DNA from: Thermoplasmata archaeon
Lineage (GTDB): Archaea > Thermoplasmatota > Thermoplasmata > Halarchaeoplasmatales > Halarchaeoplasmataceae
DNA: 39,192 nucleotides
Assembly: GCA_007129655.1 (NCBI GenBank)
Contig: SKVC01000023.1
Span: forward strand, 1-39,192
Direction of reading: 5' to 3'
This document shows, piece after piece, positions 1 through 39,192 of the stretch. How positions within the stretch are numbered: the stretch's first letter is position 1; the number at the start of each line of letters is the position of its first letter. Below the pieces are notes generated by a model that did no database searches, was not told where the DNA came from, and saw only the letters and a list, made by a program, of their open reading frames with translations. The position numbers were made by a program, and so were the translations under genes.

Positions 1-110
1 AAGACCAACGGTAGGATCAACGGCAGGGTAAACGGTAAAGTCAATGGTAAGACCAACGGTAGGATCAACGGCAGGGTAAACGGTAAAGTCAACGGCAAGA
101 CCAACGGTAG
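1..110 (+). repeat. In-frame 48-bp tandem repeat (2.3 copies visible, continues off the window) encoding KTNG-RING-RVNG-KVNG
   Basis: Nt 1-48 and 49-96 are identical except at positions 45 and 48 of the unit (aat/aac, ggt/ggc). A third copy starts at nt 97 (aagaccaacggtag..). Each unit consists of four 12-nt sub-repeats of the form xxx-xxx-aac-ggy. Confidence 0.9.
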
Positions 111-3100
111 AAATGATAGAAAAGAAGAATTAGAACAACCTGAATTATTCGCTACTAATACAACGGATTCTACCAGTTTGTCTGCCGATGATGGTTTAAT
201 AAACGGCCTAGGTGGGGTCAGCGGACCTACTAAAGACTTCTCTGGTACCATTCCTCTAAACGAAATCAGTCTACCAGATGACGAAGGCTTGATAAATGGA
301 TTTGCTGTCTCCGAGGATGCTTCCTTAGTACAAGGAGATACTATAAAAGATACTTTCGATATGAGTGAATTGTTTGAAGAAGAAAGACGTCTTAAACCCA
401 GAGGAGGGGGTTCAGATTGGTTTAAGAAAGGTATCGGTGTCGTAGTAATAATGTTCTTTTTACTATTCCTCCCAGTGATGCTGAATATTCTCTATGTACC
501 TGTTGAAGAAAGGATATCAATAGATGGTGATTTTGACGACTGGAGAGCGGTAAGAGCATATTTTGATCCACCGGCACCGCATGATATAGAGAGTATAGAT
601 ATAAGAGAGTACAAACTCGTTGAGAGTGATGGTTTCCTATACATGTATCTACAAACTTTAGGAGATTTATTTATGACCGGAGAGAGGGTAAGCTCTATTC
701 GCTTCTTCATAGATATAGATACTGAAGAGGGATATAGTATTGGAGGATTAAGAGCGGAGTACATGCTTGAAATATATGGCTGGGAGGGGGAATTAAAGGG
801 AACATCATTCCACAATTTTAACCGTTCTCGAGACATGAACGATTGGAATGGTTACCAACAGACCGGAAGTGCCCGAGTTCATTACAGTGATAATGAATTG
901 GAAACCAGAATTTGGATAGGTTCACAAAACGATGATGTTTCACCCCAAATATTCATACACACCATGGCTGGTGATCATTGGGATTATAGTGAAGGACGAG
1001 TTATCCCGGAAAAAGATTCAATAGTAGGTAGAGTAGAAAAGGTAGGTCCAAGAGTTGTCCAACCGGGGGAAACGGTACCTATACTGCAACTTTCCGCTTT
1101 CTCTCTTTCAGGAGAAGCTACTTTGGATAATTTAACCATAGATTATAATGAATATTCAGAAGAGTATATAGACGAAATTATTCTCTATGAAGGAGATATC
1201 AATTCTGTGGATATCGAAAGAGATAACCCACTTTACCGTGTAAGCAATTTCAACGGCTCTGCCATACTTAATCCAAATGATATTGTCAATGAAACTATCA
1301 CCGATTATTTAATCGCTGCAAAAATATCTACGGATGCAACCTATGAAAGTGTCATCGGACTTCACATCTCCGGTATGGAGGCACGTGAAGGTATAGCATC
1401 TATACAGAAAACAAGGGTCGATAATGTATATGTAAGCAATATACCAGCAGAACCACGCGTAAACGGGGCCTTTATCGATTGGAACTACCAACCAGTATGG
1501 GACGATCCTCTAGACGATCTCTCACCTGTTGGCACGTGGAATCCTAATATCGATATAAGACAGTACTCCGCGGTTGGTTCGACAGCTTTTATGATGAGTG
1601 TAGAGGGAAACATGTTGGGTGGTGTCGATGTTCCCTATGCGAGAGGACGACCGCCTGAGCTTGTGGATAGCGATGGAGATGGGATCCCTGATATTTATGA
1701 TCCCTTTCCAAACGATTTTACCAATGATGGTACACCGGATAGCGAGATGCTCACTCCCGAAGGGCTCCCAGACGTTGACGGAGATGGGGTCGCAGACTGG
1801 CCTTATGGCCCTGATAAATGGCTGAATACCACCATACCGGAACATCCGGATATACCGGAAGAATACTGGGGGCGCGAGGTCAGCCGTTACATCGGACCGG
1901 TTATTTTACCTGTACGAACAGGAGAGGACTACGTTCGAATCTTTATAGATGCCGACAGTACCAGCTCCACAGGTTATAGTGCGCCCTGGCTAACAATTGG
2001 TGCCGAATATATGATCGAGATCCGCGGACGCAACATGGATGTAACCCAAGCGGAGTATTATAGGTACACCGGAACACGAACTGATTGGTCGTGGGAATCC
2101 ATGGGAGAGGTTCCGGTCGCACTTAACGCAACCAGCATAGAAACCGCTCTTGATACACAGGCTTTGGGGATACCCGATGACTTCGAGGTGGCATTTGTAG
2201 CTACCGACTGGCAAAACAATCTTGACACCGCTTTAATTAACGAAAACAATATGGACGATTGGCGAACCCGTTCATCTTCCGAAAGATACCGGTTGTATCT
2301 GCGGGACAACAGTGAGATGCTTTATGGAACGGGAGATACTGAAGAAATCGTCACTTTGGATAACAAAGGTCCAATTTCTCATAACTGGAATTCTCCGCCT
2401 TTGGCTGGAGATATTGAAATTTCCGGAACTATGTATGTTCACATGTATCTTGTCCCGGGGTCGTCCGGAAGTAATCATCCGGGATTACAGATAACCATCT
2501 CTCACGAAGGTGGAACTTTGGGTACTGGTGAACTACCCTCGGTTAGTAGTTCCGGTTGGTATACTATCTCCGTGCCTGTCGAAAGTTACACGATCCCTAC
2601 GGAGAACACCATCTCATTGGAAACTACGATAACCGGGGAAGCCGGAAAATTGAGTATGGACATATATCATAACTCGGAGGCAAGAGATTCCAGATTATCC
2701 ATACCTACCACTACCCACATATCCGTTGACGATTTGTATACATTAGACGACGATGGTGAGGAACAGAATTTCTTCCAACCTGGTGAACTGGTCGATGTTA
2801 ACGCAGAAGTAACCCATCCGTTAACTACCGAACTCATATCTGAGGTAAGTATGTCGGTTTATTACCCCGACGATACGCCCTTTGTACAGGATCAAGTGAT
2901 GTCAATGAAAGAGGTAGATATTTCGACACCTCCTTACTGGAATATTTTTAATGGATCCTTCATATTAGAAGAAGAATCACCAAGAGGGATTTACAGAGTA
3001 GAAGTCACAGCAACCGATATGCAAGGGATAAAATCCGTAAACGAAACAACTTTTATCATACCAGTCGATCCGGGAGTAGCGGTTTATCCCGACGTAACCG

Positions 3101-4749
3101 GAACCACGGAACCGGGATCTTGGATAAGTTATAACGTTCAGGTGCAGAATATAGGAAATGTAGATGAAGGATATATTTTGACCGTCTCTGAATCTAGCAG
3201 AGGTTGGGCCACGGAGTTGAGCCATGGTGGAGATGTGATAGCAACGGATGACGACGGTAATGGCAACTGGGATTGGGTTGACCCAACTTGGGATGCTAAC
3301 GATACCGGAGCACCGGTTGTATATATGGTTCCAGAAGATAAGATGACTTTTACAGTTTCCAAATATGCACCGGAACATGCCGAAGGGCAACAGGATACAA
3401 CTTCATTCTTTGCCCATTCTCAGAAATTTGAAGATGTTTTTGATTATTCTATATTAACCACAAATACGCCTTATCTATCCACCTCGAAGGCTCTTTATCT
3501 TCATGATGGTTTTACAATGGATACCATGATGGGTACCTCAACTACTTCTACCACGGTACCTGCAGATGGGAGTCAAACATGGACACAAGAACCACCTCTT
3601 GAACGTGATCTTAGCCTTATAGATTATGCTACCGTTCATCTTTACATTATTCCCGATATTCAGGGTCACCAACGACCGGATGTTTCGGTGTCTTTGAGTG
3701 AATCCGGCTCTTTCATAAACTCTTTTTCCATACATGGAATAGATACAGAGGGTTGGTATGAGTTCCCTATTGGTACTGATGTATTACTCAGCGAAGGAAA
3801 CCAATTGGAAGTTACAGTCTCTTCCGGTACCAGAGGTATAGATCTTAACTACGATTCAGGAACTTACCCTGCTAGAGTAGAATTCAACACTGACTCTTAC
3901 ATACGTCTTGAAGAAATTCGAACTTTCCTTGACGAAACCGAAACGGACGAATTCTCAGCTGGAGATACAGTGACTATTAGAGCTAGGATCTCGGACCCCT
4001 TCGGTGCCTACAATATCGCCGGTGCGATCATGAACATAACCGACCCGGATGGTGTGGAGTTGGTAACGGAACAACCCATGACAGTTATGGAGAACGGTCT
4101 TCTATCCGACACCGTGGGTATATGGTACGAAGGAGATTACACACTGTCGGAAGAAGCGGTAGTCGGTGATTATACGGCAGAGGTAACGGCGACGGATGAA
4201 CAGAGTCTTGAAGACGAAGGTGATTCGTTGTTCCAGGTACCGGCCGGTGTGGAGGTGGAGCCGGACCATGAGGGAGAAGCACAGGCAGGTACGATAGTCG
4301 AATATCAACATACGGTAACTAACCTGGGCAGAGGTAACGACAGGTTCGAGTTGAGTGCATCATCTTCTTTGGGATTCAATGTTACATTACTAGATGAAGA
4401 AGGCAACATCATAACGAACACCGGGGTACTCAAGATGGGTGAATCCATCAACATCACCGTGAGGATAGAGATACCTGAAGACGCGGAAACCGGCATGGAG
4501 GATGTGACAACCATAACCGCCACTTCGATGAGAGATGGTTCAATATCAGACTCCGCAACAGATACTACGAGTATCTCAGAGTTCACCGATATGATGTTAC
4601 CTATTGGATTTGTGTTTTTCATGTTCTTTGGTTGGTTTGTACATCGAAGAATGGTACTGGATAAAAACGTAGAGGTTAAAGAAAAAGAAATACCCGAGGA
4701 TAAATCTAAAGTAGAAAGTAAGATACCTCAAAAAGAGGTGGTAACGTGA
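1..4749 (+). CDS. Giant cell-surface protein anchored in the membrane at both ends; 5'-partial, frame open to the left window edge
   Basis: Frame +1 has no stop from nt 1 to the TGA at 4747-4749. The track's TTG at 178 lies inside this open frame, so the true start is probably left of the window. The N-terminus is basic (K/R)xNG repeats followed by GLINGL/GLINGF motifs. TM1 is GIGVVVIMFFLLFLPVMLNILYV (about nt 430-498), preceded by RRLKPRGGGSDWFKK. The acidic ectodomain is about 1360 aa and contains a duplicated module (IDGDFDDW..IDIREY..RFFIDIDTEEGY..AEYMLEIYG versus FIDWNY..IDIRQY..RIFIDADSTSSTGY..AEYMIEIRG). It also has two DxDGDGxxD calcium-binding-like motifs (nt 1666-1815) and two Ig/CARDB-like segments (..SYNVQVQNIGNVDEGYILTV.. 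and ..EYQHTVTNLGRGNDRFELS..). TM2 is MMLPIGFVFFMFFGWFV (nt 4591-4641), followed by HRR and a 31-aa K/E-rich tail. Confidence 0.75.
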   Translation, partial: KTNGRINGRVNGKVNGKTNGRINGRVNGKVNGKTNGRNDRKEELEQPELFATNTTDSTSLSADDGLINGLGGVSGPTKDFSGTIPLNEISLPDDEGLINGFAVSEDASLVQGDTIKDTFDMSELFEEERRLKPRGGGSDWFKKGIGVVVIMFFLLFLPVMLNILYVPVEERISIDGDFDDWRAVRAYFDPPAPHDIESIDIREYKLVESDGFLYMYLQTLGDLFMTGERVSSIRFFIDIDTEEGYSIGGLRAEYMLEIYGWEGELKGTSFHNFNRSRDMNDWNGYQQTGSARVHYSDNELETRIWIGSQNDDVSPQIFIHTMAGDHWDYSEGRVIPEKDSIVGRVEKVGPRVVQPGETVPILQLSAFSLSGEATLDNLTIDYNEYSEEYIDEIILYEGDINSVDIERDNPLYRVSNFNGSAILNPNDIVNETITDYLIAAKISTDATYESVIGLHISGMEAREGIASIQKTRVDNVYVSNIPAEPRVNGAFIDWNYQPVWDDPLDDLSPVGTWNPNIDIRQYSAVGSTAFMMSVEGNMLGGVDVPYARGRPPELVDSDGDGIPDIYDPFPNDFTNDGTPDSEMLTPEGLPDVDGDGVADWPYGPDKWLNTTIPEHPDIPEEYWGREVSRYIGPVILPVRTGEDYVRIFIDADSTSSTGYSAPWLTIGAEYMIEIRGRNMDVTQAEYYRYTGTRTDWSWESMGEVPVALNATSIETALDTQALGIPDDFEVAFVATDWQNNLDTALINENNMDDWRTRSSSERYRLYLRDNSEMLYGTGDTEEIVTLDNKGPISHNWNSPPLAGDIEISGTMYVHMYLVPGSSGSNHPGLQITISHEGGTLGTGELPSVSSSGWYTISVPVESYTIPTENTISLETTITGEAGKLSMDIYHNSEARDSRLSIPTTTHISVDDLYTLDDDGEEQNFFQPGELVDVNAEVTHPLTTELISEVSMSVYYPDDTPFVQDQVMSMKEVDISTPPYWNIFNGSFILEEESPRGIYRVEVTATDMQGIKSVNETTFIIPVDPGVAVYPDVTGTTEPGSWISYNVQVQNIGNVDEGYILTVSESSRGWATELSHGGDVIATDDDGNGNWDWVDPTWDANDTGAPVVYMVPEDKMTFTVSKYAPEHAEGQQDTTSFFAHSQKFEDVFDYSILTTNTPYLSTSKALYLHDGFTMDTMMGTSTTSTTVPADGSQTWTQEPPLERDLSLIDYATVHLYIIPDIQGHQRPDVSVSLSESGSFINSFSIHGIDTEGWYEFPIGTDVLLSEGNQLEVTVSSGTRGIDLNYDSGTYPARVEFNTDSYIRLEEIRTFLDETETDEFSAGDTVTIRARISDPFGAYNIAGAIMNITDPDGVELVTEQPMTVMENGLLSDTVGIWYEGDYTLSEEAVVGDYTAEVTATDEQSLEDEGDSLFQVPAGVEVEPDHEGEAQAGTIVEYQHTVTNLGRGNDRFELSASSSLGFNVTLLDEEGNIITNTGVLKMGESINITVRIEIPEDAETGMEDVTTITATSMRDGSISDSATDTTSISEFTDMMLPIGFVFFMFFGWFVHRRMVLDKNVEVKEKEIPEDKSKVESKIPQKEVVT

Positions 4750-4819
4750 ATCTGGCAGATTTTACAAAAATTAAATATACTGTTGGAGACACTTCAATAC
4801 AAAAAAGGGGTGCACAGAT
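4750..4819 (+). promoter_or_regulatory. Candidate promoter and SD for the zinc-ribbon gene
   Basis: An A/T box, aaaaattaaatatac, lies at about 4765-4780, roughly 40 nt upstream of the TTG start. A GGGGTG SD lies at 4807-4812, 7 nt before the TTG at 4820. Confidence 0.35.
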
Positions 4820-7800
4820 TTGAGCGAGGAACCCTTGATATGCCCTATATGCGGTAAAGACAACCCAAACGATATAACCCGCTGCAAAATATGTGGCAGC
4901 TCACTGGAAGTTATGGATTCACAAGATAAAAGCATACTTCAGGCACTTCAGCATATCCAAGGAGTGGGCAGCCATAAAGCTAAGAGGATAGTGGACTCCG
5001 GCATCACCTCTCTAGATAAATTGGAAAGTGCGGATCTAGAAAGTTTTCTTAGAGTGGATGGTATAGGAGAATCTACAGCAAAGGATATAATGGAGGCCAT
5101 CGAAGGGTCAAAAAAAGACGAAGGAGGCCTCTATTTATGTGGTGAATGTGGTGCCTTTGTAGGAAAGTCAGCATCTACCTGTTATAATTGTGGAACAAAA
5201 ATGGAGGATGAGGAAGACGAAGATACAGGCGAAGATGCTGAGATAGAGGAATTTATAGATGATGAAATTAAAGAGACGGATGAAGAGGGTTCATTATACT
5301 TGTGTGGAAATTGTGGATCTTTTATCTCAGACAACAATATTACATGCCCCTACTGCAACGCAGCCCTTGAAGACGACGTCGATTTTGATGATACAAACGA
5401 TCTTATTGACGAATCTTTGATAGAAAGGGATGAAACTGCGGAAGTTGAAGAGGAAGAGGAAGAAAGTGGACTCTATTTATGCGAGAACTGCGGTTCTTTT
5501 GTTAGCGCTTCATCAGACGTTTGTACCCTTTGTGGCTTTTCATTTTTGGAGGACGAAGAAAAACACGAGAAACCGCGTGAGGAACTCCCCGATGATTTAG
5601 TGGACGATCTTATCAAGGAATCTGAAGAAGAACTTAAACCAGAATCTATTAAGTATGAAGTTGAAGACGATTTCTCGACAGACGATTTAGAATTAGACGG
5701 GATCGAACTAGAAGAAGAGCAACCGACAGACGATTTAGAATTAGATGGGATCGAACTAGAAGAACAACCGATGGGAGAACTAGAAAACGAACAATTTGAG
5801 ATAGATGAAAATTGGGTGATAGACGAACTAGAGGTAGATGAATCCGACTTAGAAGAACTGGATCGCGAGATAGATAGTGCACTGGATATTGAATATGGAA
5901 TTACTGCAGATTCTACCGGCGATGTGTCCCTTGGGGGAGATATAAAACTATGTGGGAATTGTGGACATTTATGTGATGAAAAGGAAAACATCTGTTCCCT
6001 GTGCGGTCATGAATTTGGAGATATAAAAGAATTAGAATCCGACTCTTTTGAAGAAACCCATGAAGAGGAAATGTCAAAAGTTACTGACACAATGCTTAAG
6101 GCATTGGGTGTCAAAGAGTTGGCAGATGTAGACGTTACCGAAGAGGAACAGGGTGTAAATGTATGTACAGTTTGCGGAGCTTTCCGTAGGGAGAACTCCG
6201 ACAGATGTCCAATCTGTGGTACACTCTCCTCAGAAGCTCCGGATATAGAACTATCAGAAGATATTCGAGAAAGTAGATACACCGAAGATAAGTTGTATAT
6301 TTGCGATGCCTGCGGTGCTATGGTTACCGGAAGGCAAAAATCATGTTCTATATGTGGTAGTAATCTTGAATTAGCTAGAAGAGAAATAGAAGAGGAAACT
6401 TTAGGGATCGAGGAGGATAAAAACGACGATATAATATCTGCCTTTTTTGGAGATTACAAAGGTCTAGATATAGATGAAAAAATAGATGACGAAAGTATCA
6501 GCTTCTGTGATGTTTGTGGCGCATTAGTCGGGCAGGATGCGGATAATTGTTCCATATGCCAGTCTTCATTAGTTGAAGAATCAAAAGATGACATCAAGGG
6601 TGCGGAGTTCTATTTTGGTGTCGACGAGGTTACCGATGATGATATTTTACAAATTGAAGAGGAGATAGAAACTGAATTAGATGAGGACGAAGAAGAAGAT
6701 ATCAGTGAATTACTATCACAACTTGATCAGGACGAGGATTTTCAGGATTTAGATTCTATTACCAAACTACTGGAAGAACATGAAGATATTTTGGAGAATG
6801 AACCTGAGATAGAATCACAATTAGAAGGAGCGGAATATATTGATGAATTAGTGGACAAAGAACTCAATATTGATGAAGTTGAAAAAGAAGAAGAAGTGAC
6901 TGAAGAAGAACCAATTGATGAATTTGAAATAGAAGATGTGACTGAAGAACAACAAATCGATGAAAGGGAAATTATAGATGAATTAGTAGAGAATGAACTG
7001 CAGTTGGAAGATGATTTTACAGAAGCTGATATCGAAGATGATGAAGATTTAAAAGATATCCTTAAAAATATATCTGATTATAAATATGAACAGACTAAAA
7101 CAGAAGAACTTGAAGAATTCGATGTTAGTGCAGTTCTAGATGATATCAGTCATGATGTAAAGGAAAGATCAGAGGAAATAAGGTCTTCTAAGGAAACCGA
7201 ACATAAAGCAGATGAGGAATGGATGCGCTGTCCGTCCTGCGAATCTTATGTAGATGTAGATAGTGATTTTTGTGGAGTTTGTGATCATTCGTTCTCTGAT
7301 ACGTTGGAAGAAGAAACAGCGATCCCTTCGACTAGTGAACCGGTAAAAACATCGCAACCATATGCAGAAGAGATTGATGCGGATTGGATCGATGATGTCA
7401 TCAATGAACCGGTTAAGGCTAAGGTAACTAAGAAACCAGAAAGATATCAACCACCGAGCATGATCAAAGGAAACCTTGATCGGATAAAGGAATACGAAGT
7501 ACCTATTTCTGGCATATCTTTACTGGCTTTCGGTGGTTTATCTATGTATTCCTATGGTGAATATGGCCTTCAGTTTTTAATGGGTGTCGGGCTAGTCATG
7601 GTAGGAATTTTCATGGGTTTGGGAATATTAACACTTATACTCTTAAGACATGAATATTTGAAAGATTCATATCAAGGATTATTAGGTTATTCTATCGCTT
7701 TGATAATGGCGGCATTCGTACCTGTAAATATTTGTTTATTAAGTTTACCTTTACCACTTATTGCAAATGTAGGAGTCTTAGGTATGTCACTTGGGATCTT

Positions 7801-8521
7801 CTGGATATTAGACTTTAAAATACATCCAAAATATCGTTATTATATGCTCTGGTTTTTTGGAATCATACTTATCTTTATCGTGTTGAGTAGTTCATTGATA
7901 TCAAATATGTCTACATACAGTGAATTAGGTTATCCAATTATCATGTCTATGGGTTTGGGGGGTGTTTTGGTATTCGGAGGCACATTGAAGTGGTATAAGC
8001 AGATAAATGTGGACACCCAAGCTTACGAAAGCATCAGAACAGGTCACAGGCATCTTATCATGGGAGATTACGAAGATGCCCTCGTTAATTTAGAAAGGGC
8101 AAACATGATTTCACATAAGAACGAAACAGAGACTCAAAATAAAGACAATTCAGCACTCTACAGTAAAGGTCTAGCACTCTGTAGTATGGGAGAATTCCAA
8201 AAAGCCGTAGAAATATTTAAAGATGTATTAAGGGCAGATCCGGATAATGTATGTGCATGGAACAATTTAGGGACTGCACACAGTAGAATGGGAAATCAAA
8301 AGAAAGCTATAATGTGTTTTAAACACGCATTGAACGGAGATCCGACATACGAAATATCTTGGAACAATCTCGGCAACGCCCTTTATAGGTCGGGAGAATA
8401 TTCGAGAGCTCTTGATTGCTATGATAAAGCTCTAGAATTGAACTCAAGTTACAGGGATGCTAACATCAATAAATCTCAGGCATTAATCAAGTTAGGGCAT
8501 AGCGGTTCTCGTATAGCTTAA
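4820..8521 (+). CDS. Multi-zinc-ribbon / HhH / hyper-acidic / polytopic membrane / TPR protein (1233 aa), function unknown
   Basis: The TTG start has an SD. There are nine CxxC-x9-11-CxxC modules at aa 8-25, 107-124, 162-179, 221-238, 378-395, 449-466, 495-512, 563-580 and 804-821. Four of them are preceded by a (G/S/K)LY(L/I)C motif. Two HhH motifs occur at aa ~40-95 (IQGVGSHKAKRIV, VDGIGESTAKDIM). Long D/E-rich linkers separate the modules. About six hydrophobic helices span aa ~897-1055 (nt ~7508-7984). C-terminal TPR-like repeats span aa ~1075-1225 (AWNNLGTAHSRMGNQKKAIMCFKHALNGDP, SWNNLGNALYRSGEYSRALDCYDKALELN). Confidence 0.85.
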   Translation: MSEEPLICPICGKDNPNDITRCKICGSSLEVMDSQDKSILQALQHIQGVGSHKAKRIVDSGITSLDKLESADLESFLRVDGIGESTAKDIMEAIEGSKKDEGGLYLCGECGAFVGKSASTCYNCGTKMEDEEDEDTGEDAEIEEFIDDEIKETDEEGSLYLCGNCGSFISDNNITCPYCNAALEDDVDFDDTNDLIDESLIERDETAEVEEEEEESGLYLCENCGSFVSASSDVCTLCGFSFLEDEEKHEKPREELPDDLVDDLIKESEEELKPESIKYEVEDDFSTDDLELDGIELEEEQPTDDLELDGIELEEQPMGELENEQFEIDENWVIDELEVDESDLEELDREIDSALDIEYGITADSTGDVSLGGDIKLCGNCGHLCDEKENICSLCGHEFGDIKELESDSFEETHEEEMSKVTDTMLKALGVKELADVDVTEEEQGVNVCTVCGAFRRENSDRCPICGTLSSEAPDIELSEDIRESRYTEDKLYICDACGAMVTGRQKSCSICGSNLELARREIEEETLGIEEDKNDDIISAFFGDYKGLDIDEKIDDESISFCDVCGALVGQDADNCSICQSSLVEESKDDIKGAEFYFGVDEVTDDDILQIEEEIETELDEDEEEDISELLSQLDQDEDFQDLDSITKLLEEHEDILENEPEIESQLEGAEYIDELVDKELNIDEVEKEEEVTEEEPIDEFEIEDVTEEQQIDEREIIDELVENELQLEDDFTEADIEDDEDLKDILKNISDYKYEQTKTEELEEFDVSAVLDDISHDVKERSEEIRSSKETEHKADEEWMRCPSCESYVDVDSDFCGVCDHSFSDTLEEETAIPSTSEPVKTSQPYAEEIDADWIDDVINEPVKAKVTKKPERYQPPSMIKGNLDRIKEYEVPISGISLLAFGGLSMYSYGEYGLQFLMGVGLVMVGIFMGLGILTLILLRHEYLKDSYQGLLGYSIALIMAAFVPVNICLLSLPLPLIANVGVLGMSLGIFWILDFKIHPKYRYYMLWFFGIILIFIVLSSSLISNMSTYSELGYPIIMSMGLGGVLVFGGTLKWYKQINVDTQAYESIRTGHRHLIMGDYEDALVNLERANMISHKNETETQNKDNSALYSKGLALCSMGEFQKAVEIFKDVLRADPDNVCAWNNLGTAHSRMGNQKKAIMCFKHALNGDPTYEISWNNLGNALYRSGEYSRALDCYDKALELNSSYRDANINKSQALIKLGHSGSRIA
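5678..5770 (+). repeat. In-frame tandem duplication (48 + 45 nt) encoding TDDLELDGIELEE(E)QP twice
   Basis: The first copy is acagacgatttagaattagacgggatcgaactagaagaagagcaaccg. It is followed by acagacgatttagaattagatgggatcgaactagaagaacaaccg. A weaker 42-nt duplication (gtgactgaagaa..gatgaa) lies at about 6896-6979. Confidence 0.85.
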
Positions 8522-8526
8522 ATATT

Positions 8527-9867
8527 TTAGCTATTTATCAGCTTATCCGCGGCCTCTTTTATAGCTTCGGAGTATGTGGGATGTGGATGGATTGTATCTA
8601 CGACATCACTCACAGTCAGCCCCTTTTCCATGGCTAAGGTCCCTTCCATGATTATGTCCGTTGCTCCAGGACATACTAGATGCATCCCGATAACTTCATC
8701 ACCTTTGCAAACTAGTTTAGCCAATCCGGCTCTCTCACCTGTTGAATAACCGCGCCCTAAAGCCGATATCGGAAAAGAAGCAGTTCGTACATCATCGTAT
8801 TCTTTTTTTGCATCTTCCTCGGAAAATCCCACACTGGCTATCTCAGGATGAGTGAACACACCAGCAGGTATGAGATAGTTGGAGAATCCTCTATTACTTT
8901 TTTTATCTATTGTATCGATAACAATTTTTGCTTGTTTGTATGCTGTGTGTGCCAGCATACCCTTACCCGTAACGTCACCAACTGCATATACTCCTTCAAC
9001 TGGGGTCTTCATGAAATCATCGGTGATCACGCTTCCTTTTTCCGATATAATATCCAAATCGATATCCGGTGGCGAAGGTTTTCTACCGACGGAACACAGT
9101 ATCTTTTCGAACTCAAGCTCTTCTTTCTGACTACCTTCCAAGACCGCTTTGAAAGGCTTCTTACCTTCTACTGAAGATACCTTAGCTCCTGTTATGATCT
9201 TAACACCCTTTCTTTTTAGCATACTCTCTGCTTCTTTACCGAGCGAACTGTCCATGACGGGTAGTAAGCTGTCAAGCAATTCCACTACGGTAACGGAAGT
9301 ACCCATGGATGAATAGAAAAAAGCCATCTCAACACCGATATAACCACCACCGATTATCAACATTGATTCAGGGATACTTTCAAGTTCTATTGCACCTTTG
9401 TTGGTCAATATATTTTTCTCGTCGACCTTTAAAAACGGTAATACAACTGGTTCGGAACCTGTAGCTATTATGATGTGTTCCGCTTCTAGTGTTTCTCCGT
9501 TTACTTCTACTTCCTTGTTGTTATTGAGCTTTGCTTCACCCCGAATAATCTCTACACCACTTTCCTTTAATTCCTTCTCCACACCCTTTCTTGATATCTT
9601 CACCGCTCGTTTCTTATTTTTCATAACTCTAGAAAAGTCGATACTTTCCTGCGCTGCATTGATCCCTTTACGTCCCGCTCCCTTTATCGAATCGGCTAGT
9701 TCTGCAACGGACAACAGTGCCTTAGATGGTATGCAACCTGTATTGGTACACACTCCACCGATTGTATTCTTTTCAACGAGGATCACATCAAATCCTCTTT
9801 TGGCACCTAATGCTGCACTCTTGTATCCACCCGGACCACTACCGATTACTATGATTCGTTCAGTCAT
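8527..9867 (-). CDS. lpd: Dihydrolipoyl (dihydrolipoamide) dehydrogenase-family flavoprotein disulfide reductase
   Basis: N-terminal FAD-binding GxGxxG (IVIGSGPGG). Redox-active disulfide motif GGVCTNTGCIPSKALL. Second Rossmann fold IIGGGYIGVEMA. C-terminal interface motif HPHPTYSEA. Length 446 aa. No E1/E2 or glycine-cleavage genes occur in the window. Confidence 0.8.
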   Translation of the reverse strand: MTERIIVIGSGPGGYKSAALGAKRGFDVILVEKNTIGGVCTNTGCIPSKALLSVAELADSIKGAGRKGINAAQESIDFSRVMKNKKRAVKISRKGVEKELKESGVEIIRGEAKLNNNKEVEVNGETLEAEHIIIATGSEPVVLPFLKVDEKNILTNKGAIELESIPESMLIIGGGYIGVEMAFFYSSMGTSVTVVELLDSLLPVMDSSLGKEAESMLKRKGVKIITGAKVSSVEGKKPFKAVLEGSQKEELEFEKILCSVGRKPSPPDIDLDIISEKGSVITDDFMKTPVEGVYAVGDVTGKGMLAHTAYKQAKIVIDTIDKKSNRGFSNYLIPAGVFTHPEIASVGFSEEDAKKEYDDVRTASFPISALGRGYSTGERAGLAKLVCKGDEVIGMHLVCPGATDIIMEGTLAMEKGLTVSDVVDTIHPHPTYSEAIKEAADKLINS

Positions 9868-9987
9868 CTTATCGGATCACCTATAAAAAACGTAAGTATT
9901 AATCGTTTTGGACGTCTTCGGGGGGAAAATCTATATTACACCTAGTGGTAAGACATCATACGTATTTATTATCAATATAATAGGAAG
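9868..9987. promoter_or_regulatory. Divergent intergenic region between lpd and mvhG with A/T (TATA-like) boxes
   Basis: A ctataaaaaa box at 9881-9890 lies about 15-25 nt upstream of the lpd ATG on the minus strand, with an AGGTGA SD (rc of tcacct) at 9877-9882. A tatttattatcaatataata box lies at 9963-9982 in front of mvhG. No experimental support. Confidence 0.3.
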
Positions 9988-10968
9988 ATGAACACTATGG
10001 CAGATAAACTAAAATTCGCTTTTTACTGGGCCGCAAGCTGCGGTGGCTGCGAGATAGCAGTATTGGATATCAACGAAAAGATACTAGATGTAGTTGAATT
10101 AGCAGATATATTGTTTTGGCCAGTGGCTATAGATGTGAAATATAAAGACGTCGAGGCCATGGAAGACGAGCACATCGATGTATGCTTCTTCAACGGTGCA
10201 GTCCGTACTTCAGAACAGGAACACATCGCTAAATTACTAAGAAAAAAATCCAAGTTCTTGGTTTCCTTTGGTGCATGTGCGGTTAACGGTGGAATCCCGG
10301 GCCTAGCCAATGTTACAGATCGTGAAGAGATTTTTTTAGAAAGTTACACAGACAACTTATCTACAGATAATCCCGGTGGTAAAGTTCCTTGTACTACTTT
10401 TGAGGTTCCGGAAGGAGAGCTTACACTGCCCGATATATACGATACCGTTAACACTCTACATCAGGTGGTAGATGTCGACTATTTCTTACCCGGGTGCCCG
10501 CCTCCTCCAGAATTGATAATAAATGCAGTAGAAGTTATCGCCTCGGGAGATTTACCTCCAAAAGGTGCCGTACTGGCTCCCTTGAAGTCCGTTTGTGATG
10601 AATGCAAATACGAAAAAAGCGAGAAGAGGATCGGCGCCGTAAAAAGAATTTATGAAATTGAAAAGCTAGAGGACAAATGCCTCCTTGAACAGGGAATAAT
10701 CTGCATGGGTCCGGCCACAAGGGGCGGATGCGATGCAAGATGCCTCGATGCAAATATGCCCTGTACAGGATGCGGAGGACCTACACCGAATTCCCTGGAC
10801 CAAGGTGCAAAGATGATATCAGCCCTGGGCTCTATCCTGGGGATCGAAGGAGAAGTAGATATGGATGACGAAGAAGTACAGGCAATTCTAGACCAGGTAA
10901 GGGACATGATAGGCACCTTTTACAAATATACACTACCGGATTCACTTCTAAAAAGGAAGGTGATGTAA
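9988..10968 (+). CDS. mvhG: [NiFe] hydrogenase small subunit, group 3 (MvhG-like)
   Basis: N-terminal WAASCGGCEI (proximal cluster CxxC). SFGACAVNGGIPGL. LPGCPP. C-terminal CMGPATRGGCDARC..MPCTGCGGPT..DQGAKMISAL..GTFYKYTLP. This closely resembles the methanogen MvhG pattern as I recall it. No Tat signal. The AGGAAG SD at 9982-9987 is better spaced for the ATG at 9997 (MADKL..), which is a likely alternative start. Confidence 0.85.
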   Translation: MNTMADKLKFAFYWAASCGGCEIAVLDINEKILDVVELADILFWPVAIDVKYKDVEAMEDEHIDVCFFNGAVRTSEQEHIAKLLRKKSKFLVSFGACAVNGGIPGLANVTDREEIFLESYTDNLSTDNPGGKVPCTTFEVPEGELTLPDIYDTVNTLHQVVDVDYFLPGCPPPPELIINAVEVIASGDLPPKGAVLAPLKSVCDECKYEKSEKRIGAVKRIYEIEKLEDKCLLEQGIICMGPATRGGCDARCLDANMPCTGCGGPTPNSLDQGAKMISALGSILGIEGEVDMDDEEVQAILDQVRDMIGTFYKYTLPDSLLKRKVM

Positions 10969-10969
10969 A

Positions 10970-12427
10970 ATGGAAAAAATTGAGATAGACCCGATCACAA
11001 GATTGGAAGGCCACGGTAAAATAACCATATTCCTAGATGATGATAAGAATGTAAAGAACGCATATCTACAGATACCTGAACTCCGTGGATTCGAAAAATT
11101 TTGTCAGGGCAGAAGGGCGGAAGACATGCCACAGATAACATCTCGTATATGCGGTGTTTGTCCCGTTGCACATCATTTTGCAGCCACAAAGGCCCTAGAT
11201 GATGCCTTCGATGTTGAACCTCCATCGGCGGCAAAGAAGCTGAGAGAGTTGATGTACAGCGGCTATATCATTTACGACCATACACTTCATTTCTACTTCT
11301 TGGGTGGACCTGATTTCGTTGTCGGTCCGGATGCACCACCGGGGGAAAGAAACATCCTAGGTGTGATCAAAAAAGCAGGTATCGACGTGGCTAAAGATGT
11401 GATCAAACACCGGGCATTCGGTCAGAAAATAACTGCTATACTCGGGGGAAAGGCCACCCATCCTGTCTGCGGATTACCCGGAGGGGTATCGAAATCACTC
11501 TCTGAAGATGAAGTTAAAGAAATAGAAGAGATGATCGATTCCTGCCACGTCTTTGCAAAATTCACTTTGAAGCTATTTGACGATATCGTGTTAAAGAATC
11601 AAGATTATGTAGACCTGATACTCAGTGATCCATACCAATTGGATACCTACAATATGGGACTCGTTGACGATAACAACAAGGTCAACTTTTACGACGGACT
11701 TATCAGAGTTACAGATCCCAAGGGTAAAGAATTCCTCAAATTCCCAGTAAAGGACTACAACGAACACGTGGCTGAAAATGTTGAAGAATGGACTTACATG
11801 AAATATCCTTACCTGAGGAAGATCGGTTGGAACGGTTTGACCAGCGGCCAGGAAAGCGGTATCTATCGTGTGGGCCCTCTTGGACGACTTAACGCAGCGG
11901 ACGGGATGGCTACACCGGATGCTCAAAAAGAATACGAACGTATGTACGAAACCCTAGGCGGAAAGCCGGTTAACTCCACACTCGCCTTCCACTGGGCTAG
12001 ATTGATCGAGTTACTCTACGCAACAGAGCGAGCAAAAGAGTTGATTCAGGATCCGGAGATAACTTCCGAACACGTTAGAAATCCAGTCGGAGAACCAGGG
12101 GAGGGAATAGGCGTAGTCGAAGCCGCAAGGGGAACTCTCATACACCATTACAATGTGGATAAGGATGGTCTTATGGAAAAAGCAAATTTGATTGTCGCTA
12201 CCACCAACAACGCAGGTGCCATAACCATGTCGGTAAGGGATGCTGCAATGGGTCTCGTGCATGAAGGTGAGATCGACGAAGGTATGCTAAATAAGGTGGA
12301 GATGGCATTCAGAGCTTACGACCCATGTTTCGCATGCGCTACCCACAGCTTGCCGGGAGAGATGCCGTTGGAAGTAGAGATATTAGACAGTAAAGGTAAA
12401 CTCTTCAAGAGTCTAGAGCGCTTATGA
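10970..12427 (+). CDS. mvhA: [NiFe] hydrogenase large subunit, group 3c-like (MvhA-like)
   Basis: N-terminal ITRLEGHGKITI..ELRGFEKFCQGR..RICGVCPVAHH (L1 Ni-binding CxxC). C-terminal DPCFACATHS (L2 CxxC-x2-H). Length 485 aa. It starts 1 nt after the mvhG stop. Confidence 0.9.
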   Translation: MEKIEIDPITRLEGHGKITIFLDDDKNVKNAYLQIPELRGFEKFCQGRRAEDMPQITSRICGVCPVAHHFAATKALDDAFDVEPPSAAKKLRELMYSGYIIYDHTLHFYFLGGPDFVVGPDAPPGERNILGVIKKAGIDVAKDVIKHRAFGQKITAILGGKATHPVCGLPGGVSKSLSEDEVKEIEEMIDSCHVFAKFTLKLFDDIVLKNQDYVDLILSDPYQLDTYNMGLVDDNNKVNFYDGLIRVTDPKGKEFLKFPVKDYNEHVAENVEEWTYMKYPYLRKIGWNGLTSGQESGIYRVGPLGRLNAADGMATPDAQKEYERMYETLGGKPVNSTLAFHWARLIELLYATERAKELIQDPEITSEHVRNPVGEPGEGIGVVEAARGTLIHHYNVDKDGLMEKANLIVATTNNAGAITMSVRDAAMGLVHEGEIDEGMLNKVEMAFRAYDPCFACATHSLPGEMPLEVEILDSKGKLFKSLERL

Positions 12428-12879
12428 AAACTATTTTGATCGGATTAGGCAATCCATTGCTTACAGATGATGCCGTTGGTATCAGAGTCGCTAAATCACT
12501 GGATTCAGAGAGTTGGACGGATGTAGATATCGAAGAGGCTTCGGTAGGTGGTATGGAATTAGTGGAGATGATGCTGGGGTATGAGCGTGTAATTATCGTA
12601 GATTCTATCATCACCGGAAAAAAAGAAGTCGGCACTATTCGCAGGATAACTCCAGAAGATTTTAAGGAAACCCGTAATGTGAGCAACCTGCATAACGTAG
12701 GGTTTTTACAGGCGTTAAAGATTTGGTCTGAAACAGGAGATGACATCATACCCCAGGATATAGTGATCTACGCTGTAGAGGTGGACGATGTTTACACCTT
12801 CTCTGAAACGATGACTCCGAGAGTGGAGGAAGCACTCCCTAAAGTTATCGAACAGGTTCGTGACGAACTAAACAGTTAG
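12424..12879 (+). CDS. Hydrogenase maturation endopeptidase (HycI/FrhD/HybD family)
   Basis: ILIGLGNPLLTDDAVGIRVA (the GNxxxxDD motif). IIVDSI. HNVGFLQAL. Length 151 aa. There is a 4-nt ATGA overlap with mvhA. Confidence 0.8.
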   Translation: MKTILIGLGNPLLTDDAVGIRVAKSLDSESWTDVDIEEASVGGMELVEMMLGYERVIIVDSIITGKKEVGTIRRITPEDFKETRNVSNLHNVGFLQALKIWSETGDDIIPQDIVIYAVEVDDVYTFSETMTPRVEEALPKVIEQVRDELNS

Positions 12880-12880
12880 T

Positions 12881-14770
12881 TTATTCGCCGTAACCTATCT
12901 TCTTTACAGATTCTTTTATCTCGTCTAATACATCTGGATCTTCGATGGTCGAAGGCATTCTGTATTCCTTACCATCTGCGATATGCCTCATGGTTCCACG
13001 GAGTATTTTCCCGGATCTAGTCTTCGGTAAACGGTCAACAACTACAGCTTTTTTGAAAGAAGCTATTGGGCCGACTTCGTTTCTTACCATGCCTATCACA
13101 TCGGATATGATATCCTCGTGTGAACGTTCAGTACCTGATTTAAGAACCAGGAAGCCGATGGGGACTTCACCTTTAAGTTGATCTTCAACTCCCAGTACAG
13201 CACATTCGGCAACATCCGGATGTTTAGCCACAGCTTCTTCCATACTTCCTGTGGATAACCGATGGCCGGCTACATTTATGATATCATCTACTCTTCCCAT
13301 CACATAGATGTATCCGTCTTCATCTATGTATCCACCGTCTCCTGTAAAGTAAAAGCCTGGATATTGTGTCATGTACTCCTTTTCGAAGGCCTCTTCATCC
13401 TTCCATAAAGTGATAAATGTTCCCGGTGGCAGTGGTAACTTTACAGTTATAACACCATGTTCCCCCGGAGGCATCTCTTCTCCGCTGAAGGGGTCCAGAA
13501 TTCTTACATCCCATCCTGGAACCGCCTTCGTTGCAGAGCCCGGTTTGATAGGATACTGCGTCAATCCTCTGAAATTAGCGGCTATGGCCCACCCAGTTTC
13601 GGTCTGCCACCAATGGTCTATCACAGGTACTTTAAGTAAATCTTTTGCCCAGTGATATGTATCCGGATCCGTTCTTTCACCTGCTAAAAATAGTGTATCA
13701 AACTTGGAAAGGTCGTATTTTTCGAGATATTTACCTTCCGGATCCTCTCTTTTAACTGCACGTATTGCCGTTGGTGCAGTGAACAGCACTTTTACGTTAT
13801 GTTCTTCAATAACTCGCCAAAACTGGCCGGCATCCGGAGTACCCACGGGTTTTCCTTCGTACATGATGGTCGTTGCACCGGTGAGTAATGGCGCGTAAAC
13901 AATGTATGAGTGACCGACAACCCAACCTACATCGGAAGCAGCCCAATAAACGTCACCGGCTTGGATCCCGTATATCTTTTCCATGGTCCATCGTAGAGAA
14001 ACGGCGTGACCTCCGTTGTCACGTACCACTCCCTTGGGTTTACCGGTTGTTCCTGAGGTGTAGAGTATGTACAGAGGGTCGTTTGCATCTAATTCAAAAC
14101 ATTCTGTTTCTTCTGCCTTTGCTTCCAATTCATCCCAATCAAGCTCTCCATCGAATTGAGTTTTACCTTCAGGCCTTTGCTTCATCACTATCGTTTCTGG
14201 CTTATGTTCGGCCAGGTTGATAGCCTTATCAAGCAGTGGCTTGTATTCGATCACCTTCGTTCGCTCTATACCGCATGAAGCCGTAAGAATAACCTTGGGT
14301 TTGGCATCATCGATACGTATTGCCAGTTCTTTAGCTGCAAAACCACCGAACACTACAGAATGAACTGCGCCTATACGGGCACATGCTAGCATACCTATCA
14401 GTGCCTCTGGTATCATAGGCATATATATTATTACAGTATCTCCCTTCTCGACACCGAGACCACGCAGGAAACCTGCTGATTTTGATACTCTATCTTTCAA
14501 CTCTGAGTATGTATACTTCTCTATGGTGTCTGTCACAGGACTATCATAGATAAGTGCATCCTGGTCTCCTCTACCTTCCTCAATATGCCTATCGATGGCG
14601 TTGTAACATGTATTGATTTTACCGCCTTTGAACCAGCGATTGAATGGTTTGTTTGACTCATCTAAAACTGTATCCCATTTATCGTACCATTTTATCTCTT
14701 CAGCTGCTCTGCTCCAGAAACTCTCTGGGTCTTGTATCGATTCTTTAAATGCCTTTTCGTATTCATCCAT
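12881..14770 (-). CDS. prpE: Short-chain acyl-CoA synthetase, propionate--CoA ligase-like (AMP-forming)
   Basis: YTSGTTGKPKGV (AMP-binding P-loop). WVVGHSYIVYAPLL. DHWWQTETGW. DDIINVAGHRLSTG. PKTRSGKILR. The N-terminal region (NTCYNAIDRH..YDSPVT..ACARIGAVHSVVFGGFAAKELAIRIDDAKPKVILTAS) matches the PrpE/ACSS3 pattern better than Acs, from memory. A GAGGTG SD lies 8 nt upstream. Confidence 0.8.
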   Translation of the reverse strand: MDEYEKAFKESIQDPESFWSRAAEEIKWYDKWDTVLDESNKPFNRWFKGGKINTCYNAIDRHIEEGRGDQDALIYDSPVTDTIEKYTYSELKDRVSKSAGFLRGLGVEKGDTVIIYMPMIPEALIGMLACARIGAVHSVVFGGFAAKELAIRIDDAKPKVILTASCGIERTKVIEYKPLLDKAINLAEHKPETIVMKQRPEGKTQFDGELDWDELEAKAEETECFELDANDPLYILYTSGTTGKPKGVVRDNGGHAVSLRWTMEKIYGIQAGDVYWAASDVGWVVGHSYIVYAPLLTGATTIMYEGKPVGTPDAGQFWRVIEEHNVKVLFTAPTAIRAVKREDPEGKYLEKYDLSKFDTLFLAGERTDPDTYHWAKDLLKVPVIDHWWQTETGWAIAANFRGLTQYPIKPGSATKAVPGWDVRILDPFSGEEMPPGEHGVITVKLPLPPGTFITLWKDEEAFEKEYMTQYPGFYFTGDGGYIDEDGYIYVMGRVDDIINVAGHRLSTGSMEEAVAKHPDVAECAVLGVEDQLKGEVPIGFLVLKSGTERSHEDIISDVIGMVRNEVGPIASFKKAVVVDRLPKTRSGKILRGTMRHIADGKEYRMPSTIEDPDVLDEIKESVKKIGYGE

Positions 14771-14813
14771 TTATTATACACCTCTTAAATTTCATTTATA
14801 TTATCGTCGGGAA

Positions 14814-15233
14814 TTAACACTCTTCCTTTAAAGGGTTTGGACCGATTGTTTTTAGAGTACTTACAAATTCCGTGACTACATCTGCAAATTTTTGACCTTC
14901 GGAAGCTGAAATATACTCGAAACGCAACCGGTCGGGATCGATGTTGAAATCCGCAAGTAGTCTCTTTATAAGCATCATCTTTCGGTTTGTTTTGTAATTT
15001 CCTGACTGATAATGACAATCTCCGGGGTGACATCCTGCCACCAGGACGCCATCGATACCTTCCTTAAGGGCATCCAGTACGAATACTGGATCTACCCTTC
15101 CGGAGCACATCACTCTTATCGATCTTATATTATCAGGATATTTTAATCTCGAAGTTCCTGCAAGGTCCGCTCCTGCATAGGAACACCAGTTACACAAAAA
15201 TGCAACTACTGAAGGTTCAAATTCTTTACTCAT
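14814..15233 (-). CDS. mvhD: MvhD / FlpD-type [2Fe-2S] electron-transfer subunit, copy 1
   Basis: [50 protein letters not shown]. There is an 8-nt overlap with the upstream tandem hdrA. Confidence 0.9.
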   Translation of the reverse strand: MSKEFEPSVVAFLCNWCSYAGADLAGTSRLKYPDNIRSIRVMCSGRVDPVFVLDALKEGIDGVLVAGCHPGDCHYQSGNYKTNRKMMLIKRLLADFNIDPDRLRFEYISASEGQKFADVVTEFVSTLKTIGPNPLKEEC

Positions 15234-18200
15234 TTATAACACCTCTCGAACAAGTTCCAAGAGCTTTTATCATTGCCAATATTTGATTATCTTTGAATCC
15301 TTTTTGATCGATGGCTCCCGAGGGACATGCAGCTACACAAGTACCGCAGCCCTGACAAAGTCCTTCGGTTATCTCGGCGTGTGTCACTTCAACTCCGTCG
15401 ATTGTTTCCGTCAGTGATTCTATCGCATTATAGGGGCAGACAGATATGCAAGTCTTACAACCCGAACATCGATCATCATCCACAACTGCTACATTCGCTT
15501 CCGCTTCCATCTTCGGATGGGCTAATACCGTGGATGCCCGGGCAGCTGCTGCTTGAGCCTGATAGATGCATTCGTTGATGAATTTAGGAGAATGACAACT
15601 TCCTGCCAGGAACACTCCTGCAGTTGAGAAATCAACCGGTCGAAGCTTTACATGTGCTTCCAGGAAAAATCCATCTTGATTTAGAGGAACTTTCAACTGC
15701 TGTGCTACTTCAAAGGTGCCCTCCTCCGGATTCATACCGGTAGACAGAACTAAGTGATCTGCGTTTAGCTCGATCTCTTCCTGAAGCATAGGCTCCCAGA
15801 CCTTAGCTGTGATATTTTCATCGATTTTGATCTCAGGTTTCTTTTCCACATCATACTGCATGAAAATTACTCCATTCTCACGTGCCTCTTTGTAGTATCT
15901 TTCAAAGAAACCGTAGGTCATCATGTCCCGGTAGAGGATATAAACTTCCGCACGCGGATTGATATCCTTTATCTTCAAGGCATTCTTCAATGCCCCCATA
16001 CAGCATATGCGGGAACAGTAATTCCTATCTCCCTCTCTGGACTCCACGCATTGAATCATCACAAAGGTTTCCCCCTCTTCGATATCTCCTTCATTTAACT
16101 CTGAAAGCATCTCTTCCAGTTCCAATTGGGTAACGATCCTGGGATCTTTACCGTAACCGTAGGATGTGGGGGTGTGCTCTGAGCTTCCGGTGGTGACTAT
16201 TATGGCACCGGTGATTATTTCTTCATCATCCGAGAGCTTTATATTGTAATTACCCACATGACCGGATATTTCTTTAATTGTCGAGTCAAGTCTTAACTCA
16301 AGGTCCTCATGTTCTGATATGCGCTTTTCCATCTCGGCAAGTATCTTATCAAGATCCACATCTTCGAAGGCGAATTTTATCTTGTTCAGTTTTCCGCCTA
16401 ACTTATCTTCCTTTTCTACCAGTACCGTCTTGTAACCTTGATCCGCAAGAGATAGTGCCGTTGTCATCCCTGCGACGCCACCGCCTACTACTAGTGCTGA
16501 TTGCTCGATATCGATGGTTGTTTTCGGTATCTGTTCTAGCAATCTGGATTTGGCTACGGTCATAGATATCAATTCTTTGGCTTTTTCAGTCGCTCTATCT
16601 TTATCCGTATGCACCCAGGAGCAGTGTTCTCTTATATTAGCCATCTCCAAGAGATGTGGGTTCAATCCTGCTTCTGAAAGACTCTTCTTGAAGAGTGGTT
16701 CATGTGTTCTCGGAGTACACGCAGCAACTATGATTCTGTTCAACCTTTCATCCTTGATGATATCAACTATGCTCTTTTGGGTGTCTTCGGAGCATGTGTA
16801 AAGACTATCGGTTGCGTATTCTACATTATCTAAGGTATCTGCATATTCTACTACCTTACTCACATCTACATAATTACCAATATTGATGCCGCAATTACAT
16901 ACGAATACACCGATCCTCGGCTCTTCTTCGGAAACATCTCTTTCAGGGTACTCCGGGGCCGGTTCCACTAAGGTATCCTTTGAATCTCTCAATAAAGCGG
17001 CAGCTTGTGATGCTGCAGCCGAAGCCTGCATAACCGATTCTGGTATGGCTTGAGGTTCGACTATGCTTCCTGCCATGAATATCCCGGGTTTGACCAATGC
17101 CACAGGATCATTTGTACCTGATAAAGGGAAACCGAATTCGTTGACATCCAGCCCCAGATCGCTGAGCATCTTAGATCTGTCACCCGTCATGCAGAGACCG
17201 ATGGACAGTACCACCATATCAAAGGTATCTTCGTGAAGTTCGCCCTCCACATCTTCGTATCTTATGGTCAAATCTCCGCATTCTTTTTGGTATATCTCAG
17301 ATATCCTCGAACGTTCGTACTTGATTCCGTGTTCTCTTTTTGCCCTCTCTACATACCGGTCGAAATCCTTACCGAAGGTTCTCACATCTATGTAGAATAC
17401 AGTAGCATCTATGTCTTTCTCGTGCTCCTTGGCGATTACTGCTTCTTTGGTTGTGTACATACAGCACATGGAAGAGCAGAATTCTTGGTTTATGTTTCTG
17501 TCCCTCGAACCCACACACTGGACCCAGGCTATTTTTTTGGGATGTTTCTTGTCTCCCGGGCGTAATATTTTGCCTTCGTATGGTCCGGAAGCAGATAGGA
17601 TTCTCTCGAATTCCAGAGATGTGATCACATTCGGAAATTTACCGTATCCGAATTCTTTTTTGATCTTCGGGTCAAATGGCGCAGAACCTGTTGCCAGTAT
17701 GACCGCACCAACATCGAGAGCTATTTCTCTGTCCTCTTGTGAATGGTCTATGGATCCTGCTGTGCATGCCTTTTCACAAAGTCCACATTCGATGCAGCCT
17801 TTGTGATCCGACGTTCCTTCCTTATCTATCACATATGCATTTGGGATCGCCTGCGGATAATACTTGTAGATCGCTTTCCTCATAATGAGTCCTTGTTCGA
17901 AAGTATCGGGGATCTCTATGGGGCACACTTCAGCACAATCTCCGCAAGCCGTGCAAACATCCGGATCTATGTATCTTGCCTTCTGGTCAACTAATACCTT
18001 GAAGTTTCCTGCCTCGCCTTTTATATCTTTAACTTGAGCAAGTGTAAATATATCTATATTCGGATGCCGTGCGCAATCAACCAATTTAGGAGAAAGTATG
18101 CACATGGAACAATCGTTGGTGGGAAAGGTCTTGTCAAGCATCGCCATGACTCCACCTATAGCAGGTGATTTTTCAATTAAGTATACCTTGAATCCCATAT

Positions 18201-18309
18201 CCGCAAGGTCAAGTGCAGACTGTACACCTGCTATTCCTCCGCCAACTACGGCAACGGCACCGATGGTTTCATTCGCAGACATCGTGACCCTCCTTGAAAT
18301 ATCCTTCAT
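15226..18309 (-). CDS. hdrA: Tandem HdrA-type flavoprotein: an uninterrupted thioredoxin-reductase-like HdrA module with inserted ferredoxin (aa ~17-445) fused to a second, complete HdrA unit (aa ~463-1027)
   Basis: Module 1: [74 protein letters not shown]. Module 2: [14 protein letters not shown] (N-terminal Cys-cluster domain), [23 protein letters not shown], and a C-terminal 2x[4Fe-4S] ([24 protein letters not shown]). An AGGAGG SD sits 6 nt before the second ATG (M10, nt 18282), which is the more likely start. That start would reduce the overlap with the upstream gene to 14 nt. Confidence 0.85.
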   Translation of the reverse strand: [1027 protein letters not shown]

Positions 18310-18946
18310 CTATTGCTATCTCTCGTATGGCAAACATCAATTTTGGTATCTCCACACCCTGGGGACACTGTTCAAAACATCGAAAGTGGGTAGAACATAT
18401 TTCAACGAATTTATTAGCGTAAACCTTATCTTTCATACCAAGAAGGGAAGTTTTGATCACTTTACGTGGAGAATACAATGAATCTAAGTCTCTTTCCGGA
18501 CAACCGGCGGTACAGGTTCCACATGAAAAACAATTGTAGATCTCTTTCCCGGATTCTCCTTCTGCTAATTCGTATTTGAAAGAGGGATCCATACCTTTCT
18601 TTATCTCGTCACCGCACTCGTCCTCTTCTTTCTCATCCTTCAAACGTTCGTTTCGTATCTGATTCATCAAACCCTTTACATTCACTTCCTGAGGACACTT
18701 ATCCAAACATCTGTAATGGGATGAACATACCCATAGAAACTCGGATGATAGAACTTCTTCACGGAGACCCAGGAGTGCCTTTCTAATTATAGTTCTCGCG
18801 TTCCAGTGGTCATCTACGTCCATCTCGGGACACCTTGTTGTGCAGCTTCCACATGCAAAACAGTTCAGTATACCTTCTCCACCTTCCTGTTCCGCTATTT
18901 CGTATTTGAAGTTAACATCTAGTTTCTTGGTATCGATGGAATCCAT
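18269..18946 (-). CDS. Internally duplicated HdrC-like iron-sulfur protein (two HdrC-type repeats)
   Basis: Repeat 1: NCFACGSCTTRCPE..VCSSHYRCLDKCPQ. Repeat 2: NCFSCGTCTAGCPE..ICSTHFRCFEQCPQ. Each repeat carries CxxCxxCxxxCP plus Cx5Cx3CP. The gene starts immediately after the upstream stop (0-nt gap). Confidence 0.7.
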   Translation of the reverse strand: MDSIDTKKLDVNFKYEIAEQEGGEGILNCFACGSCTTRCPEMDVDDHWNARTIIRKALLGLREEVLSSEFLWVCSSHYRCLDKCPQEVNVKGLMNQIRNERLKDEKEEDECGDEIKKGMDPSFKYELAEGESGKEIYNCFSCGTCTAGCPERDLDSLYSPRKVIKTSLLGMKDKVYANKFVEICSTHFRCFEQCPQGVEIPKLMFAIREIAIDEGYFKEGHDVCE

Positions 18947-20044
18947 CTATTTTTCCCCCACATCCAGGAATTCGTCTTCCCTGTACACGATCATTGGCAT
19001 CTCTTCTTCGGGATCTCTTCCAGGTAAGTATTCGAATTCTGCCTGTGCATTCTCGGCTATGGCCGTTATGATATCCATCAAAGGGATATCGGAAGGACAC
19101 GCTTGCTCGCAAAGACCGCACTCTACACAGGAAAGTATCATGTGGTTGAATCTTGTTACATGGAACAACAGGGAATCCGTAGGGGTCTTGTATGCACCTT
19201 TGCTCTTGGCCTTGGCCATGTATTTACTCGCCTCTACATCGAAAACATCACTTTCGAAAAGGCATTCACGACAGTAACATATCGGACAGGCTTTCATACA
19301 GTTGTGACAGTTTACACATGTATCGAAGAATTCAAGTAACTTATCGACACCGGCGATATCCGAATGTTCATCAATGAAAGCTTTTCTTGCCTCATCCCTC
19401 TTATTTCTTATTTCCAGAACGGCTTTTTCCCTGTCCTCCTCGGTGGCAACTTCACTCAATTTCATATCTGAAACCAGTTCCTGTCCATTTTCTGTTCTAG
19501 TATCCAGCAATATTGCTTTATCTGTATCGGCACCGAAGATACCGATTATCATGTCTGCAGTCTCCGGCACAGGATCTTTACAGTTAAGACATGCCGTCCT
19601 CATATTTTCTTCACTTTCTCCTTTCAGTACGACTTCCGTGGGATCATCGTCACCCGGATAGTTAGAATACGTCTTCATGGGGAACGTTCCGGGACAGTCA
19701 ACACCTATAAGCACGATATTTTCCAGGTCGGCCTGCTTCAATTTTAACAATTCAGTCAAAGCTCTTATTTCGCATGCACGAAGAACTACAGCCAAAGGCT
19801 TATCAGAACCTTTTATTTTCGTTAACCTGGATACCATAGCACCGGTTGAAACCGGAAGTAAAGGAGCGAATACGTTGGTATTGAGCTTTTCCGGGTCAGA
19901 TATCATAGTTGGGAACGCGGATTTACCCGAGGGTGTTTCCTGCATTGCCAAAACGGCATCGACTTTACCGCTTTCAAGCAACTGCTTTAAAAAACTGTTC
20001 ACGGTCTTGGGAACATCATCTTCTATCTTTAATTCGTATATCAT
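18947..20044 (-). CDS. FrhB/FdhB- or AsrA-like iron-sulfur protein (365 aa); family assignment tentative
   Basis: The N-terminal half has VVLRACEIRALTELL..IGVDCPGT..CLNCKDPVPETADMIIGIFG, which is reminiscent of the FrhB/FdhB fold. The C-terminal half has CVNCHNCMKACPICYCRECLF (the CPxCxC motif typical of AsrA/sulfhydrogenase-beta-type dicluster domains) and CVECGLCEQACP. Confidence 0.5.
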   Translation of the reverse strand: MIYELKIEDDVPKTVNSFLKQLLESGKVDAVLAMQETPSGKSAFPTMISDPEKLNTNVFAPLLPVSTGAMVSRLTKIKGSDKPLAVVLRACEIRALTELLKLKQADLENIVLIGVDCPGTFPMKTYSNYPGDDDPTEVVLKGESEENMRTACLNCKDPVPETADMIIGIFGADTDKAILLDTRTENGQELVSDMKLSEVATEEDREKAVLEIRNKRDEARKAFIDEHSDIAGVDKLLEFFDTCVNCHNCMKACPICYCRECLFESDVFDVEASKYMAKAKSKGAYKTPTDSLLFHVTRFNHMILSCVECGLCEQACPSDIPLMDIITAIAENAQAEFEYLPGRDPEEEMPMIVYREDEFLDVGEK

Positions 20045-20054
20045 GGTAATACCT

Positions 20055-20501
20055 CTAAATATTCCATTTCTCCTTCATGGGATTCGGGCCGAGTTTCTTT
20101 GTTTCGTTCACTATTTCCTTTACCGTATCGGCAAATTTCTGGCCTTCCGAAGCCGATATCCAACGTAACCATATCCTATCGGGTTCCATTCCAAGAGTGG
20201 TAAGGATGTTCTTCAGCAGAACCATCTTTCTTCTTGCTTTGTAATTCCCATTAATATAATGACAGTCGCCTGGGTGACAGCCACCTATGAGTACGGCATC
20301 GGCACCTTCTAACAATGCTCTGTTCACATATACTGAATCAACCGAACCGGAGCACATCACTCTGATCACTCTTATGTTCGGAGGATACTGTATGCGGCTA
20401 GTACCTGCTAGATCCGCTCCTGCATAGGAACACCAGTTGCAGAGGAACCCGACTATCTTGGGTTCGAAATCTTCATTTTTTTTCTCTTTTTCTTCGCTCA
20501 T
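20055..20501 (-). CDS. mvhD: MvhD / FlpD-type [2Fe-2S] electron-transfer subunit, copy 2
   Basis: [50 protein letters not shown]. About 60 % identical by eye to copy 1. The shared DNA string gctcctgcataggaacaccagtt occurs in both copies. Confidence 0.9.
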
Positions 20502-20512
20502 TTTATCGCTCC

Positions 20513-23500
20513 TTATCTAATACATTCGTCTATCATAGACATGATCTGTCTCTTTGTGAAGGAATTTTGCTGTGCAGTACCGCTGGGACATATGGCGGCA
20601 CAGGCACCGCATCCTTGGCATAATATTTCGTTAACTATCACAATACGTTTTTCTTCATCGTAATCCAATGCATCATACGGACATATGTTGACGCACAGTT
20701 TACATCCGGCACATCTTCTAGAGGCTATATTGGCTACGCTTCCACCGGTTTCAAGGTACTCTTTTGAAAGTATTGTAGCTGCTCTGGACGATGCTGCTCG
20801 TGCCTGAGCTATGGCTTCATCCATGAATCTTGGACTGTGTGCTAAACCGCATAGGAATATACCGTCTGCGGAAAATTCTACCGGTCGAAGTTTCATGTGT
20901 GCTTCCGAGTAAAATCCGTCTGAATTGAGTGGAACCTTCAGCTGCTGGGCCAAGGCGGTGTTTTCTCCGGGTACGACACCTACACTCAGTACAAGTTTAT
21001 CCGGGTTGAGTATCATATCTCTCTGGAGTATCTTATCCTTTGTTTGAACGGTGATCTTACCTTTCTTTAAGTCAACTTGCGGCTCCTCGTTTTCGTCGAA
21101 TTTTATGAAGAAAACACCTTTTCCCCTCGCCTTACGATATAAACTATCTTCTTTGAATCCGTATGTGCGTATATCTCTGTATAATACGTAAACGGAAACA
21201 TCCGGATTGTTTTCTTTCAATCTGACTGCATTCTTAATAGCATTGGAACAGCATATCCTGGAACAGTACGGATGTTCATCGTTCCTTGAACCAACACACT
21301 GTATCATCACTACTTCCTTTAAATCTCCGAGATATTTTTTACCAGACGCTAGATCTTTCTCAAACTCCTTCTGTGTAATGATATTTTCACTATCTTCATA
21401 GGAGTATTCAGTGGGCTCGTAGGCCTCTCCACCGGTGGCTACAACAACGGCTCCATGTTCGATGGTCTCCGTAGTGCCTTCGTGACTTATCCGGGAAGTA
21501 TAATTCCCTACGTATCCATCGATATCTTCCAATATCGCCCCGGTGTAAAGGGATATGTTTTCGTGTTCGGTAGTCTTTGAGATCATTTCTTCAAGTAATT
21601 TTTGAGGATCTTCGTCTCCGATACCAAGGTGCACATCCCGTGATAAACCGCCGAGTTCTTCCTCCCTTTCTATCAGATAAACATCGAATCCCTGGTCCGA
21701 CAAGGCTATGGCTGAAGACATACCGGAAATACCTCCACCGATGACCAGTGCCTTTTGGACAACAGGGAATTTTTCGTGTGAAACCGCCCTCATCTCATTT
21801 ACCCTTACAACACCCATGGCAACGGTTTCTTTTGCCTTTTCCGTAGCCAAAACCGGATTATCTCTATGTACCCAGGAATTCTGGTCTCTTAGATTGACCA
21901 TCTCGAAAAGATGCGGATTCAATCCGGCTTCCCTAAGAGTATCCTGGAAGAGCGGTTCGTGTGTTCTCGGTGTGCATGAAGCCACTACTATCCTATTGAG
22001 ACCCAATTCGTTAATCCTCTCCTTTATCCGTTCCAAAGAGTCCTGCGAACATGAAAAGGTCTCGTCGTCGGCCAGTGCAACGTATGGAAGCCTCTGCACA
22101 TATTCTTTTACTTTCTGTATGTCTATAATTCCGCCTATATTGATACCGCAGTGGCAAAGGAACACACCTGTTCTTGGGAATTCGTTGCTAACATCCCTCT
22201 CTCGCGGATATTCTTTTGTTGTAACTTCACTTCCTCTGGCATCCTTTATATCTCTAGCTGCAATGGCTGCTGCTGCTGAAGCTTCGATCACACTTTCGGG
22301 TATATCCTTTGGCTCTGTAGCGGAACCGGAAGCGTATATTCCAGATCTTGAAGTTTCAACATTATAATAGGGATCGACCTCTATGAATCCATAACCGTTG
22401 AGATTTACATTGACTATGGATGCAAGATCCGGAAGTGTATCGCAAGGCTGCATACCTACGGCAAGTACCACCATATCATAGCTTTCTATTTCTACATCTC
22501 CGTTATCGTTGATGTATCTTACACTCAGCTCTCCGGTCTCACGGTTTTGCTCGATACGAGGTACTCTTGACCTTCTGAAAACTACACCGTACTCATCCTC
22601 TGCCCGTTCGTAATATCTTTCGAAATCCTTGCCGAAGGTCCTCATATCCATGAAATAAATGTGTGTGTCTAAGCCCGGAAGATGTTCTTTTGCTATCACA
22701 GCCTCCTTTATGGAGTACATACAGCAAACCGACGAGCAGTATTTATGGTCACAGCTTTCGTCCCTGGAACCTATACATTGTAACCATGCTATCTTCTTAG
22801 GTTCTTCACCATCGGAAAGGCGTTTTATATGTCCCTGAAAAGGTCCCGATGCGGAAAGCATCCTCTCGAATTCCAGGGAGGTGAGTACATTTGGGTACAA
22901 CCCGTATCCAAGACTGTCTCCTTCTGGTGGTTCATATACATCGGCCCCGGGTGAAAGTATTACAGAACCTATATTGATATTGATATCTTCGTCTTCCTGG
23001 TCGTACAATATTGCTTCCGGTTCACAGAAATTTTCACACGATTTACACGTACCGTTCAAGGCATACATGCAGGCGTCCTTGTCTATGATCGGAACGTTCG
23101 GTATCGCTTGTGGAAACGGTATATGTACTGCTTTACGCTCCGCCAGGCCTGCGTCGTAATCACTTAAAAGGGGTTCCGGTGTTTGTGTACTTATCTCTGA
23201 GAGGTCTATACACTGGGTAGGACAGACAAATGCACACGCACCGCAGGTGGTGCACACATCCGAGTGTTCCTGAAATGGAGGTATTACCTCTCTAGCTGCA
23301 CCTCTATTGGCGAAACCGATGGCTCCTACTCCCATGACCTGTTCACATACATTTACACACAGACCACATAAGATACATTTTTCATTTGGCTCTGTATAAG
23401 TTTTAAACCGTGAGCTATCCACACCTAGCTTACTTGCAACTTCCTTTAGTTCGCTCGATTCCGGACATCTAGCTAGATAGAGTTCCATCAAAATTTTTCT

Positions 23501-23752
23501 TGATCTATCGATCCTTGGCGAACTAGTCTTTATCTCCATACCCTCTTTAATAAGTAAACTACATGATGCCGTTACCTTAGTCCATCCTTTTTGTGTTACT
23601 CCCACAACGCAGAGCCTGCATGCACTGTAAGGCTCCACGGATGGATGATGACATAGTGTTGGGATAAAAACATTGTTTCGTTTGGCAACGTCCAAAACCG
23701 TCTCTCCAGGTATAGCCTCGTATTCCTTTGAATCTATTGTGATCATGACCAT
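20513..23752 (-). CDS. Fusion protein: NuoG/HydA-N-terminal-like FeS domain (aa 1-~198) + C-terminal part of an HdrA-type flavoprotein module (aa ~199-520) + complete HdrA unit (aa ~526-1079)
   Basis: NuoG-like part: [2Fe-2S] C34-x10-C45-x2-C48-x13-C64 ([17 protein letters not shown]), then [12 protein letters not shown] and [12 protein letters not shown]. The usual His/Cys3 cluster motif looks degenerate (LARCPESS). HdrA-C fragment: [74 protein letters not shown]. Full HdrA: [72 protein letters not shown] lies 6 nt upstream of the ATG, which abuts the nuoF-like stop. Confidence 0.85.
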
Positions 23753-25615
23753 TTAGGTCACCTCCACCGCGTTAAACTTGCAAGCATCGTGGCAAAGCCC
23801 GCATTTGATACATATCTCTTGGTCTATCTCATGAACTTTCTTTGCTTCACCGGATATCGCTTCTACCGGGCATTTCTTTGCACACAATTGACAACCGACG
23901 CAGTTATCGGCATCGATACTAAATTCGATAAGTGCTTTGCACACCTTAGCAGGGCATTTTTTATCAGATATATGGGCATCGTACTCATCTCTAAAATATC
24001 GTAGTGTGGTAAGTACGGGATTGGGGGCTGTTGCACCTAGCTGACACAGCGATGTGTCTTTAACTACTTCTGCTAACTCTTCCAGTAATTCGATATCCCC
24101 CTCTTTACTCTTACCTTCTGTGATATCGGTCAACAAACCATACATCTGTACCAGTCCTTCACGACATGGAGTACATTTACCGCACGACTCATTTTTCAGG
24201 AAGTTAACAAAATACTTGGCCACATCCACCATACATGTACCTTCGTCCATCACGATCATACCACCGGAACCCATCATGGCTCCGGCATCTGTAAGACTGT
24301 CGTAATCGATTGGAAGGTCCATATGTTCTTCAGGTATACATCCTCCGGAAGGACCACCTATCTGGATAGCCTTGAATTTTTTATCATCCTTGATCCCTCC
24401 TCCGATGTCGAACACAACATCCCTAAGTGTTATTCCCATAGGAACTTCAACAAGACCGGTATTGTTTACTTTACCAACTAATGAAAAAATTTTAGTTCCT
24501 TTAGACCCCTCGGTACCGATTTTACTGTACCAGTCACTGCCCTTATTAACAATAAGCGGGACATTTGCCCATGTTTCCACGTTGTTAAGAACCGTGGGCC
24601 TATTCCATAATCCGCTTTGGGTACTGTGTATGTGTTTGACCCTTGGTTCACCGGGTCTTCCCTCGATTGATGCTGTAAGTGCGGTAGATTCACCGCAAAC
24701 GAAAGCTCCGCCGCCTTTTGCGATCTTTACATCAAATGAAAAATCACTGCCGAGAATGTTTTCGCCAAGTAAACCTAATTCTCTTGCACTTTGGATCGCC
24801 TTCTCGAAGTACTCGACAGCCAAGGGATATTCCGCTCTCACATAGATGTAGCCGTGTTCCGCACCAATAGCATAGGCGCCGATTATCATACCCTCAAGAA
24901 CGCTATGTGGATTACCCTCCAGAAGGCTCCGATTTGCATATGCACCCGGATCCCCTTCGTCTGCGTTACAGATAACATATTTTATCCCGTCTTCCGAGGT
25001 ACTATTATATGCTGCTTCCCACTTTCTCCCCGTTGGAAAACCGGCTCCTCCGCGTCCTCTAAGACCTGACTCTTTGATTGTATTGATAATATCCGACGAA
25101 GGAATTTGTTCTTCTAATATATGTACAAGTGCTTTATACCCCTTGATGGAGATATAATCTTCTATACGAGTAGGATCTATCAACTCGTTATACCCGAACA
25201 GAAGTCTTTCTTGGCTACTATAAAACGGAATATCCTTTTCGTATTCCAATGTTTTGTTAGATTTGGGGTCGGTGTACAGTAGTTCTTCTATTATCTTACC
25301 CTCTTTGATGGTTTCCGAAATGATCCGTTCAATGTGTTCCGGTTTTACTGTCTTATAAAAAATATTTTTGGGCTGTATTAATACGATCGGACCTTGCTCG
25401 CAGAATCCATGACATCCGGTGGGGAGTACTGATATATCAGTTATATCTTGTTTTTTCAGTTCATCCATAAGGAGGTTTGTTATCTTTTTACCTTTTAGGG
25501 CGTTGCAACCTGTTCCATTACAAACGGTAATCAACCGCCTGTTGGGATCTCTTTTATTTGTAACCTTTTCCTGTAACGTATAGAAATCCTTGTGATTCTT
25601 AAGCACTTTATTCAA
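23753..25615 (-). CDS. NuoF/HydB-like NAD(P)H-binding FMN iron-sulfur flavoprotein (bifurcating-hydrogenase beta-subunit architecture)
   Basis: The N-terminal thioredoxin-like [2Fe-2S] is VCNGTGC..GCHGFCEQGP. The core has GLRGRGGAGFPTGRKWE, VICNADEGDPGAY, GGGAFVCGESTAL and ESCGKCTPCREG. The C-terminus has KCPAKVCKAL plus 2x[4Fe-4S] (CVGCQLCAKKCP, CIKCGLCHDAC). The track start is a TTG at 25615. A GTG at 25606 lies 9 nt after a GGAGG SD, which is a better start and removes the overlap. Confidence 0.9.
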   Translation of the reverse strand: MNKVLKNHKDFYTLQEKVTNKRDPNRRLITVCNGTGCNALKGKKITNLLMDELKKQDITDISVLPTGCHGFCEQGPIVLIQPKNIFYKTVKPEHIERIISETIKEGKIIEELLYTDPKSNKTLEYEKDIPFYSSQERLLFGYNELIDPTRIEDYISIKGYKALVHILEEQIPSSDIINTIKESGLRGRGGAGFPTGRKWEAAYNSTSEDGIKYVICNADEGDPGAYANRSLLEGNPHSVLEGMIIGAYAIGAEHGYIYVRAEYPLAVEYFEKAIQSARELGLLGENILGSDFSFDVKIAKGGGAFVCGESTALTASIEGRPGEPRVKHIHSTQSGLWNRPTVLNNVETWANVPLIVNKGSDWYSKIGTEGSKGTKIFSLVGKVNNTGLVEVPMGITLRDVVFDIGGGIKDDKKFKAIQIGGPSGGCIPEEHMDLPIDYDSLTDAGAMMGSGGMIVMDEGTCMVDVAKYFVNFLKNESCGKCTPCREGLVQMYGLLTDITEGKSKEGDIELLEELAEVVKDTSLCQLGATAPNPVLTTLRYFRDEYDAHISDKKCPAKVCKALIEFSIDADNCVGCQLCAKKCPVEAISGEAKKVHEIDQEICIKCGLCHDACKFNAVEVT

Positions 25616-26510
25616 CCTCCTTTTTTATCTCGTTGATGAAATCGTCTACTTTTGATGGTAATACGGGGTAATATTCATCATCCACCACTACTACAGGGCC
25701 TAAAGCACAGGCACCAAGGCAGTTAACGGCTTCGAGAGAAAATAAACCATCTTCGGTAGTTTCACCCGGTTTGATCCTTAATTTACGTTCGATCTCATCC
25801 AGCACCCTGGGACTTCCTCTGACATGACAGGCGGTACCCATGCAAACTTTGATGGTATGTTTTCCACGTGGTTCTAAAGAAAATGATGTGTAAAAAGTAA
25901 CAACATGATATACTTGTGAAAACGGTATCCCCAATTCCTGTGATACATATCTTAGAATATCTTTGGGTAGATACCGGTACTCTTCATTGATGGCCTGCAT
26001 TATCGGTATCAGTGATTCGTTTTCCCTTCCATGTTTCTTAAAAAGTTCGTCAACCTTATCGATGTTCTTTTGTTCAATATCCTGCCTTGCATCACGTGGT
26101 TCAGGTATCTGAGGTTTGTACCTAACCAAGCAGTTCTCAACGCAAAGGCCACAACCATTACATAACTCTTCGTCGATGGACCTAGCACGCTTGTTTATGG
26201 TAGCTGTGAAATCACCGGGCTCGCCTTCAAGTTTTATCAGATCTGAATTGGTGATTATCTCTATATTCGGGTGTCTACCGGTGGCTACGAGTTTGGGAGC
26301 TAAAATACACATGGAACAATCATTAGTTGGAAAGGTCTTGTCTAATTGAGTCATCCTTCCGGCAATGGATAAACCTTTATCAACGAGGTAAACCTTGAAA
26401 CCGGAATCCGCAAGGTCCAATGAAGATTGAATGCCGGATATTCCTCCGCCAACAACCATGACCGAGCCTTTTACTGATTTATTTTCTATTATTGTTTCTT
26501 CAGATGCCAT
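25608..26510 (-). CDS. Fusion protein: N-terminal part of an HdrA-type FAD module (aa ~15-127) + NuoE/HydC-like thioredoxin-like [2Fe-2S] domain (aa ~160-300)
   Basis: HdrA-N fragment: [64 protein letters not shown]. NuoE part: [51 protein letters not shown] SD lies 8 nt upstream. The ATG is 1 nt after the hdrA stop. Confidence 0.85.
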   Translation of the reverse strand: [300 protein letters not shown]

Positions 26511-26511
26511 C

Positions 26512-28476
26512 TTAGATCACCTCGTCTATCATCCTCAGGATTTGTTGTTTGGTCATGTTCTTGTGTATGCAAGCATTCGACGGGCATGCAGCGATACAAC
26601 CACCACAACCGGTACACAATATTTCATCTACCTCTGCGATACCGGTGACTTCGTTCAACTCTCTAGCTGAATAGGGGCATACCTCAACACACACACCGCA
26701 ACCCACGCACATGTCCGGGTCTACCCATGCTATCATGGGGTCGCTTTCCAGTTCTTCACGGCTGATTATACCCATGGCCTTTGCAGCAGCTCCGCTTGCC
26801 TGTGCGACCACATCGGGTATATCTTTAGGTCCTTGACAGCATCCTGCGATGAAGACGCCGTCGGTGGTGGTATCGGAGGGCTTTAGCTTTGGATGTGATT
26901 CAAGGAAGAAACCATCGGCTCCTTCGGTTATCCTCAGAATCCTGCTCAGTTCACTAGAATCATTTCTAGGTATCAGTGGAGGTACCAGCACTATAATATC
27001 AGAATTTATTTCAAGTAGTTTTTGTGTGGAAGTATCGAAGATATTGTAGATCAGTTTACCATCCTCTTTTACATTTATCTCTGAGGGACGGCCTCTGATG
27101 AAATTTGATTTGCCGTCTCTTATCCTACGATAGAATTCCTCATAACCTTTACCAAAAGAACGTATATCGGTATAACATATGTTTATCTCCAAGTCTTCAC
27201 CCATATGATCTCTCAACAAATATGCCTGCTTTAGAGCACTCATGCACCCTATACGACAGCAGTATTCCTTGTGATCCATATCCCTAGAGCCGGCACATAG
27301 TACGAAAGAAACACTCTTTATCTCTTCACCATCGGATAAACGATGCACATGACCACTGGTGGGGCCGGAAGAGCTGATCAGCCTTTCAAACTCCAGGTTG
27401 GTGATGATATCGGGGCTTTGACTGTAGCCGTATTCGTACATATCGCTGGCTTCCAGCATGTCGTATCCTGTGGCTACTACGATACTTCCCACGTTAAGTT
27501 CTATCATCTTTTCCTCTTGCTGGTAGTCTATGGCTCCCAGTTCACATACATCTTGGCAGGGTGGGCTGTCTCCACATTTACCGCTGAGTAGCATTAAACA
27601 CTTGGATGGGTCGATGGTGTATTTCAATGGTACCGCCTGTTGAAATGGTACGTAGATCGCTGAGCGTTTGCCCAACCCTTCGTTAAATTTATCTAAAACT
27701 TTGTCTTTCATACGGCATACCTGTCCACACTCGCCGCATCCGTTGCACTTTTCCCAATCAACGTAGGTGGGTTTTCGTTTTACCTTTACCTTGAAATCTC
27801 CGACGCTACCGTCTACTTCGGTAACCTCTGAGTATGTGAGCAATTCAATATTCGGATGCCTGGCGACGTCCATCATCTTAGGAGTTAATATGCAGGAAGA
27901 ACAGTCCAAAGTCGGGAAGGTTTTGTCCAACTGGGCCATACGCCCTCCGATACTGGGCTCCCGCTCGACCAAGTAAACCTTTTTACCGGTATTAGCTAGA
28001 TCAAGGGAGGCTTGAATACCGGCTATGCCGGCACCGATGACCAATGCATCGTGGACCACATCTTTTTGGAAGCTGGTCAGGGCTTCAAGGGTATTTGCCT
28101 TCCTAACAGCCATGGCCACAAGGTCCTTCGCCTTCTTAGTTGCCTCTTCTTTTTCATCCTTGTGTACCCAAGAACAGTGCTCTCTGATATTCGCCATCTC
28201 CAGGCAAAATCGATTAAGTCCGGCATCTTCTATGACCGATTGGAAGGTTGGTTCGTGCATACGCGGACTGCATGACGTGACGACGATACGGTTCAAGTCG
28301 TGCTCCTCTATTGCATCCTTGATCACCTTTCCACCGGGATCCGAGCACATATACTTGTAATCCGCTGCGTAAACAACGTCGTCTAACTCTGAAGAGAATT
28401 TGACTAAGTCGTCAACGTCAACCACTCCTCCTATATTGGTTCCGCAGTGGCAGATGAAAACACCGATTCTTGCCAT
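26512..28476 (-). CDS. hdrA: Heterodisulfide reductase subunit A, canonical four-domain form (654 aa)
   Basis: MARIGVFICHCGTNIGG (N-terminal cluster domain). VIGAGIAGIQASLDLA. DKTFPTLDCSSCIL. Inserted ferredoxin (CNGCGECGQVC). NLEFERLISSSGP. YCCRIGCMSA. C-terminal CVGCGVCVEVCP and CTGCGGCIAACP. An AGGAGGAGG SD lies within the end of hdrB. Confidence 0.9.
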   Translation of the reverse strand: MARIGVFICHCGTNIGGVVDVDDLVKFSSELDDVVYAADYKYMCSDPGGKVIKDAIEEHDLNRIVVTSCSPRMHEPTFQSVIEDAGLNRFCLEMANIREHCSWVHKDEKEEATKKAKDLVAMAVRKANTLEALTSFQKDVVHDALVIGAGIAGIQASLDLANTGKKVYLVEREPSIGGRMAQLDKTFPTLDCSSCILTPKMMDVARHPNIELLTYSEVTEVDGSVGDFKVKVKRKPTYVDWEKCNGCGECGQVCRMKDKVLDKFNEGLGKRSAIYVPFQQAVPLKYTIDPSKCLMLLSGKCGDSPPCQDVCELGAIDYQQEEKMIELNVGSIVVATGYDMLEASDMYEYGYSQSPDIITNLEFERLISSSGPTSGHVHRLSDGEEIKSVSFVLCAGSRDMDHKEYCCRIGCMSALKQAYLLRDHMGEDLEINICYTDIRSFGKGYEEFYRRIRDGKSNFIRGRPSEINVKEDGKLIYNIFDTSTQKLLEINSDIIVLVPPLIPRNDSSELSRILRITEGADGFFLESHPKLKPSDTTTDGVFIAGCCQGPKDIPDVVAQASGAAAKAMGIISREELESDPMIAWVDPDMCVGCGVCVEVCPYSARELNEVTGIAEVDEILCTGCGGCIAACPSNACIHKNMTKQQILRMIDEVI

Positions 28477-28478
28477 GT

Positions 28479-29354
28479 TCAGTCCTCCTCCTTGGAACCG
28501 AGCTTATCAACCGGGCTTTTGTTTAAGTGTAAACCTAGTGCCTCTGGTTCTTTACCCATGGCCAGACCGAGTAACTGTATATAATAAATAACCGGTATAT
28601 TCAACGAAGCGCCGACTGTTTGTCCCGCGCTGTCCTGTTTTGTGTCGAACATCCGCTGTCCCCATGGACACATGGTGGTCATCCCGTCGAATCCATGGTT
28701 TTGTACGGCTTCCAGCTTCTGTCCGGTCTTGGTAAGGGCGGATTCCTGTTCATTCAATAGAATGTGGGCACCGCAGCAGTCCAATTTTTCGTTGTAGTAA
28801 TCACTCTCAGCACCGATTGTTTTTAGCAAAGTCTCAAGCTTCTGTGGATTCTCCGAATCGTCAGGTCTGGGAATATCGTTGGGACGGATAAGATGACAGC
28901 CGTAGTGTGCGGCTATGTTGAGCCCTTCTAAGGGCTCTTTGATATGCTCTTTGATTACTTCTGTACCGATTTCATCATGTAGAAGATCTAAAAGATGGTA
29001 ATGCTTTACCTTGCCTTTGTACTCCAACCCTTCTTCTTTAAGATAAGAATTTACCTTTTCCTTTAAAGTCGGATTTTTATCTAATACATCCTTAGCTTCT
29101 GAGATCGCTTGGTGACAATATGGACAAGGCGCCAAGATATCAAGTCCCTCCTTCTCGAAGAGAGCGATATTTCTAGCTGATAAGTACATAGTTAAAGACA
29201 GGTTGATGTGCCTCAATGGTGCACCACAGCAGGCCGGCCCCTCGATATCAACTAACTCCGTACCAAGCTCCGGTAATACTTCTCTGATGGCCAGTTCGTA
29301 TGCATACTGTTCCGTTGGTATCAAACATCCAAGGTATAATCCGATTTTTTCCAT
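28479..29354 (-). CDS. hdrB: Heterodisulfide reductase subunit B (two CCG domains, the second one degenerate)
   Basis: CCG domain 1 has C10, C42-C43 (ACCGAP) and C77-x2-C80 (CPYC). CCG domain 2 has C153, C193-C194 (DCCGAH) and C229-x2-G232 (CPWG, nt 28659-28670, tgt cca tgg gga). Confidence 0.85.
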   Translation of the reverse strand: MEKIGLYLGCLIPTEQYAYELAIREVLPELGTELVDIEGPACCGAPLRHINLSLTMYLSARNIALFEKEGLDILAPCPYCHQAISEAKDVLDKNPTLKEKVNSYLKEEGLEYKGKVKHYHLLDLLHDEIGTEVIKEHIKEPLEGLNIAAHYGCHLIRPNDIPRPDDSENPQKLETLLKTIGAESDYYNEKLDCCGAHILLNEQESALTKTGQKLEAVQNHGFDGMTTMCPWGQRMFDTKQDSAGQTVGASLNIPVIYYIQLLGLAMGKEPEALGLHLNKSPVDKLGSKEED

Positions 29355-29361
29355 GTTTTAT

Positions 29362-29892
29362 TCACCTCAGCGTCTCCGTAGCAGCCTTCATCAGCACCTG
29401 CTGTAATTTAGGCATCTCTTCGGGTCCTTTTATTTTCGGTAGCCCCATATCATCTCTCGTTACGGCGTTATTTTCTCTATCCACCACTTCTTTCGGGGAT
29501 TGAATAAATCCCGTTCCTAAAACAGCTTGTAGCATATTCGAATAACCTGAATCAATCTGTTTACCGGATGATACAGCGATGTTCTTCACGGCAAAGATAA
29601 CATCTACTGGAGCCAGATCTTGAGGACATCTTTCTTTACATTTTAAACAGGTAACGCATGTCCATATCTCACCGGAGTTCAACAACTCGTCGATGAATCC
29701 TGATTTGGAGAGGGCCATCACCTTGTGCGGCTCCAGTTCGGTCAATATGAAGGCTTCGCAACCAGACGTGCATTTACCGCATTGGTAACAGTCGTGGGGG
29801 ATGTCCTCCTGCAAACCTTTGATTATGTCGTTTATTTTCTTTTGTGCTTCGCCTTCCGGCTCGGCCATAGATGTAAGGTCGATTATGCTCAT
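29362..29892 (-). CDS. hdrC: Heterodisulfide reductase subunit C
   Basis: CYQCGKCTSGCE and CVTCLKCKERCP (2x[4Fe-4S]-type motifs). Length 176 aa. It lies 7 nt upstream of hdrB. Confidence 0.85.
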   Translation of the reverse strand: MSIIDLTSMAEPEGEAQKKINDIIKGLQEDIPHDCYQCGKCTSGCEAFILTELEPHKVMALSKSGFIDELLNSGEIWTCVTCLKCKERCPQDLAPVDVIFAVKNIAVSSGKQIDSGYSNMLQAVLGTGFIQSPKEVVDRENNAVTRDDMGLPKIKGPEEMPKLQQVLMKAATETLR

Positions 29893-29933
29893 TTATAACA
29901 CCGTTATAACTAATTTTTCCGGGTCTATTAATA

Positions 29934-30761
29934 CTATTCCCCTTTAAAGAGGGGTTTTCTCTTTTCGATAAAGGCATCCATACCTTCTTTTTGATCTTCA
30001 GTGTCGAAGAGTTCGGCGAACATCTCTGCCTCTACTTCCAAACCTTCGTAAAGGGGTAGATCGATACCTTCTTTGATAGCTACCTTTGCATTCTCGATTG
30101 CTACAGGGCCTTTTTCAGCTATCTTCTGAGCCATCTCCATGGCTGCCTTGAATACCGGTTCGTTATCTTGGATCGGTCGGCCCTTTTCATCTTTTACCAT
30201 TTCTCCGCTATCGTCCTCTTGATAACCTTTTACTAAATGCTGAACCAGACCGATATTGTAGGCTTCTTCAGCGCTGATGATGTCTCCTGTAAATATAAGC
30301 TCCTTGGCTTTACCGGGACCTATACAGCGAGCCAATCGTTGAGTACCGCCGAATCCGGGTATAACTCCCAGGTTGACCTCGGGCTGCCCGAACTTCGCTG
30401 CCTTCGAGGCTATACGTATATCACAGGCTAGTGCTACTTCGGTTCCTCCGCCTAGGGCGAATCCGTTAACTGCTGCGATAACGGGTACGTGTAGTTCCTC
30501 TAAACGACTTAAAACATTCTGGCCCAACTCTGTAAATTCCCAGGCCTCATCAAAGGACATATCCTTCATCTCTTTGATATCGGCTCCGGCAACGAAGGCT
30601 CTTCCCTTACCGGTAACTATCACCGCACGTAAGTTTTCGTCATCTTCGAGTTCTTCAAGAGCAGAATCTAATTCCATGAGTAATTCTGTACATAATACGT
30701 TCATGGGTGGATTGTTCATGTAAATAGTCGCTATACCGTTTTCCATCTCCATATCTATCAT
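29934..30761 (-). CDS. crt: Enoyl-CoA hydratase (crotonase family)
   Basis: VIVTGKGRAFVAGADIKEM. AAVNGFALGGGTEVALACDIRIAS. PEVNLGVIPGFGGTQRL. There is a ~20-aa acidic insertion (KGYQEDDSGEMVKDEKGRPIQDNE) relative to the short clostridial Crt as I recall it. Confidence 0.85.
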   Translation of the reverse strand: MIDMEMENGIATIYMNNPPMNVLCTELLMELDSALEELEDDENLRAVIVTGKGRAFVAGADIKEMKDMSFDEAWEFTELGQNVLSRLEELHVPVIAAVNGFALGGGTEVALACDIRIASKAAKFGQPEVNLGVIPGFGGTQRLARCIGPGKAKELIFTGDIISAEEAYNIGLVQHLVKGYQEDDSGEMVKDEKGRPIQDNEPVFKAAMEMAQKIAEKGPVAIENAKVAIKEGIDLPLYEGLEVEAEMFAELFDTEDQKEGMDAFIEKRKPLFKGE

Positions 30762-30769
30762 ATAAACAC

Positions 30770-31624
30770 CTATTTCGAGTAGTCGTAAAAGCCTTTACCT
30801 GTCTTTCTTCCCAGGTAACCGGCCCTTACCATGGTCTTCAGTAGCGGGCAGGGTCTGTACTTCGAATCGTTGAATTCGTTGTAAAGTACTTCCATTATAT
30901 GTAGAACCGTATCGAGACCTATGAGATCTCCCAGAGCTAGTGGTCCCATTGGGTGATTCATACCGAGCTTCATCACCTGATCGATGTTTTCGGCCTCGGC
31001 AACACCGTTCTGGAGGCAGTAAACCGCTTCGTTTATCATGGGTATAAGAACTCTGTTGGAAACGAACCCCGGAGAATCGTTGACTTCTACGGGTATCTTT
31101 CCCATCTCTTCGGACATCTTGATTATTATGTCGGTGGTCTCATCGGATGTTCGCAGACCACGTATCACTTCCACCAGTTTCATCAACGGCACCGGATTCA
31201 TGAAGTGCATACCGATGAACTTTTCCGGACGCTCGGTGAAGGAAGCCATCTTCGTGATCGGTATAGTAGATGTGTTCGATGCCAGTATTGTATCCGGTCC
31301 GCATAATTCGTCCAGTTCTGAGAATACCTCTTCCTTTATGTTAACATCTTCGATCACCGCTTCGATTACCAGGTCGCAGTCTTTGAGGTCCTCCATGTCC
31401 ACTGTTCCTGTTATACGTGATAAAGTTTCTTCCTTGTCTTCTTCGGACATCTTACCCTTTTCCACACCCTTGTTTAGGAATTTTTCAATTCCTTTCATGC
31501 CGTTATCTACAAATTCCTGCTTGATATCACGCATAACAACTTCATATCCCGTTTGGGCTGCTACTTGTGCTATACCGTGTCCCATGGTTCCTGCGCCTAC
31601 TACTCCTATTTTTTTTATTTCCAT
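30770..31624 (-). CDS. hbd: 3-hydroxyacyl/3-hydroxybutyryl-CoA dehydrogenase
   Basis: [18 protein letters not shown] (NAD Rossmann fold). [34 protein letters not shown]-terminal [11 protein letters not shown]. Confidence 0.9.
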
Positions 31625-31628
31625 TTTA

Positions 31629-32807
31629 TCACATCTCTACTATCATAGCTACTGCGTTTCCACCGCCGAGACATAGGGTAGCCAATCCTCTGTGTGCACC
31701 CCGGTCTTTCATAGCGTAAAGCATAGTGGTTAACACTCTTGTACCGCTGCATCCTATGGGGTGTCCCAAGGCAACTGCGCCTCCGTGGACGTTGATTTTG
31801 TCTTCGGGTATATCGAACTCCTTTTGGATTGCCAATGATGCAGAGGCAAAGGCCTCGTTGTGCTCTATAATATCTATATCGTCGATGGTTAGGTCGTTTC
31901 TCTTCATCAGTTCCTTCATGGCAGGAACCGGTGCTTTCATCACATGTTCCGGTATCACACCTGCCGTGTTATAGTCAACTATCTTAGCCATAGGCTCCAA
32001 TCCCATGGAATCTGCCTTTTCATCACTCATGACTACTACAGCCGATGCCCCGTCGGATATCTGAGACGCATTACCAGCGGTTACCAATCCGTCTTTTTTG
32101 AAGACCGGTCTTAGCTTTCCAAGGGTTTCCAACGTTGTATCCGGCCGTACACCTTCGTCTTTTTTGAACATTATCGGTTCGCCCTTTCTTTGTGGTACTT
32201 CGATCGGGAATATTTCTTCATCAAATTTCCCCTCCTCTGCTGCAATAGATGCCAACCGGTGACTTCTGAGTGCGAATTTATCTACATCTTCTCGTGTTAG
32301 ATCGTATAGTTCCGCTATTATCTCTCCGGTCAATCCCATATGAAAATCATTGTATACATCCCACAGGCCGTCGTTGACCATGGCATCGATTATCTCTCCG
32401 TTACCCAATCGGTAACCGTTCCTCGCCTTATCCAGAACGTAGGGCGCTCTGGTCATATTCTCCATGCCCCCTGCGACGATGGCATCGTACTCTCCAACCT
32501 TTATGCTATTTGCCGCAAACATGACGGTCTTGAGTCCGGAACCACATACCTTATTCACCGTGGTCGCTCCGGCTTCAACCGGTATTTCCGCACCGATGGC
32601 CGCCTGTCTCGCTGGATTCTGTCCTAATCCTGCGGAGACTACATTACCCATCAATACTTCTTGAACATCCTCTTTGTTTATGCCTGCTCGCTTAACTGCT
32701 TCTTCGATAGCTAAACTTCCGAGTTTCGGTGCTGGAAAGCCGGAAAGTGTGCCGTTGAATCTGCCTATCGCCGTTCTAGCGGCGGATATTATAACTGCTT
32801 CTTTCAT
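31629..32807 (-). CDS. Acetyl-CoA C-acetyltransferase (thiolase II)
   Basis: [10 protein letters not shown] (nucleophilic Cys). [32 protein letters not shown]. An AGGAGAG SD lies upstream. Confidence 0.9.
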
Positions 32808-32883
32808 ATTTATCTCTCCTGTTTTCTATCTCGTGAATGGGATAGCCATGAATATATGAGCGTTTTTAAACGTATTGGTTATA
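32808..32883 (-). promoter_or_regulatory. 76-nt gap inside the array: candidate internal promoter and SD for thiolase-hbd-crt
   Basis: The minus-strand reading is gtataaccaatacgtttaaaaacgctcatatattcatgg..aacaggagagataaatATG. It contains the A/T boxes tttaaaaa and catatatt, and a short inverted repeat cgttt-aa-aaacg. Confidence 0.3.
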
Positions 32884-33840
32884 CTAAGCCATTTTTTCTT
32901 TGATAGCTGCAGTGAGCTTAGGAAGTACCTCGTAAAGGTCTCCTACCAATCCATAGTCTGCGGATTTAAATATCAACGCTTCAGGATCCTTGTTTATAGC
33001 TACGATGATGTCCGAATCCCGCATACCGGCGATGTGCTGTATCTGGCCCGAGATACCTATGGCGATATACACCTTGGGTTTTACCTTATGGCCTGAGAGG
33101 CCTATCCAGTGATCCTCAGTAAACCATTTCATATCCGCTGAAAGCGGTCTTGAACATCCCAGGGTTTCTCCGGGTAGTAGTCTTGCCAACTCTTCGGCCA
33201 TCTTAGTATCTTCCTTATTTTTGAAACCTCTACCGCAGGAAACTATGGAAGTTGCCGCTTCGACGTTGACTCCTTCCGACTCCATCACCTGTATGTTGGT
33301 TATCTCTGAAGGGAAAGTTTTGTAATCTACACTTTCTTTTGTTACCTCCCCGGTTCTTGAGCTATCTGCAGGTAGAGGATCGTAGAGTTTAGAAGGTATA
33401 GTCATGATATGAGGCTTGCCGGTGAATTGCTCAACAGCGATGGCATTACCGCTGTAAACTACACGTTCCGTGGTCAACTCACCGTCTTTAAAGTATATAT
33501 CCGTGCATCCGGTAACGCAACCGGTGTTAAGCATCGCCGCCAGTCTGGGAGCTAGCTCGTTTCCATCCTTGTTGGAACCTATCATGATAGTTTCCGAGCC
33601 TAGCTTTTCCGCTATATTAGCGATCATCTGTGTGTATTCCTCAACCTTGAAGTTTTTCAGATCAGTTTCGGCAACGAATACCTTGTCCGCACCGTGCTGT
33701 ATGTATTCATCCGCTTCGTCTTCGCCTATCAATACAACTGTGACTTCCTTACCCTGTTCATCAGCTAGTTCTCTTCCCTTTGCCAACATCTCTAAGGTAA
33801 GGTTTTTTTCGTTAGAATATATCAATACCATCTTTATCAC
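32884..33840 (-). CDS. etfA: Electron transfer flavoprotein alpha subunit
   Basis: Typical EtfA C-terminal FAD domain (VSCGRGF..LGCSRPL..W..GLSGHKVKPKVYIAIGISGQIQHIAGM..IVAINKDPEA.IF..ADYGLVGD). No N-terminal ferredoxin domain. The track start is a GTG at 33840. The ATG at 33831 lies 6 nt after a GGGGTG SD and is the likelier start. Confidence 0.9.
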   Translation of the reverse strand: MIKMVLIYSNEKNLTLEMLAKGRELADEQGKEVTVVLIGEDEADEYIQHGADKVFVAETDLKNFKVEEYTQMIANIAEKLGSETIMIGSNKDGNELAPRLAAMLNTGCVTGCTDIYFKDGELTTERVVYSGNAIAVEQFTGKPHIMTIPSKLYDPLPADSSRTGEVTKESVDYKTFPSEITNIQVMESEGVNVEAATSIVSCGRGFKNKEDTKMAEELARLLPGETLGCSRPLSADMKWFTEDHWIGLSGHKVKPKVYIAIGISGQIQHIAGMRDSDIIVAINKDPEALIFKSADYGLVGDLYEVLPKLTAAIKEKMA

Positions 33841-34604
33841 CCCAGAGCTCCCGATTTAGCAAGATTGTCAACAAGCTCTTTGATGCCTTCGTCGATATCA
33901 TCTTTGTAGATGACGTTCTTTCTCTCCATGGCTACACCCTTTATATCTGATATCTTCGTTCCTGCTTCTACCTCAGCTTCAAGAGAGGACGGGTCTATGG
34001 TCTCTATGGGCTTGTTAGCCGCACCGAGTATCTCCATCAAGCTGGGTAATCTCGGTTCGTTGATCTCCTTTGTAACTGTTAGTAAAACCGGATATGGCGA
34101 TTCAACGGTTACCTTTTTACCACTAAGATCCCTATCTGCTGTGAGCTTATCTGCCTCAGCATCTACATTTTTAGCATAGGTGATCTGCGGTATATCGAGT
34201 TTCTGAGCTACACGGGGCCCCATCTGTCCCGAGAAAAGATCTATCGAGGCTTCTCCGCATAAAACCATATCGTACTCCATACCGTTGATAACGGCGGCGA
34301 GTAAGTTGGAAACCACGTTGTAATCTCTGGTATCGTCCAGAGGGATGATCTTAGCTTCGTCGGCACCCATGGCCAGCAATTCTTTTATGTATTCCCTGGC
34401 CTCCGAAGGCCCTACGCTGACTACGGTAACCTTACCGCCGAGTTTTTCCTTTATCTTTACAGCCTCTTCGACTGCGTTCTTATCTATATCACTTATCTTC
34501 TTGTCGATACCCTGAAGGATCGGTTTGTTCGTCTTCGGGTCTACTTTTATTTGAGAAACGTCCAGTACTTCTTTTGCACACACTACAATATTCATGATCA
34601 ACAC
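33837..34604 (-). CDS. etfB: Electron transfer flavoprotein beta subunit
   Basis: MNIVVCAKEVLDVSQIKVD..VTVVSVGP..LAMGADEAKII..VLCGEASID, the typical EtfB pattern. The track start is a GTG at 34604. The ATG at 34595 (MNIVVC) lies 6 nt after a GAGGTG SD and is the likelier start. Confidence 0.9.
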   Translation of the reverse strand: MLIMNIVVCAKEVLDVSQIKVDPKTNKPILQGIDKKISDIDKNAVEEAVKIKEKLGGKVTVVSVGPSEAREYIKELLAMGADEAKIIPLDDTRDYNVVSNLLAAVINGMEYDMVLCGEASIDLFSGQMGPRVAQKLDIPQITYAKNVDAEADKLTADRDLSGKKVTVESPYPVLLTVTKEINEPRLPSLMEILGAANKPIETIDPSSLEAEVEAGTKISDIKGVAMERKNVIYKDDIDEGIKELVDNLAKSGALG

Positions 34605-34605
34605 C

Positions 34606-35745
34606 TCAGCCTAGAAGACTCTTTGCGATAACCATCCTCTGGGCCTCGGAGGTACCTTCGTATATCTCCGTGATCTTCGCATCTCTGAAGAGACGTTCGA
34701 TGGTGTATTCCTTTGTATAACCATATCCACCGTGGATCTGCACACCTTCGAGAGCTGCTTTAACAGCTGCTTCCGAAGCGAATAACTTGGCCATGGCGGC
34801 TTCCTTGGAGAATCTTCCGCCTTGGTCCTTTGCGAAGGCCGCCTTATGAAGCAGTAGCCTAGATGCTTCAACGCTTGTCGCCATATCCGCTATCTTCCAT
34901 TGGATAGCCTGGAACTTGCTTATAGGTCTGCCGAACTGCTGCCTTTGCTGCGAATATTCGATACTTTCCTCTAAAGCTCGCTGTGCGATTCCTACCGCCT
35001 GGGCTGCTATTCCTATTCTACCACCGTCGAGTGTACCCAGTGCTATCTTGAATCCTTGGCCTTCCTCTCCCAGCAGGTTTTCCTTCGGTACTCGCATATC
35101 TTCGAAGATCAATTCCGAAGTGAGTGAAGCGTGTATTCCCATCTTTTCGAATATACTTCCCACTTCGAATCCCTCGGTATCTGATTCAACGATGAATGCG
35201 CTTATACCCTTGTAACCGGCGGGTTTGTCCGTTACCGCGAACACGATATGTATTCCTGCTTCGCTACCACTGGTGATGAACATCTTGGAGCCGTTGATCA
35301 CGTAATGATCTCCATCTAGTACTGCCGTGGTCTCCATTGCTCCCAGATCCGTTCCTGCGTTGGCTTCGGTCCCGGAAAATGCACCTATATGCTCTCCCTT
35401 GGCTAGAAGAGGCAAATATTTCTTCTTCTGTTCTTCCGTTCCATACTTCATTATAGGATCGCTGACCAGTGAGTTGTGCACCGAAGTGATCACCCCTGTC
35501 GAAGCACACTTCTTTGATATCTCTTCGATAACTATAGCGTAGCTAATTGTATCTAGACCGGCTCCACCGTATTCCGTAGGTATCAATATACCGAGCAATC
35601 CAAGTTTTGCCATCTTCTTCAATATATCGTGCGGGTACTCTTCCTTTTCATCCAGTTCAGCGGCAACCGGTTCGATCTCCTTCTCAGCGAAATCTCTAAC
35701 CATGTTCCTTATCATCTTCTGATTATCATTCAATTCGAAGTCCAT
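34606..35745 (-). CDS. bcd: Short-chain (butyryl-CoA-type) acyl-CoA dehydrogenase
   Basis: FSGTEANAGTDLGAM. FITSG. GFKIALGTLDGGRIGIAAQAVG. QFGRPISKFQAIQ. IHGGYGYTKEY. IYEGTSEAQRMVIA (catalytic Glu context). Length 379 aa. Confidence 0.9.
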   Translation of the reverse strand: MDFELNDNQKMIRNMVRDFAEKEIEPVAAELDEKEEYPHDILKKMAKLGLLGILIPTEYGGAGLDTISYAIVIEEISKKCASTGVITSVHNSLVSDPIMKYGTEEQKKKYLPLLAKGEHIGAFSGTEANAGTDLGAMETTAVLDGDHYVINGSKMFITSGSEAGIHIVFAVTDKPAGYKGISAFIVESDTEGFEVGSIFEKMGIHASLTSELIFEDMRVPKENLLGEEGQGFKIALGTLDGGRIGIAAQAVGIAQRALEESIEYSQQRQQFGRPISKFQAIQWKIADMATSVEASRLLLHKAAFAKDQGGRFSKEAAMAKLFASEAAVKAALEGVQIHGGYGYTKEYTIERLFRDAKITEIYEGTSEAQRMVIAKSLLG

Positions 35746-35841
35746 GATACCCGCATAAACAACATAAAGATAAAACTTTCGGGGTTTAAATTCTAGTATG
35801 ATAGTAAAAGTAATAATCCCCGTCTACTCTATCATACAAAT
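35746..35841. promoter_or_regulatory. Divergent intergenic region between bcd and the AMMECR1 gene
   Basis: A 96-nt A/T-rich spacer with aaagataaaac and gtttaaattc boxes. It is the only plausible promoter position for the head of the 23-kb minus-strand array. Confidence 0.35.
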
Positions 35842-36438
35842 ATGTTCACCAATGAAGAAGGAGAGGCGGCAGTGAAGACAGCAAGGGAAATCATCGAGAA
35901 ACATGTTAAGGGCGAGGAAATTGAAAACATACCTCTTCCGAAGAAGTTCGATGCGAAGGGTGGCGTCTTTGTTACGCTTAACAAATATCCCTCCGGAGAC
36001 CTCAGAGGATGCATCGGATATCCGGAGCCGGTGTTCAGTCTGAAAAAAGCTATTCCACAAGCGGCTGTGAGCGCTACACAGGATCCGCGTTTTTTCCCCC
36101 TGGGTCCGAAAGAATTGGACGAGATAACCGTGGAAGTGACTCTACTGACACCCCCGGAAGATGTGGAGTTCGACGACCCCTTCGAGCTACCTGAAAAGAT
36201 CGAATGCGGTAGGGACGGTTTGATAATATCTAAGGGCCCCTACAGCGGTTTGCTGCTACCTCAAGTACCGGTGGAACACGGCTGGAATGTAGAACAATTC
36301 CTGGATCATACCTGTCTGAAGGCAGGGTTAATCCCTGATGCTTGGAGGAAAGGTGAATGCAGTGTGAAGAGCTTCCAAGGTTACATCTTCGCTGAAAGTG
36401 AGCCCCGGGGAGAAGTCAAGAAAAAGGAGATAGGATGA
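35842..36438 (+). CDS. AMMECR1-domain protein
   Basis: GVFVTLNKYPSGDLRGCIGYPEP..LKKAIPQAAVSATQDPRF.P..EVTLLTPP..DGLII..GLLLPQV, the characteristic AMMECR1 motifs. Length 198 aa. Confidence 0.85.
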   Translation: MFTNEEGEAAVKTAREIIEKHVKGEEIENIPLPKKFDAKGGVFVTLNKYPSGDLRGCIGYPEPVFSLKKAIPQAAVSATQDPRFFPLGPKELDEITVEVTLLTPPEDVEFDDPFELPEKIECGRDGLIISKGPYSGLLLPQVPVEHGWNVEQFLDHTCLKAGLIPDAWRKGECSVKSFQGYIFAESEPRGEVKKKEIG

Positions 36439-37670
36439 TACTCAGAGGCACCGTTTACGTAGAGGGAGAGTTAAGAAGACGATATATCGAGATCGAAGAT
36501 GGTAAGATATTGTCTGTGAGTACCTCGAAACCTGCAGGACATGACGTTATCGAATGTGACGGAGTTATATTACCCGGTGGTATCGACATGCACGTTCATT
36601 TCAGGGACCCCGGGATGACCGAGAAGGAGGATTTTTTTACAGGAACTAAAAGCGCAGCCTTCGGAGGCATCACAACGGTCATGGACATGCCAAACAACCA
36701 ACCGCCTACGGATGATACCAAACGTCTCAAAAAAAAGATCAAGAACGTCGGTAAAAAATCCTGCATAGACTTCGGACTCTATGGTTTGGTGGGCAAGGAC
36801 AACGAGAAGATGCTGAAACAGACTTCCTTCTTCAAAGTATACATGGCGCCTTCCACGGATACCGACGGAAGCTACTCGCCGGACGAGATAGAAAAGATAC
36901 TGAAATCAGGCGGCAAAGTGGCATTCCACTGCGAAGATAAATCACTATTCACAGAACCCGGAGAGGACTTACCCGGTCATAATAGACACAGACCTGTAGA
37001 GAGCGAGTTGAGCGCCATTAAAAAATTGAAAGAGCTACCAGCGGGCAACAAACACGTTTGCCACGCCACCACAATAAAGAGCATCGGGTTGGCCCGTAAG
37101 GTAGGATGCACCGTAGAAGTAACACCACACCATCTTTTCCTCAACGAAGAAGCACTCTTGAATACTCGCGGTAAAGTTAATCCACCCTTGAGAGGCAGCG
37201 ACCAGCAGTTCTATCTATGGGAAGCTTTCGAGAGAGGCGACATAGACATATTAGCAAGCGACCATGCACCTCATCTGGAGTCTGAGAAGGATACGGATTT
37301 CGAAAAGGCGCCATCTGGTCTGCCTGGTGTGGAAACCATGTACCCGCTATTGCTCAATTCCGTAGCATACGGCAACATTTCTTTATCCACAGTCGTCAAA
37401 GCACTATCGGAGCGTCCGGCGGAGCTACTGGAACTCAAAAAAGGACGTATCGCAGAAGGATACGATGCGGACCTGATAGTAGCCGATTTCCGAGAGAGCG
37501 AAAACATCTCTGTTAGCCGGCTGCATTCCAAGGCCGGCTGGAGTCCCTTCGAAGGCTTCAGAGCCATATTCCCCAGGCACGTTATCTCCCATGGAGAGTT
37601 CGTGGTAAAGGATCGTAAATTTGTGGGCGAGAAAGGAAAAGGGGAATATATATCCGGTCAGTCTACATAA
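36435..37670 (+). CDS. pyrC: Dihydroorotase (amidohydrolase superfamily)
   Basis: GGIDMHVHFRDPG (metal-binding HxH). FKVYM (carboxylated-Lys context). AFHCED. VCHATT. DILASDHAPH. APSGLPGVET. There is a 4-nt ATGA overlap with the AMMECR1 gene. Allantoinase or dihydropyrimidinase cannot be fully excluded without a search. Confidence 0.75.
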   Translation: MILRGTVYVEGELRRRYIEIEDGKILSVSTSKPAGHDVIECDGVILPGGIDMHVHFRDPGMTEKEDFFTGTKSAAFGGITTVMDMPNNQPPTDDTKRLKKKIKNVGKKSCIDFGLYGLVGKDNEKMLKQTSFFKVYMAPSTDTDGSYSPDEIEKILKSGGKVAFHCEDKSLFTEPGEDLPGHNRHRPVESELSAIKKLKELPAGNKHVCHATTIKSIGLARKVGCTVEVTPHHLFLNEEALLNTRGKVNPPLRGSDQQFYLWEAFERGDIDILASDHAPHLESEKDTDFEKAPSGLPGVETMYPLLLNSVAYGNISLSTVVKALSERPAELLELKKGRIAEGYDADLIVADFRESENISVSRLHSKAGWSPFEGFRAIFPRHVISHGEFVVKDRKFVGEKGKGEYISGQST

Positions 37671-38952
37671 ACATATATGTCAGCAGCAGCGAGATGATGA
37701 TGTTTGCACACCCTAATATCACTCCGCCGAGACCGTATTGATTGTCTCCTTCGTCCATGGCCTTTTTACCCAGTATGATGCCTATGACACCAAATATGAT
37801 CGGTATCAGCGGCACTCTCAAAAGGAACACGCCTATTATACCTATGATTACAGAATATCTTCCGTTCTTGACAGATATCTTTTCCTTCCCCTCTAGTTTT
37901 TTTTCCTCATGATAACCCGCTAGACCGGGTACGACGGTAAAGATACCTATTGCCATACATACGATACTGATGATCTGATATGTATCGCTCAATGAAAGAA
38001 AATGATATCCGGCATAGATCACTGCACCTGCGATCATTAGAGCTAAACCGACAAGTATAATTCGGTAGTAAAGCTTCTTCTCATCACCATAATGGGGTTT
38101 TTCTTCTTCCTCTGTCTCCTTCTTTTTTTTCCTTCCGAGATAAACTGAAAGTAAGATCACTATTGCCATCACACCGAACAGCAAACGAGCTATCATGTAT
38201 GTTGAAGCCATTTGTCCCGTATCTACAAACCCCTCATCCGATACCATAACAGATTCCCGTTCCTCTCCAAATTGGATGTTGTATCCGCCTTCGTAGCTAA
38301 ATGTGTGTGTGAATTCATAGTCGGCGCTTCCTTCACCAGGCACGACTAATGTGTGAACAACATCATTATTTATGACAACATCCAGAGAACTCTCTGTATC
38401 TCCTTCATTGTGGGCACTCACGTATATCGTTACCTCCAGAGGCGGTCGCCCCACAGTCGGAGATACACTGAGTTCAAGATCAACGAGTGGTGAAATTTCA
38501 ATTCCGGTAGCAGTAGCACTTACCTCTTCCGACATCTCTCCCTCCCCGTTCTCGTTTACCGTACTAACTCTGTAGTAATATGTCACGCCACCCTGGAGTC
38601 CTTCATGCTCATAGATCCTCCTTTCTATATCATCAAATTCGATAACGTTCGGTAGATCACCGGATTCGATACCCCAGTATATGATGTACGAGGTTATCTC
38701 GGAACCTCCGTCATCGGACGGCTCATTCCATCTCAAGGCCACCTCATAATCACGATCACGAGCTAAAGCTACCAAGTTCTGCGGTGCGGAGGGGGTTCCA
38801 TCAGATACATCCGAACTCTCAAAGTTCCCCCTCGTCATCTCCAAGCCGGTCCCTCCTCCCCAGACACATGTCGTAGCCACAATAAACATCAGTGGAAACA
38901 ATACGCACGCGACGAGCAGAATGCTCACGACCCTGTTCTGGTTAGGAAACAT
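37663..38952 (-). CDS. Polytopic membrane protein with extracellular FN3 and PKD/Ig-like domains
   Basis: N-terminal signal anchor VVSILLVACVLFPLMFIVATTCV. FN3 signature PSAPQNLVA..ALRWNEPSDDGGSEITSYIIYWG..YYYRVSTVNENGEG. A second beta-sandwich segment (LSVSPTVGRPPLEVTIYVSA..). Then about 5 hydrophobic helices separated by K/E-rich loops. The C-terminus resembles small DUF4190-type helical hairpins (IIFGVIGIILGKKA..GGVILGCANIIISLLL). Confidence 0.75.
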   Translation of the reverse strand: MFPNQNRVVSILLVACVLFPLMFIVATTCVWGGGTGLEMTRGNFESSDVSDGTPSAPQNLVALARDRDYEVALRWNEPSDDGGSEITSYIIYWGIESGDLPNVIEFDDIERRIYEHEGLQGGVTYYYRVSTVNENGEGEMSEEVSATATGIEISPLVDLELSVSPTVGRPPLEVTIYVSAHNEGDTESSLDVVINNDVVHTLVVPGEGSADYEFTHTFSYEGGYNIQFGEERESVMVSDEGFVDTGQMASTYMIARLLFGVMAIVILLSVYLGRKKKKETEEEEKPHYGDEKKLYYRIILVGLALMIAGAVIYAGYHFLSLSDTYQIISIVCMAIGIFTVVPGLAGYHEEKKLEGKEKISVKNGRYSVIIGIIGVFLLRVPLIPIIFGVIGIILGKKAMDEGDNQYGLGGVILGCANIIISLLLTYMFM

Positions 38953-39060
38953 CTTGACACCCTTTGTTATGTTCCCTAACGCAACATTCTCTTTAACGTT
39001 TTTGGAAAGTAATGCGTACTGCTACTGCAACAATCAAAAGTGTGTAGTTTATTGTTCCAT

Positions 39061-39192
39061 TCAAACCATGTCGACGAAAACGTTATATGCGGACATTCCT
39101 ATCTTCTCTGCGGTGTAGATGATACCAACATTTACCAAGCACATCAATATGCATATAAATTTGCGGTATACGGAAAATTTTTTGGACAATGG
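39061..39192 (-). CDS. Possible 3' end of a gene entering from the right window edge (44 codons, hydrophobic)
   Basis: A minus-strand frame is open from nt 39192 to the TGA at 39063-39061 (..KFICILMCLVNVGIIYTAEKIGMSAYNVFVDMV*). It is too short for homology reasoning. It is supported only by the open frame and by leaving a 108-nt upstream region for the next gene. Confidence 0.2.
   Translation of the reverse strand, partial: PLSKKFSVYRKFICILMCLVNVGIIYTAEKIGMSAYNVFVDMV

Follow-up and report, generated by a model that had tools for sequence, protein, structure and literature searches.

The stretch of DNA analysed here, from a Thermoplasmata archaeon (GCA_007129655.1 SKVC01000023.1:1-39192; the window, 39,192 nt), contains a gene whose product combines nine zinc ribbons, an HhH domain, six TM helices and TPRs (Table 1), and raises the question of what such a protein could do in the cell. 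There are several possible answers: it could be an adaptor of the signalling or assembly module encoded next to it, an independent membrane scaffold, a tether for DNA, a redox or metal sensor, or the ORF could be no real gene.

Table 1. Features of the nine-ribbon gene and of its neighbourhood; nucleotide positions are counted from the first letter of the window
Feature	Position	Strand	Remarks
Giant neighbour gene, 3' 4.7 kb	1..4749	+	frame open from nt 1; runs past left window edge
Giant protein, cytoplasmic linker: end of the basic (x-N-G-K/R)n tetrapeptide repeat	1..111	+	
Giant protein, WFKKG motif and first TM helix	418..513	+	conserved
C-terminal TM helix of the giant protein	4591..4641	+	(S/P)E(F/Y) before it, RR(K) and a variable tail after it
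AAAnTA(A/T)ATATA element, intergenic spacer	4765..4779	+	invariant (6 species), ~40-45 nt 5' of start codon
Shine-Dalgarno GGGGTG of the nine-ribbon gene	4807..4812	+	G(G/A)GGTGC conserved across species
Nine-ribbon / HhH / 6-TM / TPR protein gene	4820..8521	+	1233 aa
Ribbon 1, aa 8-25	4841..4894	+	cysteines invariant in homologues
(HhH)2 domain, aa 41-94	4940..5101	+	Pfam HHH_5 (PF14520), E 1.9e-11
Ribbons 2, 3, 4 (aa 107-124, 162-179, 221-238)	5138..5533	+	GLYLC subgroup, short acidic spacers between
Ribbons 5, 6, 7, 8 (aa 378-395, 449-466, 495-512, 563-580)	5951..6559	+	
Ribbon 9, aa 804-821	7229..7282	+	
Orphan six-helix membrane domain, aa 896-1056, predicted N-in / C-in	7505..7987	+	AlphaFold2 pLDDT 84.7, pTM 0.83
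Cytoplasmic TPR domain (predicted), aa ~1084-1228	8069..8503	+	Pfam TPR_1 E 3.6e-26; model
Convergent dihydrolipoyl dehydrogenase gene (lpdA)	8527..9867	-	TIGR01350 460.7 bits, cut-off 408.8

The preliminary description of this locus had reported a 1233-aa ORF with nine ribbons strung along the chain, a tandem HhH pair after ribbon 1, a core of about six TM helices and at least three TPR-like repeats, and we recovered the ORF, its start and every one of these elements. The start codon is TTG; five other species have TTG or ATG starts at the aligned position. Homologues with nine ribbons (approximately 18, identity 32-63%) all belong to the Halarchaeoplasmatales (Thermoplasmatota) from soda and hypersaline sediments. 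Exactly nine ribbons in the same order are present in all 18 full-length homologues, with the 36 cysteines invariant and a spacing of exactly 10 in 161 of the 162 ribbons of the family. Ribbons are more similar within a position (identity 0.40-0.66) than between positions (0.22-0.47; for ribbons 2, 3 and 4, 0.46-0.47). Islands of conservation coincide with the ribbons, HhH domain, TM helices and TPRs, and a further one spans seven residues (aa 426-432); the spacers vary in length and sequence, and their acidity is kept. The ribbons surpass all other parts of the protein in conservation and are not the low-complexity noise that could have been suspected. The alignments indicate that the nine-ribbon architecture is under strong purifying selection and that we are dealing with a real, strictly conserved, uncharacterised archaeal membrane protein. 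Its sole distant cousin (P0019) is soluble, has seven ribbons and TPR, and is encoded among archaellin, PAS and REC genes. Another membrane protein composed of acidic stretches, TM helices and Zn ribbons is encoded in the same genome outside the gene block described below (L007 20-787).

Up to aa 821 there are 37 cysteines, of which 36 fall into C-x2-C-x10-C-x2-C units. In 20,000 shuffles of the protein the mean number of such units was 0.01 and the maximum two, compared to nine in the real sequence. The Pfam models DZR (PF12773; 78.7 bits, cut-off 27.3), Zn_ribbon_3 (PF13248; 54.8 bits, cut-off 27) and Zn_Ribbon_1 (PF13240; 39.2 bits, cut-off 25) all score above their cut-offs. The initial estimate of the spacing (x9-11) is narrowed to exactly x10, and the (G/S/K)LY(L/I)C lead-in ascribed to four ribbons is carried by ribbons 2, 3, 4 and 7. 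The Cys4 knuckles resemble those of the rubredoxin/rubrerythrin type and of LysW. Rubredoxin itself, with its CxxCG ... CPxCG knuckles ~28-30 residues apart, aromatic core and Fe(Cys)4 site, was rejected, as it matches at the knuckle level only (E >= 0.002) and the spacing differs. The RanBP2-type zinc finger (PF00641) was rejected too: the spacing fits, but a regular-expression search found the W/N signature (W-x-C-x2-4-C-x3-N-x6-C-x2-C) to be absent, and there was no zf-RanBP match among 19 Pfam families.

The spacers between the ribbons are dominated by D and E, as had been noticed before: these residues comprise 32% of aa 1-880, compared to ~15% in the remaining proteins of the window, and the net charge of the arm as far as ribbon 9 is between -143 and -287 in the family. 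In this polyanionic arm of ~880 residues conservation is confined to the ribbons and the HhH domain, and its composition suggests that the spacers are disordered. The HhH domain, close to the arm's tip (HHH_5, 44.7 bits, cut-off 27; conservation score 0.72-0.81), retains in homologues both G-h-G hairpins (GVG, GIG) and the basic residues following them, and has weak PDB matches to the HhH domains of LigA, eL32, Topo V, Hef and Rad51. A ComEA-type membrane DNA receptor does not fit: ComEA has a single N-terminal TM anchor and an extracytoplasmic (HhH)2 domain, whereas here the HhH domain precedes the six-TM domain by ~800 aa and lies on the cytoplasmic side.

Both AlphaFold2 models, which are monomers (pLDDT 82 and 84.7), contain six TM helices. 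Family averages of K+R are 1.6-3.9 for the inner segments and 0-0.3 for the outer loops, the latter being merely 4-11 residues long. Thus, the charge distribution and the model support a cytoplasmic location of both termini, with the ribbons and the TPRs on the same side, as previously suggested. In the model, TM6 continues into the TPR domain as one helix, so that the TPR platform would be directly beneath the membrane; the domain consists of an initial degenerate repeat, three canonical ones and a helical cap (TPR_1, PF00515, 90.3 bits in three stretches, above the threshold) and retains the WxNLG asparagines.

The membrane core itself had no matches in Pfam and no fold match in PDB (Foldseek, best E 0.41, TM-scores <=0.38), and a search of 1.84 billion proteins with a profile yielded nothing beyond the nine-ribbon family. 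No conserved charged residues were seen in the core when the family was compared. As it has neither a relative in Pfam, PDB or the remote search nor a conserved charged residue, an enzymatic or transport function of the core is unlikely, in line with the earlier failure to assign the domain combination to a known family. The TPR-containing membrane glycosyltransferases (TMTC/PMT-like, GT-C) have no fewer than 8-11 TM helices, carry a conserved acidic catalytic motif in large external loops and expose their TPRs on the non-cytoplasmic side; this assignment was rejected given six helices, short outer loops, the lack of a conserved charged residue, TPRs on the cytoplasmic side and no Pfam or Foldseek match.

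The nine-ribbon gene is the fourth in a block, following the genes of a wHTH protein, a 229-aa KaiC-like ATPase and a giant iKaiC protein; the ATPase gene is two genes upstream. The wHTH-KaiC-iKaiC/giant order was seen in every contig reaching far enough, the giant gene is directly upstream in all homologue loci examined (gap from -4 to +73 nt; 70 nt here), so that the expected linkage is kept, and the reverse search from the iKaiC domain recovered the nine-ribbon gene in five of five complete contigs. The genes flanking the block vary between species. Downstream, lpdA is syntenic in every locus extending far enough (all but L022), and is probably functionally unrelated to the nine-ribbon gene. 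Synteny is weak evidence of function here, because all loci come from a narrow clade, a single order, and the probably unrelated lpdA is conserved as well.

The 229-aa protein (PF06745, 179.2 bits) has an intact Walker A motif, GPAGSAKT, and PDB matches to KaiC, PH0186 and PH0284 (E 1e-44 to 1e-28), as well as to SSO2452; it is a bona fide single-domain KaiC-like ATPase. The complete giant gene was read in a 100%-identical locus (L007) and encodes 1892 aa: an iKaiC domain, NG(K/R)x repeats, a TM helix, an ectodomain of ~1400 aa, a C-terminal TM helix and a tail. At aa 23-203 it matches Pfam KaiC (PF06745) with 36.6 bits (cut-off 26.6); the protein also has a weak match to MG2. The Walker A motif of the N-terminal domain is degenerate, G(Q/P)(S/P)GK(I/T), with an S/T that is not invariant; with this score and this motif, the N-terminus classifies as an inactivated KaiC (iKaiC). 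Thus, of the giant surface protein previously placed 70 nt upstream, the gap and the strand stand, but the protein is more than a surface one, as the 5' part missing from the window encodes a cytoplasmic KaiC-like domain. The NG(K/R)x repeat was found in all species examined, and most contigs, including the window, break there. The region of the first TM helix has a mean pairwise identity of 72%, compared to 38% in the adjacent ectodomain (eight species), which is consistent with an intramembrane partner. The C-terminal tail is not conserved, and its contact with the TPRs is hence unlikely. A PEF/PGF-CTERM archaeosortase substrate, in which a motif, a TM helix and a basic cluster form the very C-terminus, was considered for the giant protein and rejected: (S/P)E(F/Y)-TM-RRK is present, but a tail of ~25-50 aa follows and no NCBIfam sorting domain matched.

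Archaeal KaiC-family ATPases have been proposed to be signalling hubs working via a second component, and loci for archaeal surface structures repeatedly encode membrane proteins with Zn ribbons (PMC4858521, PMC5847659). We tentatively favour, while not regarding it as established, a role of the nine-ribbon protein as an inner-face membrane scaffold, that is, a multivalent cytoplasmic adaptor of the KaiC/giant-receptor module, specific to the Halarchaeoplasmatales. It would then be the adaptor, or "second component", in a module of the KaiC type that serves signalling or assembly. The six-helix domain would pack on the giant protein's first TM helix, which is unusually conserved, and the TPR groove and the nine ribbons could provide multivalent docking sites for the KaiC and iKaiC domains or for the basic repeat linker; opposite charges would favour such docking. 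The Zn-ribbon and HhH head would reach into the cytoplasm and contact nucleic acid or the ATPase ring; an intracellular output may thereby be coupled to what happens at the giant ectodomain, perhaps via the wHTH protein. To our knowledge, DZR-type ribbons have no established ligand, which counts against an adaptor. The initial reading, a membrane-anchored scaffold functioning together with a surface protein, is thus supported in part: none of the three outcomes named beforehand as speaking against it was observed, but the KaiC context was out of its view. That the protein may bind nucleic acid and proteins, as it assumed, is suggested by the domain types. The KaiC neighbours shift the interpretation from a scaffold for a surface protein to a component of a KaiC-type module.

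If, vice versa, the adjacency is simply inherited gene order, the protein could be an independent housekeeping scaffold uncoupled from the module, for instance a polyanionic brush beneath the membrane, a reservoir of cations or a general docking platform. The gene has a conserved Shine-Dalgarno sequence and a TATA-like element of its own; the latter looks like an archaeal BRE/TATA box and may serve as a promoter, so in species with the ~70-nt gap independent transcription could occur. A metabolic gene, lpdA, adjoins wherever the locus extends far enough, and the similarly built protein outside the block suggests that such architecture is a habit of the lineage. However, the giant and nine-ribbon genes in several species overlap or are 1-14 nt apart, suggesting co-transcription, both flanks are rearranged, yet the block boundaries are kept, and the co-occurrence is reciprocal and complete across the genome collection. 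We consider an uncoupled scaffold rather unlikely.

Alternatively, the (HhH)2 head with ribbon 1 could, by binding duplex DNA, fasten the nucleoid, or incoming or outgoing DNA, to a membrane complex in which the KaiC/RecA-superfamily ATPase would be the motor and the giant ectodomain would make the cell contact, yielding a chromosome anchor or a DNA-exchange device. The conserved hairpins and subsequent basic residues agree with this, as do the nearest solved HhH relatives, which are the DNA-binding (HhH)2 domains of LigA, Topo V, Hef, Rad51 and XPF. RecA-superfamily ATPases carry an N-terminal HhH domain (archaeal RadA) or C4 fingers with the x10 spacing (bacterial RadA/Sms), and the 229-aa protein weakly matches Sms and DnaB-like models. 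On the other hand, a single small HhH unit sits on an arm whose charge is expected to repel DNA, no nuclease, recombinase, pilus or translocase channel was found in the block, the TM core lacks conserved polar residues such as a pore would have, and the soluble cousin has lost the G-h-G hairpins. Hence, we deem a DNA tether unlikely.

A redox or metal sensor is a quite improbable function, in which the nine Cys4 sites would lose metal upon oxidation, like Hsp33 or ZAS anti-sigma factors, and the reshaped arm would free or capture the wHTH regulator, to be reset by the adjoining disulfide oxidoreductase. It would explain the invariance of 36 cysteines in nine Cys4 sites and the rubredoxin/rubrerythrin-like knuckles, and the convergent neighbour is always a pyridine-nucleotide-disulfide oxidoreductase, followed by thioredoxin in one species. 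But with a score above the curated cut-off for dihydrolipoyl dehydrogenase, and with lipoate ligase genes nearby in some species, this neighbour is probably metabolic; Cys4 ribbons are usually structural, and the nine-ribbon protein lacks the H-x3-C-x2-C zinc motif, which in the ZAS anti-sigma factors adjoins a sigma-binding helix bundle, so that membership among them was rejected. Finally, a low-complexity ORF or gene-calling artefact, which the biased composition and short tandem repeats of the spacers and the frameshifts inside them in some MAG copies might suggest, has a negligible chance and is effectively refuted by the conservation pattern, with full-length orthologues in ~13 or more species, invariant cysteines, conserved HhH, TM and TPR regions, a conserved Shine-Dalgarno sequence and start codon, and confident structure models.

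Returning to the adaptor of a KaiC-type module, we compared it with known systems. Archaeal KaiC-like modules, in the form summarised in PMC5847659 and PMC4858521 after Makarova, Galperin & Koonin (2017), include stand-alone KaiC and iKaiC fusions. The block shares with the modules so summarised a single-domain KaiC-like ATPase, a degenerate-KaiC neighbour, a wHTH protein and a predicted non-enzymatic "second component". It differs from them, as outlined there, in that basic tetrapeptide repeats link the iKaiC to an ectodomain of ~1400 aa, and in its candidate second component, a membrane protein that combines nine ribbons, HhH and TPR. We found no description of such a protein as a KaiC second component in the literature, and no KaiB-like partner is present in the locus.

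Membrane proteins with DZR or zinc ribbons, e.g. arCOG07264 and arCOG06883, are encoded in archaeal type IV pilus loci (PMC4858521). Similarly to the nine-ribbon protein, they combine small CxxCG...CxxCG Cys4 ribbons, cytoplasmic on a membrane anchor, with cell-surface loci, but have one or two ribbons instead of nine orthologous ones on a polyanionic linker of ~800 aa, to which HhH, the orphan 6-TM domain and TPRs are added here. The zinc-finger arrays of eukaryotic RanBP2/Nup153-type nucleoporins consist of 4-8 tandem Cys4 modules of ~25 aa (C-x2-C-x10-C-x2-C) separated by disordered linkers and serve for multivalent docking. The module spacing and the docking design are alike, an analogy of design and not homology; the nine-ribbon protein is archaeal and membrane-anchored, has acidic linkers and lacks the W...N signature.

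Ribbon 1 and (HhH)2 are of the same two small domain types as the N-terminal accessory domains of the RecA superfamily, the HhH of archaeal RadA/Rad51 and the C4 finger of bacterial RadA/Sms, through which ATPase rings of the RecA/KaiC type contact DNA. Here, in contrast, these domains belong to a separate membrane protein, and the sequence matches are insignificant (E 0.13-0.97). The C-terminal domain superposes with consensus TPR and with the TPRs of O-GlcNAc transferase (Foldseek, rmsd 1.4-2.3 Å, ~155 columns, probability 1.00), but comprises only ~4 repeats, has no catalytic domain and is tethered to a membrane helix.

The reading frame of the nine-ribbon protein proved to be intact and encodes 1233 amino acids; its TTG start and Shine-Dalgarno sequence are aligned with TTG or ATG starts preceded by the same Shine-Dalgarno sequence in five other species, and we regard an artefactual frame as extremely improbable. 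All nine ribbons of the preliminary description were recovered as C-x2-C-x10-C-x2-C units (at aa 8, 107, 162, 221, 378, 449, 495, 563 and 804). These hold 36 of the 37 cysteines in aa 1-821, the mean number of units expected by chance being 0.01 (20,000 shuffles of the protein), and the Pfam models DZR, Zn_ribbon_3 and Zn_Ribbon_1 all score over threshold. Pfam also placed a helix-hairpin-helix (HhH) domain after ribbon 1 (HHH_5, aa 41-94) and three canonical TPRs, as had been read from the sequence. The spacers are hyper-acidic as described: D and E constitute 32% of aa 1-880 compared with about 15% in other proteins of the window, and hence the acidity of this arm is well above that of the generally acidic proteome of the organism.

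Features of the nine-ribbon gene, the giant gene upstream of it, and neighbouring or related loci (window positions unless a locus is named)
Feature	Position (nt)	Strand	Description
Nine-ribbon gene	4820-8521	+	
AAAnTA(A/T)ATATA element	4765-4779		giant/nine-ribbon spacer, ~40-45 nt 5' of start codon; invariant in 6 species
Shine-Dalgarno GGGGTG	4807-4812	+	precedes TTG start of nine-ribbon gene
Tandem duplication in spacer	5675-5770		TDDLELDGIELEE(E)QP x2, aa 286-317
42-nt repeat	6869-6980		spacer 8-9; short tandem duplication
Giant, N-terminus	L007		KaiC-family domain, PF06745 36.6 bits, degenerate Walker A
Giant, second element	L007		run of basic x-N-G-(K/R) tetrapeptide repeats
Giant, third element	L007		WFKKG motif, then TM helix
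Giant, ectodomain	L007		~1400 aa, weak MG2/Ig-like matches
Giant, C-terminal end	L007		TM helix, then variable tail
x-N-G-(K/R) repeat	1-111; L007 5085-5276		cationic; linker between iKaiC and TM1
Giant, C-terminal region	~4570-4749		(S/P)E(F/Y)-x3-LP, TM helix, RR(K)
255-aa miniature	L007 20-787	-	~2 kb upstream of block
IleRS-like synthetase	L005 11054-15166; L011 1-2609 (-)		just outside block
NiFe hydrogenase operon	9988-12879		adjoins next feature
Heterodisulfide-reductase-type cluster	14814-29892	-	dense cluster
Gene of soluble cousin P0019	L026 7690-10158		
Split nine-ribbon copies	L029 15725-17725; L030 12318-16329; L017 305-2200		frameshift within acidic spacer

A search of 5.8 billion proteins yielded 18 full-length homologues (32-63% identity) and a sole distant soluble cousin, P0019, with seven ribbons and acidic spacers, TPRs and a degenerate HhH, without the TM domain. 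By source names and taxonomy the homologues belong to Thermoplasmata, Candidatus Halarchaeoplasmatales (Saliniplasma and relatives), and they originate from MAGs of soda or hypersaline lake sediments (PMC11332174). Precomputed Pfam annotation assigns PF28085.1 to many, not all, members (P0001, P0005-P0011 and others).

The nine ribbons and the HhH hairpins are strictly conserved: every full-length member has exactly nine ribbons, and the spacing is exactly 10 in 161 of the 162 ribbons. Identity of ribbons across species is 0.40-0.66 at the same position and 0.22-0.47 between positions, ribbons 2-4 forming one subgroup; thus, the nine-fold array was fixed before the radiation of the family and has been kept since. 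Across the family, spacer 4-5 ranges from 71 to 171 aa, spacer 8-9 from 127 to 280 aa, and the net charge as far as ribbon 9 from -143 to -287, and tandem duplications inside the spacers show how their length drifts. Islands of conservation coincide with the ribbons, HhH domain, TM helices and TPRs and with seven residues at aa 426-432, and the arm is of a beads-on-a-string design. In three MAGs the gene is split by a frameshift, in one of them (L030) into parts with 4+5 ribbons; the probable cause is misassembly of low-complexity DNA, or else possibly pseudogenisation.

The membrane core, previously estimated at about six helices, has six in the AlphaFold2 model built with the family alignment (pLDDT 82), where TM6 is continuous with a cytoplasmic helix followed by a four-hairpin TPR domain; a model of the TM part only had pLDDT 84.7 and pTM 0.83. 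According to the positive-inside rule, membrane topology can be read from the distribution of K and R. Family-wide, their mean number is 1.6-3.9 in the segments before TM1, between helices 2-3 and 4-5, and after TM6, and 0-0.3 in loops 1-2, 3-4 and 5-6. Thus, both termini are cytoplasmic, which agrees with the same-side arrangement proposed for the ribbons and the TPRs, and the outer loops comprise just 4-11 residues.

A known enzyme or transporter family was ruled out for this core, as Pfam yielded no matches and the best Foldseek hit in PDB had E 0.41. The core is an orphan: eight clusters, every one from the family itself, were retrieved when 1.84 billion representative proteins were searched with a profile, and an NCBIfam scan of the full-length protein produced TPR, HhH and ribbon matches only. 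No charged residue is conserved in the core, the conserved positions being G, P, W, Y, F, S and T, and hence a role in packing or anchoring fits better than catalysis or transport. In superposition, the TPR domain matches consensus TPR and OGT TPRs, and Foldseek with the whole C-terminal model returned TPR proteins only, nothing being informative on the membrane part. For the ribbon-HhH head (the N-terminal 250 aa), the profile search gave no outside relative, only weak generic multi-ribbon proteins (E at least 3.7e-6, 23% identity), and the ribbon profile matched PDB entries at the knuckle level only (LysW, rubredoxin, RING, ribosomal ribbons).

The giant surface protein noted upstream is indeed present, but it is cut by the window edge, its frame being open from nt 1; most contigs, the window included, end within the repeat region, hence the truncation. 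The full protein has 1892 aa in L007, a contig 100% identical to the window. Its x-N-G-(K/R) repeat comprises roughly 15-30 units, has DNA periods of 12, 24 and 48 nt, and occurs in every species examined, in a linker that is cytoplasmic. TM1 is 72% identical between species compared with 38% for the adjoining ectodomain, a hint of an intramembrane partner. The ectodomain had no relative among PDB sequences. The C-terminal part resembles PEF/PGF-CTERM archaeosortase signals in its (S/P)E(F/Y) motif, TM helix and RR(K), but a further 25-50 aa or so come after it as a tail, and no NCBIfam sorting-domain model was matched; binding of the TPRs to the extreme C-terminus was rejected, as this tail is not conserved.

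Two genes lie 5' of the giant gene with 4-nt overlaps (L007), one for a 201-aa wHTH protein, the other for KaiC229, a single-domain KaiC-like ATPase of 229 aa (179 bits, Walker A GPAGSAKT), whose closest solved relatives are KaiC, PH0186, PH0284 and SSO2452. By tblastn across the loci, every locus with a homologue had the giant gene directly 5' of the nine-ribbon gene at a distance of -4 to +73 nt, so that the linkage suggested for a single genome holds throughout, and the wHTH-KaiC-iKaiC order (iKaiC being the inactivated KaiC domain of the giant) was found in all loci whose contig extends that far. A reverse scan from the iKaiC domain recovered the same lineage only, with the nine-ribbon gene downstream in 5/5 complete contigs. 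The genes flanking this conserved block vary between species.

If the nine-ribbon protein were an independent scaffold, the synteny would simply be inherited. A convergent dihydrolipoyl dehydrogenase gene (lpdA, over the TIGR01350 cut-off) adjoins the nine-ribbon gene in every sufficiently long locus, and since this neighbour is conserved as well, gene order within a narrow clade is no strong proof of function. Moreover, the AAAnTA(A/T)ATATA element, compared among species with a gap of about 70 nt, would by established archaeal promoter architecture be an internal BRE/TATA promoter, and hence the nine-ribbon gene may also be transcribed alone. We consider such an independent scaffold unlikely.

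Other genes in these loci are of interest in their own right. The 255-aa miniature of the nine-ribbon style, from the window's own organism, has a hyperacidic N-terminus, two TM helices and two Cys4 ribbons with acidic spacers between. A class I aminoacyl-tRNA synthetase (IleRS-like; Pfam tRNA-synt_1 and Anticodon_1) of 1370-1380 aa, encoded in related genomes, carries two HHH_5 units and a DUF835 domain as a C-terminal fusion; in this lineage, HhH domains may have been combined more than once with domains related to KaiC. The heterodisulfide-reductase-type cluster includes two MvhD/FlpD-like genes, NuoE/NuoF-like and HdrB/HdrC-like subunits, and three HdrA-like proteins (654, 1027 and 1079 aa), two of the three with extra domains; it also adjoins an acetyl-CoA synthetase gene, and together with the hydrogenase suggests an electron-bifurcating complex in a non-methanogen.

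The preliminary description took the nine-ribbon protein for a membrane-anchored scaffold binding nucleic acid and proteins and working with the surface protein; its observation stood, and its interpretation is supported in part only. In the reading that we favour by inference, the protein would act as the cytoplasmic adaptor of a module of KaiC type, centred on the receptor-like giant. Its anchor would lie beside the giant in the membrane, its TPRs and ribbons would provide multivalent docking sites, and the ribbon-1/HhH head may contact nucleic acid or the ATPase ring; that the polyanionic arm and the giant's cationic repeats are complementary in charge is suggestive only. Archaeal KaiC-family ATPases are thought to signal via a second component, KaiC domains in inactivated form are known to occur as fusion partners, and membrane proteins with Zn ribbons are found repeatedly in archaeal loci for surface structures (PMC4858521, PMC5847659). 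The soluble cousin is encoded in the company of three archaellin genes, of genes for a PAS sensor and a REC-wHTH regulator, and of several ORFs that had no Pfam match, which is weakly consistent with regulation of surface structures.

The HhH head could alternatively make the protein a DNA tether or transfer accessory; against this, the HhH unit stands alone within an arm of very large negative charge, and the block lacks a channel, a nuclease and a recombinase, and we find this reading quite doubtful. There is a slim chance that the wHTH protein, the KaiC ATPase, the iKaiC giant and the nine-ribbon protein form a novel archaeal trans-envelope machine, in which a KaiC/RecA-type ring would dock on the two-pass giant, and the nine-ribbon protein would serve as a ~100-nm-class polyanionic "fishing line" whose Zn-ribbon/HhH head might catch DNA or a basic partner and bring it to the membrane complex. 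If true, this would be a new contact-dependent apparatus, for signalling or DNA exchange, with no relation to type IV pili, Ced and conjugation systems. The cysteines of the ribbons could also belong to a redox or metal sensor, an improbable role, given that the ZAS motif is absent and the neighbour gene is a bona fide lpdA. A defence system was rejected, nothing relevant being found in PADLOC or PHROGs, where the wHTH protein matched only the wHTH domain of Csa3/CasR, and the TPRs only generic TPR models.

If the adaptor role holds, the module would be a concrete testable case of archaeal KaiC-like "hub" ATPases wired to the cell surface, its parts being a receptor with iKaiC and a giant ectodomain and, as its dedicated adaptor in the membrane, a protein whose metal knuckles are fixed in number. 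The analysis also defines an orphan six-helix membrane domain, an unusual design of rigid Cys4 beads in fixed order on a polyanionic string of freely drifting length, and, in the partner, a tetrapeptide repeat that is cationic and conserved. As the family is confined to uncultured haloalkaliphilic Thermoplasmatota, its importance beyond them is limited unless the mechanism turns out to be a general one.

The nine-ribbon protein is built from known parts, its domains being members of the DZR/zinc-ribbon, HHH_5 and TPR families, and is limited to one uncultured order. For the architecture as a whole, as for the TM domain and the module, no counterpart is described in Pfam, NCBIfam, PADLOC, PHROGs, PDB or the literature that could be searched, and literature searches on the architecture or the lineage gave no description of the family; the strict nine-fold array and the iKaiC-giant partner are unusual. 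The finger arrays of RanBP2 and Nup153 are its analogue in design, being likewise multivalent, set in disordered linkers and identical in spacing, but the RanBP2 signature is absent from the protein.

Follow-up and report, generated by a model that had tools for sequence, protein, structure and literature searches.

The window analysed, a stretch of 39,192 nucleotides (39 kb) from a Thermoplasmata archaeon, contains 18 minus-strand open reading frames, all co-directional, which run from position 35745 to position 12881 in the ORF list of the window and face an mvhG-mvhA-hycI block on the plus strand:

34606..35745, minus: Bcd/AcrC-like short-chain acyl-CoA dehydrogenase, first array gene (all three Acyl-CoA_dh domains)
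33837..34604, minus: EtfB (Pfam ETF)
32884..33840, minus: EtfA (Pfam ETF and ETF_alpha)
31629..32807, minus: acetyl-CoA acetyltransferase, thiolase (Thiolase_N and Thiolase_C)
30770..31624, minus: NAD-dependent 3-hydroxyacyl-CoA dehydrogenase, Hbd (3HCDH_N and 3HCDH)
29934..30761, minus: enoyl-CoA hydratase, Crt (ECH_1)
29362..29892, minus: HdrC (TIGR03290 HdrC-like, under cutoff)
28479..29354, minus: HdrB variant (two CCG domains, 9/10 CCG cysteines)
26512..28476, minus: canonical full-length HdrA (end-to-end alignment with 5odc_A and 8rvu, E 1e-216 to 1e-217)
25608..26510, minus: g10, fusion of NuoE/HydC/BfuC with the N-terminal third of a split HdrA
23753..25615, minus: g11, HydB/BfuB-type NuoF (Pfam)
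20513..23752, minus: g12, NuoG'-HdrA-HdrA fusion in three parts
20055..20501, minus: MvhD 1 (Pfam FlpD 9.8e-54; VhuD/HdrA2 C-terminal match)
18947..20044, minus: g14, FdhB/FrhB-like flavin/FeS subunit (FrhB_FdhB_N and _C, weak)
18269..18946, minus: g15, doubled HdrC-like FeS protein (TIGR03290 matched twice)
15226..18309, minus: g16, HdrA-HdrA fusion, pseudo-heterodimer, BamE-like
14814..15233, minus: MvhD 2 (Pfam FlpD 3e-55)
12881..14770, minus: AMP-forming short-chain acyl-CoA synthetase, Acs/PrpE-like (ACAS_N, AMP-binding, AMP-binding_C)
12424..12879, plus: HycI-type hydrogenase maturation protease (Pfam HycI)
10970..12427, plus: [NiFe] hydrogenase large subunit, group 3c (Mvh/Vhu) type (NCBIfam VhuA)
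9988..10968, plus: MvhG/VhuG-like [NiFe] hydrogenase small subunit (Oxidored_q6; NCBIfam VhuG, 210 bits)

The gene and domain identities proposed earlier from the sequence alone were all confirmed by Pfam and NCBIfam, and the 18 co-directional genes, with every junction and the three larger gaps of 76, 41 and 43 nt, matched the ORF list exactly. From bcd onwards these junctions are a gap of 1 nt (bcd/etfB), an overlap of 4 nt (etfB/etfA), gaps of 76 nt (etfA/thl), 4 nt (thl/hbd), 8 nt (hbd/crt), 41 nt (crt/hdrC), 7 nt (hdrC/hdrB), 2 nt (hdrB/hdrA) and 1 nt (hdrA/g10), an overlap of 8 nt (g10/g11), gaps of 0 nt (g11/g12), 11 nt (g12/MvhD 1), 10 nt (MvhD 1/g14) and 0 nt (g14/g15), overlaps of 41 nt (g15/g16; 14 nt if the public contig's annotated start is used) and 8 nt (g16/MvhD 2), and a gap of 43 nt (MvhD 2/acs). 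The three larger gaps, which precede thl, hdrC and acs, are AT-rich and hold TATA-like boxes (TTTAAA in the 76-nt gap upstream of the thiolase gene), so that the array may be several transcripts. The convergent position of MvhG/MvhA with respect to the acs (prpE-like) end was likewise borne out, the hycI gene lying between them and ending 1 nt from the acs stop. Since an identical array is found on a public MAG contig (GCA_019594065.1), and fragments of it in four further samples, it is no assembly artefact. None of the 21 proteins of the array and the hydrogenase genes has a hydrophobic segment of the membrane-helix type, and no methanogenesis genes were detected in the 39-kb window. The array is operon-like and its host probably a non-methanogenic Thermoplasmata archaeon; the literature describes LFW-68_2, the closest named relative, and the basal orders of Thermoplasmata as peptide degraders which are not methanogenic but keep hdr.

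Acs, Bcd, EtfBA, Crt, Hbd and thiolase make up a complete set for the beta-oxidation of short-chain acyl-CoA, and this set is wrapped around an entirely soluble machine of Mvh-type [NiFe] hydrogenase, MvhD and HdrABC. The array is two-layered, with a "frame" of beta-oxidation genes, hdrCBA, mvhD and acs, and a seven-gene middle block, g10-g16. The acyl-CoA dehydrogenase has the acryloyl-CoA reductase AcrC as its best NCBIfam match (543 bits, under cutoff) and orthologues of 89-95% identity in the related loci L171, L172 and L173. The nearest solved homologues of EtfB are bifurcating (5ol2_B, 6fah_B and 4kpu_B; E 1e-34 to 3e-31), with the human non-bifurcating 1efv_B close (5e-27), so that this Etf may be of either type, and EtfA is without an N-terminal ferredoxin domain. 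Acs scores above the acetate-CoA ligase subfamily cutoff and comes near PrpE in NCBIfam, orthologues occupying the same position in L092/L093 (74% identity) and L172 (88%). As regards the hydrogenase, the L1 (RICGVCPVAHH) and L2 (AYDPCFACATH) motifs of MvhA match the MvhA signatures quoted in PMC6085437, and its best PDB matches are 7t2r_D (6e-120) and MvhA 5odc_F (3e-111). MvhD 2 belongs to this hydrogenase, on the basis of the co-directional mvhD-mvhG-mvhA-hycI which follows g16 in L094.

The canonical HdrA has the N-terminal domain cysteines, the inserted ferredoxin, the TrxR-domain cluster and the C-terminal ferredoxin, its Cys192/195 corresponding to Cys194/197 of 5odc, while HdrC carries two CxxCxxCxxxC motifs (residues 35 and 79). 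HdrB aligns full-length with HdrB of 9sfi and 5odc but departs from the methanogen pattern, the tenth CCG cysteine being replaced by glycine at residue 232 (CPWG in place of CPWC). This Gly232 is found only in the window, L086, L092/L093, L171 and L172, the cysteine being kept in the other 23 relatives, and its correlation with crt-hdrC adjacency is perfect, as the glycine is present wherever crt lies immediately upstream of hdrC. All Hdr NCBIfam scores lie far under the equivalog cutoffs.

At the start of the middle block, g10 carries an FAD GxGxxG motif, C65/C68 (Cys194/197 of 5odc) and the first [4Fe-4S] motif of an inserted ferredoxin (C117-C127); the family of such fusions counts over 100 clusters with at least 54% identity. 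The g11 protein has a thioredoxin-like [2Fe-2S] domain at its N-terminus, a site for FMN/NADH, a cluster of the N3 type and, at its C-terminus, two [4Fe-4S] clusters (motifs at residues 572 and 602), and its best full-length PDB matches are bifurcating enzymes (7t2r_B, 3e-234; 8a6t_B; 7q4v_B). In g12, residues 1 to about 190 form a NuoG'/HydA-N-terminal/BfuA-like FeS module, the remainder of the split HdrA follows from about 224, supplying the TrxR part and the second motif of the inserted ferredoxin (C228-C243), and residues 515-1079 are a second HdrA with N-terminal domain and C-terminal ferredoxin, without Cys197 and without inserted ferredoxin. When their features are compared with the Bfu family as defined in PMC9304861, NuoE, NuoF and NuoG' are, as read from the motifs, a HydBC/Bfu-type NADH-ferredoxin module inserted between the two cluster motifs of the HdrA inserted ferredoxin domain, so that this HdrA, encoded by two genes, would have to reassemble around the module; the sequence-only reading had counted NuoEF(G') among three electron-bifurcation families, but these genes are not an independent third enzyme. 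The 1502-aa orthologue in L092 coincides with g10 over residues 1-166 and rejoins g12 at residue 224, and in such relatives an NfnB-like domain, instead of the Bfu module, occupies the same insertion point. The split HdrA/Bfu module is widespread, often beside mvhDGA (L010-L014, L016, L017, L024 and L025), and the split HdrA enzyme of the array is undescribed.

Further along the block, g14 matches the FdhB chains 9t1s_M, 8rvu_E and 7bkb_E of Fdh-Hdr supercomplexes in the PDB (E 6e-38 to 1e-33); the window holds no FdhA partner for it, and a role with F420 may be guessed at. Each half of g15 has a CxxCxxCxxxC and a CxxxxxCxxxC motif, with cysteines that are invariant in an alignment, and the gene also adjoins mvhD-mvhGA in L106 and L168. 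In g16 Cys197 and the inserted ferredoxin belong to the first half, and the N-terminal domain and the C-terminal ferredoxin to the second; the two halves of g12, like those of g16, show complementary losses of these four elements, a pattern described for fused HdrA (PMC9012536). Five HdrA FAD modules and one HdrB had been counted, and the count holds, but one module is split over g10 and g12, and the five form three functional units, one canonical HdrA and two pseudo-heterodimers. With its pseudo-dimeric double HdrA, MvhD, FdhB-like protein, doubled HdrC and second double HdrA, the block corresponds in archaea to the HdrABC/HdrL cluster of bacteria (Sfum_0819-0824), which is uncharacterised but has been found in proteomes; here the Bfu-type module (NuoE, NuoF, NuoG') replaces the NfnB-like NAD(P)H domain of HdrL.

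The frame (bcd-etfBA-thl-hbd-crt-hdrCBA-...-mvhD-acs facing hycI-mvhAG) recurs in related Thermoplasmata contigs (L086, L092/L093, L094, L171 and L172). In fact, thl-hbd-crt or crt lies directly upstream of hdrCBA in a sibling MAG (L086), L171, L172 and L092/L093, etfA abuts hdrC in L094, and mvhD-acs faces mvhAG also in L092/L093 and L172, the last being a minimal locus without the middle block, made up solely of beta-oxidation genes, HdrCBA, MvhD, Acs and hydrogenase. The link of Hdr/Mvh with beta-oxidation genes is, then, no one-off, and near more distant cores there are also acyl-CoA genes (two ECH and a carboxylase in L090, bcd in L118, etfAB in L161). Nevertheless, the linkage of bcd-etf to hdr, also proposed beforehand, stood only in part, since the hdr locus of the sibling, 90% identical, is without bcd-etfBA, its copy adjoining CoA-transferase genes instead; other EtfA homologues (71-74% identity) sit with CoA-transferase genes as well, without hdr. 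Likewise, the idea of one integrated route gained support from synteny, but about 40 metagenome loci conserve hdrCBA together with the g10-g16 block and show no beta-oxidation genes nearby. The earlier suggestion that HdrBC is not a CoM-S-S-CoB reductase fits both the nine CCG cysteines and the peptide-degrading, non-methanogenic relatives.

We lean, with moderate conviction, towards frame and block being one system which would pass electrons from acyl-CoA, NADH and ferredoxin to H2 through an HdrA hub, the HdrA flavins reversibly joining four redox couples. The H2/H+ couple would be connected by MvhAG, through MvhD, to the one C-terminal ferredoxin domain that each pseudo-dimer has. Ferredoxin would be linked by way of Bfu as well as of the inserted ferredoxin domain in g16, and NAD(H) by way of Bfu, which would be hard-wired into the split HdrA at its low-potential arm. 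HdrC/HdrB would serve the high-potential couple, which in the CPWG subclade may be enoyl-CoA/acyl-CoA via Bcd-EtfAB, or thiol shuttling between them, and not CoM-S-S-CoB. At the very low H2 pressures of sediments, the system would combine reduced ferredoxin with the NADH made by Hbd and with the high-potential electrons that acyl-CoA dehydrogenation releases, and form H2 (confurcation); at high H2 it would run backwards. There are precedents for HdrABC-MvhD serving a flavoenzyme and not a disulfide (MetFV-HdrABC-MvhD) and for an HdrA module combined with Bfu (Bam-Bfu). Two further points count against the integrated route: confurcating electrons of acyl-CoA (about -10 mV) with those of ferredoxin (about -500 mV) to H2 is, as calculated from literature potentials, feasible only below about 0.5 Pa H2, and activation by an AMP-forming Acs is costly for a catabolic butyrate oxidiser.

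It is possible, if doubtful, that beta-oxidation operon, Hdr supercluster and acs are neighbours rather than partners, separate units at most co-regulated in a peptide/fatty-acid fermenter, where Hdr/Mvh/Bfu would be a general redox balancer (H2, NAD(H), ferredoxin and a small-molecule or protein disulfide at HdrB) and Etf electrons would go elsewhere. The visible flanks of the core hdrCBA-X-mvhD-g14-g15-g16 in the some 40 loci hold unrelated genes (for instance, those for a pst transporter and MazE in L088, and in L102 those for PKD proteins, a transporter and a protein like geranylgeranyl reductase), which favours separate units, as do the sibling locus, the existence of bcd-etfBA as a CoA-transferase-linked unit, the TATA-containing gaps and the literature, which has Hdr/Mvh of such Thermoplasmata acting on an unknown heterodisulfide. 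However, several genomes share the frame at 70-90% identity and in differing arrangements, including the minimal one, the HdrB substitution is exclusive to beta-oxidation-linked loci, and the distant cores again have acyl-CoA genes nearby.

A thiol/dithiol-linked system, in which HdrBC would act on the dihydrolipoamide of a lipoate-binding protein (as in the sHdr of sulfur oxidisers), on CoA-disulfide or on a DsrC/TusE-like protein, with Lpd linking the pool to NAD(H), is considered unlikely. A lipoamide dehydrogenase gene (8527-9867, equivalog cutoff passed) does divergently adjoin mvhG, there is a distant Pyr_redox homologue ahead of mvhD-g15-mvhGA in L106 and L168, and DsrC has been proposed in the literature as HdrABC/HdrL partner in S. 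fumaroxidans; but in L092 a YaaH-type transporter follows mvhG in place of Lpd, the window has no lipoate-binding, DsrC or sulfur-transfer genes, and a 2-oxoacid dehydrogenase or glycine cleavage system explains Lpd equally well. Finally, a conventional H2:CoM-S-S-CoB oxidoreductase (MvhAGD-HdrABC) of an H2-dependent methyl-reducing methanogen near Methanomassiliicoccales, with extra Hdr paralogues, is most improbable, since the full-length alignment of HdrA, HdrC, MvhD, MvhG and MvhA with methanogen enzymes, in a lineage of the class containing Methanomassiliicoccales, is set against the substituted HdrB, the low Hdr scores, the lack of methanogenesis genes in the window, the non-methanogenic relatives and the beta-oxidation gene context.

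If frame and block do act as one system, the array suggests a membrane-free path for fatty-acid electrons to hydrogen.

The array is real, and it has more structure than the sequence-only reading had seen. A six-frame ORF list gives 18 consecutive minus-strand ORFs, as had been read, joined by overlaps or gaps of 11 nt or less save for 76 nt between etfA and thl, 41 nt between crt and hdrC and 43 nt between the second mvhD and acs, and the identity proposed for every gene is borne out by Pfam and NCBIfam. In order, these genes encode an acyl-CoA dehydrogenase, EtfB, EtfA, thiolase, Hbd and Crt (genes 1-6), HdrC, HdrB and HdrA (genes 7-9, the last being g9), the NuoE-containing g10, the HydB-type NuoF g11, the 1079-aa NuoG'/HdrA/HdrA protein g12, a first MvhD, the FrhB/FdhB-like g14, the doubled HdrC-like g15, the 1027-aa HdrA-HdrA protein g16, a second MvhD and an AMP-forming Acs/PrpE-like ligase. 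The predicted hydrogenase genes are also in place, MvhG, MvhA and a HycI protease converging on acs from the plus strand with 1 nt between their end and the acs stop. The arrangement is not a mis-assembly, as a public MAG contig (GCA_019594065.1) and four further samples contain the same DNA. The following features of the window are referred to here.

1-114: tandem repeat
178-4749, plus strand: 1523-aa ORF
4820-8521, plus strand: 1233-aa ORF
8527-9867, minus strand: dihydrolipoyl dehydrogenase gene
12881-35745, minus strand: array of 18 genes, from acs (12881) to bcd (35745)
18269-18946, minus strand: g15, doubled HdrC-like protein
35746-35841: 96-nt divergent region between bcd and an AMMECR1-amidohydrolase pair

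Hydropathy gave no typical 19-residue hydrophobic window in any of the 21 proteins, the few windows just above 1.6 all falling within known soluble folds. The three larger gaps of the array are AT-rich with TATA-like boxes when read by eye, such boxes not defining transcripts, and Rfam, tRNA and tandem-repeat scans of the window returned no array-relevant match. The building blocks (Mvh, HdrABC, HdrL-type pseudo-dimers, Bfu and Bcd/Etf) are known, and two of their arrangements were not found described: a Bfu module that splits an HdrA at its ferredoxin domain, and a conserved frame of beta-oxidation, Hdr and Mvh genes that has an HdrB variant of its own.

Around the array, the sole domain match of the 1523-aa ORF is a weak one to MG2 (alpha-2-macroglobulin-like), while the 1233-aa ORF, with helix-hairpin-helix, multiple double-zinc-ribbon and C-terminal TPR repeats, covers the window's lowest-GC stretch (0.37-0.39) and has a strongly positive GC skew. 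The tandem repeat, of period 12/24/48 nt (CAACGGTAGGAT-like consensus; 96% matches at period 48), runs off the window start and is probably a coding repeat of a truncated upstream gene. The dihydrolipoyl dehydrogenase, which passes the NCBIfam equivalog cutoff (460.7 bits vs 408.8), is divergent and 120 nt from mvhG; it could link a dithiol pool to Hdr/Mvh or could simply be part of a 2-oxoacid dehydrogenase. In two short metagenome loci (L106 and L168), a distant Pyr_redox homologue (about 30% identity) precedes mvhD-g15-mvhG-mvhA, and the doubled HdrC of this compact cluster is 68-71% identical to g15; as the cluster encodes no HdrA, the doubled HdrC can also partner a hydrogenase directly. 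In g15 itself (alignment A2), each half has CxxCxxCxxxC and CxxxxxCxxxC, and an invariant His (H77, H187) lies close to the latter; the pattern is closer to SdhB/GlpC-type 4Fe/3Fe ferredoxin domains than to the window's HdrC, which has two full CxxCxxCxxxC.

The HdrA-type proteins were compared by mapping all cysteines onto the canonical g9. Residues 3-651 of g9 align with residues 5-647 of 5odc_A and all cluster cysteines are kept, Cys192/195 corresponding to Cys194/197 of that structure; the FAD, the N-terminal cluster domain, Cys197 and the inserted and C-terminal ferredoxin domains of methanogen HdrA are all found in it. The other units are incomplete.

HdrA units of the array other than g9 (Cys197 in 5odc numbering)
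g10 (residues 11-132) and first part of g12 (from about residue 193): Cys197 present (C65/C68); inserted ferredoxin domain with motif 1 in g10 (C117-C127) and motif 2 in g12 (C228-C243); N-terminal domain and C-terminal ferredoxin domain absent
Second part of g12 (515-1079): N-terminal domain and C-terminal ferredoxin domain present; Cys197 and inserted ferredoxin domain absent
First half of g16 (1 to about 440): Cys197 and inserted ferredoxin domain present; N-terminal domain and C-terminal ferredoxin domain absent
Second half of g16 (about 465 to 1027): N-terminal domain and C-terminal ferredoxin domain present; Cys197 and inserted ferredoxin domain absent

The HdrA part of g10, equivalent to HdrA residues 138-259, includes the FAD GxGxxG, the Cys194/197 pair and, from the inserted ferredoxin domain, the first CxxCxxCxxxC; the NuoE domain comes next. 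g12 starts with a NuoG'/HydA-N-terminal module (residues 1 to about 190), after which HdrA is resumed at the second inserted-ferredoxin cluster motif and continues through the thioredoxin-reductase part. Since HdrA ends at motif 1 in g10 and resumes at motif 2 in g12, NuoE, NuoF and NuoG' lie between the two motifs of one ferredoxin domain, and this HdrA is split over two genes, g10 and g12. The earlier view of NuoEF(G') as a module of its own, representing a third bifurcation family, must accordingly be given up, as the cysteine mapping places the module inside an HdrA. Moreover, g10+g12 and g16 are built alike: Cys197 and the inserted ferredoxin domain belong to the first module, the N-terminal domain and the C-terminal ferredoxin domain to the second. 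Such complementary loss is the signature of the 'self-heterodimeric' fused HdrA of ANME and Moorella (PMC9012536), although the module order in those proteins (HdrA3/4 type, Moorella HdrA) is opposite to that of g10+g12 and g16. The count of five HdrA modules made from the sequence is therefore correct, but the complementary losses regroup them as one canonical HdrA and two pseudo-dimers, with one MvhD docking domain per pseudo-dimer, matching the two mvhD genes.

As defined in PMC9304861, the Bfu family comprises BfuB, a NuoF-like protein extended by a [2Fe-2S] domain at the N-terminus and by two [4Fe-4S] clusters at the C-terminus, BfuC, a NuoE-like [2Fe-2S] protein, and BfuA, with N-terminal [2Fe-2S] and [4Fe-4S] clusters. 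The full BfuB domain set is present in g11 (Pfam: 2Fe-2S_thioredx at residues 21-101, Complex1_51K, NADH_4Fe-4S, and Fer4 twice at 566-617), whose best solved homologue is, over its full length, 7t2r_B of the A. mobile NiFe-HydABCSL (E 3e-234), T. kivui HydB also being among the best; both enzymes are bifurcating. The BfuC [2Fe-2S] domain is found in g10, where residues 154-295 match 2Fe-2S_thioredx with invariant C223, C228, C264 and C268, and a short BfuA forms the N-terminus of g12, where residues 1-184 match Fer2_4 and two Fer4, together with HoxU and the FeFe group A6 N-terminus. By its domains the module fits the Bfu family, and NAD(H)/ferredoxin bifurcating activity is predicted for it. 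The best PDB match of MvhA is likewise the large subunit of the 7T2R enzyme, and Bam-Bfu also joins Bfu to an HdrA module (PMC9304861). The window differs in that its BfuC and BfuA are covalently fused to two fragments of one HdrA and in that the hydrogenase would be reached via HdrA/MvhD, not directly via BfuA; the Bfu types in PMC9304861 include no HdrA-splitting type. A literature search that did not extend to the main HdrA(BC) review (Appel et al. 2021), which may show this architecture, found no paper mentioning Bfu, HdrA and MvhD together and none describing the split form.

In two relatives, L092 and L102, the position of g10-g12 is taken by a single ORF of 1502-1508 aa, which is 59% identical to g10 over its residues 1-166 and 74% identical to g12 residues 224-1079 over its residues 645-1502, the two parts being separated by a Fer4_20 and Pyr_redox_2 (NfnB/GltD-like) domain. 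Judged by its domains, this protein has the architecture of HdrL, an HdrA with an NAD(P)H-binding insert, and of the HdrA-NfnB fusions HdrA9-11 of ANME-1 (for the latter, PMC9012536). The HdrABC/HdrL cluster of sulfate reducers and syntrophs, detected in the proteome of S. fumaroxidans (Sfum_0819-0824) and uncharacterised, has its hdrABC, large HdrA-type protein, MvhD and FdhB-like FeS protein all represented in the window; the close relatives L092 and L102 also have the NfnB/GltD-like insert, located within the ferredoxin domain. In the window itself Pfam detected no NfnB-like domain; NuoE, NuoF and NuoG' replace it at that site, the protein is broken into two genes around a separate NuoF, and a doubled HdrC and a second HdrA-HdrA are added. 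In a PDB search g14 matched FdhB subunits of Fdh-Hdr supercomplexes (E 1e-33 to 6e-38), no FdhA being present alongside it in the window. From the shared insertion site and neighbours it follows that the window carries an HdrABC/HdrL-type block with a Bfu module in place of the NfnB-like domain, and both types of block occur within one archaeal lineage. Possible intermediate forms were also seen: in L080 an HdrA N-terminal fragment is directly followed by a match to g12 residues 80-1074, without NuoE/NuoF and including part of the NuoG'-like region, and in L046, L057 and L061 about 1.3 kb, probably an NfnB-type insert, lies between the HdrA N-terminal fragment and the g12-like remainder.

The g10 fusion comprises over 100 sequence clusters with at least 54% identity, and among species-representative genomes the g10-g11-g12-mvhD unit is found in Thermoplasmata, Altiarchaeales, Spirochaetia, Acidobacteriota, Desulfobacterota, Bacillota, Latescibacterota, Ignavibacteria and Dehalococcoidia. 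In nine loci (L010-L014, L016, L017, L024, L025) it adjoins mvhG-mvhA, often without HdrBC, the hosts including Acidobacteriota, Desulfobacterota, Bacillota, Latescibacterota and Melioribacter, while in several others hdrCB lies upstream. Being widespread in bacteria and archaea and often beside Mvh genes, the split Bfu-HdrA with MvhD and MvhG/MvhA may be a common and unrecognised Mvh-type hydrogenase linked to NADH and ferredoxin. An unsplit order, [HdrA-HdrA][MvhD][NuoE][NuoF][NuoG'], occurs in Geobacter, Syntrophorhabdaceae and other loci (L051, L058, L060) and is the arrangement of BamEFGHI (PMC9304861). The parts of this class II benzoyl-CoA reductase are those of g16/g12, MvhD and g10-g12, but in the window they are permuted and fused, and domain annotation of the window found no AOR-family or HdrD-like gene; such a reductase, raised by the Bam-like order, was rejected for want of BamB (the tungsten AOR), BamC and BamD.

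The proposal that the beta-oxidation and hdr genes form one route had called for their linkage in related genomes. Relatives were found by a metagenome scan with a four-sequence g15 alignment, g15 alone giving none. About 40 metagenome loci keep hdrC-hdrB-hdrA-X-mvhD-g14-g15-g16, X being whatever occupies the g10-g12 position, at roughly 55-70% identity, and no beta-oxidation genes are in view around them. Closer relatives have such genes.

Loci with beta-oxidation or other acyl-CoA genes near hdr, found from the Hdr side
L086 (sibling MAG GCA_019594055.1; 90% identity to the window): opposite-strand ACAD, then thl-hbd-crt-hdrCBA-g10-g11-g12
L092/L093 (82%, g15): crt-hdrCBA-X-mvhD-g14-g15-g16-mvhD-acs facing mvhA-mvhG, then a YaaH-type carboxylate transporter and second acs
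L094 (75%, g15): etfA 50 nt upstream of hdrC; after g16, co-directional mvhD-mvhG-mvhA-hycI
L090, L118, L161 (lower identity): nearby acyl-CoA genes, namely two ECH and a carboxylase (L090), bcd (L118) and etfAB (L161)

From the Etf side, L171 (EtfA 80%) is laid out like the window between the divergent AMMECR1 gene and hdrA, and L172 (EtfA 72%; HdrB 88%) has a minimal bcd-etfBA-thl-hbd-crt-hdrC-hdrB-hdrA-mvhD-acs facing hycI-mvhA, without the g10-g16 block. Four other EtfA homologues (71-74%) belong to a CoA-transferase-bcd-etfBA unit without hdr, one of them from the sibling MAG whose hdr locus is without bcd-etfBA. The linkage is thus kept in L086, L092/L093, L094, L171 and L172 and is not in view at the broader hdr loci. 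Taken from both sides, the loci describe the array as a conserved frame, made up of the beta-oxidation genes, HdrCBA, MvhD, Acs and the hydrogenase, with an HdrL-type block inserted; its least stable element is bcd-etfBA.

In L173-L176 genes for two CoA-transferase subunits and a small ORF stand ahead of the hdr-independent bcd-etfBA, which adjoins a 1560-1616-aa S8 peptidase gene; L174 comes from the sibling MAG GCA_019594055.1, and since a g10 sequence identical to that of the window occurs in the sample of L176 (DRR846329), two bcd-etfBA copies may exist in the window organism. After the hydrogenase of L092, the closest non-sibling relative, a GPR1/FUN34/YaaH-type carboxylate (acetate/succinate) transporter (18684-19292) and the second acs-like gene (19498-20658) hint at uptake and activation of short-chain acids. 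The layout of the region upstream of bcd is kept in L171 (AMMECR1 83%, amidohydrolase 70% identical to the window counterparts), and its TTTAAA and AAAGTTTTATC boxes may act as archaeal promoters in both directions.

The frame also has a distinctive HdrB. The protein aligns in full with methanogen HdrB, but the last cysteine of the second CCG motif is Gly232 (CPWG), so that nine of the ten cysteines expected for two non-cubane clusters are present. Among 29 aligned HdrB relatives CPWC is found in 23, Gly being confined to the window with its duplicates, to L086 and to L092/L093; the HdrB of L171 and L172 is also CPWG, and the CPWG loci coincide exactly with those in which crt immediately precedes hdrC. 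The evidence, circumstantial yet specific, is that HdrB of the linked loci has a different job from that of the broader clade. The comparison with MvhAGD-HdrABC of hydrogenotrophic methanogens (5ODC, 8RVU, 9SFI) is otherwise close: g9, HdrC, HdrB, both MvhD, MvhG and MvhA align full-length, HdrA Cys197, both ferredoxin domains and the TrxR-domain cluster are shared, and MvhA carries the group 3c [NiFe] motifs L1 (RICGVCPVAHH) and L2 (AYDPCFACATH), which follow ICGxCxxxH and AYDPCxxCATH (PMC6085437), with VhuG and VhuD matches for its partners. The differences are the missing tenth CCG cysteine, three HdrA units against one, and a setting among beta-oxidation genes without methanogenesis genes; in fact, Pfam/NCBIfam annotation found none in the 39-kb window, Mcr and CoM/CoB biosynthesis included, just as the sequence-only reading had it. 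Its suggestion that HdrBC is not a CoM-S-S-CoB reductase gains support in so far as HdrB is without one defining feature of that enzyme.

The best sequence matches are from uncultured Thermoplasmata, several homologues being named 'Thermoplasmata archaeon', and among GTDB representatives the nearest is 'uncultured archaeon LFW-68_2', a member of the class described as rich in proteases. Thermoplasmata orders basal to Methanomassiliicoccales have been reported as non-methanogenic while retaining hdr/mvh and beta-oxidation with bcd/etf, their Hdr having been proposed to act on an 'unknown heterodisulfide'. A methanogenic Hdr was rejected as the main reading on the HdrB motif, the gene context and the relatives, and the acceptor of the window's HdrABC is likely not CoM-S-S-CoB.

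In group 2 Etf, a second, bifurcating FAD and an NADH site are located in EtfB. The window shares the bcd-etfB-etfA order of clostridial Bcd-EtfAB, and the best solved homologues of its EtfB are bifurcating Etfs (bit scores 124-107), with human non-bifurcating ETF close behind (99). No enzyme is known that couples Bcd/Etf to Hdr. MetFV-HdrABC-MvhD of Moorella offers a precedent for HdrABC-MvhD serving a flavoenzyme substrate and not a disulfide. As in the syntrophic EtfAB:quinone oxidoreductase route, Etf is encoded beside a CCG-domain protein in a fatty-acid oxidation context; nevertheless, the window's proteins are all predicted soluble, and its CCG protein is a two-domain HdrB with HdrC and HdrA in place of a membrane-anchored HdrD-like (DUF224) one. 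The AMP-forming Acs suggests acid activation, but in Syntrophus enzymes of this type can also work in the opposite direction with pyrophosphate.

The solved Mvh-Hdr complex receives electrons from MvhD via the HdrA C-terminal ferredoxin domain and bifurcates them at FAD, the high-potential exit leading over the TrxR-domain cluster to HdrC/HdrB and the low-potential exit from the cluster of the N-terminal domain and Cys197 to the inserted ferredoxin domain and ferredoxin (PMC9012536). By analogy, each pseudo-dimer would form one complete electron path, with a free ferredoxin site as the low-potential exit of g16 and that of g10/g12 hard-wired to the Bfu core, itself handling NAD(H) and ferredoxin. 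H2 would be supplied or removed by MvhD2 with MvhAG, a pairing supported by the co-directional mvhDGA of L094, whereas MvhD1 with the FdhB-like g14 may link to another hydride carrier, e.g. F420 or NAD(P)H. The doubled HdrC could connect the high-potential exits with one another or with the single HdrB. In the frame, HdrCB would exchange electrons with Bcd-EtfAB or a thiol mediator, and the role of the heterodisulfide would fall to the enoyl-CoA/acyl-CoA couple, as it does to methylene-THF in MetFV-HdrABC-MvhD. With the quoted potentials (crotonyl-CoA about -10 mV, ferredoxin about -500 mV, H2 -414 mV), we calculate that H2 must be at roughly 0.5 Pa or below for confurcation to H2; this is workable only in sediments scavenged of H2, the reverse reaction being strongly exergonic, so that the direction of flow is not decided by the sequence.

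A wholly soluble Bcd/EtfAB-HdrABC-MvhAGD super-complex, in which enoyl-CoA/acyl-CoA would replace CoM-S-S-CoB as high-potential partner of the HdrA flavin, the nine-cysteine HdrB would be an adaptation and the Bfu-split HdrA would bring in NADH, is a tentative proposal that we ourselves consider rather unlikely to hold as a whole. The Bfu-split HdrA would chain two bifurcating centres (FMN/FeS and FAD) through their low-potential arms, with NADH entering the same hub. The split shows the site at which an NADH/ferredoxin module is wired to HdrA, namely the inserted ferredoxin domain, its low-potential arm, which bears on the electron path of Bam-type and HdrL-type complexes. For anaerobes in syntrophy, the high-potential electrons from acyl-CoA dehydrogenation are a long-standing disposal problem, the known bacterial answer being a membrane-bound Etf:quinone oxidoreductase with reverse electron transport. 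Conserved coupling, at the level of the genes, of Bcd/Etf and the other beta-oxidation enzymes to soluble Hdr/Mvh suggests a testable alternative in abundant sediment archaea, and the HdrB variant strengthens the case for it. If the super-complex were true, short-chain acyl-CoA would be oxidised with the electrons leaving as H2 through co-oxidised reduced ferredoxin, and membrane-bound reverse electron transport would not be needed; alternatively, energy would be conserved from H2-dependent enoyl-CoA reduction.

Follow-up and report, generated by a model that had tools for sequence, protein, structure and literature searches.

HydBC-type and HdrA-type modules are already known to occur together in one complex, namely, benzoyl-CoA reductase II (BCRII) of Geobacter metallireducens, Bam[(BC)2DEFGHI]2 (Bam-Bfu). 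Its HydBC-type module is made up of BamG/H and BamI ([2Fe-2S] + 2x[4Fe-4S]), and the complex also holds a fused HdrA dimer (BamE), an MvhD adaptor (BamF), and an HdrBC-like subunit (BamD), with ETF serving as its high-potential acceptor. The modules meet non-covalently via BamI, the C-terminal ferredoxin domain, and MvhD, which is the mid-potential entry. Solved structures of HdrA-type complexes show the inserted ferredoxin domain to be the low-potential exit, where the low-potential partner docks (bioRxiv 10.64898/2026.04.10.717634). The insertion of an NAD(P)H flavoprotein into this same domain is also known: HdrA9-11 of ANME-1 (Chadwick et al. 2022) carry an NAD(P)H-binding flavoprotein module within the inserted ferredoxin domain and so have two potential bifurcation sites. 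The window analyzed here is a stretch of 39,192 nt of a Thermoplasmata archaeon (contig SKVC01000023.1, assembly GCA_007129655.1), in which an HdrA is split around a HydBC/Bfu-type module. Literature searches found no description of an HdrA split in this way, in line with the original prediction that the split-and-insert arrangement was undescribed.

Gene and domain architecture of the cassette

The cassette consists of three consecutive minus-strand genes: a 300-aa ORF (P1, 26510-25608), a 620-aa ORF from a TTG (P2, 25615-23753), and a 1079-aa ORF (P3, 23752-20513). In the calls of independent assemblies, P2 has 617 aa, corresponding to a GTG at 25606, which is likely the true start rather than the TTG at 25615 of the mechanical ORF list. 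At the P1/P2 and P2/P3 junctions, an SD (GGAGGT / GGAGGTGA) and the TAA of the upstream gene are followed by the start codon within 1-3 nt; all three elements had been predicted at these boundaries, with the SD after the stop codon, whereas it actually precedes it.

Residues 1-133 of P1 (26112..26510) are the N-terminal piece of an HdrA TrxR-like FAD domain. Profile mapping places aa 7-132 on positions 132-258 of the HdrA2 model NF040770, comparison with PDB sequences aligns aa 12-130 with residues 149-267 of HdrA 8rvu_a (3.6e-42), and aa 1-127 share 55% identity (5e-44) with aa 10-129 of P4 (15226..18309, minus strand), an intact fused HdrA dimer of 1027 aa, recognized by profile and pairwise matches, that served as the unsplit reference paralogue. 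The remainder of P1 (aa 134-300 and stop, 25608..26111) comprises a linker of ~20 aa and a HydC/NuoE/BfuC-like thioredoxin-fold [2Fe-2S] domain (aa 154-295 as 2Fe-2S_thioredx (NuoE/HoxE), 1.5e-49; aa 147-297 vs HydC 7p5h_C, 1.5e-47). Judged from its sequence, P2 (23753..25606; nuoF_fam, 1.5e-143) is a full bifurcating-type HydB/BfuB NuoF, with an N-terminal [2Fe-2S] Trx-like domain, the FMN/NADH core, NADH_4Fe-4S, and a C-terminal 2x[4Fe-4S] ferredoxin domain; aa 5-617 match 7t2r_B, 8a6t_B, and 9mqx_B with 760-780 bits, whereas complex-I Nqo1 scores ~370 bits over the core only.

P3 starts with a BfuA/BamI/HoxU-like NuoG N-terminus (aa 1-190, 23183..23752; HoxU/NuoG-N over aa 1-183; 9mqx_A, 9e-35). 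This part carries a [2Fe-2S] site (C34, C45, C48, C64) and 2x[4Fe-4S] sites (C125-C135, C167-C177), the same cluster set as BamI, and aa 1-190 contain no obvious motif for a His-ligated cluster. It is followed by the remainder of the split HdrA (aa 191-520, 22193..23182), i.e., the second half of the inserted ferredoxin domain and the rest of TrxR domain 1, where the HdrA match restarts (aa 189-500 on HdrA2 positions 251-558 by profile; HdrA ~251-265 by PDB comparison). A second, unsplit HdrA unit (aa 521-1079, 20513..22192) with the HdrA N-terminal domain, a TrxR domain 2 lacking the inserted ferredoxin domain, and a C-terminal 2x[4Fe-4S] ferredoxin domain completes the protein. P3 aa ~199-1074 are collinear with P4 aa 137-1014 (45% identity), and the break falls in a ~7-residue loop that separates the first Cys motif of the inserted ferredoxin domain (P1 C117-C127) from (F/Y)DxGL (P3 ~aa 199). 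Profile mapping, PDB matches, and collinearity with P4 thus agree with the original prediction that the two fragments are complementary parts of one HdrA and that the break lies inside the inserted-ferredoxin region after its first Cys motif; in the alignments, the pieces abut with nothing missing or duplicated between them. The intervening cassette was likewise rightly described as an intact E-F-G' set, and the profile and PDB-sequence bit scores assign it to the bifurcating HydBC/Bfu type. A single-sequence AF2 model, computed with no alignment as input, had a pLDDT of 32.

On the same strand, the cassette is directly followed by an MvhD/FlpD-like [2Fe-2S] adaptor (20055..20501), an FrhB/FdhB-like protein with 2x[4Fe-4S] (p365, 18947..20044), a tandem HdrC-like 2x(2x[4Fe-4S]) protein (p225, 18269..18946), P4, and a second MvhD/FlpD-like protein (14814..15233). 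Directly upstream of P1, and translationally coupled to it, lies a canonical 654-aa HdrA (26512..28476, minus strand), preceded by genes for HdrB-like (two CCG domains, 291 aa) and HdrC-like (176 aa) proteins (28479..29892, minus strand), which are candidates for a high-potential arm and whose order is shared with locus L001. EtfA, EtfB, and acyl-CoA dehydrogenase (32884..35745, minus strand) are encoded at the head of the same gene string, with thiolase, 3-hydroxyacyl-CoA dehydrogenase, and enoyl-CoA hydratase genes between them and hdrC. Convergent with the hdr string, the plus strand encodes the small subunit, large subunit, and maturation protease of a [NiFe]-hydrogenase (9988..12879), a candidate MvhG/MvhA partner of MvhD.

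Distribution, variants, and conserved residues

Many anaerobic archaea and bacteria conserve the split-HdrA arrangement. An identical P1 in identical context was found on eight contigs from separate assemblies, the three-gene order is kept in 18 genomes of at least six phyla from both domains (48-63% identity, best segment), and each fusion protein has homologues in >120 clusters. The evidence comes mostly from metagenome-assembled genomes, which is a weak point as regards the artefact question.

Two variants were found. One, in an Asgard archaeon (L087), has a canonical-HdrA backbone; an HdrL-type gene (large HdrA with an NfnB/GltD-like insertion) adjoins its split cassette. In the other (L084-L086, 23 contigs), the N-fragment is a free-standing 124-aa protein. 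The original claim that each HdrA fragment is covalently tied to a subunit of the NADH module therefore holds for P1 and P3 and fails as a universal rule, this fissioned variant lacking the tie to NuoE.

The inserted-ferredoxin cysteines, four per polypeptide (P1 C117, C120, C123, C127; P3 C227, C236, C239, C243), and the FAD motif GxGxxG are invariant across 17 P1-type and 15 P3-type orthologues and 24 paired rows, and so are a further short segment of the split HdrA and the R-T-F-G-K motif in TrxR domain 1 of P3. The TrxR1 part of P3 has no GxGxxG beta-alpha-beta element, so that this part should be unable to bind FAD without P1. Among the orthologue loci, identity is 53-70% for the HdrA N-fragment vs 43-61% for the NuoE domain fused to it, which points to stronger constraint on the N-fragment. 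Together with the free 124-aa N-fragment of one lineage, these patterns favor the idea, put forward in the original prediction, of one FAD module rebuilt from two chains, and at the level of sequence we infer that the P1 N-fragment physically reassembles with the HdrA part of P3.

The same prediction held the locus to be genuine gene architecture and neither a frameshift nor a chimera, which is borne out by the eight contigs and the 18 genomes. An artefact or decay, i.e., a frameshift, a chimeric assembly, or a pseudogenised hdrA broken by a mobile nuoEFG operon with non-functional fragments, has a negligible probability: no evidence in its favor was found, and it was rejected on the contig, genome, and cluster counts, the invariant catalytic and ligand residues, and the translationally coupled junctions.

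Proposed wiring of the two flavin sites

It is proposed, with a probability of roughly 0.55, that the locus encodes an Hdr-Bfu redox module with a composite HdrA, a Bfu core attached to its low-potential arm, and two flavin sites in series. The N-terminal ~130 HdrA residues in P1 and the rest of HdrA in P3 would form one TrxR-like FAD domain and one inserted ferredoxin domain, with each of the two inserted [4Fe-4S] clusters held by three cysteines of one chain together with a single cysteine of the other. P1 is at the same time the BfuC (HydC/NuoE) subunit, and P3 the BfuA (NuoG-N/BamI-like) subunit, of a complete NAD(H)/ferredoxin module of the HydBC/Bfu type, and the gene of its FMN subunit, P2, lies between the other two. 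Since only ~20 residues lie between the last BfuA dicluster domain and the HdrA junction, electrons may pass from FMN via the HydB [4Fe-4S] and BfuA clusters to the composite inserted-ferredoxin clusters and the HdrA FAD, and the Bfu core would thus be joined, through the BfuA chain, to the low-potential arm of the HdrA flavin. MvhD would be the mid-potential port, linked by lineage to an Mvh [NiFe]-hydrogenase, an FdhA-type formate dehydrogenase, or an FrhB-like protein, and HdrC-like or HdrBC proteins, which in the window adjoin the EtfAB and acyl-CoA dehydrogenase genes, would form the high-potential arm. Overall, the complex may act as a reversible link between H2 or formate, NAD(H), ferredoxin, and a high-potential couple, with its substrates and the direction of electron flow belonging to the proposal; two energy-coupling flavin sites are probably joined in one enzyme by the split HdrA and the NADH module. 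The suggested wire order draws on chain connectivity and on analogy with BCRII and HdrA structures, not on measured distances, and electron topology need not be dictated by gene topology. Feeding very low-potential electrons into an NAD+-reducing Bfu core has no obvious energetic rationale, which counts against the wire.

The partner genes of related loci, surveyed by tblastn with the window proteins only, bear on whether the HdrA flavin bifurcates. Of these loci, 14 extend far enough to show what follows the cassette, and in 12 of them it is MvhD; the FrhB/FdhB-like gene comes after MvhD in several loci. In L008 and L087, MvhD is directly followed by MvhG/A, and in L084-L086 by FdhA with an FdhB-like protein. 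Such gene orders would suit an ordinary Bfu-type bifurcating hydrogenase or formate dehydrogenase (H2 or formate + NAD+ + Fdox <-> NADH + Fdred), in which Mvh hydrogenase or FdhA is plugged into BfuA via MvhD, HdrA is a non-bifurcating 2e/1e adaptor, and the HydBC flavin/cluster site is the sole bifurcation point. H2 and formate are at the usual potential of Bfu third substrates (Schut et al. 2022, PMC9304861), and since the second FAD of the fused HdrA dimer of BCRII is non-bifurcating (bioRxiv 10.64898/2026.04.10.717634), HdrA-type flavins need not bifurcate. Some loci, such as the Asgard L087, show neither HdrB nor HdrC within 7 kb, so some of the complexes may lack a high-potential arm and, with it, HdrA bifurcation. 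However, HdrC-like or HdrBC genes adjoin the cassette in most loci as well as in the window: a p225 homologue does so in 13 of 18, and HdrB is present in the window, L001, L010, and L016. Moreover, TrxR1 retains the CSMC pair (P1 segment ending 65SMC68) and the invariant Lys of RTFGK, features conserved in bifurcating HdrA, whereas TrxR2 has lost that register, and known NiFe-Bfu and Fdh-Bfu enzymes need no flavoprotein adaptor. A single bifurcation site is therefore considered rather unlikely.

Alternatively, the covalent fusions may be a scaffold only, with electrons of NADH and reduced ferredoxin confurcated by the HydBC module entering the HdrA flavin at the mid-potential port, via the C-terminal ferredoxin domain of the second HdrA and MvhD, and with the composite inserted ferredoxin domain left as a free low-potential exit to ferredoxin or another partner. 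This route (BamI -> C-terminal ferredoxin domain -> MvhD -> FAD), which joins both modules otherwise than the wire proposed here, was resolved experimentally in the only characterized HydBC+HdrA enzyme (bioRxiv 10.64898/2026.04.10.717634); MvhD and the C-terminal ferredoxin domain are conserved here, and the BfuA part has the cluster complement of BamI. It is nevertheless judged improbable, as the spacings of ~20 residues from the last BfuA cluster motif to the HdrA junction and from inserted-ferredoxin motif 1 to the HydC helical bundle would pin the Bfu module beside the inserted ferredoxin domain, and the donor modules behind MvhD (MvhGA, FdhA/FdhB-like) suggest that its port is already occupied.

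Comparison with known systems

The P1 C-terminal part, P2, and the P3 N-terminal part correspond to BfuC, BfuB, and BfuA with conserved cofactor domains, and the C-terminal fusion of a catalytic domain to BfuA is reminiscent of 'Type 1' Bfu enzymes (Schut et al. 2022, PMC9304861). Among the listed Bfu functionalities (FeFe, NiFe, Fdh, Nfn, F420, Por, Codh, Wor, Bam, Rub, Mbh, Nuo), none has HdrA fused to BfuA, and none has part of a partner domain fused to BfuC. With the MvhADG-HdrABC and FdhAB-MvhD-HdrABC systems of methanogens, the locus shares MvhD, an HdrA FAD unit with inserted and C-terminal ferredoxin domains, HdrBC, and a [NiFe]-hydrogenase or formate dehydrogenase as donor. In methanogens, however, the inserted ferredoxin domain reduces free ferredoxin or polyferredoxin, whereas here it would be a two-chain domain fused to an NAD(H)/ferredoxin module, and the hosts of the split cassette are mostly non-methanogens.

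Among single-chain insertions, the HdrA-NfnB/HdrL proteins differ in being one polypeptide and in carrying an NfnB/GltD-like insert (FAD, NADPH) instead of a three-subunit FMN HydBC/Bfu cassette. Their insertion point lies ~35 residues beyond that of the split, immediately ahead of Cys motif 2 and not immediately behind Cys motif 1. One such protein (P0252, 1504 aa) is 64-78% identical to the split HdrA parts of the window. Exactly the same loop as in the split is used by fused HdrA dimers with a polyferredoxin insertion from Desulfobulbales/Myxococcota, for which no literature description was found. These dimers are monophyletic (100/100 bootstraps) and share the skeleton HdrC-HdrB-[HdrA dimer]-MvhD; the BfuA dicluster domain of P3 has its homologue in their second inserted ferredoxin unit plus the linker after it, but the dimers are single polypeptides that lack NuoE, the NuoF core, and the [2Fe-2S] domain.

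Bam-Bfu shares with the locus the HydBC-type module, the fused HdrA dimer, MvhD, and HdrBC-like proteins. Its ETF acceptor has a counterpart in the etfAB genes heading the gene string of the window, and, like BamF, the MvhD of the L086 variant contains selenocysteine. Neither a tungsten AOR (BamB) domain nor a separate BamC-type ferredoxin was found by Pfam scans of 30 window ORFs (all but one of those of at least 250 aa outside nested reverse frames). In Bam-Bfu, BamG is a plain HydC, BamI is a separate small protein, and BamE is unsplit; here, BfuC and BfuA each carry one of the HdrA halves, fused on at the inserted ferredoxin domain, i.e., at the low-potential arm.

Gene and domain structure of the split cassette

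Three abutting minus-strand genes were recovered by ORF scan, in agreement with the original prediction, namely P1 (26510-25608; 300 aa), P2 (25615-23753; 620 aa), and P3 (23752-20513; 1079 aa). The P1/P2 junction reads AAGGAGGTTGAATAAAGTG and the P2/P3 junction reads GGAGGTGACCTAAATG, and both look tight and translationally coupled. In independent assemblies, P2 is 617 aa long and starts with the GTG at 25606, 2 bases past the P1 stop. The proposed division of the three proteins into HdrA- and Nuo-like parts was borne out by profile mapping and by matches to solved structures. P1 aa 7-132 correspond to positions 132-258 of the HdrA2 model (777 positions) and match the solved HdrA 8rvu_a (aa 12-130 on residues 149-267), and aa 154-295 form a NuoE/HoxE-type thioredoxin-like [2Fe-2S] domain (PF01257, 1.5e-49) that matches HydC 7p5h_C (aa 147-297; 1.5e-47). 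P2 was mapped with Pfam and NCBIfam as NuoF with an additional N-terminal [2Fe-2S] domain and a C-terminal 2x[4Fe-4S] domain. P3 begins with a HoxU/NuoG-N-like part (aa 1-183), continues with HdrA2 positions 251-558 (aa 189-500), where the match to the solved HdrA resumes at ~251-265, and ends with a second HdrA.

The two HdrA fragments were compared with P4, the intact 1027-aa fused HdrA dimer encoded at 15226-18309 (minus strand). P1 aa 1-127 are 55% identical to P4 aa 10-129, and P3 aa ~199-1074 form a single collinear alignment with P4 aa 137-1014 at 45% identity; no segment is absent or duplicated, and the fragments are therefore complementary, as had been proposed. The curated NCBIfam HdrA2 model NF040770 (cut-off 1100 bits) gives 147 bits for P1 and 773 bits for P3, so that neither chain passes, and its positions 132-558 are covered only by P1 and P3 jointly. 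For both proteins, every NCBIfam model falls below its cut-off, and the database annotation of such fusion proteins is generic, e.g., 'NAD(P)H-dependent oxidoreductase subunit E' or 'FAD-dependent oxidoreductase'.

P2 aligns end to end with the B subunits of bifurcating enzymes of known structure (NiFe-HydABCSL 7t2r_B, HydB 8a6t_B, and WOR-Bfu 9mqx_B) at 760-780 bits, versus ~370 bits for complex-I Nqo1, over the core alone. All BfuB features are present in P2, i.e., the NuoF core (FMN, NADH, [4Fe-4S]), the N-terminal [2Fe-2S] domain, and the C-terminal 2x[4Fe-4S] domain; the BfuC feature, a thioredoxin-fold [2Fe-2S] subunit, lies in P1 aa 154-295, and the best match of the P3 N-terminus is the 247-aa BfuA of 9mqx. 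Between its [2Fe-2S] site and its two CxxCxxCxxxC motifs, the BfuA part of P3 reads 'LARCPESS', and no HxxxCxxCxxxxxC-type motif (His-ligated A2) was seen there; the resulting cluster set, [2Fe-2S] plus 2x[4Fe-4S], is the same as that of BamI from class II benzoyl-CoA reductase (BCRII). The matches of P2 and P3 to Bfu subunits point to a complete BfuC-BfuB-BfuA set as in Schut et al. 2022 (PMC9304861).

A flavin and ferredoxin fold divided over two chains

Unsplit HdrA proteins carry, in order, C-x2-C-x2-C-x3-C-P, ~6 residues, F-(D/E)-x-G-L, PQAIPN, and C-x(n)-C-x2-C-x3-C. The split point is the ~6-7-residue loop directly after the first Cys motif of the inserted ferredoxin domain, which is where the break had been predicted: the HdrA part of P1 ends with motif 1 (C117NGC120GLC123VENC127), and P3 carries motif 2 (C227, then C236KSC239ENFC243). 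A phmmer/BLAST alignment that places the last BfuA Cys motif of P3 (C167-C177) on motif 1 was rejected as a motif-level artefact, because this motif sits in a complete BfuA dicluster domain (Pfam Fer4_21, aa 123-184), a 14-residue gap would be required, and the true motif 1 is carried by P1. In the usual fold of 2x[4Fe-4S] ferredoxins, each Cys motif gives its fourth Cys to the cluster bound mainly by the other motif. Each cluster of the inserted domain would therefore have three Cys ligands on one chain and a single one on the partner chain, with P1 C127 and P3 C243 as the cross-chain ligands.

In a conservation alignment of 17 P1-type and 15 P3-type orthologues taken from genomes, all eight cysteines of the inserted ferredoxin domain (P1 C117-C127, P3 C227-C243) are invariant. 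The same holds for the FAD motif GGGISG (GxGxxG), which is found on P1 with the remainder of the thioredoxin reductase (TrxR)-like domain on the other chain, for a 12-residue HdrA segment, and for the BfuA-type [2Fe-2S] ligands and both BfuA CxxCxxCxxxC motifs. Of the two parts of the P1-type proteins, HdrA-N is the more conserved across phyla, at 53-70% identity against 43-61% for the fused NuoE domain. The P3 part of this split FAD domain (TrxR1) lacks its own dinucleotide-binding beta-alpha-beta element and, going by the sequence itself, cannot bind FAD unless P1 is present. The Lys of R-(T/A)-F-G-K is invariant in TrxR1, and its register is lost in TrxR2, the FAD domain of the second HdrA, in both P3 and P4; this contrast appears to parallel the bifurcating/non-bifurcating FAD pair of BamE.

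The claim that one HdrA FAD module is rebuilt from two polypeptides is thus supported at the level of sequence, by the invariant ligands and by a bacterial variant in which the N-fragment is a free-standing protein. As the gene structure of that variant, variant (c) below, shows, the N-fragment can work as an independent polypeptide, and among the comparative data this speaks most strongly for reassembly without a covalent link. For a chimera of the two fragments (P1 1-133 plus P3 195-520), AlphaFold run without an alignment gave a pLDDT of 31.7 and a pTM of 0.23, values too low to be informative.

Distribution and architectural variants

The original prediction had taken the arrangement for genuine gene architecture rather than a frameshift, and comparison with other assemblies upholds this. 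Eight contigs, including two separate NCBI assemblies and one Logan SRA assembly, carry an identical 300-aa P1 between the same two neighbours, HdrA and NuoF. The search for the same three-gene architecture elsewhere, a scan of one genome per species, yielded 18 loci that match the whole P1-type fusion, from Thermoplasmatota, Altiarchaeales, Spirochaetia, Stahlbacteria, Verrucomicrobiota, Desulfobacterales, and unclassified metagenome-assembled genomes (MAGs). The order [HdrA-N|NuoE] - NuoF - [NuoG-N|HdrA-C|HdrA#2] is kept in every sufficiently long locus, usually with MvhD next. That the split results from assembly error or gene decay is refuted by these comparative data, and we give this reading virtually no weight.

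Each fusion protein is represented by >120 clusters at 90% identity in a 5.8-billion-protein collection, with P3-type sources in Planctomycetota, Aminicenantes, Aerophobetes, Desulfatiglandales, Chloroflexota, Bacteroidota, Thermoprotei, and Promethearchaeota. An exhaustive search of 1.84 billion representatives (50% identity) returned ~8 complete representatives, plus fragments, covering both halves of P1. The P1-type proteins are one compact family with two size classes. A neighbor-joining (NJ) tree of 96 TrxR1 modules (422 columns, 100 bootstraps) grouped the split forms in 1/100 replicates, with all distances at 0.6-0.77, a resolution too low for the HdrA part to speak for or against a single origin of the split.

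Five architectures were distinguished. Variant (a), the type of the window, is built on a fused-HdrA-dimer backbone. Variant (b) has a canonical-HdrA backbone and was found on the Promethearchaeota (Asgard) contig JBHLLX010000001.1 (locus L087, 3843-14916), where a 421-aa [HdrA N-domain|TrxR-N|NuoE] protein, NuoF, and a 587-aa [NuoG-N|TrxR-C|C-terminal Fd] protein are directly followed by MvhD, MvhG, MvhA, and an HdrA-MvhD fusion; the 421-aa gene had been overlooked by the gene caller. Directly upstream (504-3818) lie an NfnA-like gene and a 1104-aa HdrL-type HdrA with an NfnB-like insertion, so that two different HdrAs bearing NAD(P)H modules stand side by side in this Asgard archaeon.

Variant (c) is a fully fissioned bacterial form on 23 contigs, L084, L085, and L086 among them. 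Here HdrA-N is a free-standing 124-aa protein (L084 3651-4025), with an ATGA overlap between its stop codon and the start of nuoE. Next come NuoE, NuoF, a 532-aa [NuoG-N|TrxR1-C] protein, a separate 533-aa second HdrA, MvhD, an FdhA-like molybdopterin subunit, and an FdhB/FrhB-like protein. This operon also contains a second NuoE-NuoF pair after the FrhB/FdhB-like gene and, upstream, a sigma-54 activator with PAS domains; the called length of the FdhA-like gene beside MvhD is 579 aa in L084 and 676 aa in L085. In L086, MvhD (10222-10746) was called as two ORFs, yet it is one reading frame with an in-frame TGA in place of the first Cys of the conserved GGCHPG(D/E)CHY motif, and it is very likely a selenocysteine protein, as in BamF.

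Variant (d) comprises six Desulfobulbales/Myxococcota loci (L046, L051, L052, L073, L075, and L079; e.g., L046 7974-11615) that encode a single-chain fused HdrA dimer of ~1215-1290 aa with an insertion of ~190 aa at exactly the split loop of the window. This insertion consists of two 2x[4Fe-4S] ferredoxin units, of which the second, with its linker, is homologous to the BfuA dicluster domain of P3. The gene context is HdrC-HdrB-[fused HdrA dimer]-MvhD, and no NuoE or NuoF was found in the neighbourhood of these loci. The proteins are monophyletic in 100/100 bootstraps and, relative to the split form, may be either intermediate or derived. In variant (e) (L016 8810-11986), an otherwise typical split cassette has a 1059-aa NuoF in which the C-terminal Fd domain is replaced or extended by a GltD/NfnB-like module (Fer4_20 + Pyr_redox_2), so that a third flavin and probably an NADPH site would be gained.

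Two further loci deviate from the common pattern. In L012, a gap of ~0.66 kb with stop codons lies between nuoF and the P3-type gene. In the Thermoplasmata MAG locus L002 (~2163-2175), the tblastn match of HdrA-N begins 12 nt upstream of the stop-free ORF, a sign that, close to its N-terminus, the P1-type gene holds either an in-frame stop or a recoded codon.

Gene context, proposed electron wiring, and relation to known systems

In the window, the minus-strand gene string runs from acyl-CoA dehydrogenase, EtfB, EtfA, thiolase, 3-hydroxyacyl-CoA dehydrogenase, and enoyl-CoA hydratase to HdrC, HdrB (28479-29892 for HdrB and HdrC, minus strand), and HdrA, and then through P1, P2, P3, MvhD (20055-20501, minus strand; the adaptor adjoining the split HdrA), an FrhB-like gene, a tandem HdrC-like gene, P4, and a second MvhD to an acyl/acetyl-CoA synthetase. 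Downstream and convergent with it are the small and large subunits of a [NiFe]-hydrogenase (9988-12427, plus strand) and a maturation protease, the three genes spanning 9988-12879. By gene neighbourhood, the window thus holds the feature set of an Mvh/Fdh-Hdr system, i.e., MvhD by HdrA, HdrBC, and [NiFe] hydrogenase. The cluster has beta-oxidation/ETF genes on one side and a putative Mvh-type hydrogenase on the other, a setting which suggests that it helps to balance H2, NADH, ferredoxin, and electrons derived from acyl-CoA.

The closest genome relative (Thermoplasmatota, L001) has the same EtfA-HdrC-HdrB-HdrA-P1-P2-P3 order. MvhD is next to the cassette in 12/14 loci long enough to show its position, and an HdrC-like protein is nearby in 13/18, with FrhB-like proteins in several and HdrB in some. 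The donor module directly after MvhD is MvhGA in L008 and L087, and FdhA plus an FdhB-like protein in L084-L086. Mvh/Fdh-Hdr complexes use the CoM-S-S-CoB heterodisulfide as high-potential substrate; the host organisms here are mostly non-methanogens.

Other genes of the window were also noted. The second Hdr set behind the cassette (14814-20044; FrhB-like, tandem HdrC-like, P4, and second MvhD) recurs in Stahlbacteria (L011, L015, L018) and, without the HdrC-like gene, in Thermoplasmata L003. The hydrogenase genes are adjoined by a 446-aa pyridine nucleotide-disulfide oxidoreductase with dimerisation domain (8527-9867, minus strand), of a fold common to lipoamide dehydrogenase, glutathione reductase, and related enzymes. 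Two large plus-strand ORFs encode a 1523-aa protein with only a marginal MG2 (alpha-2-macroglobulin-like) match (178-4749) and a 1233-aa protein with helix-hairpin-helix, several zinc-ribbon, and C-terminal TPR domains (4820-8521); in their region, GC skew is strongly positive (~0.2-0.33, ~4 to 8 kb) and GC is lower, at 36-38%, from 6 to 8 kb.

In solved HdrA-type complexes, MvhD brings mid-potential electrons to the flavin, and the cluster by the TrxR domain leads to HdrC/B as the high-potential arm. Low-potential electrons leave through the inserted ferredoxin domain, and it is there that the low-potential partner docks (BamC/B in the case of BCRII; Appel et al., bioRxiv 2026). In the split cassette, the inserted ferredoxin domain is fused to the Bfu module on both sides, with linkers of ~20 residues from motif 1 to the HydC helical bundle and of ~20 residues from the last BfuA cluster motif to the HdrA junction. 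We favour, at a probability of roughly 0.55, a model in which BfuA connects the Bfu core to the low-potential arm of the HdrA flavin. Such a two-flavin enzyme would take H2 or formate via MvhD, NAD(H), ferredoxin via the C-terminal domain of HydB, and a high-potential couple via HdrC/HdrBC, perhaps ETF in the window organism, each at its own port; we infer the direction of electron flow and these substrates. Counting domains, and by comparison with HdrA and BamE, P1-P2-P3 are predicted to hold 2 FAD, 1 FMN, three [2Fe-2S], and about ten [4Fe-4S] clusters.

H2 and formate are also typical third substrates of Bfu enzymes, and HdrA might do no more than link Mvh or Fdh, as a non-bifurcating adaptor, to an ordinary Bfu enzyme, a reading that fits the lack of HdrBC near the Asgard locus L087. 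Against it, HdrC/HdrBC genes usually adjoin the cassette and TrxR1 retains its conserved features, and we consider it unlikely. Wiring into the low-potential arm could be extended, tentatively, to a widespread 'serial bifurcation' enzyme family in which the low-potential output of HdrA is hard-wired into the third-substrate port of Bfu. This four-port machine, wired unlike BCRII, would be linked by an inter-subunit ferredoxin domain in which each of two [4Fe-4S] clusters is ligated by two different polypeptides; its ports would serve H2/formate, a high-potential acceptor (disulfide or ETF), NAD(H), and ferredoxin, and its range would take in Asgard archaea, Thermoplasmatota, Altiarchaeales, Spirochaetota, Planctomycetota, Desulfobacterota, and other groups. 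If so, metagenomic reconstructions mis-parse the system as separate 'HdrABC-MvhD' and 'NuoEFG'.

HydBC and HdrA modules in one enzyme are known from BCRII (Bam-Bfu; Schut 2022, PMC9304861; Appel et al., bioRxiv 2026). BCRII keeps all its chains separate and connects the modules via MvhD, whereas the window has its HydC and BamI counterparts fused to the HdrA halves. The cassette could nonetheless be wired as in BCRII, via the C-terminal Fd domain and MvhD, with the fusions serving as scaffold only; we regard this as improbable. Pfam scans of 30 window ORFs found neither an AOR domain (BamB) nor a separate BamC-type ferredoxin, the related loci being examined by tblastn with window proteins only, and membership in BCRII was rejected for want of BamB or BamC.

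A second comparison is with HdrA-NfnB of ANME-1, in which an NAD(P)H flavoprotein lies within the inserted ferredoxin domain of HdrA (Chadwick et al. 2022). HdrL/HdrA-NfnB proteins are single chains with a GltD/NfnB-like module (Fer4_20 + Pyr_redox_2), unlike the multi-cistronic NuoE/F/G' of the window, and their insertion point is ~35 residues downstream of the split site; an identical loop was therefore rejected in favour of a neighbouring loop in the same domain. A protein of this type was also recovered here (P0252, 1504 aa), and its HdrA parts are 64-78% identical to P1 and P3, nearer than most split-family homologues and than P4 (45-55%). This suggests that NAD(P)H modules may have been exchanged on one HdrA backbone among close relatives.

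'F420-Bfu' (Schut 2022) was rejected as an earlier name for the split system, since it denotes BfuA fused to an F420-reducing domain in Methanosaetaceae. Co-localised nuoEFG, mvhD, hdrA, and etfAB genes were reported for Desulfotignum phosphitoxidans in 2013, with the split unremarked. No description of the split-and-insert arrangement was found in the full-text literature covered, the HdrA review of Appel et al. 2021 lying outside that coverage. Recent MAG studies handle 'HdrABC-MvhD' and 'NuoEFG' as separate complexes, and split-cassette genes are now annotated as an independent soluble NuoEFG plus Hdr, which touches metabolic models of Asgard archaea, benthic Thermoplasmatota, sulfate reducers, and syntrophs.

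Flavin-based electron bifurcation draws on four module types. The ways in which modules combine have been experimentally visible only since the 2026 BCRII structure, in whose account the coupling of HydBC to HdrA figures as a special solution for benzene-ring reduction. The split family suggests that this pairing is common, phylogenetically broad, and differently wired, through the low-potential arm of HdrA, and it offers a second natural design for testing communication between two bifurcation sites. Ferredoxin and FAD domains put together from a pair of polypeptides, both of which also carry a subunit of another module, would also represent an unusual case of split-and-insert evolution. In sum, the split system is a variation on known kinds of systems and no categorically new one, and it appears widespread, overlooked, and mechanistically distinct from BCRII, the sole characterised enzyme that combines HydBC and HdrA.
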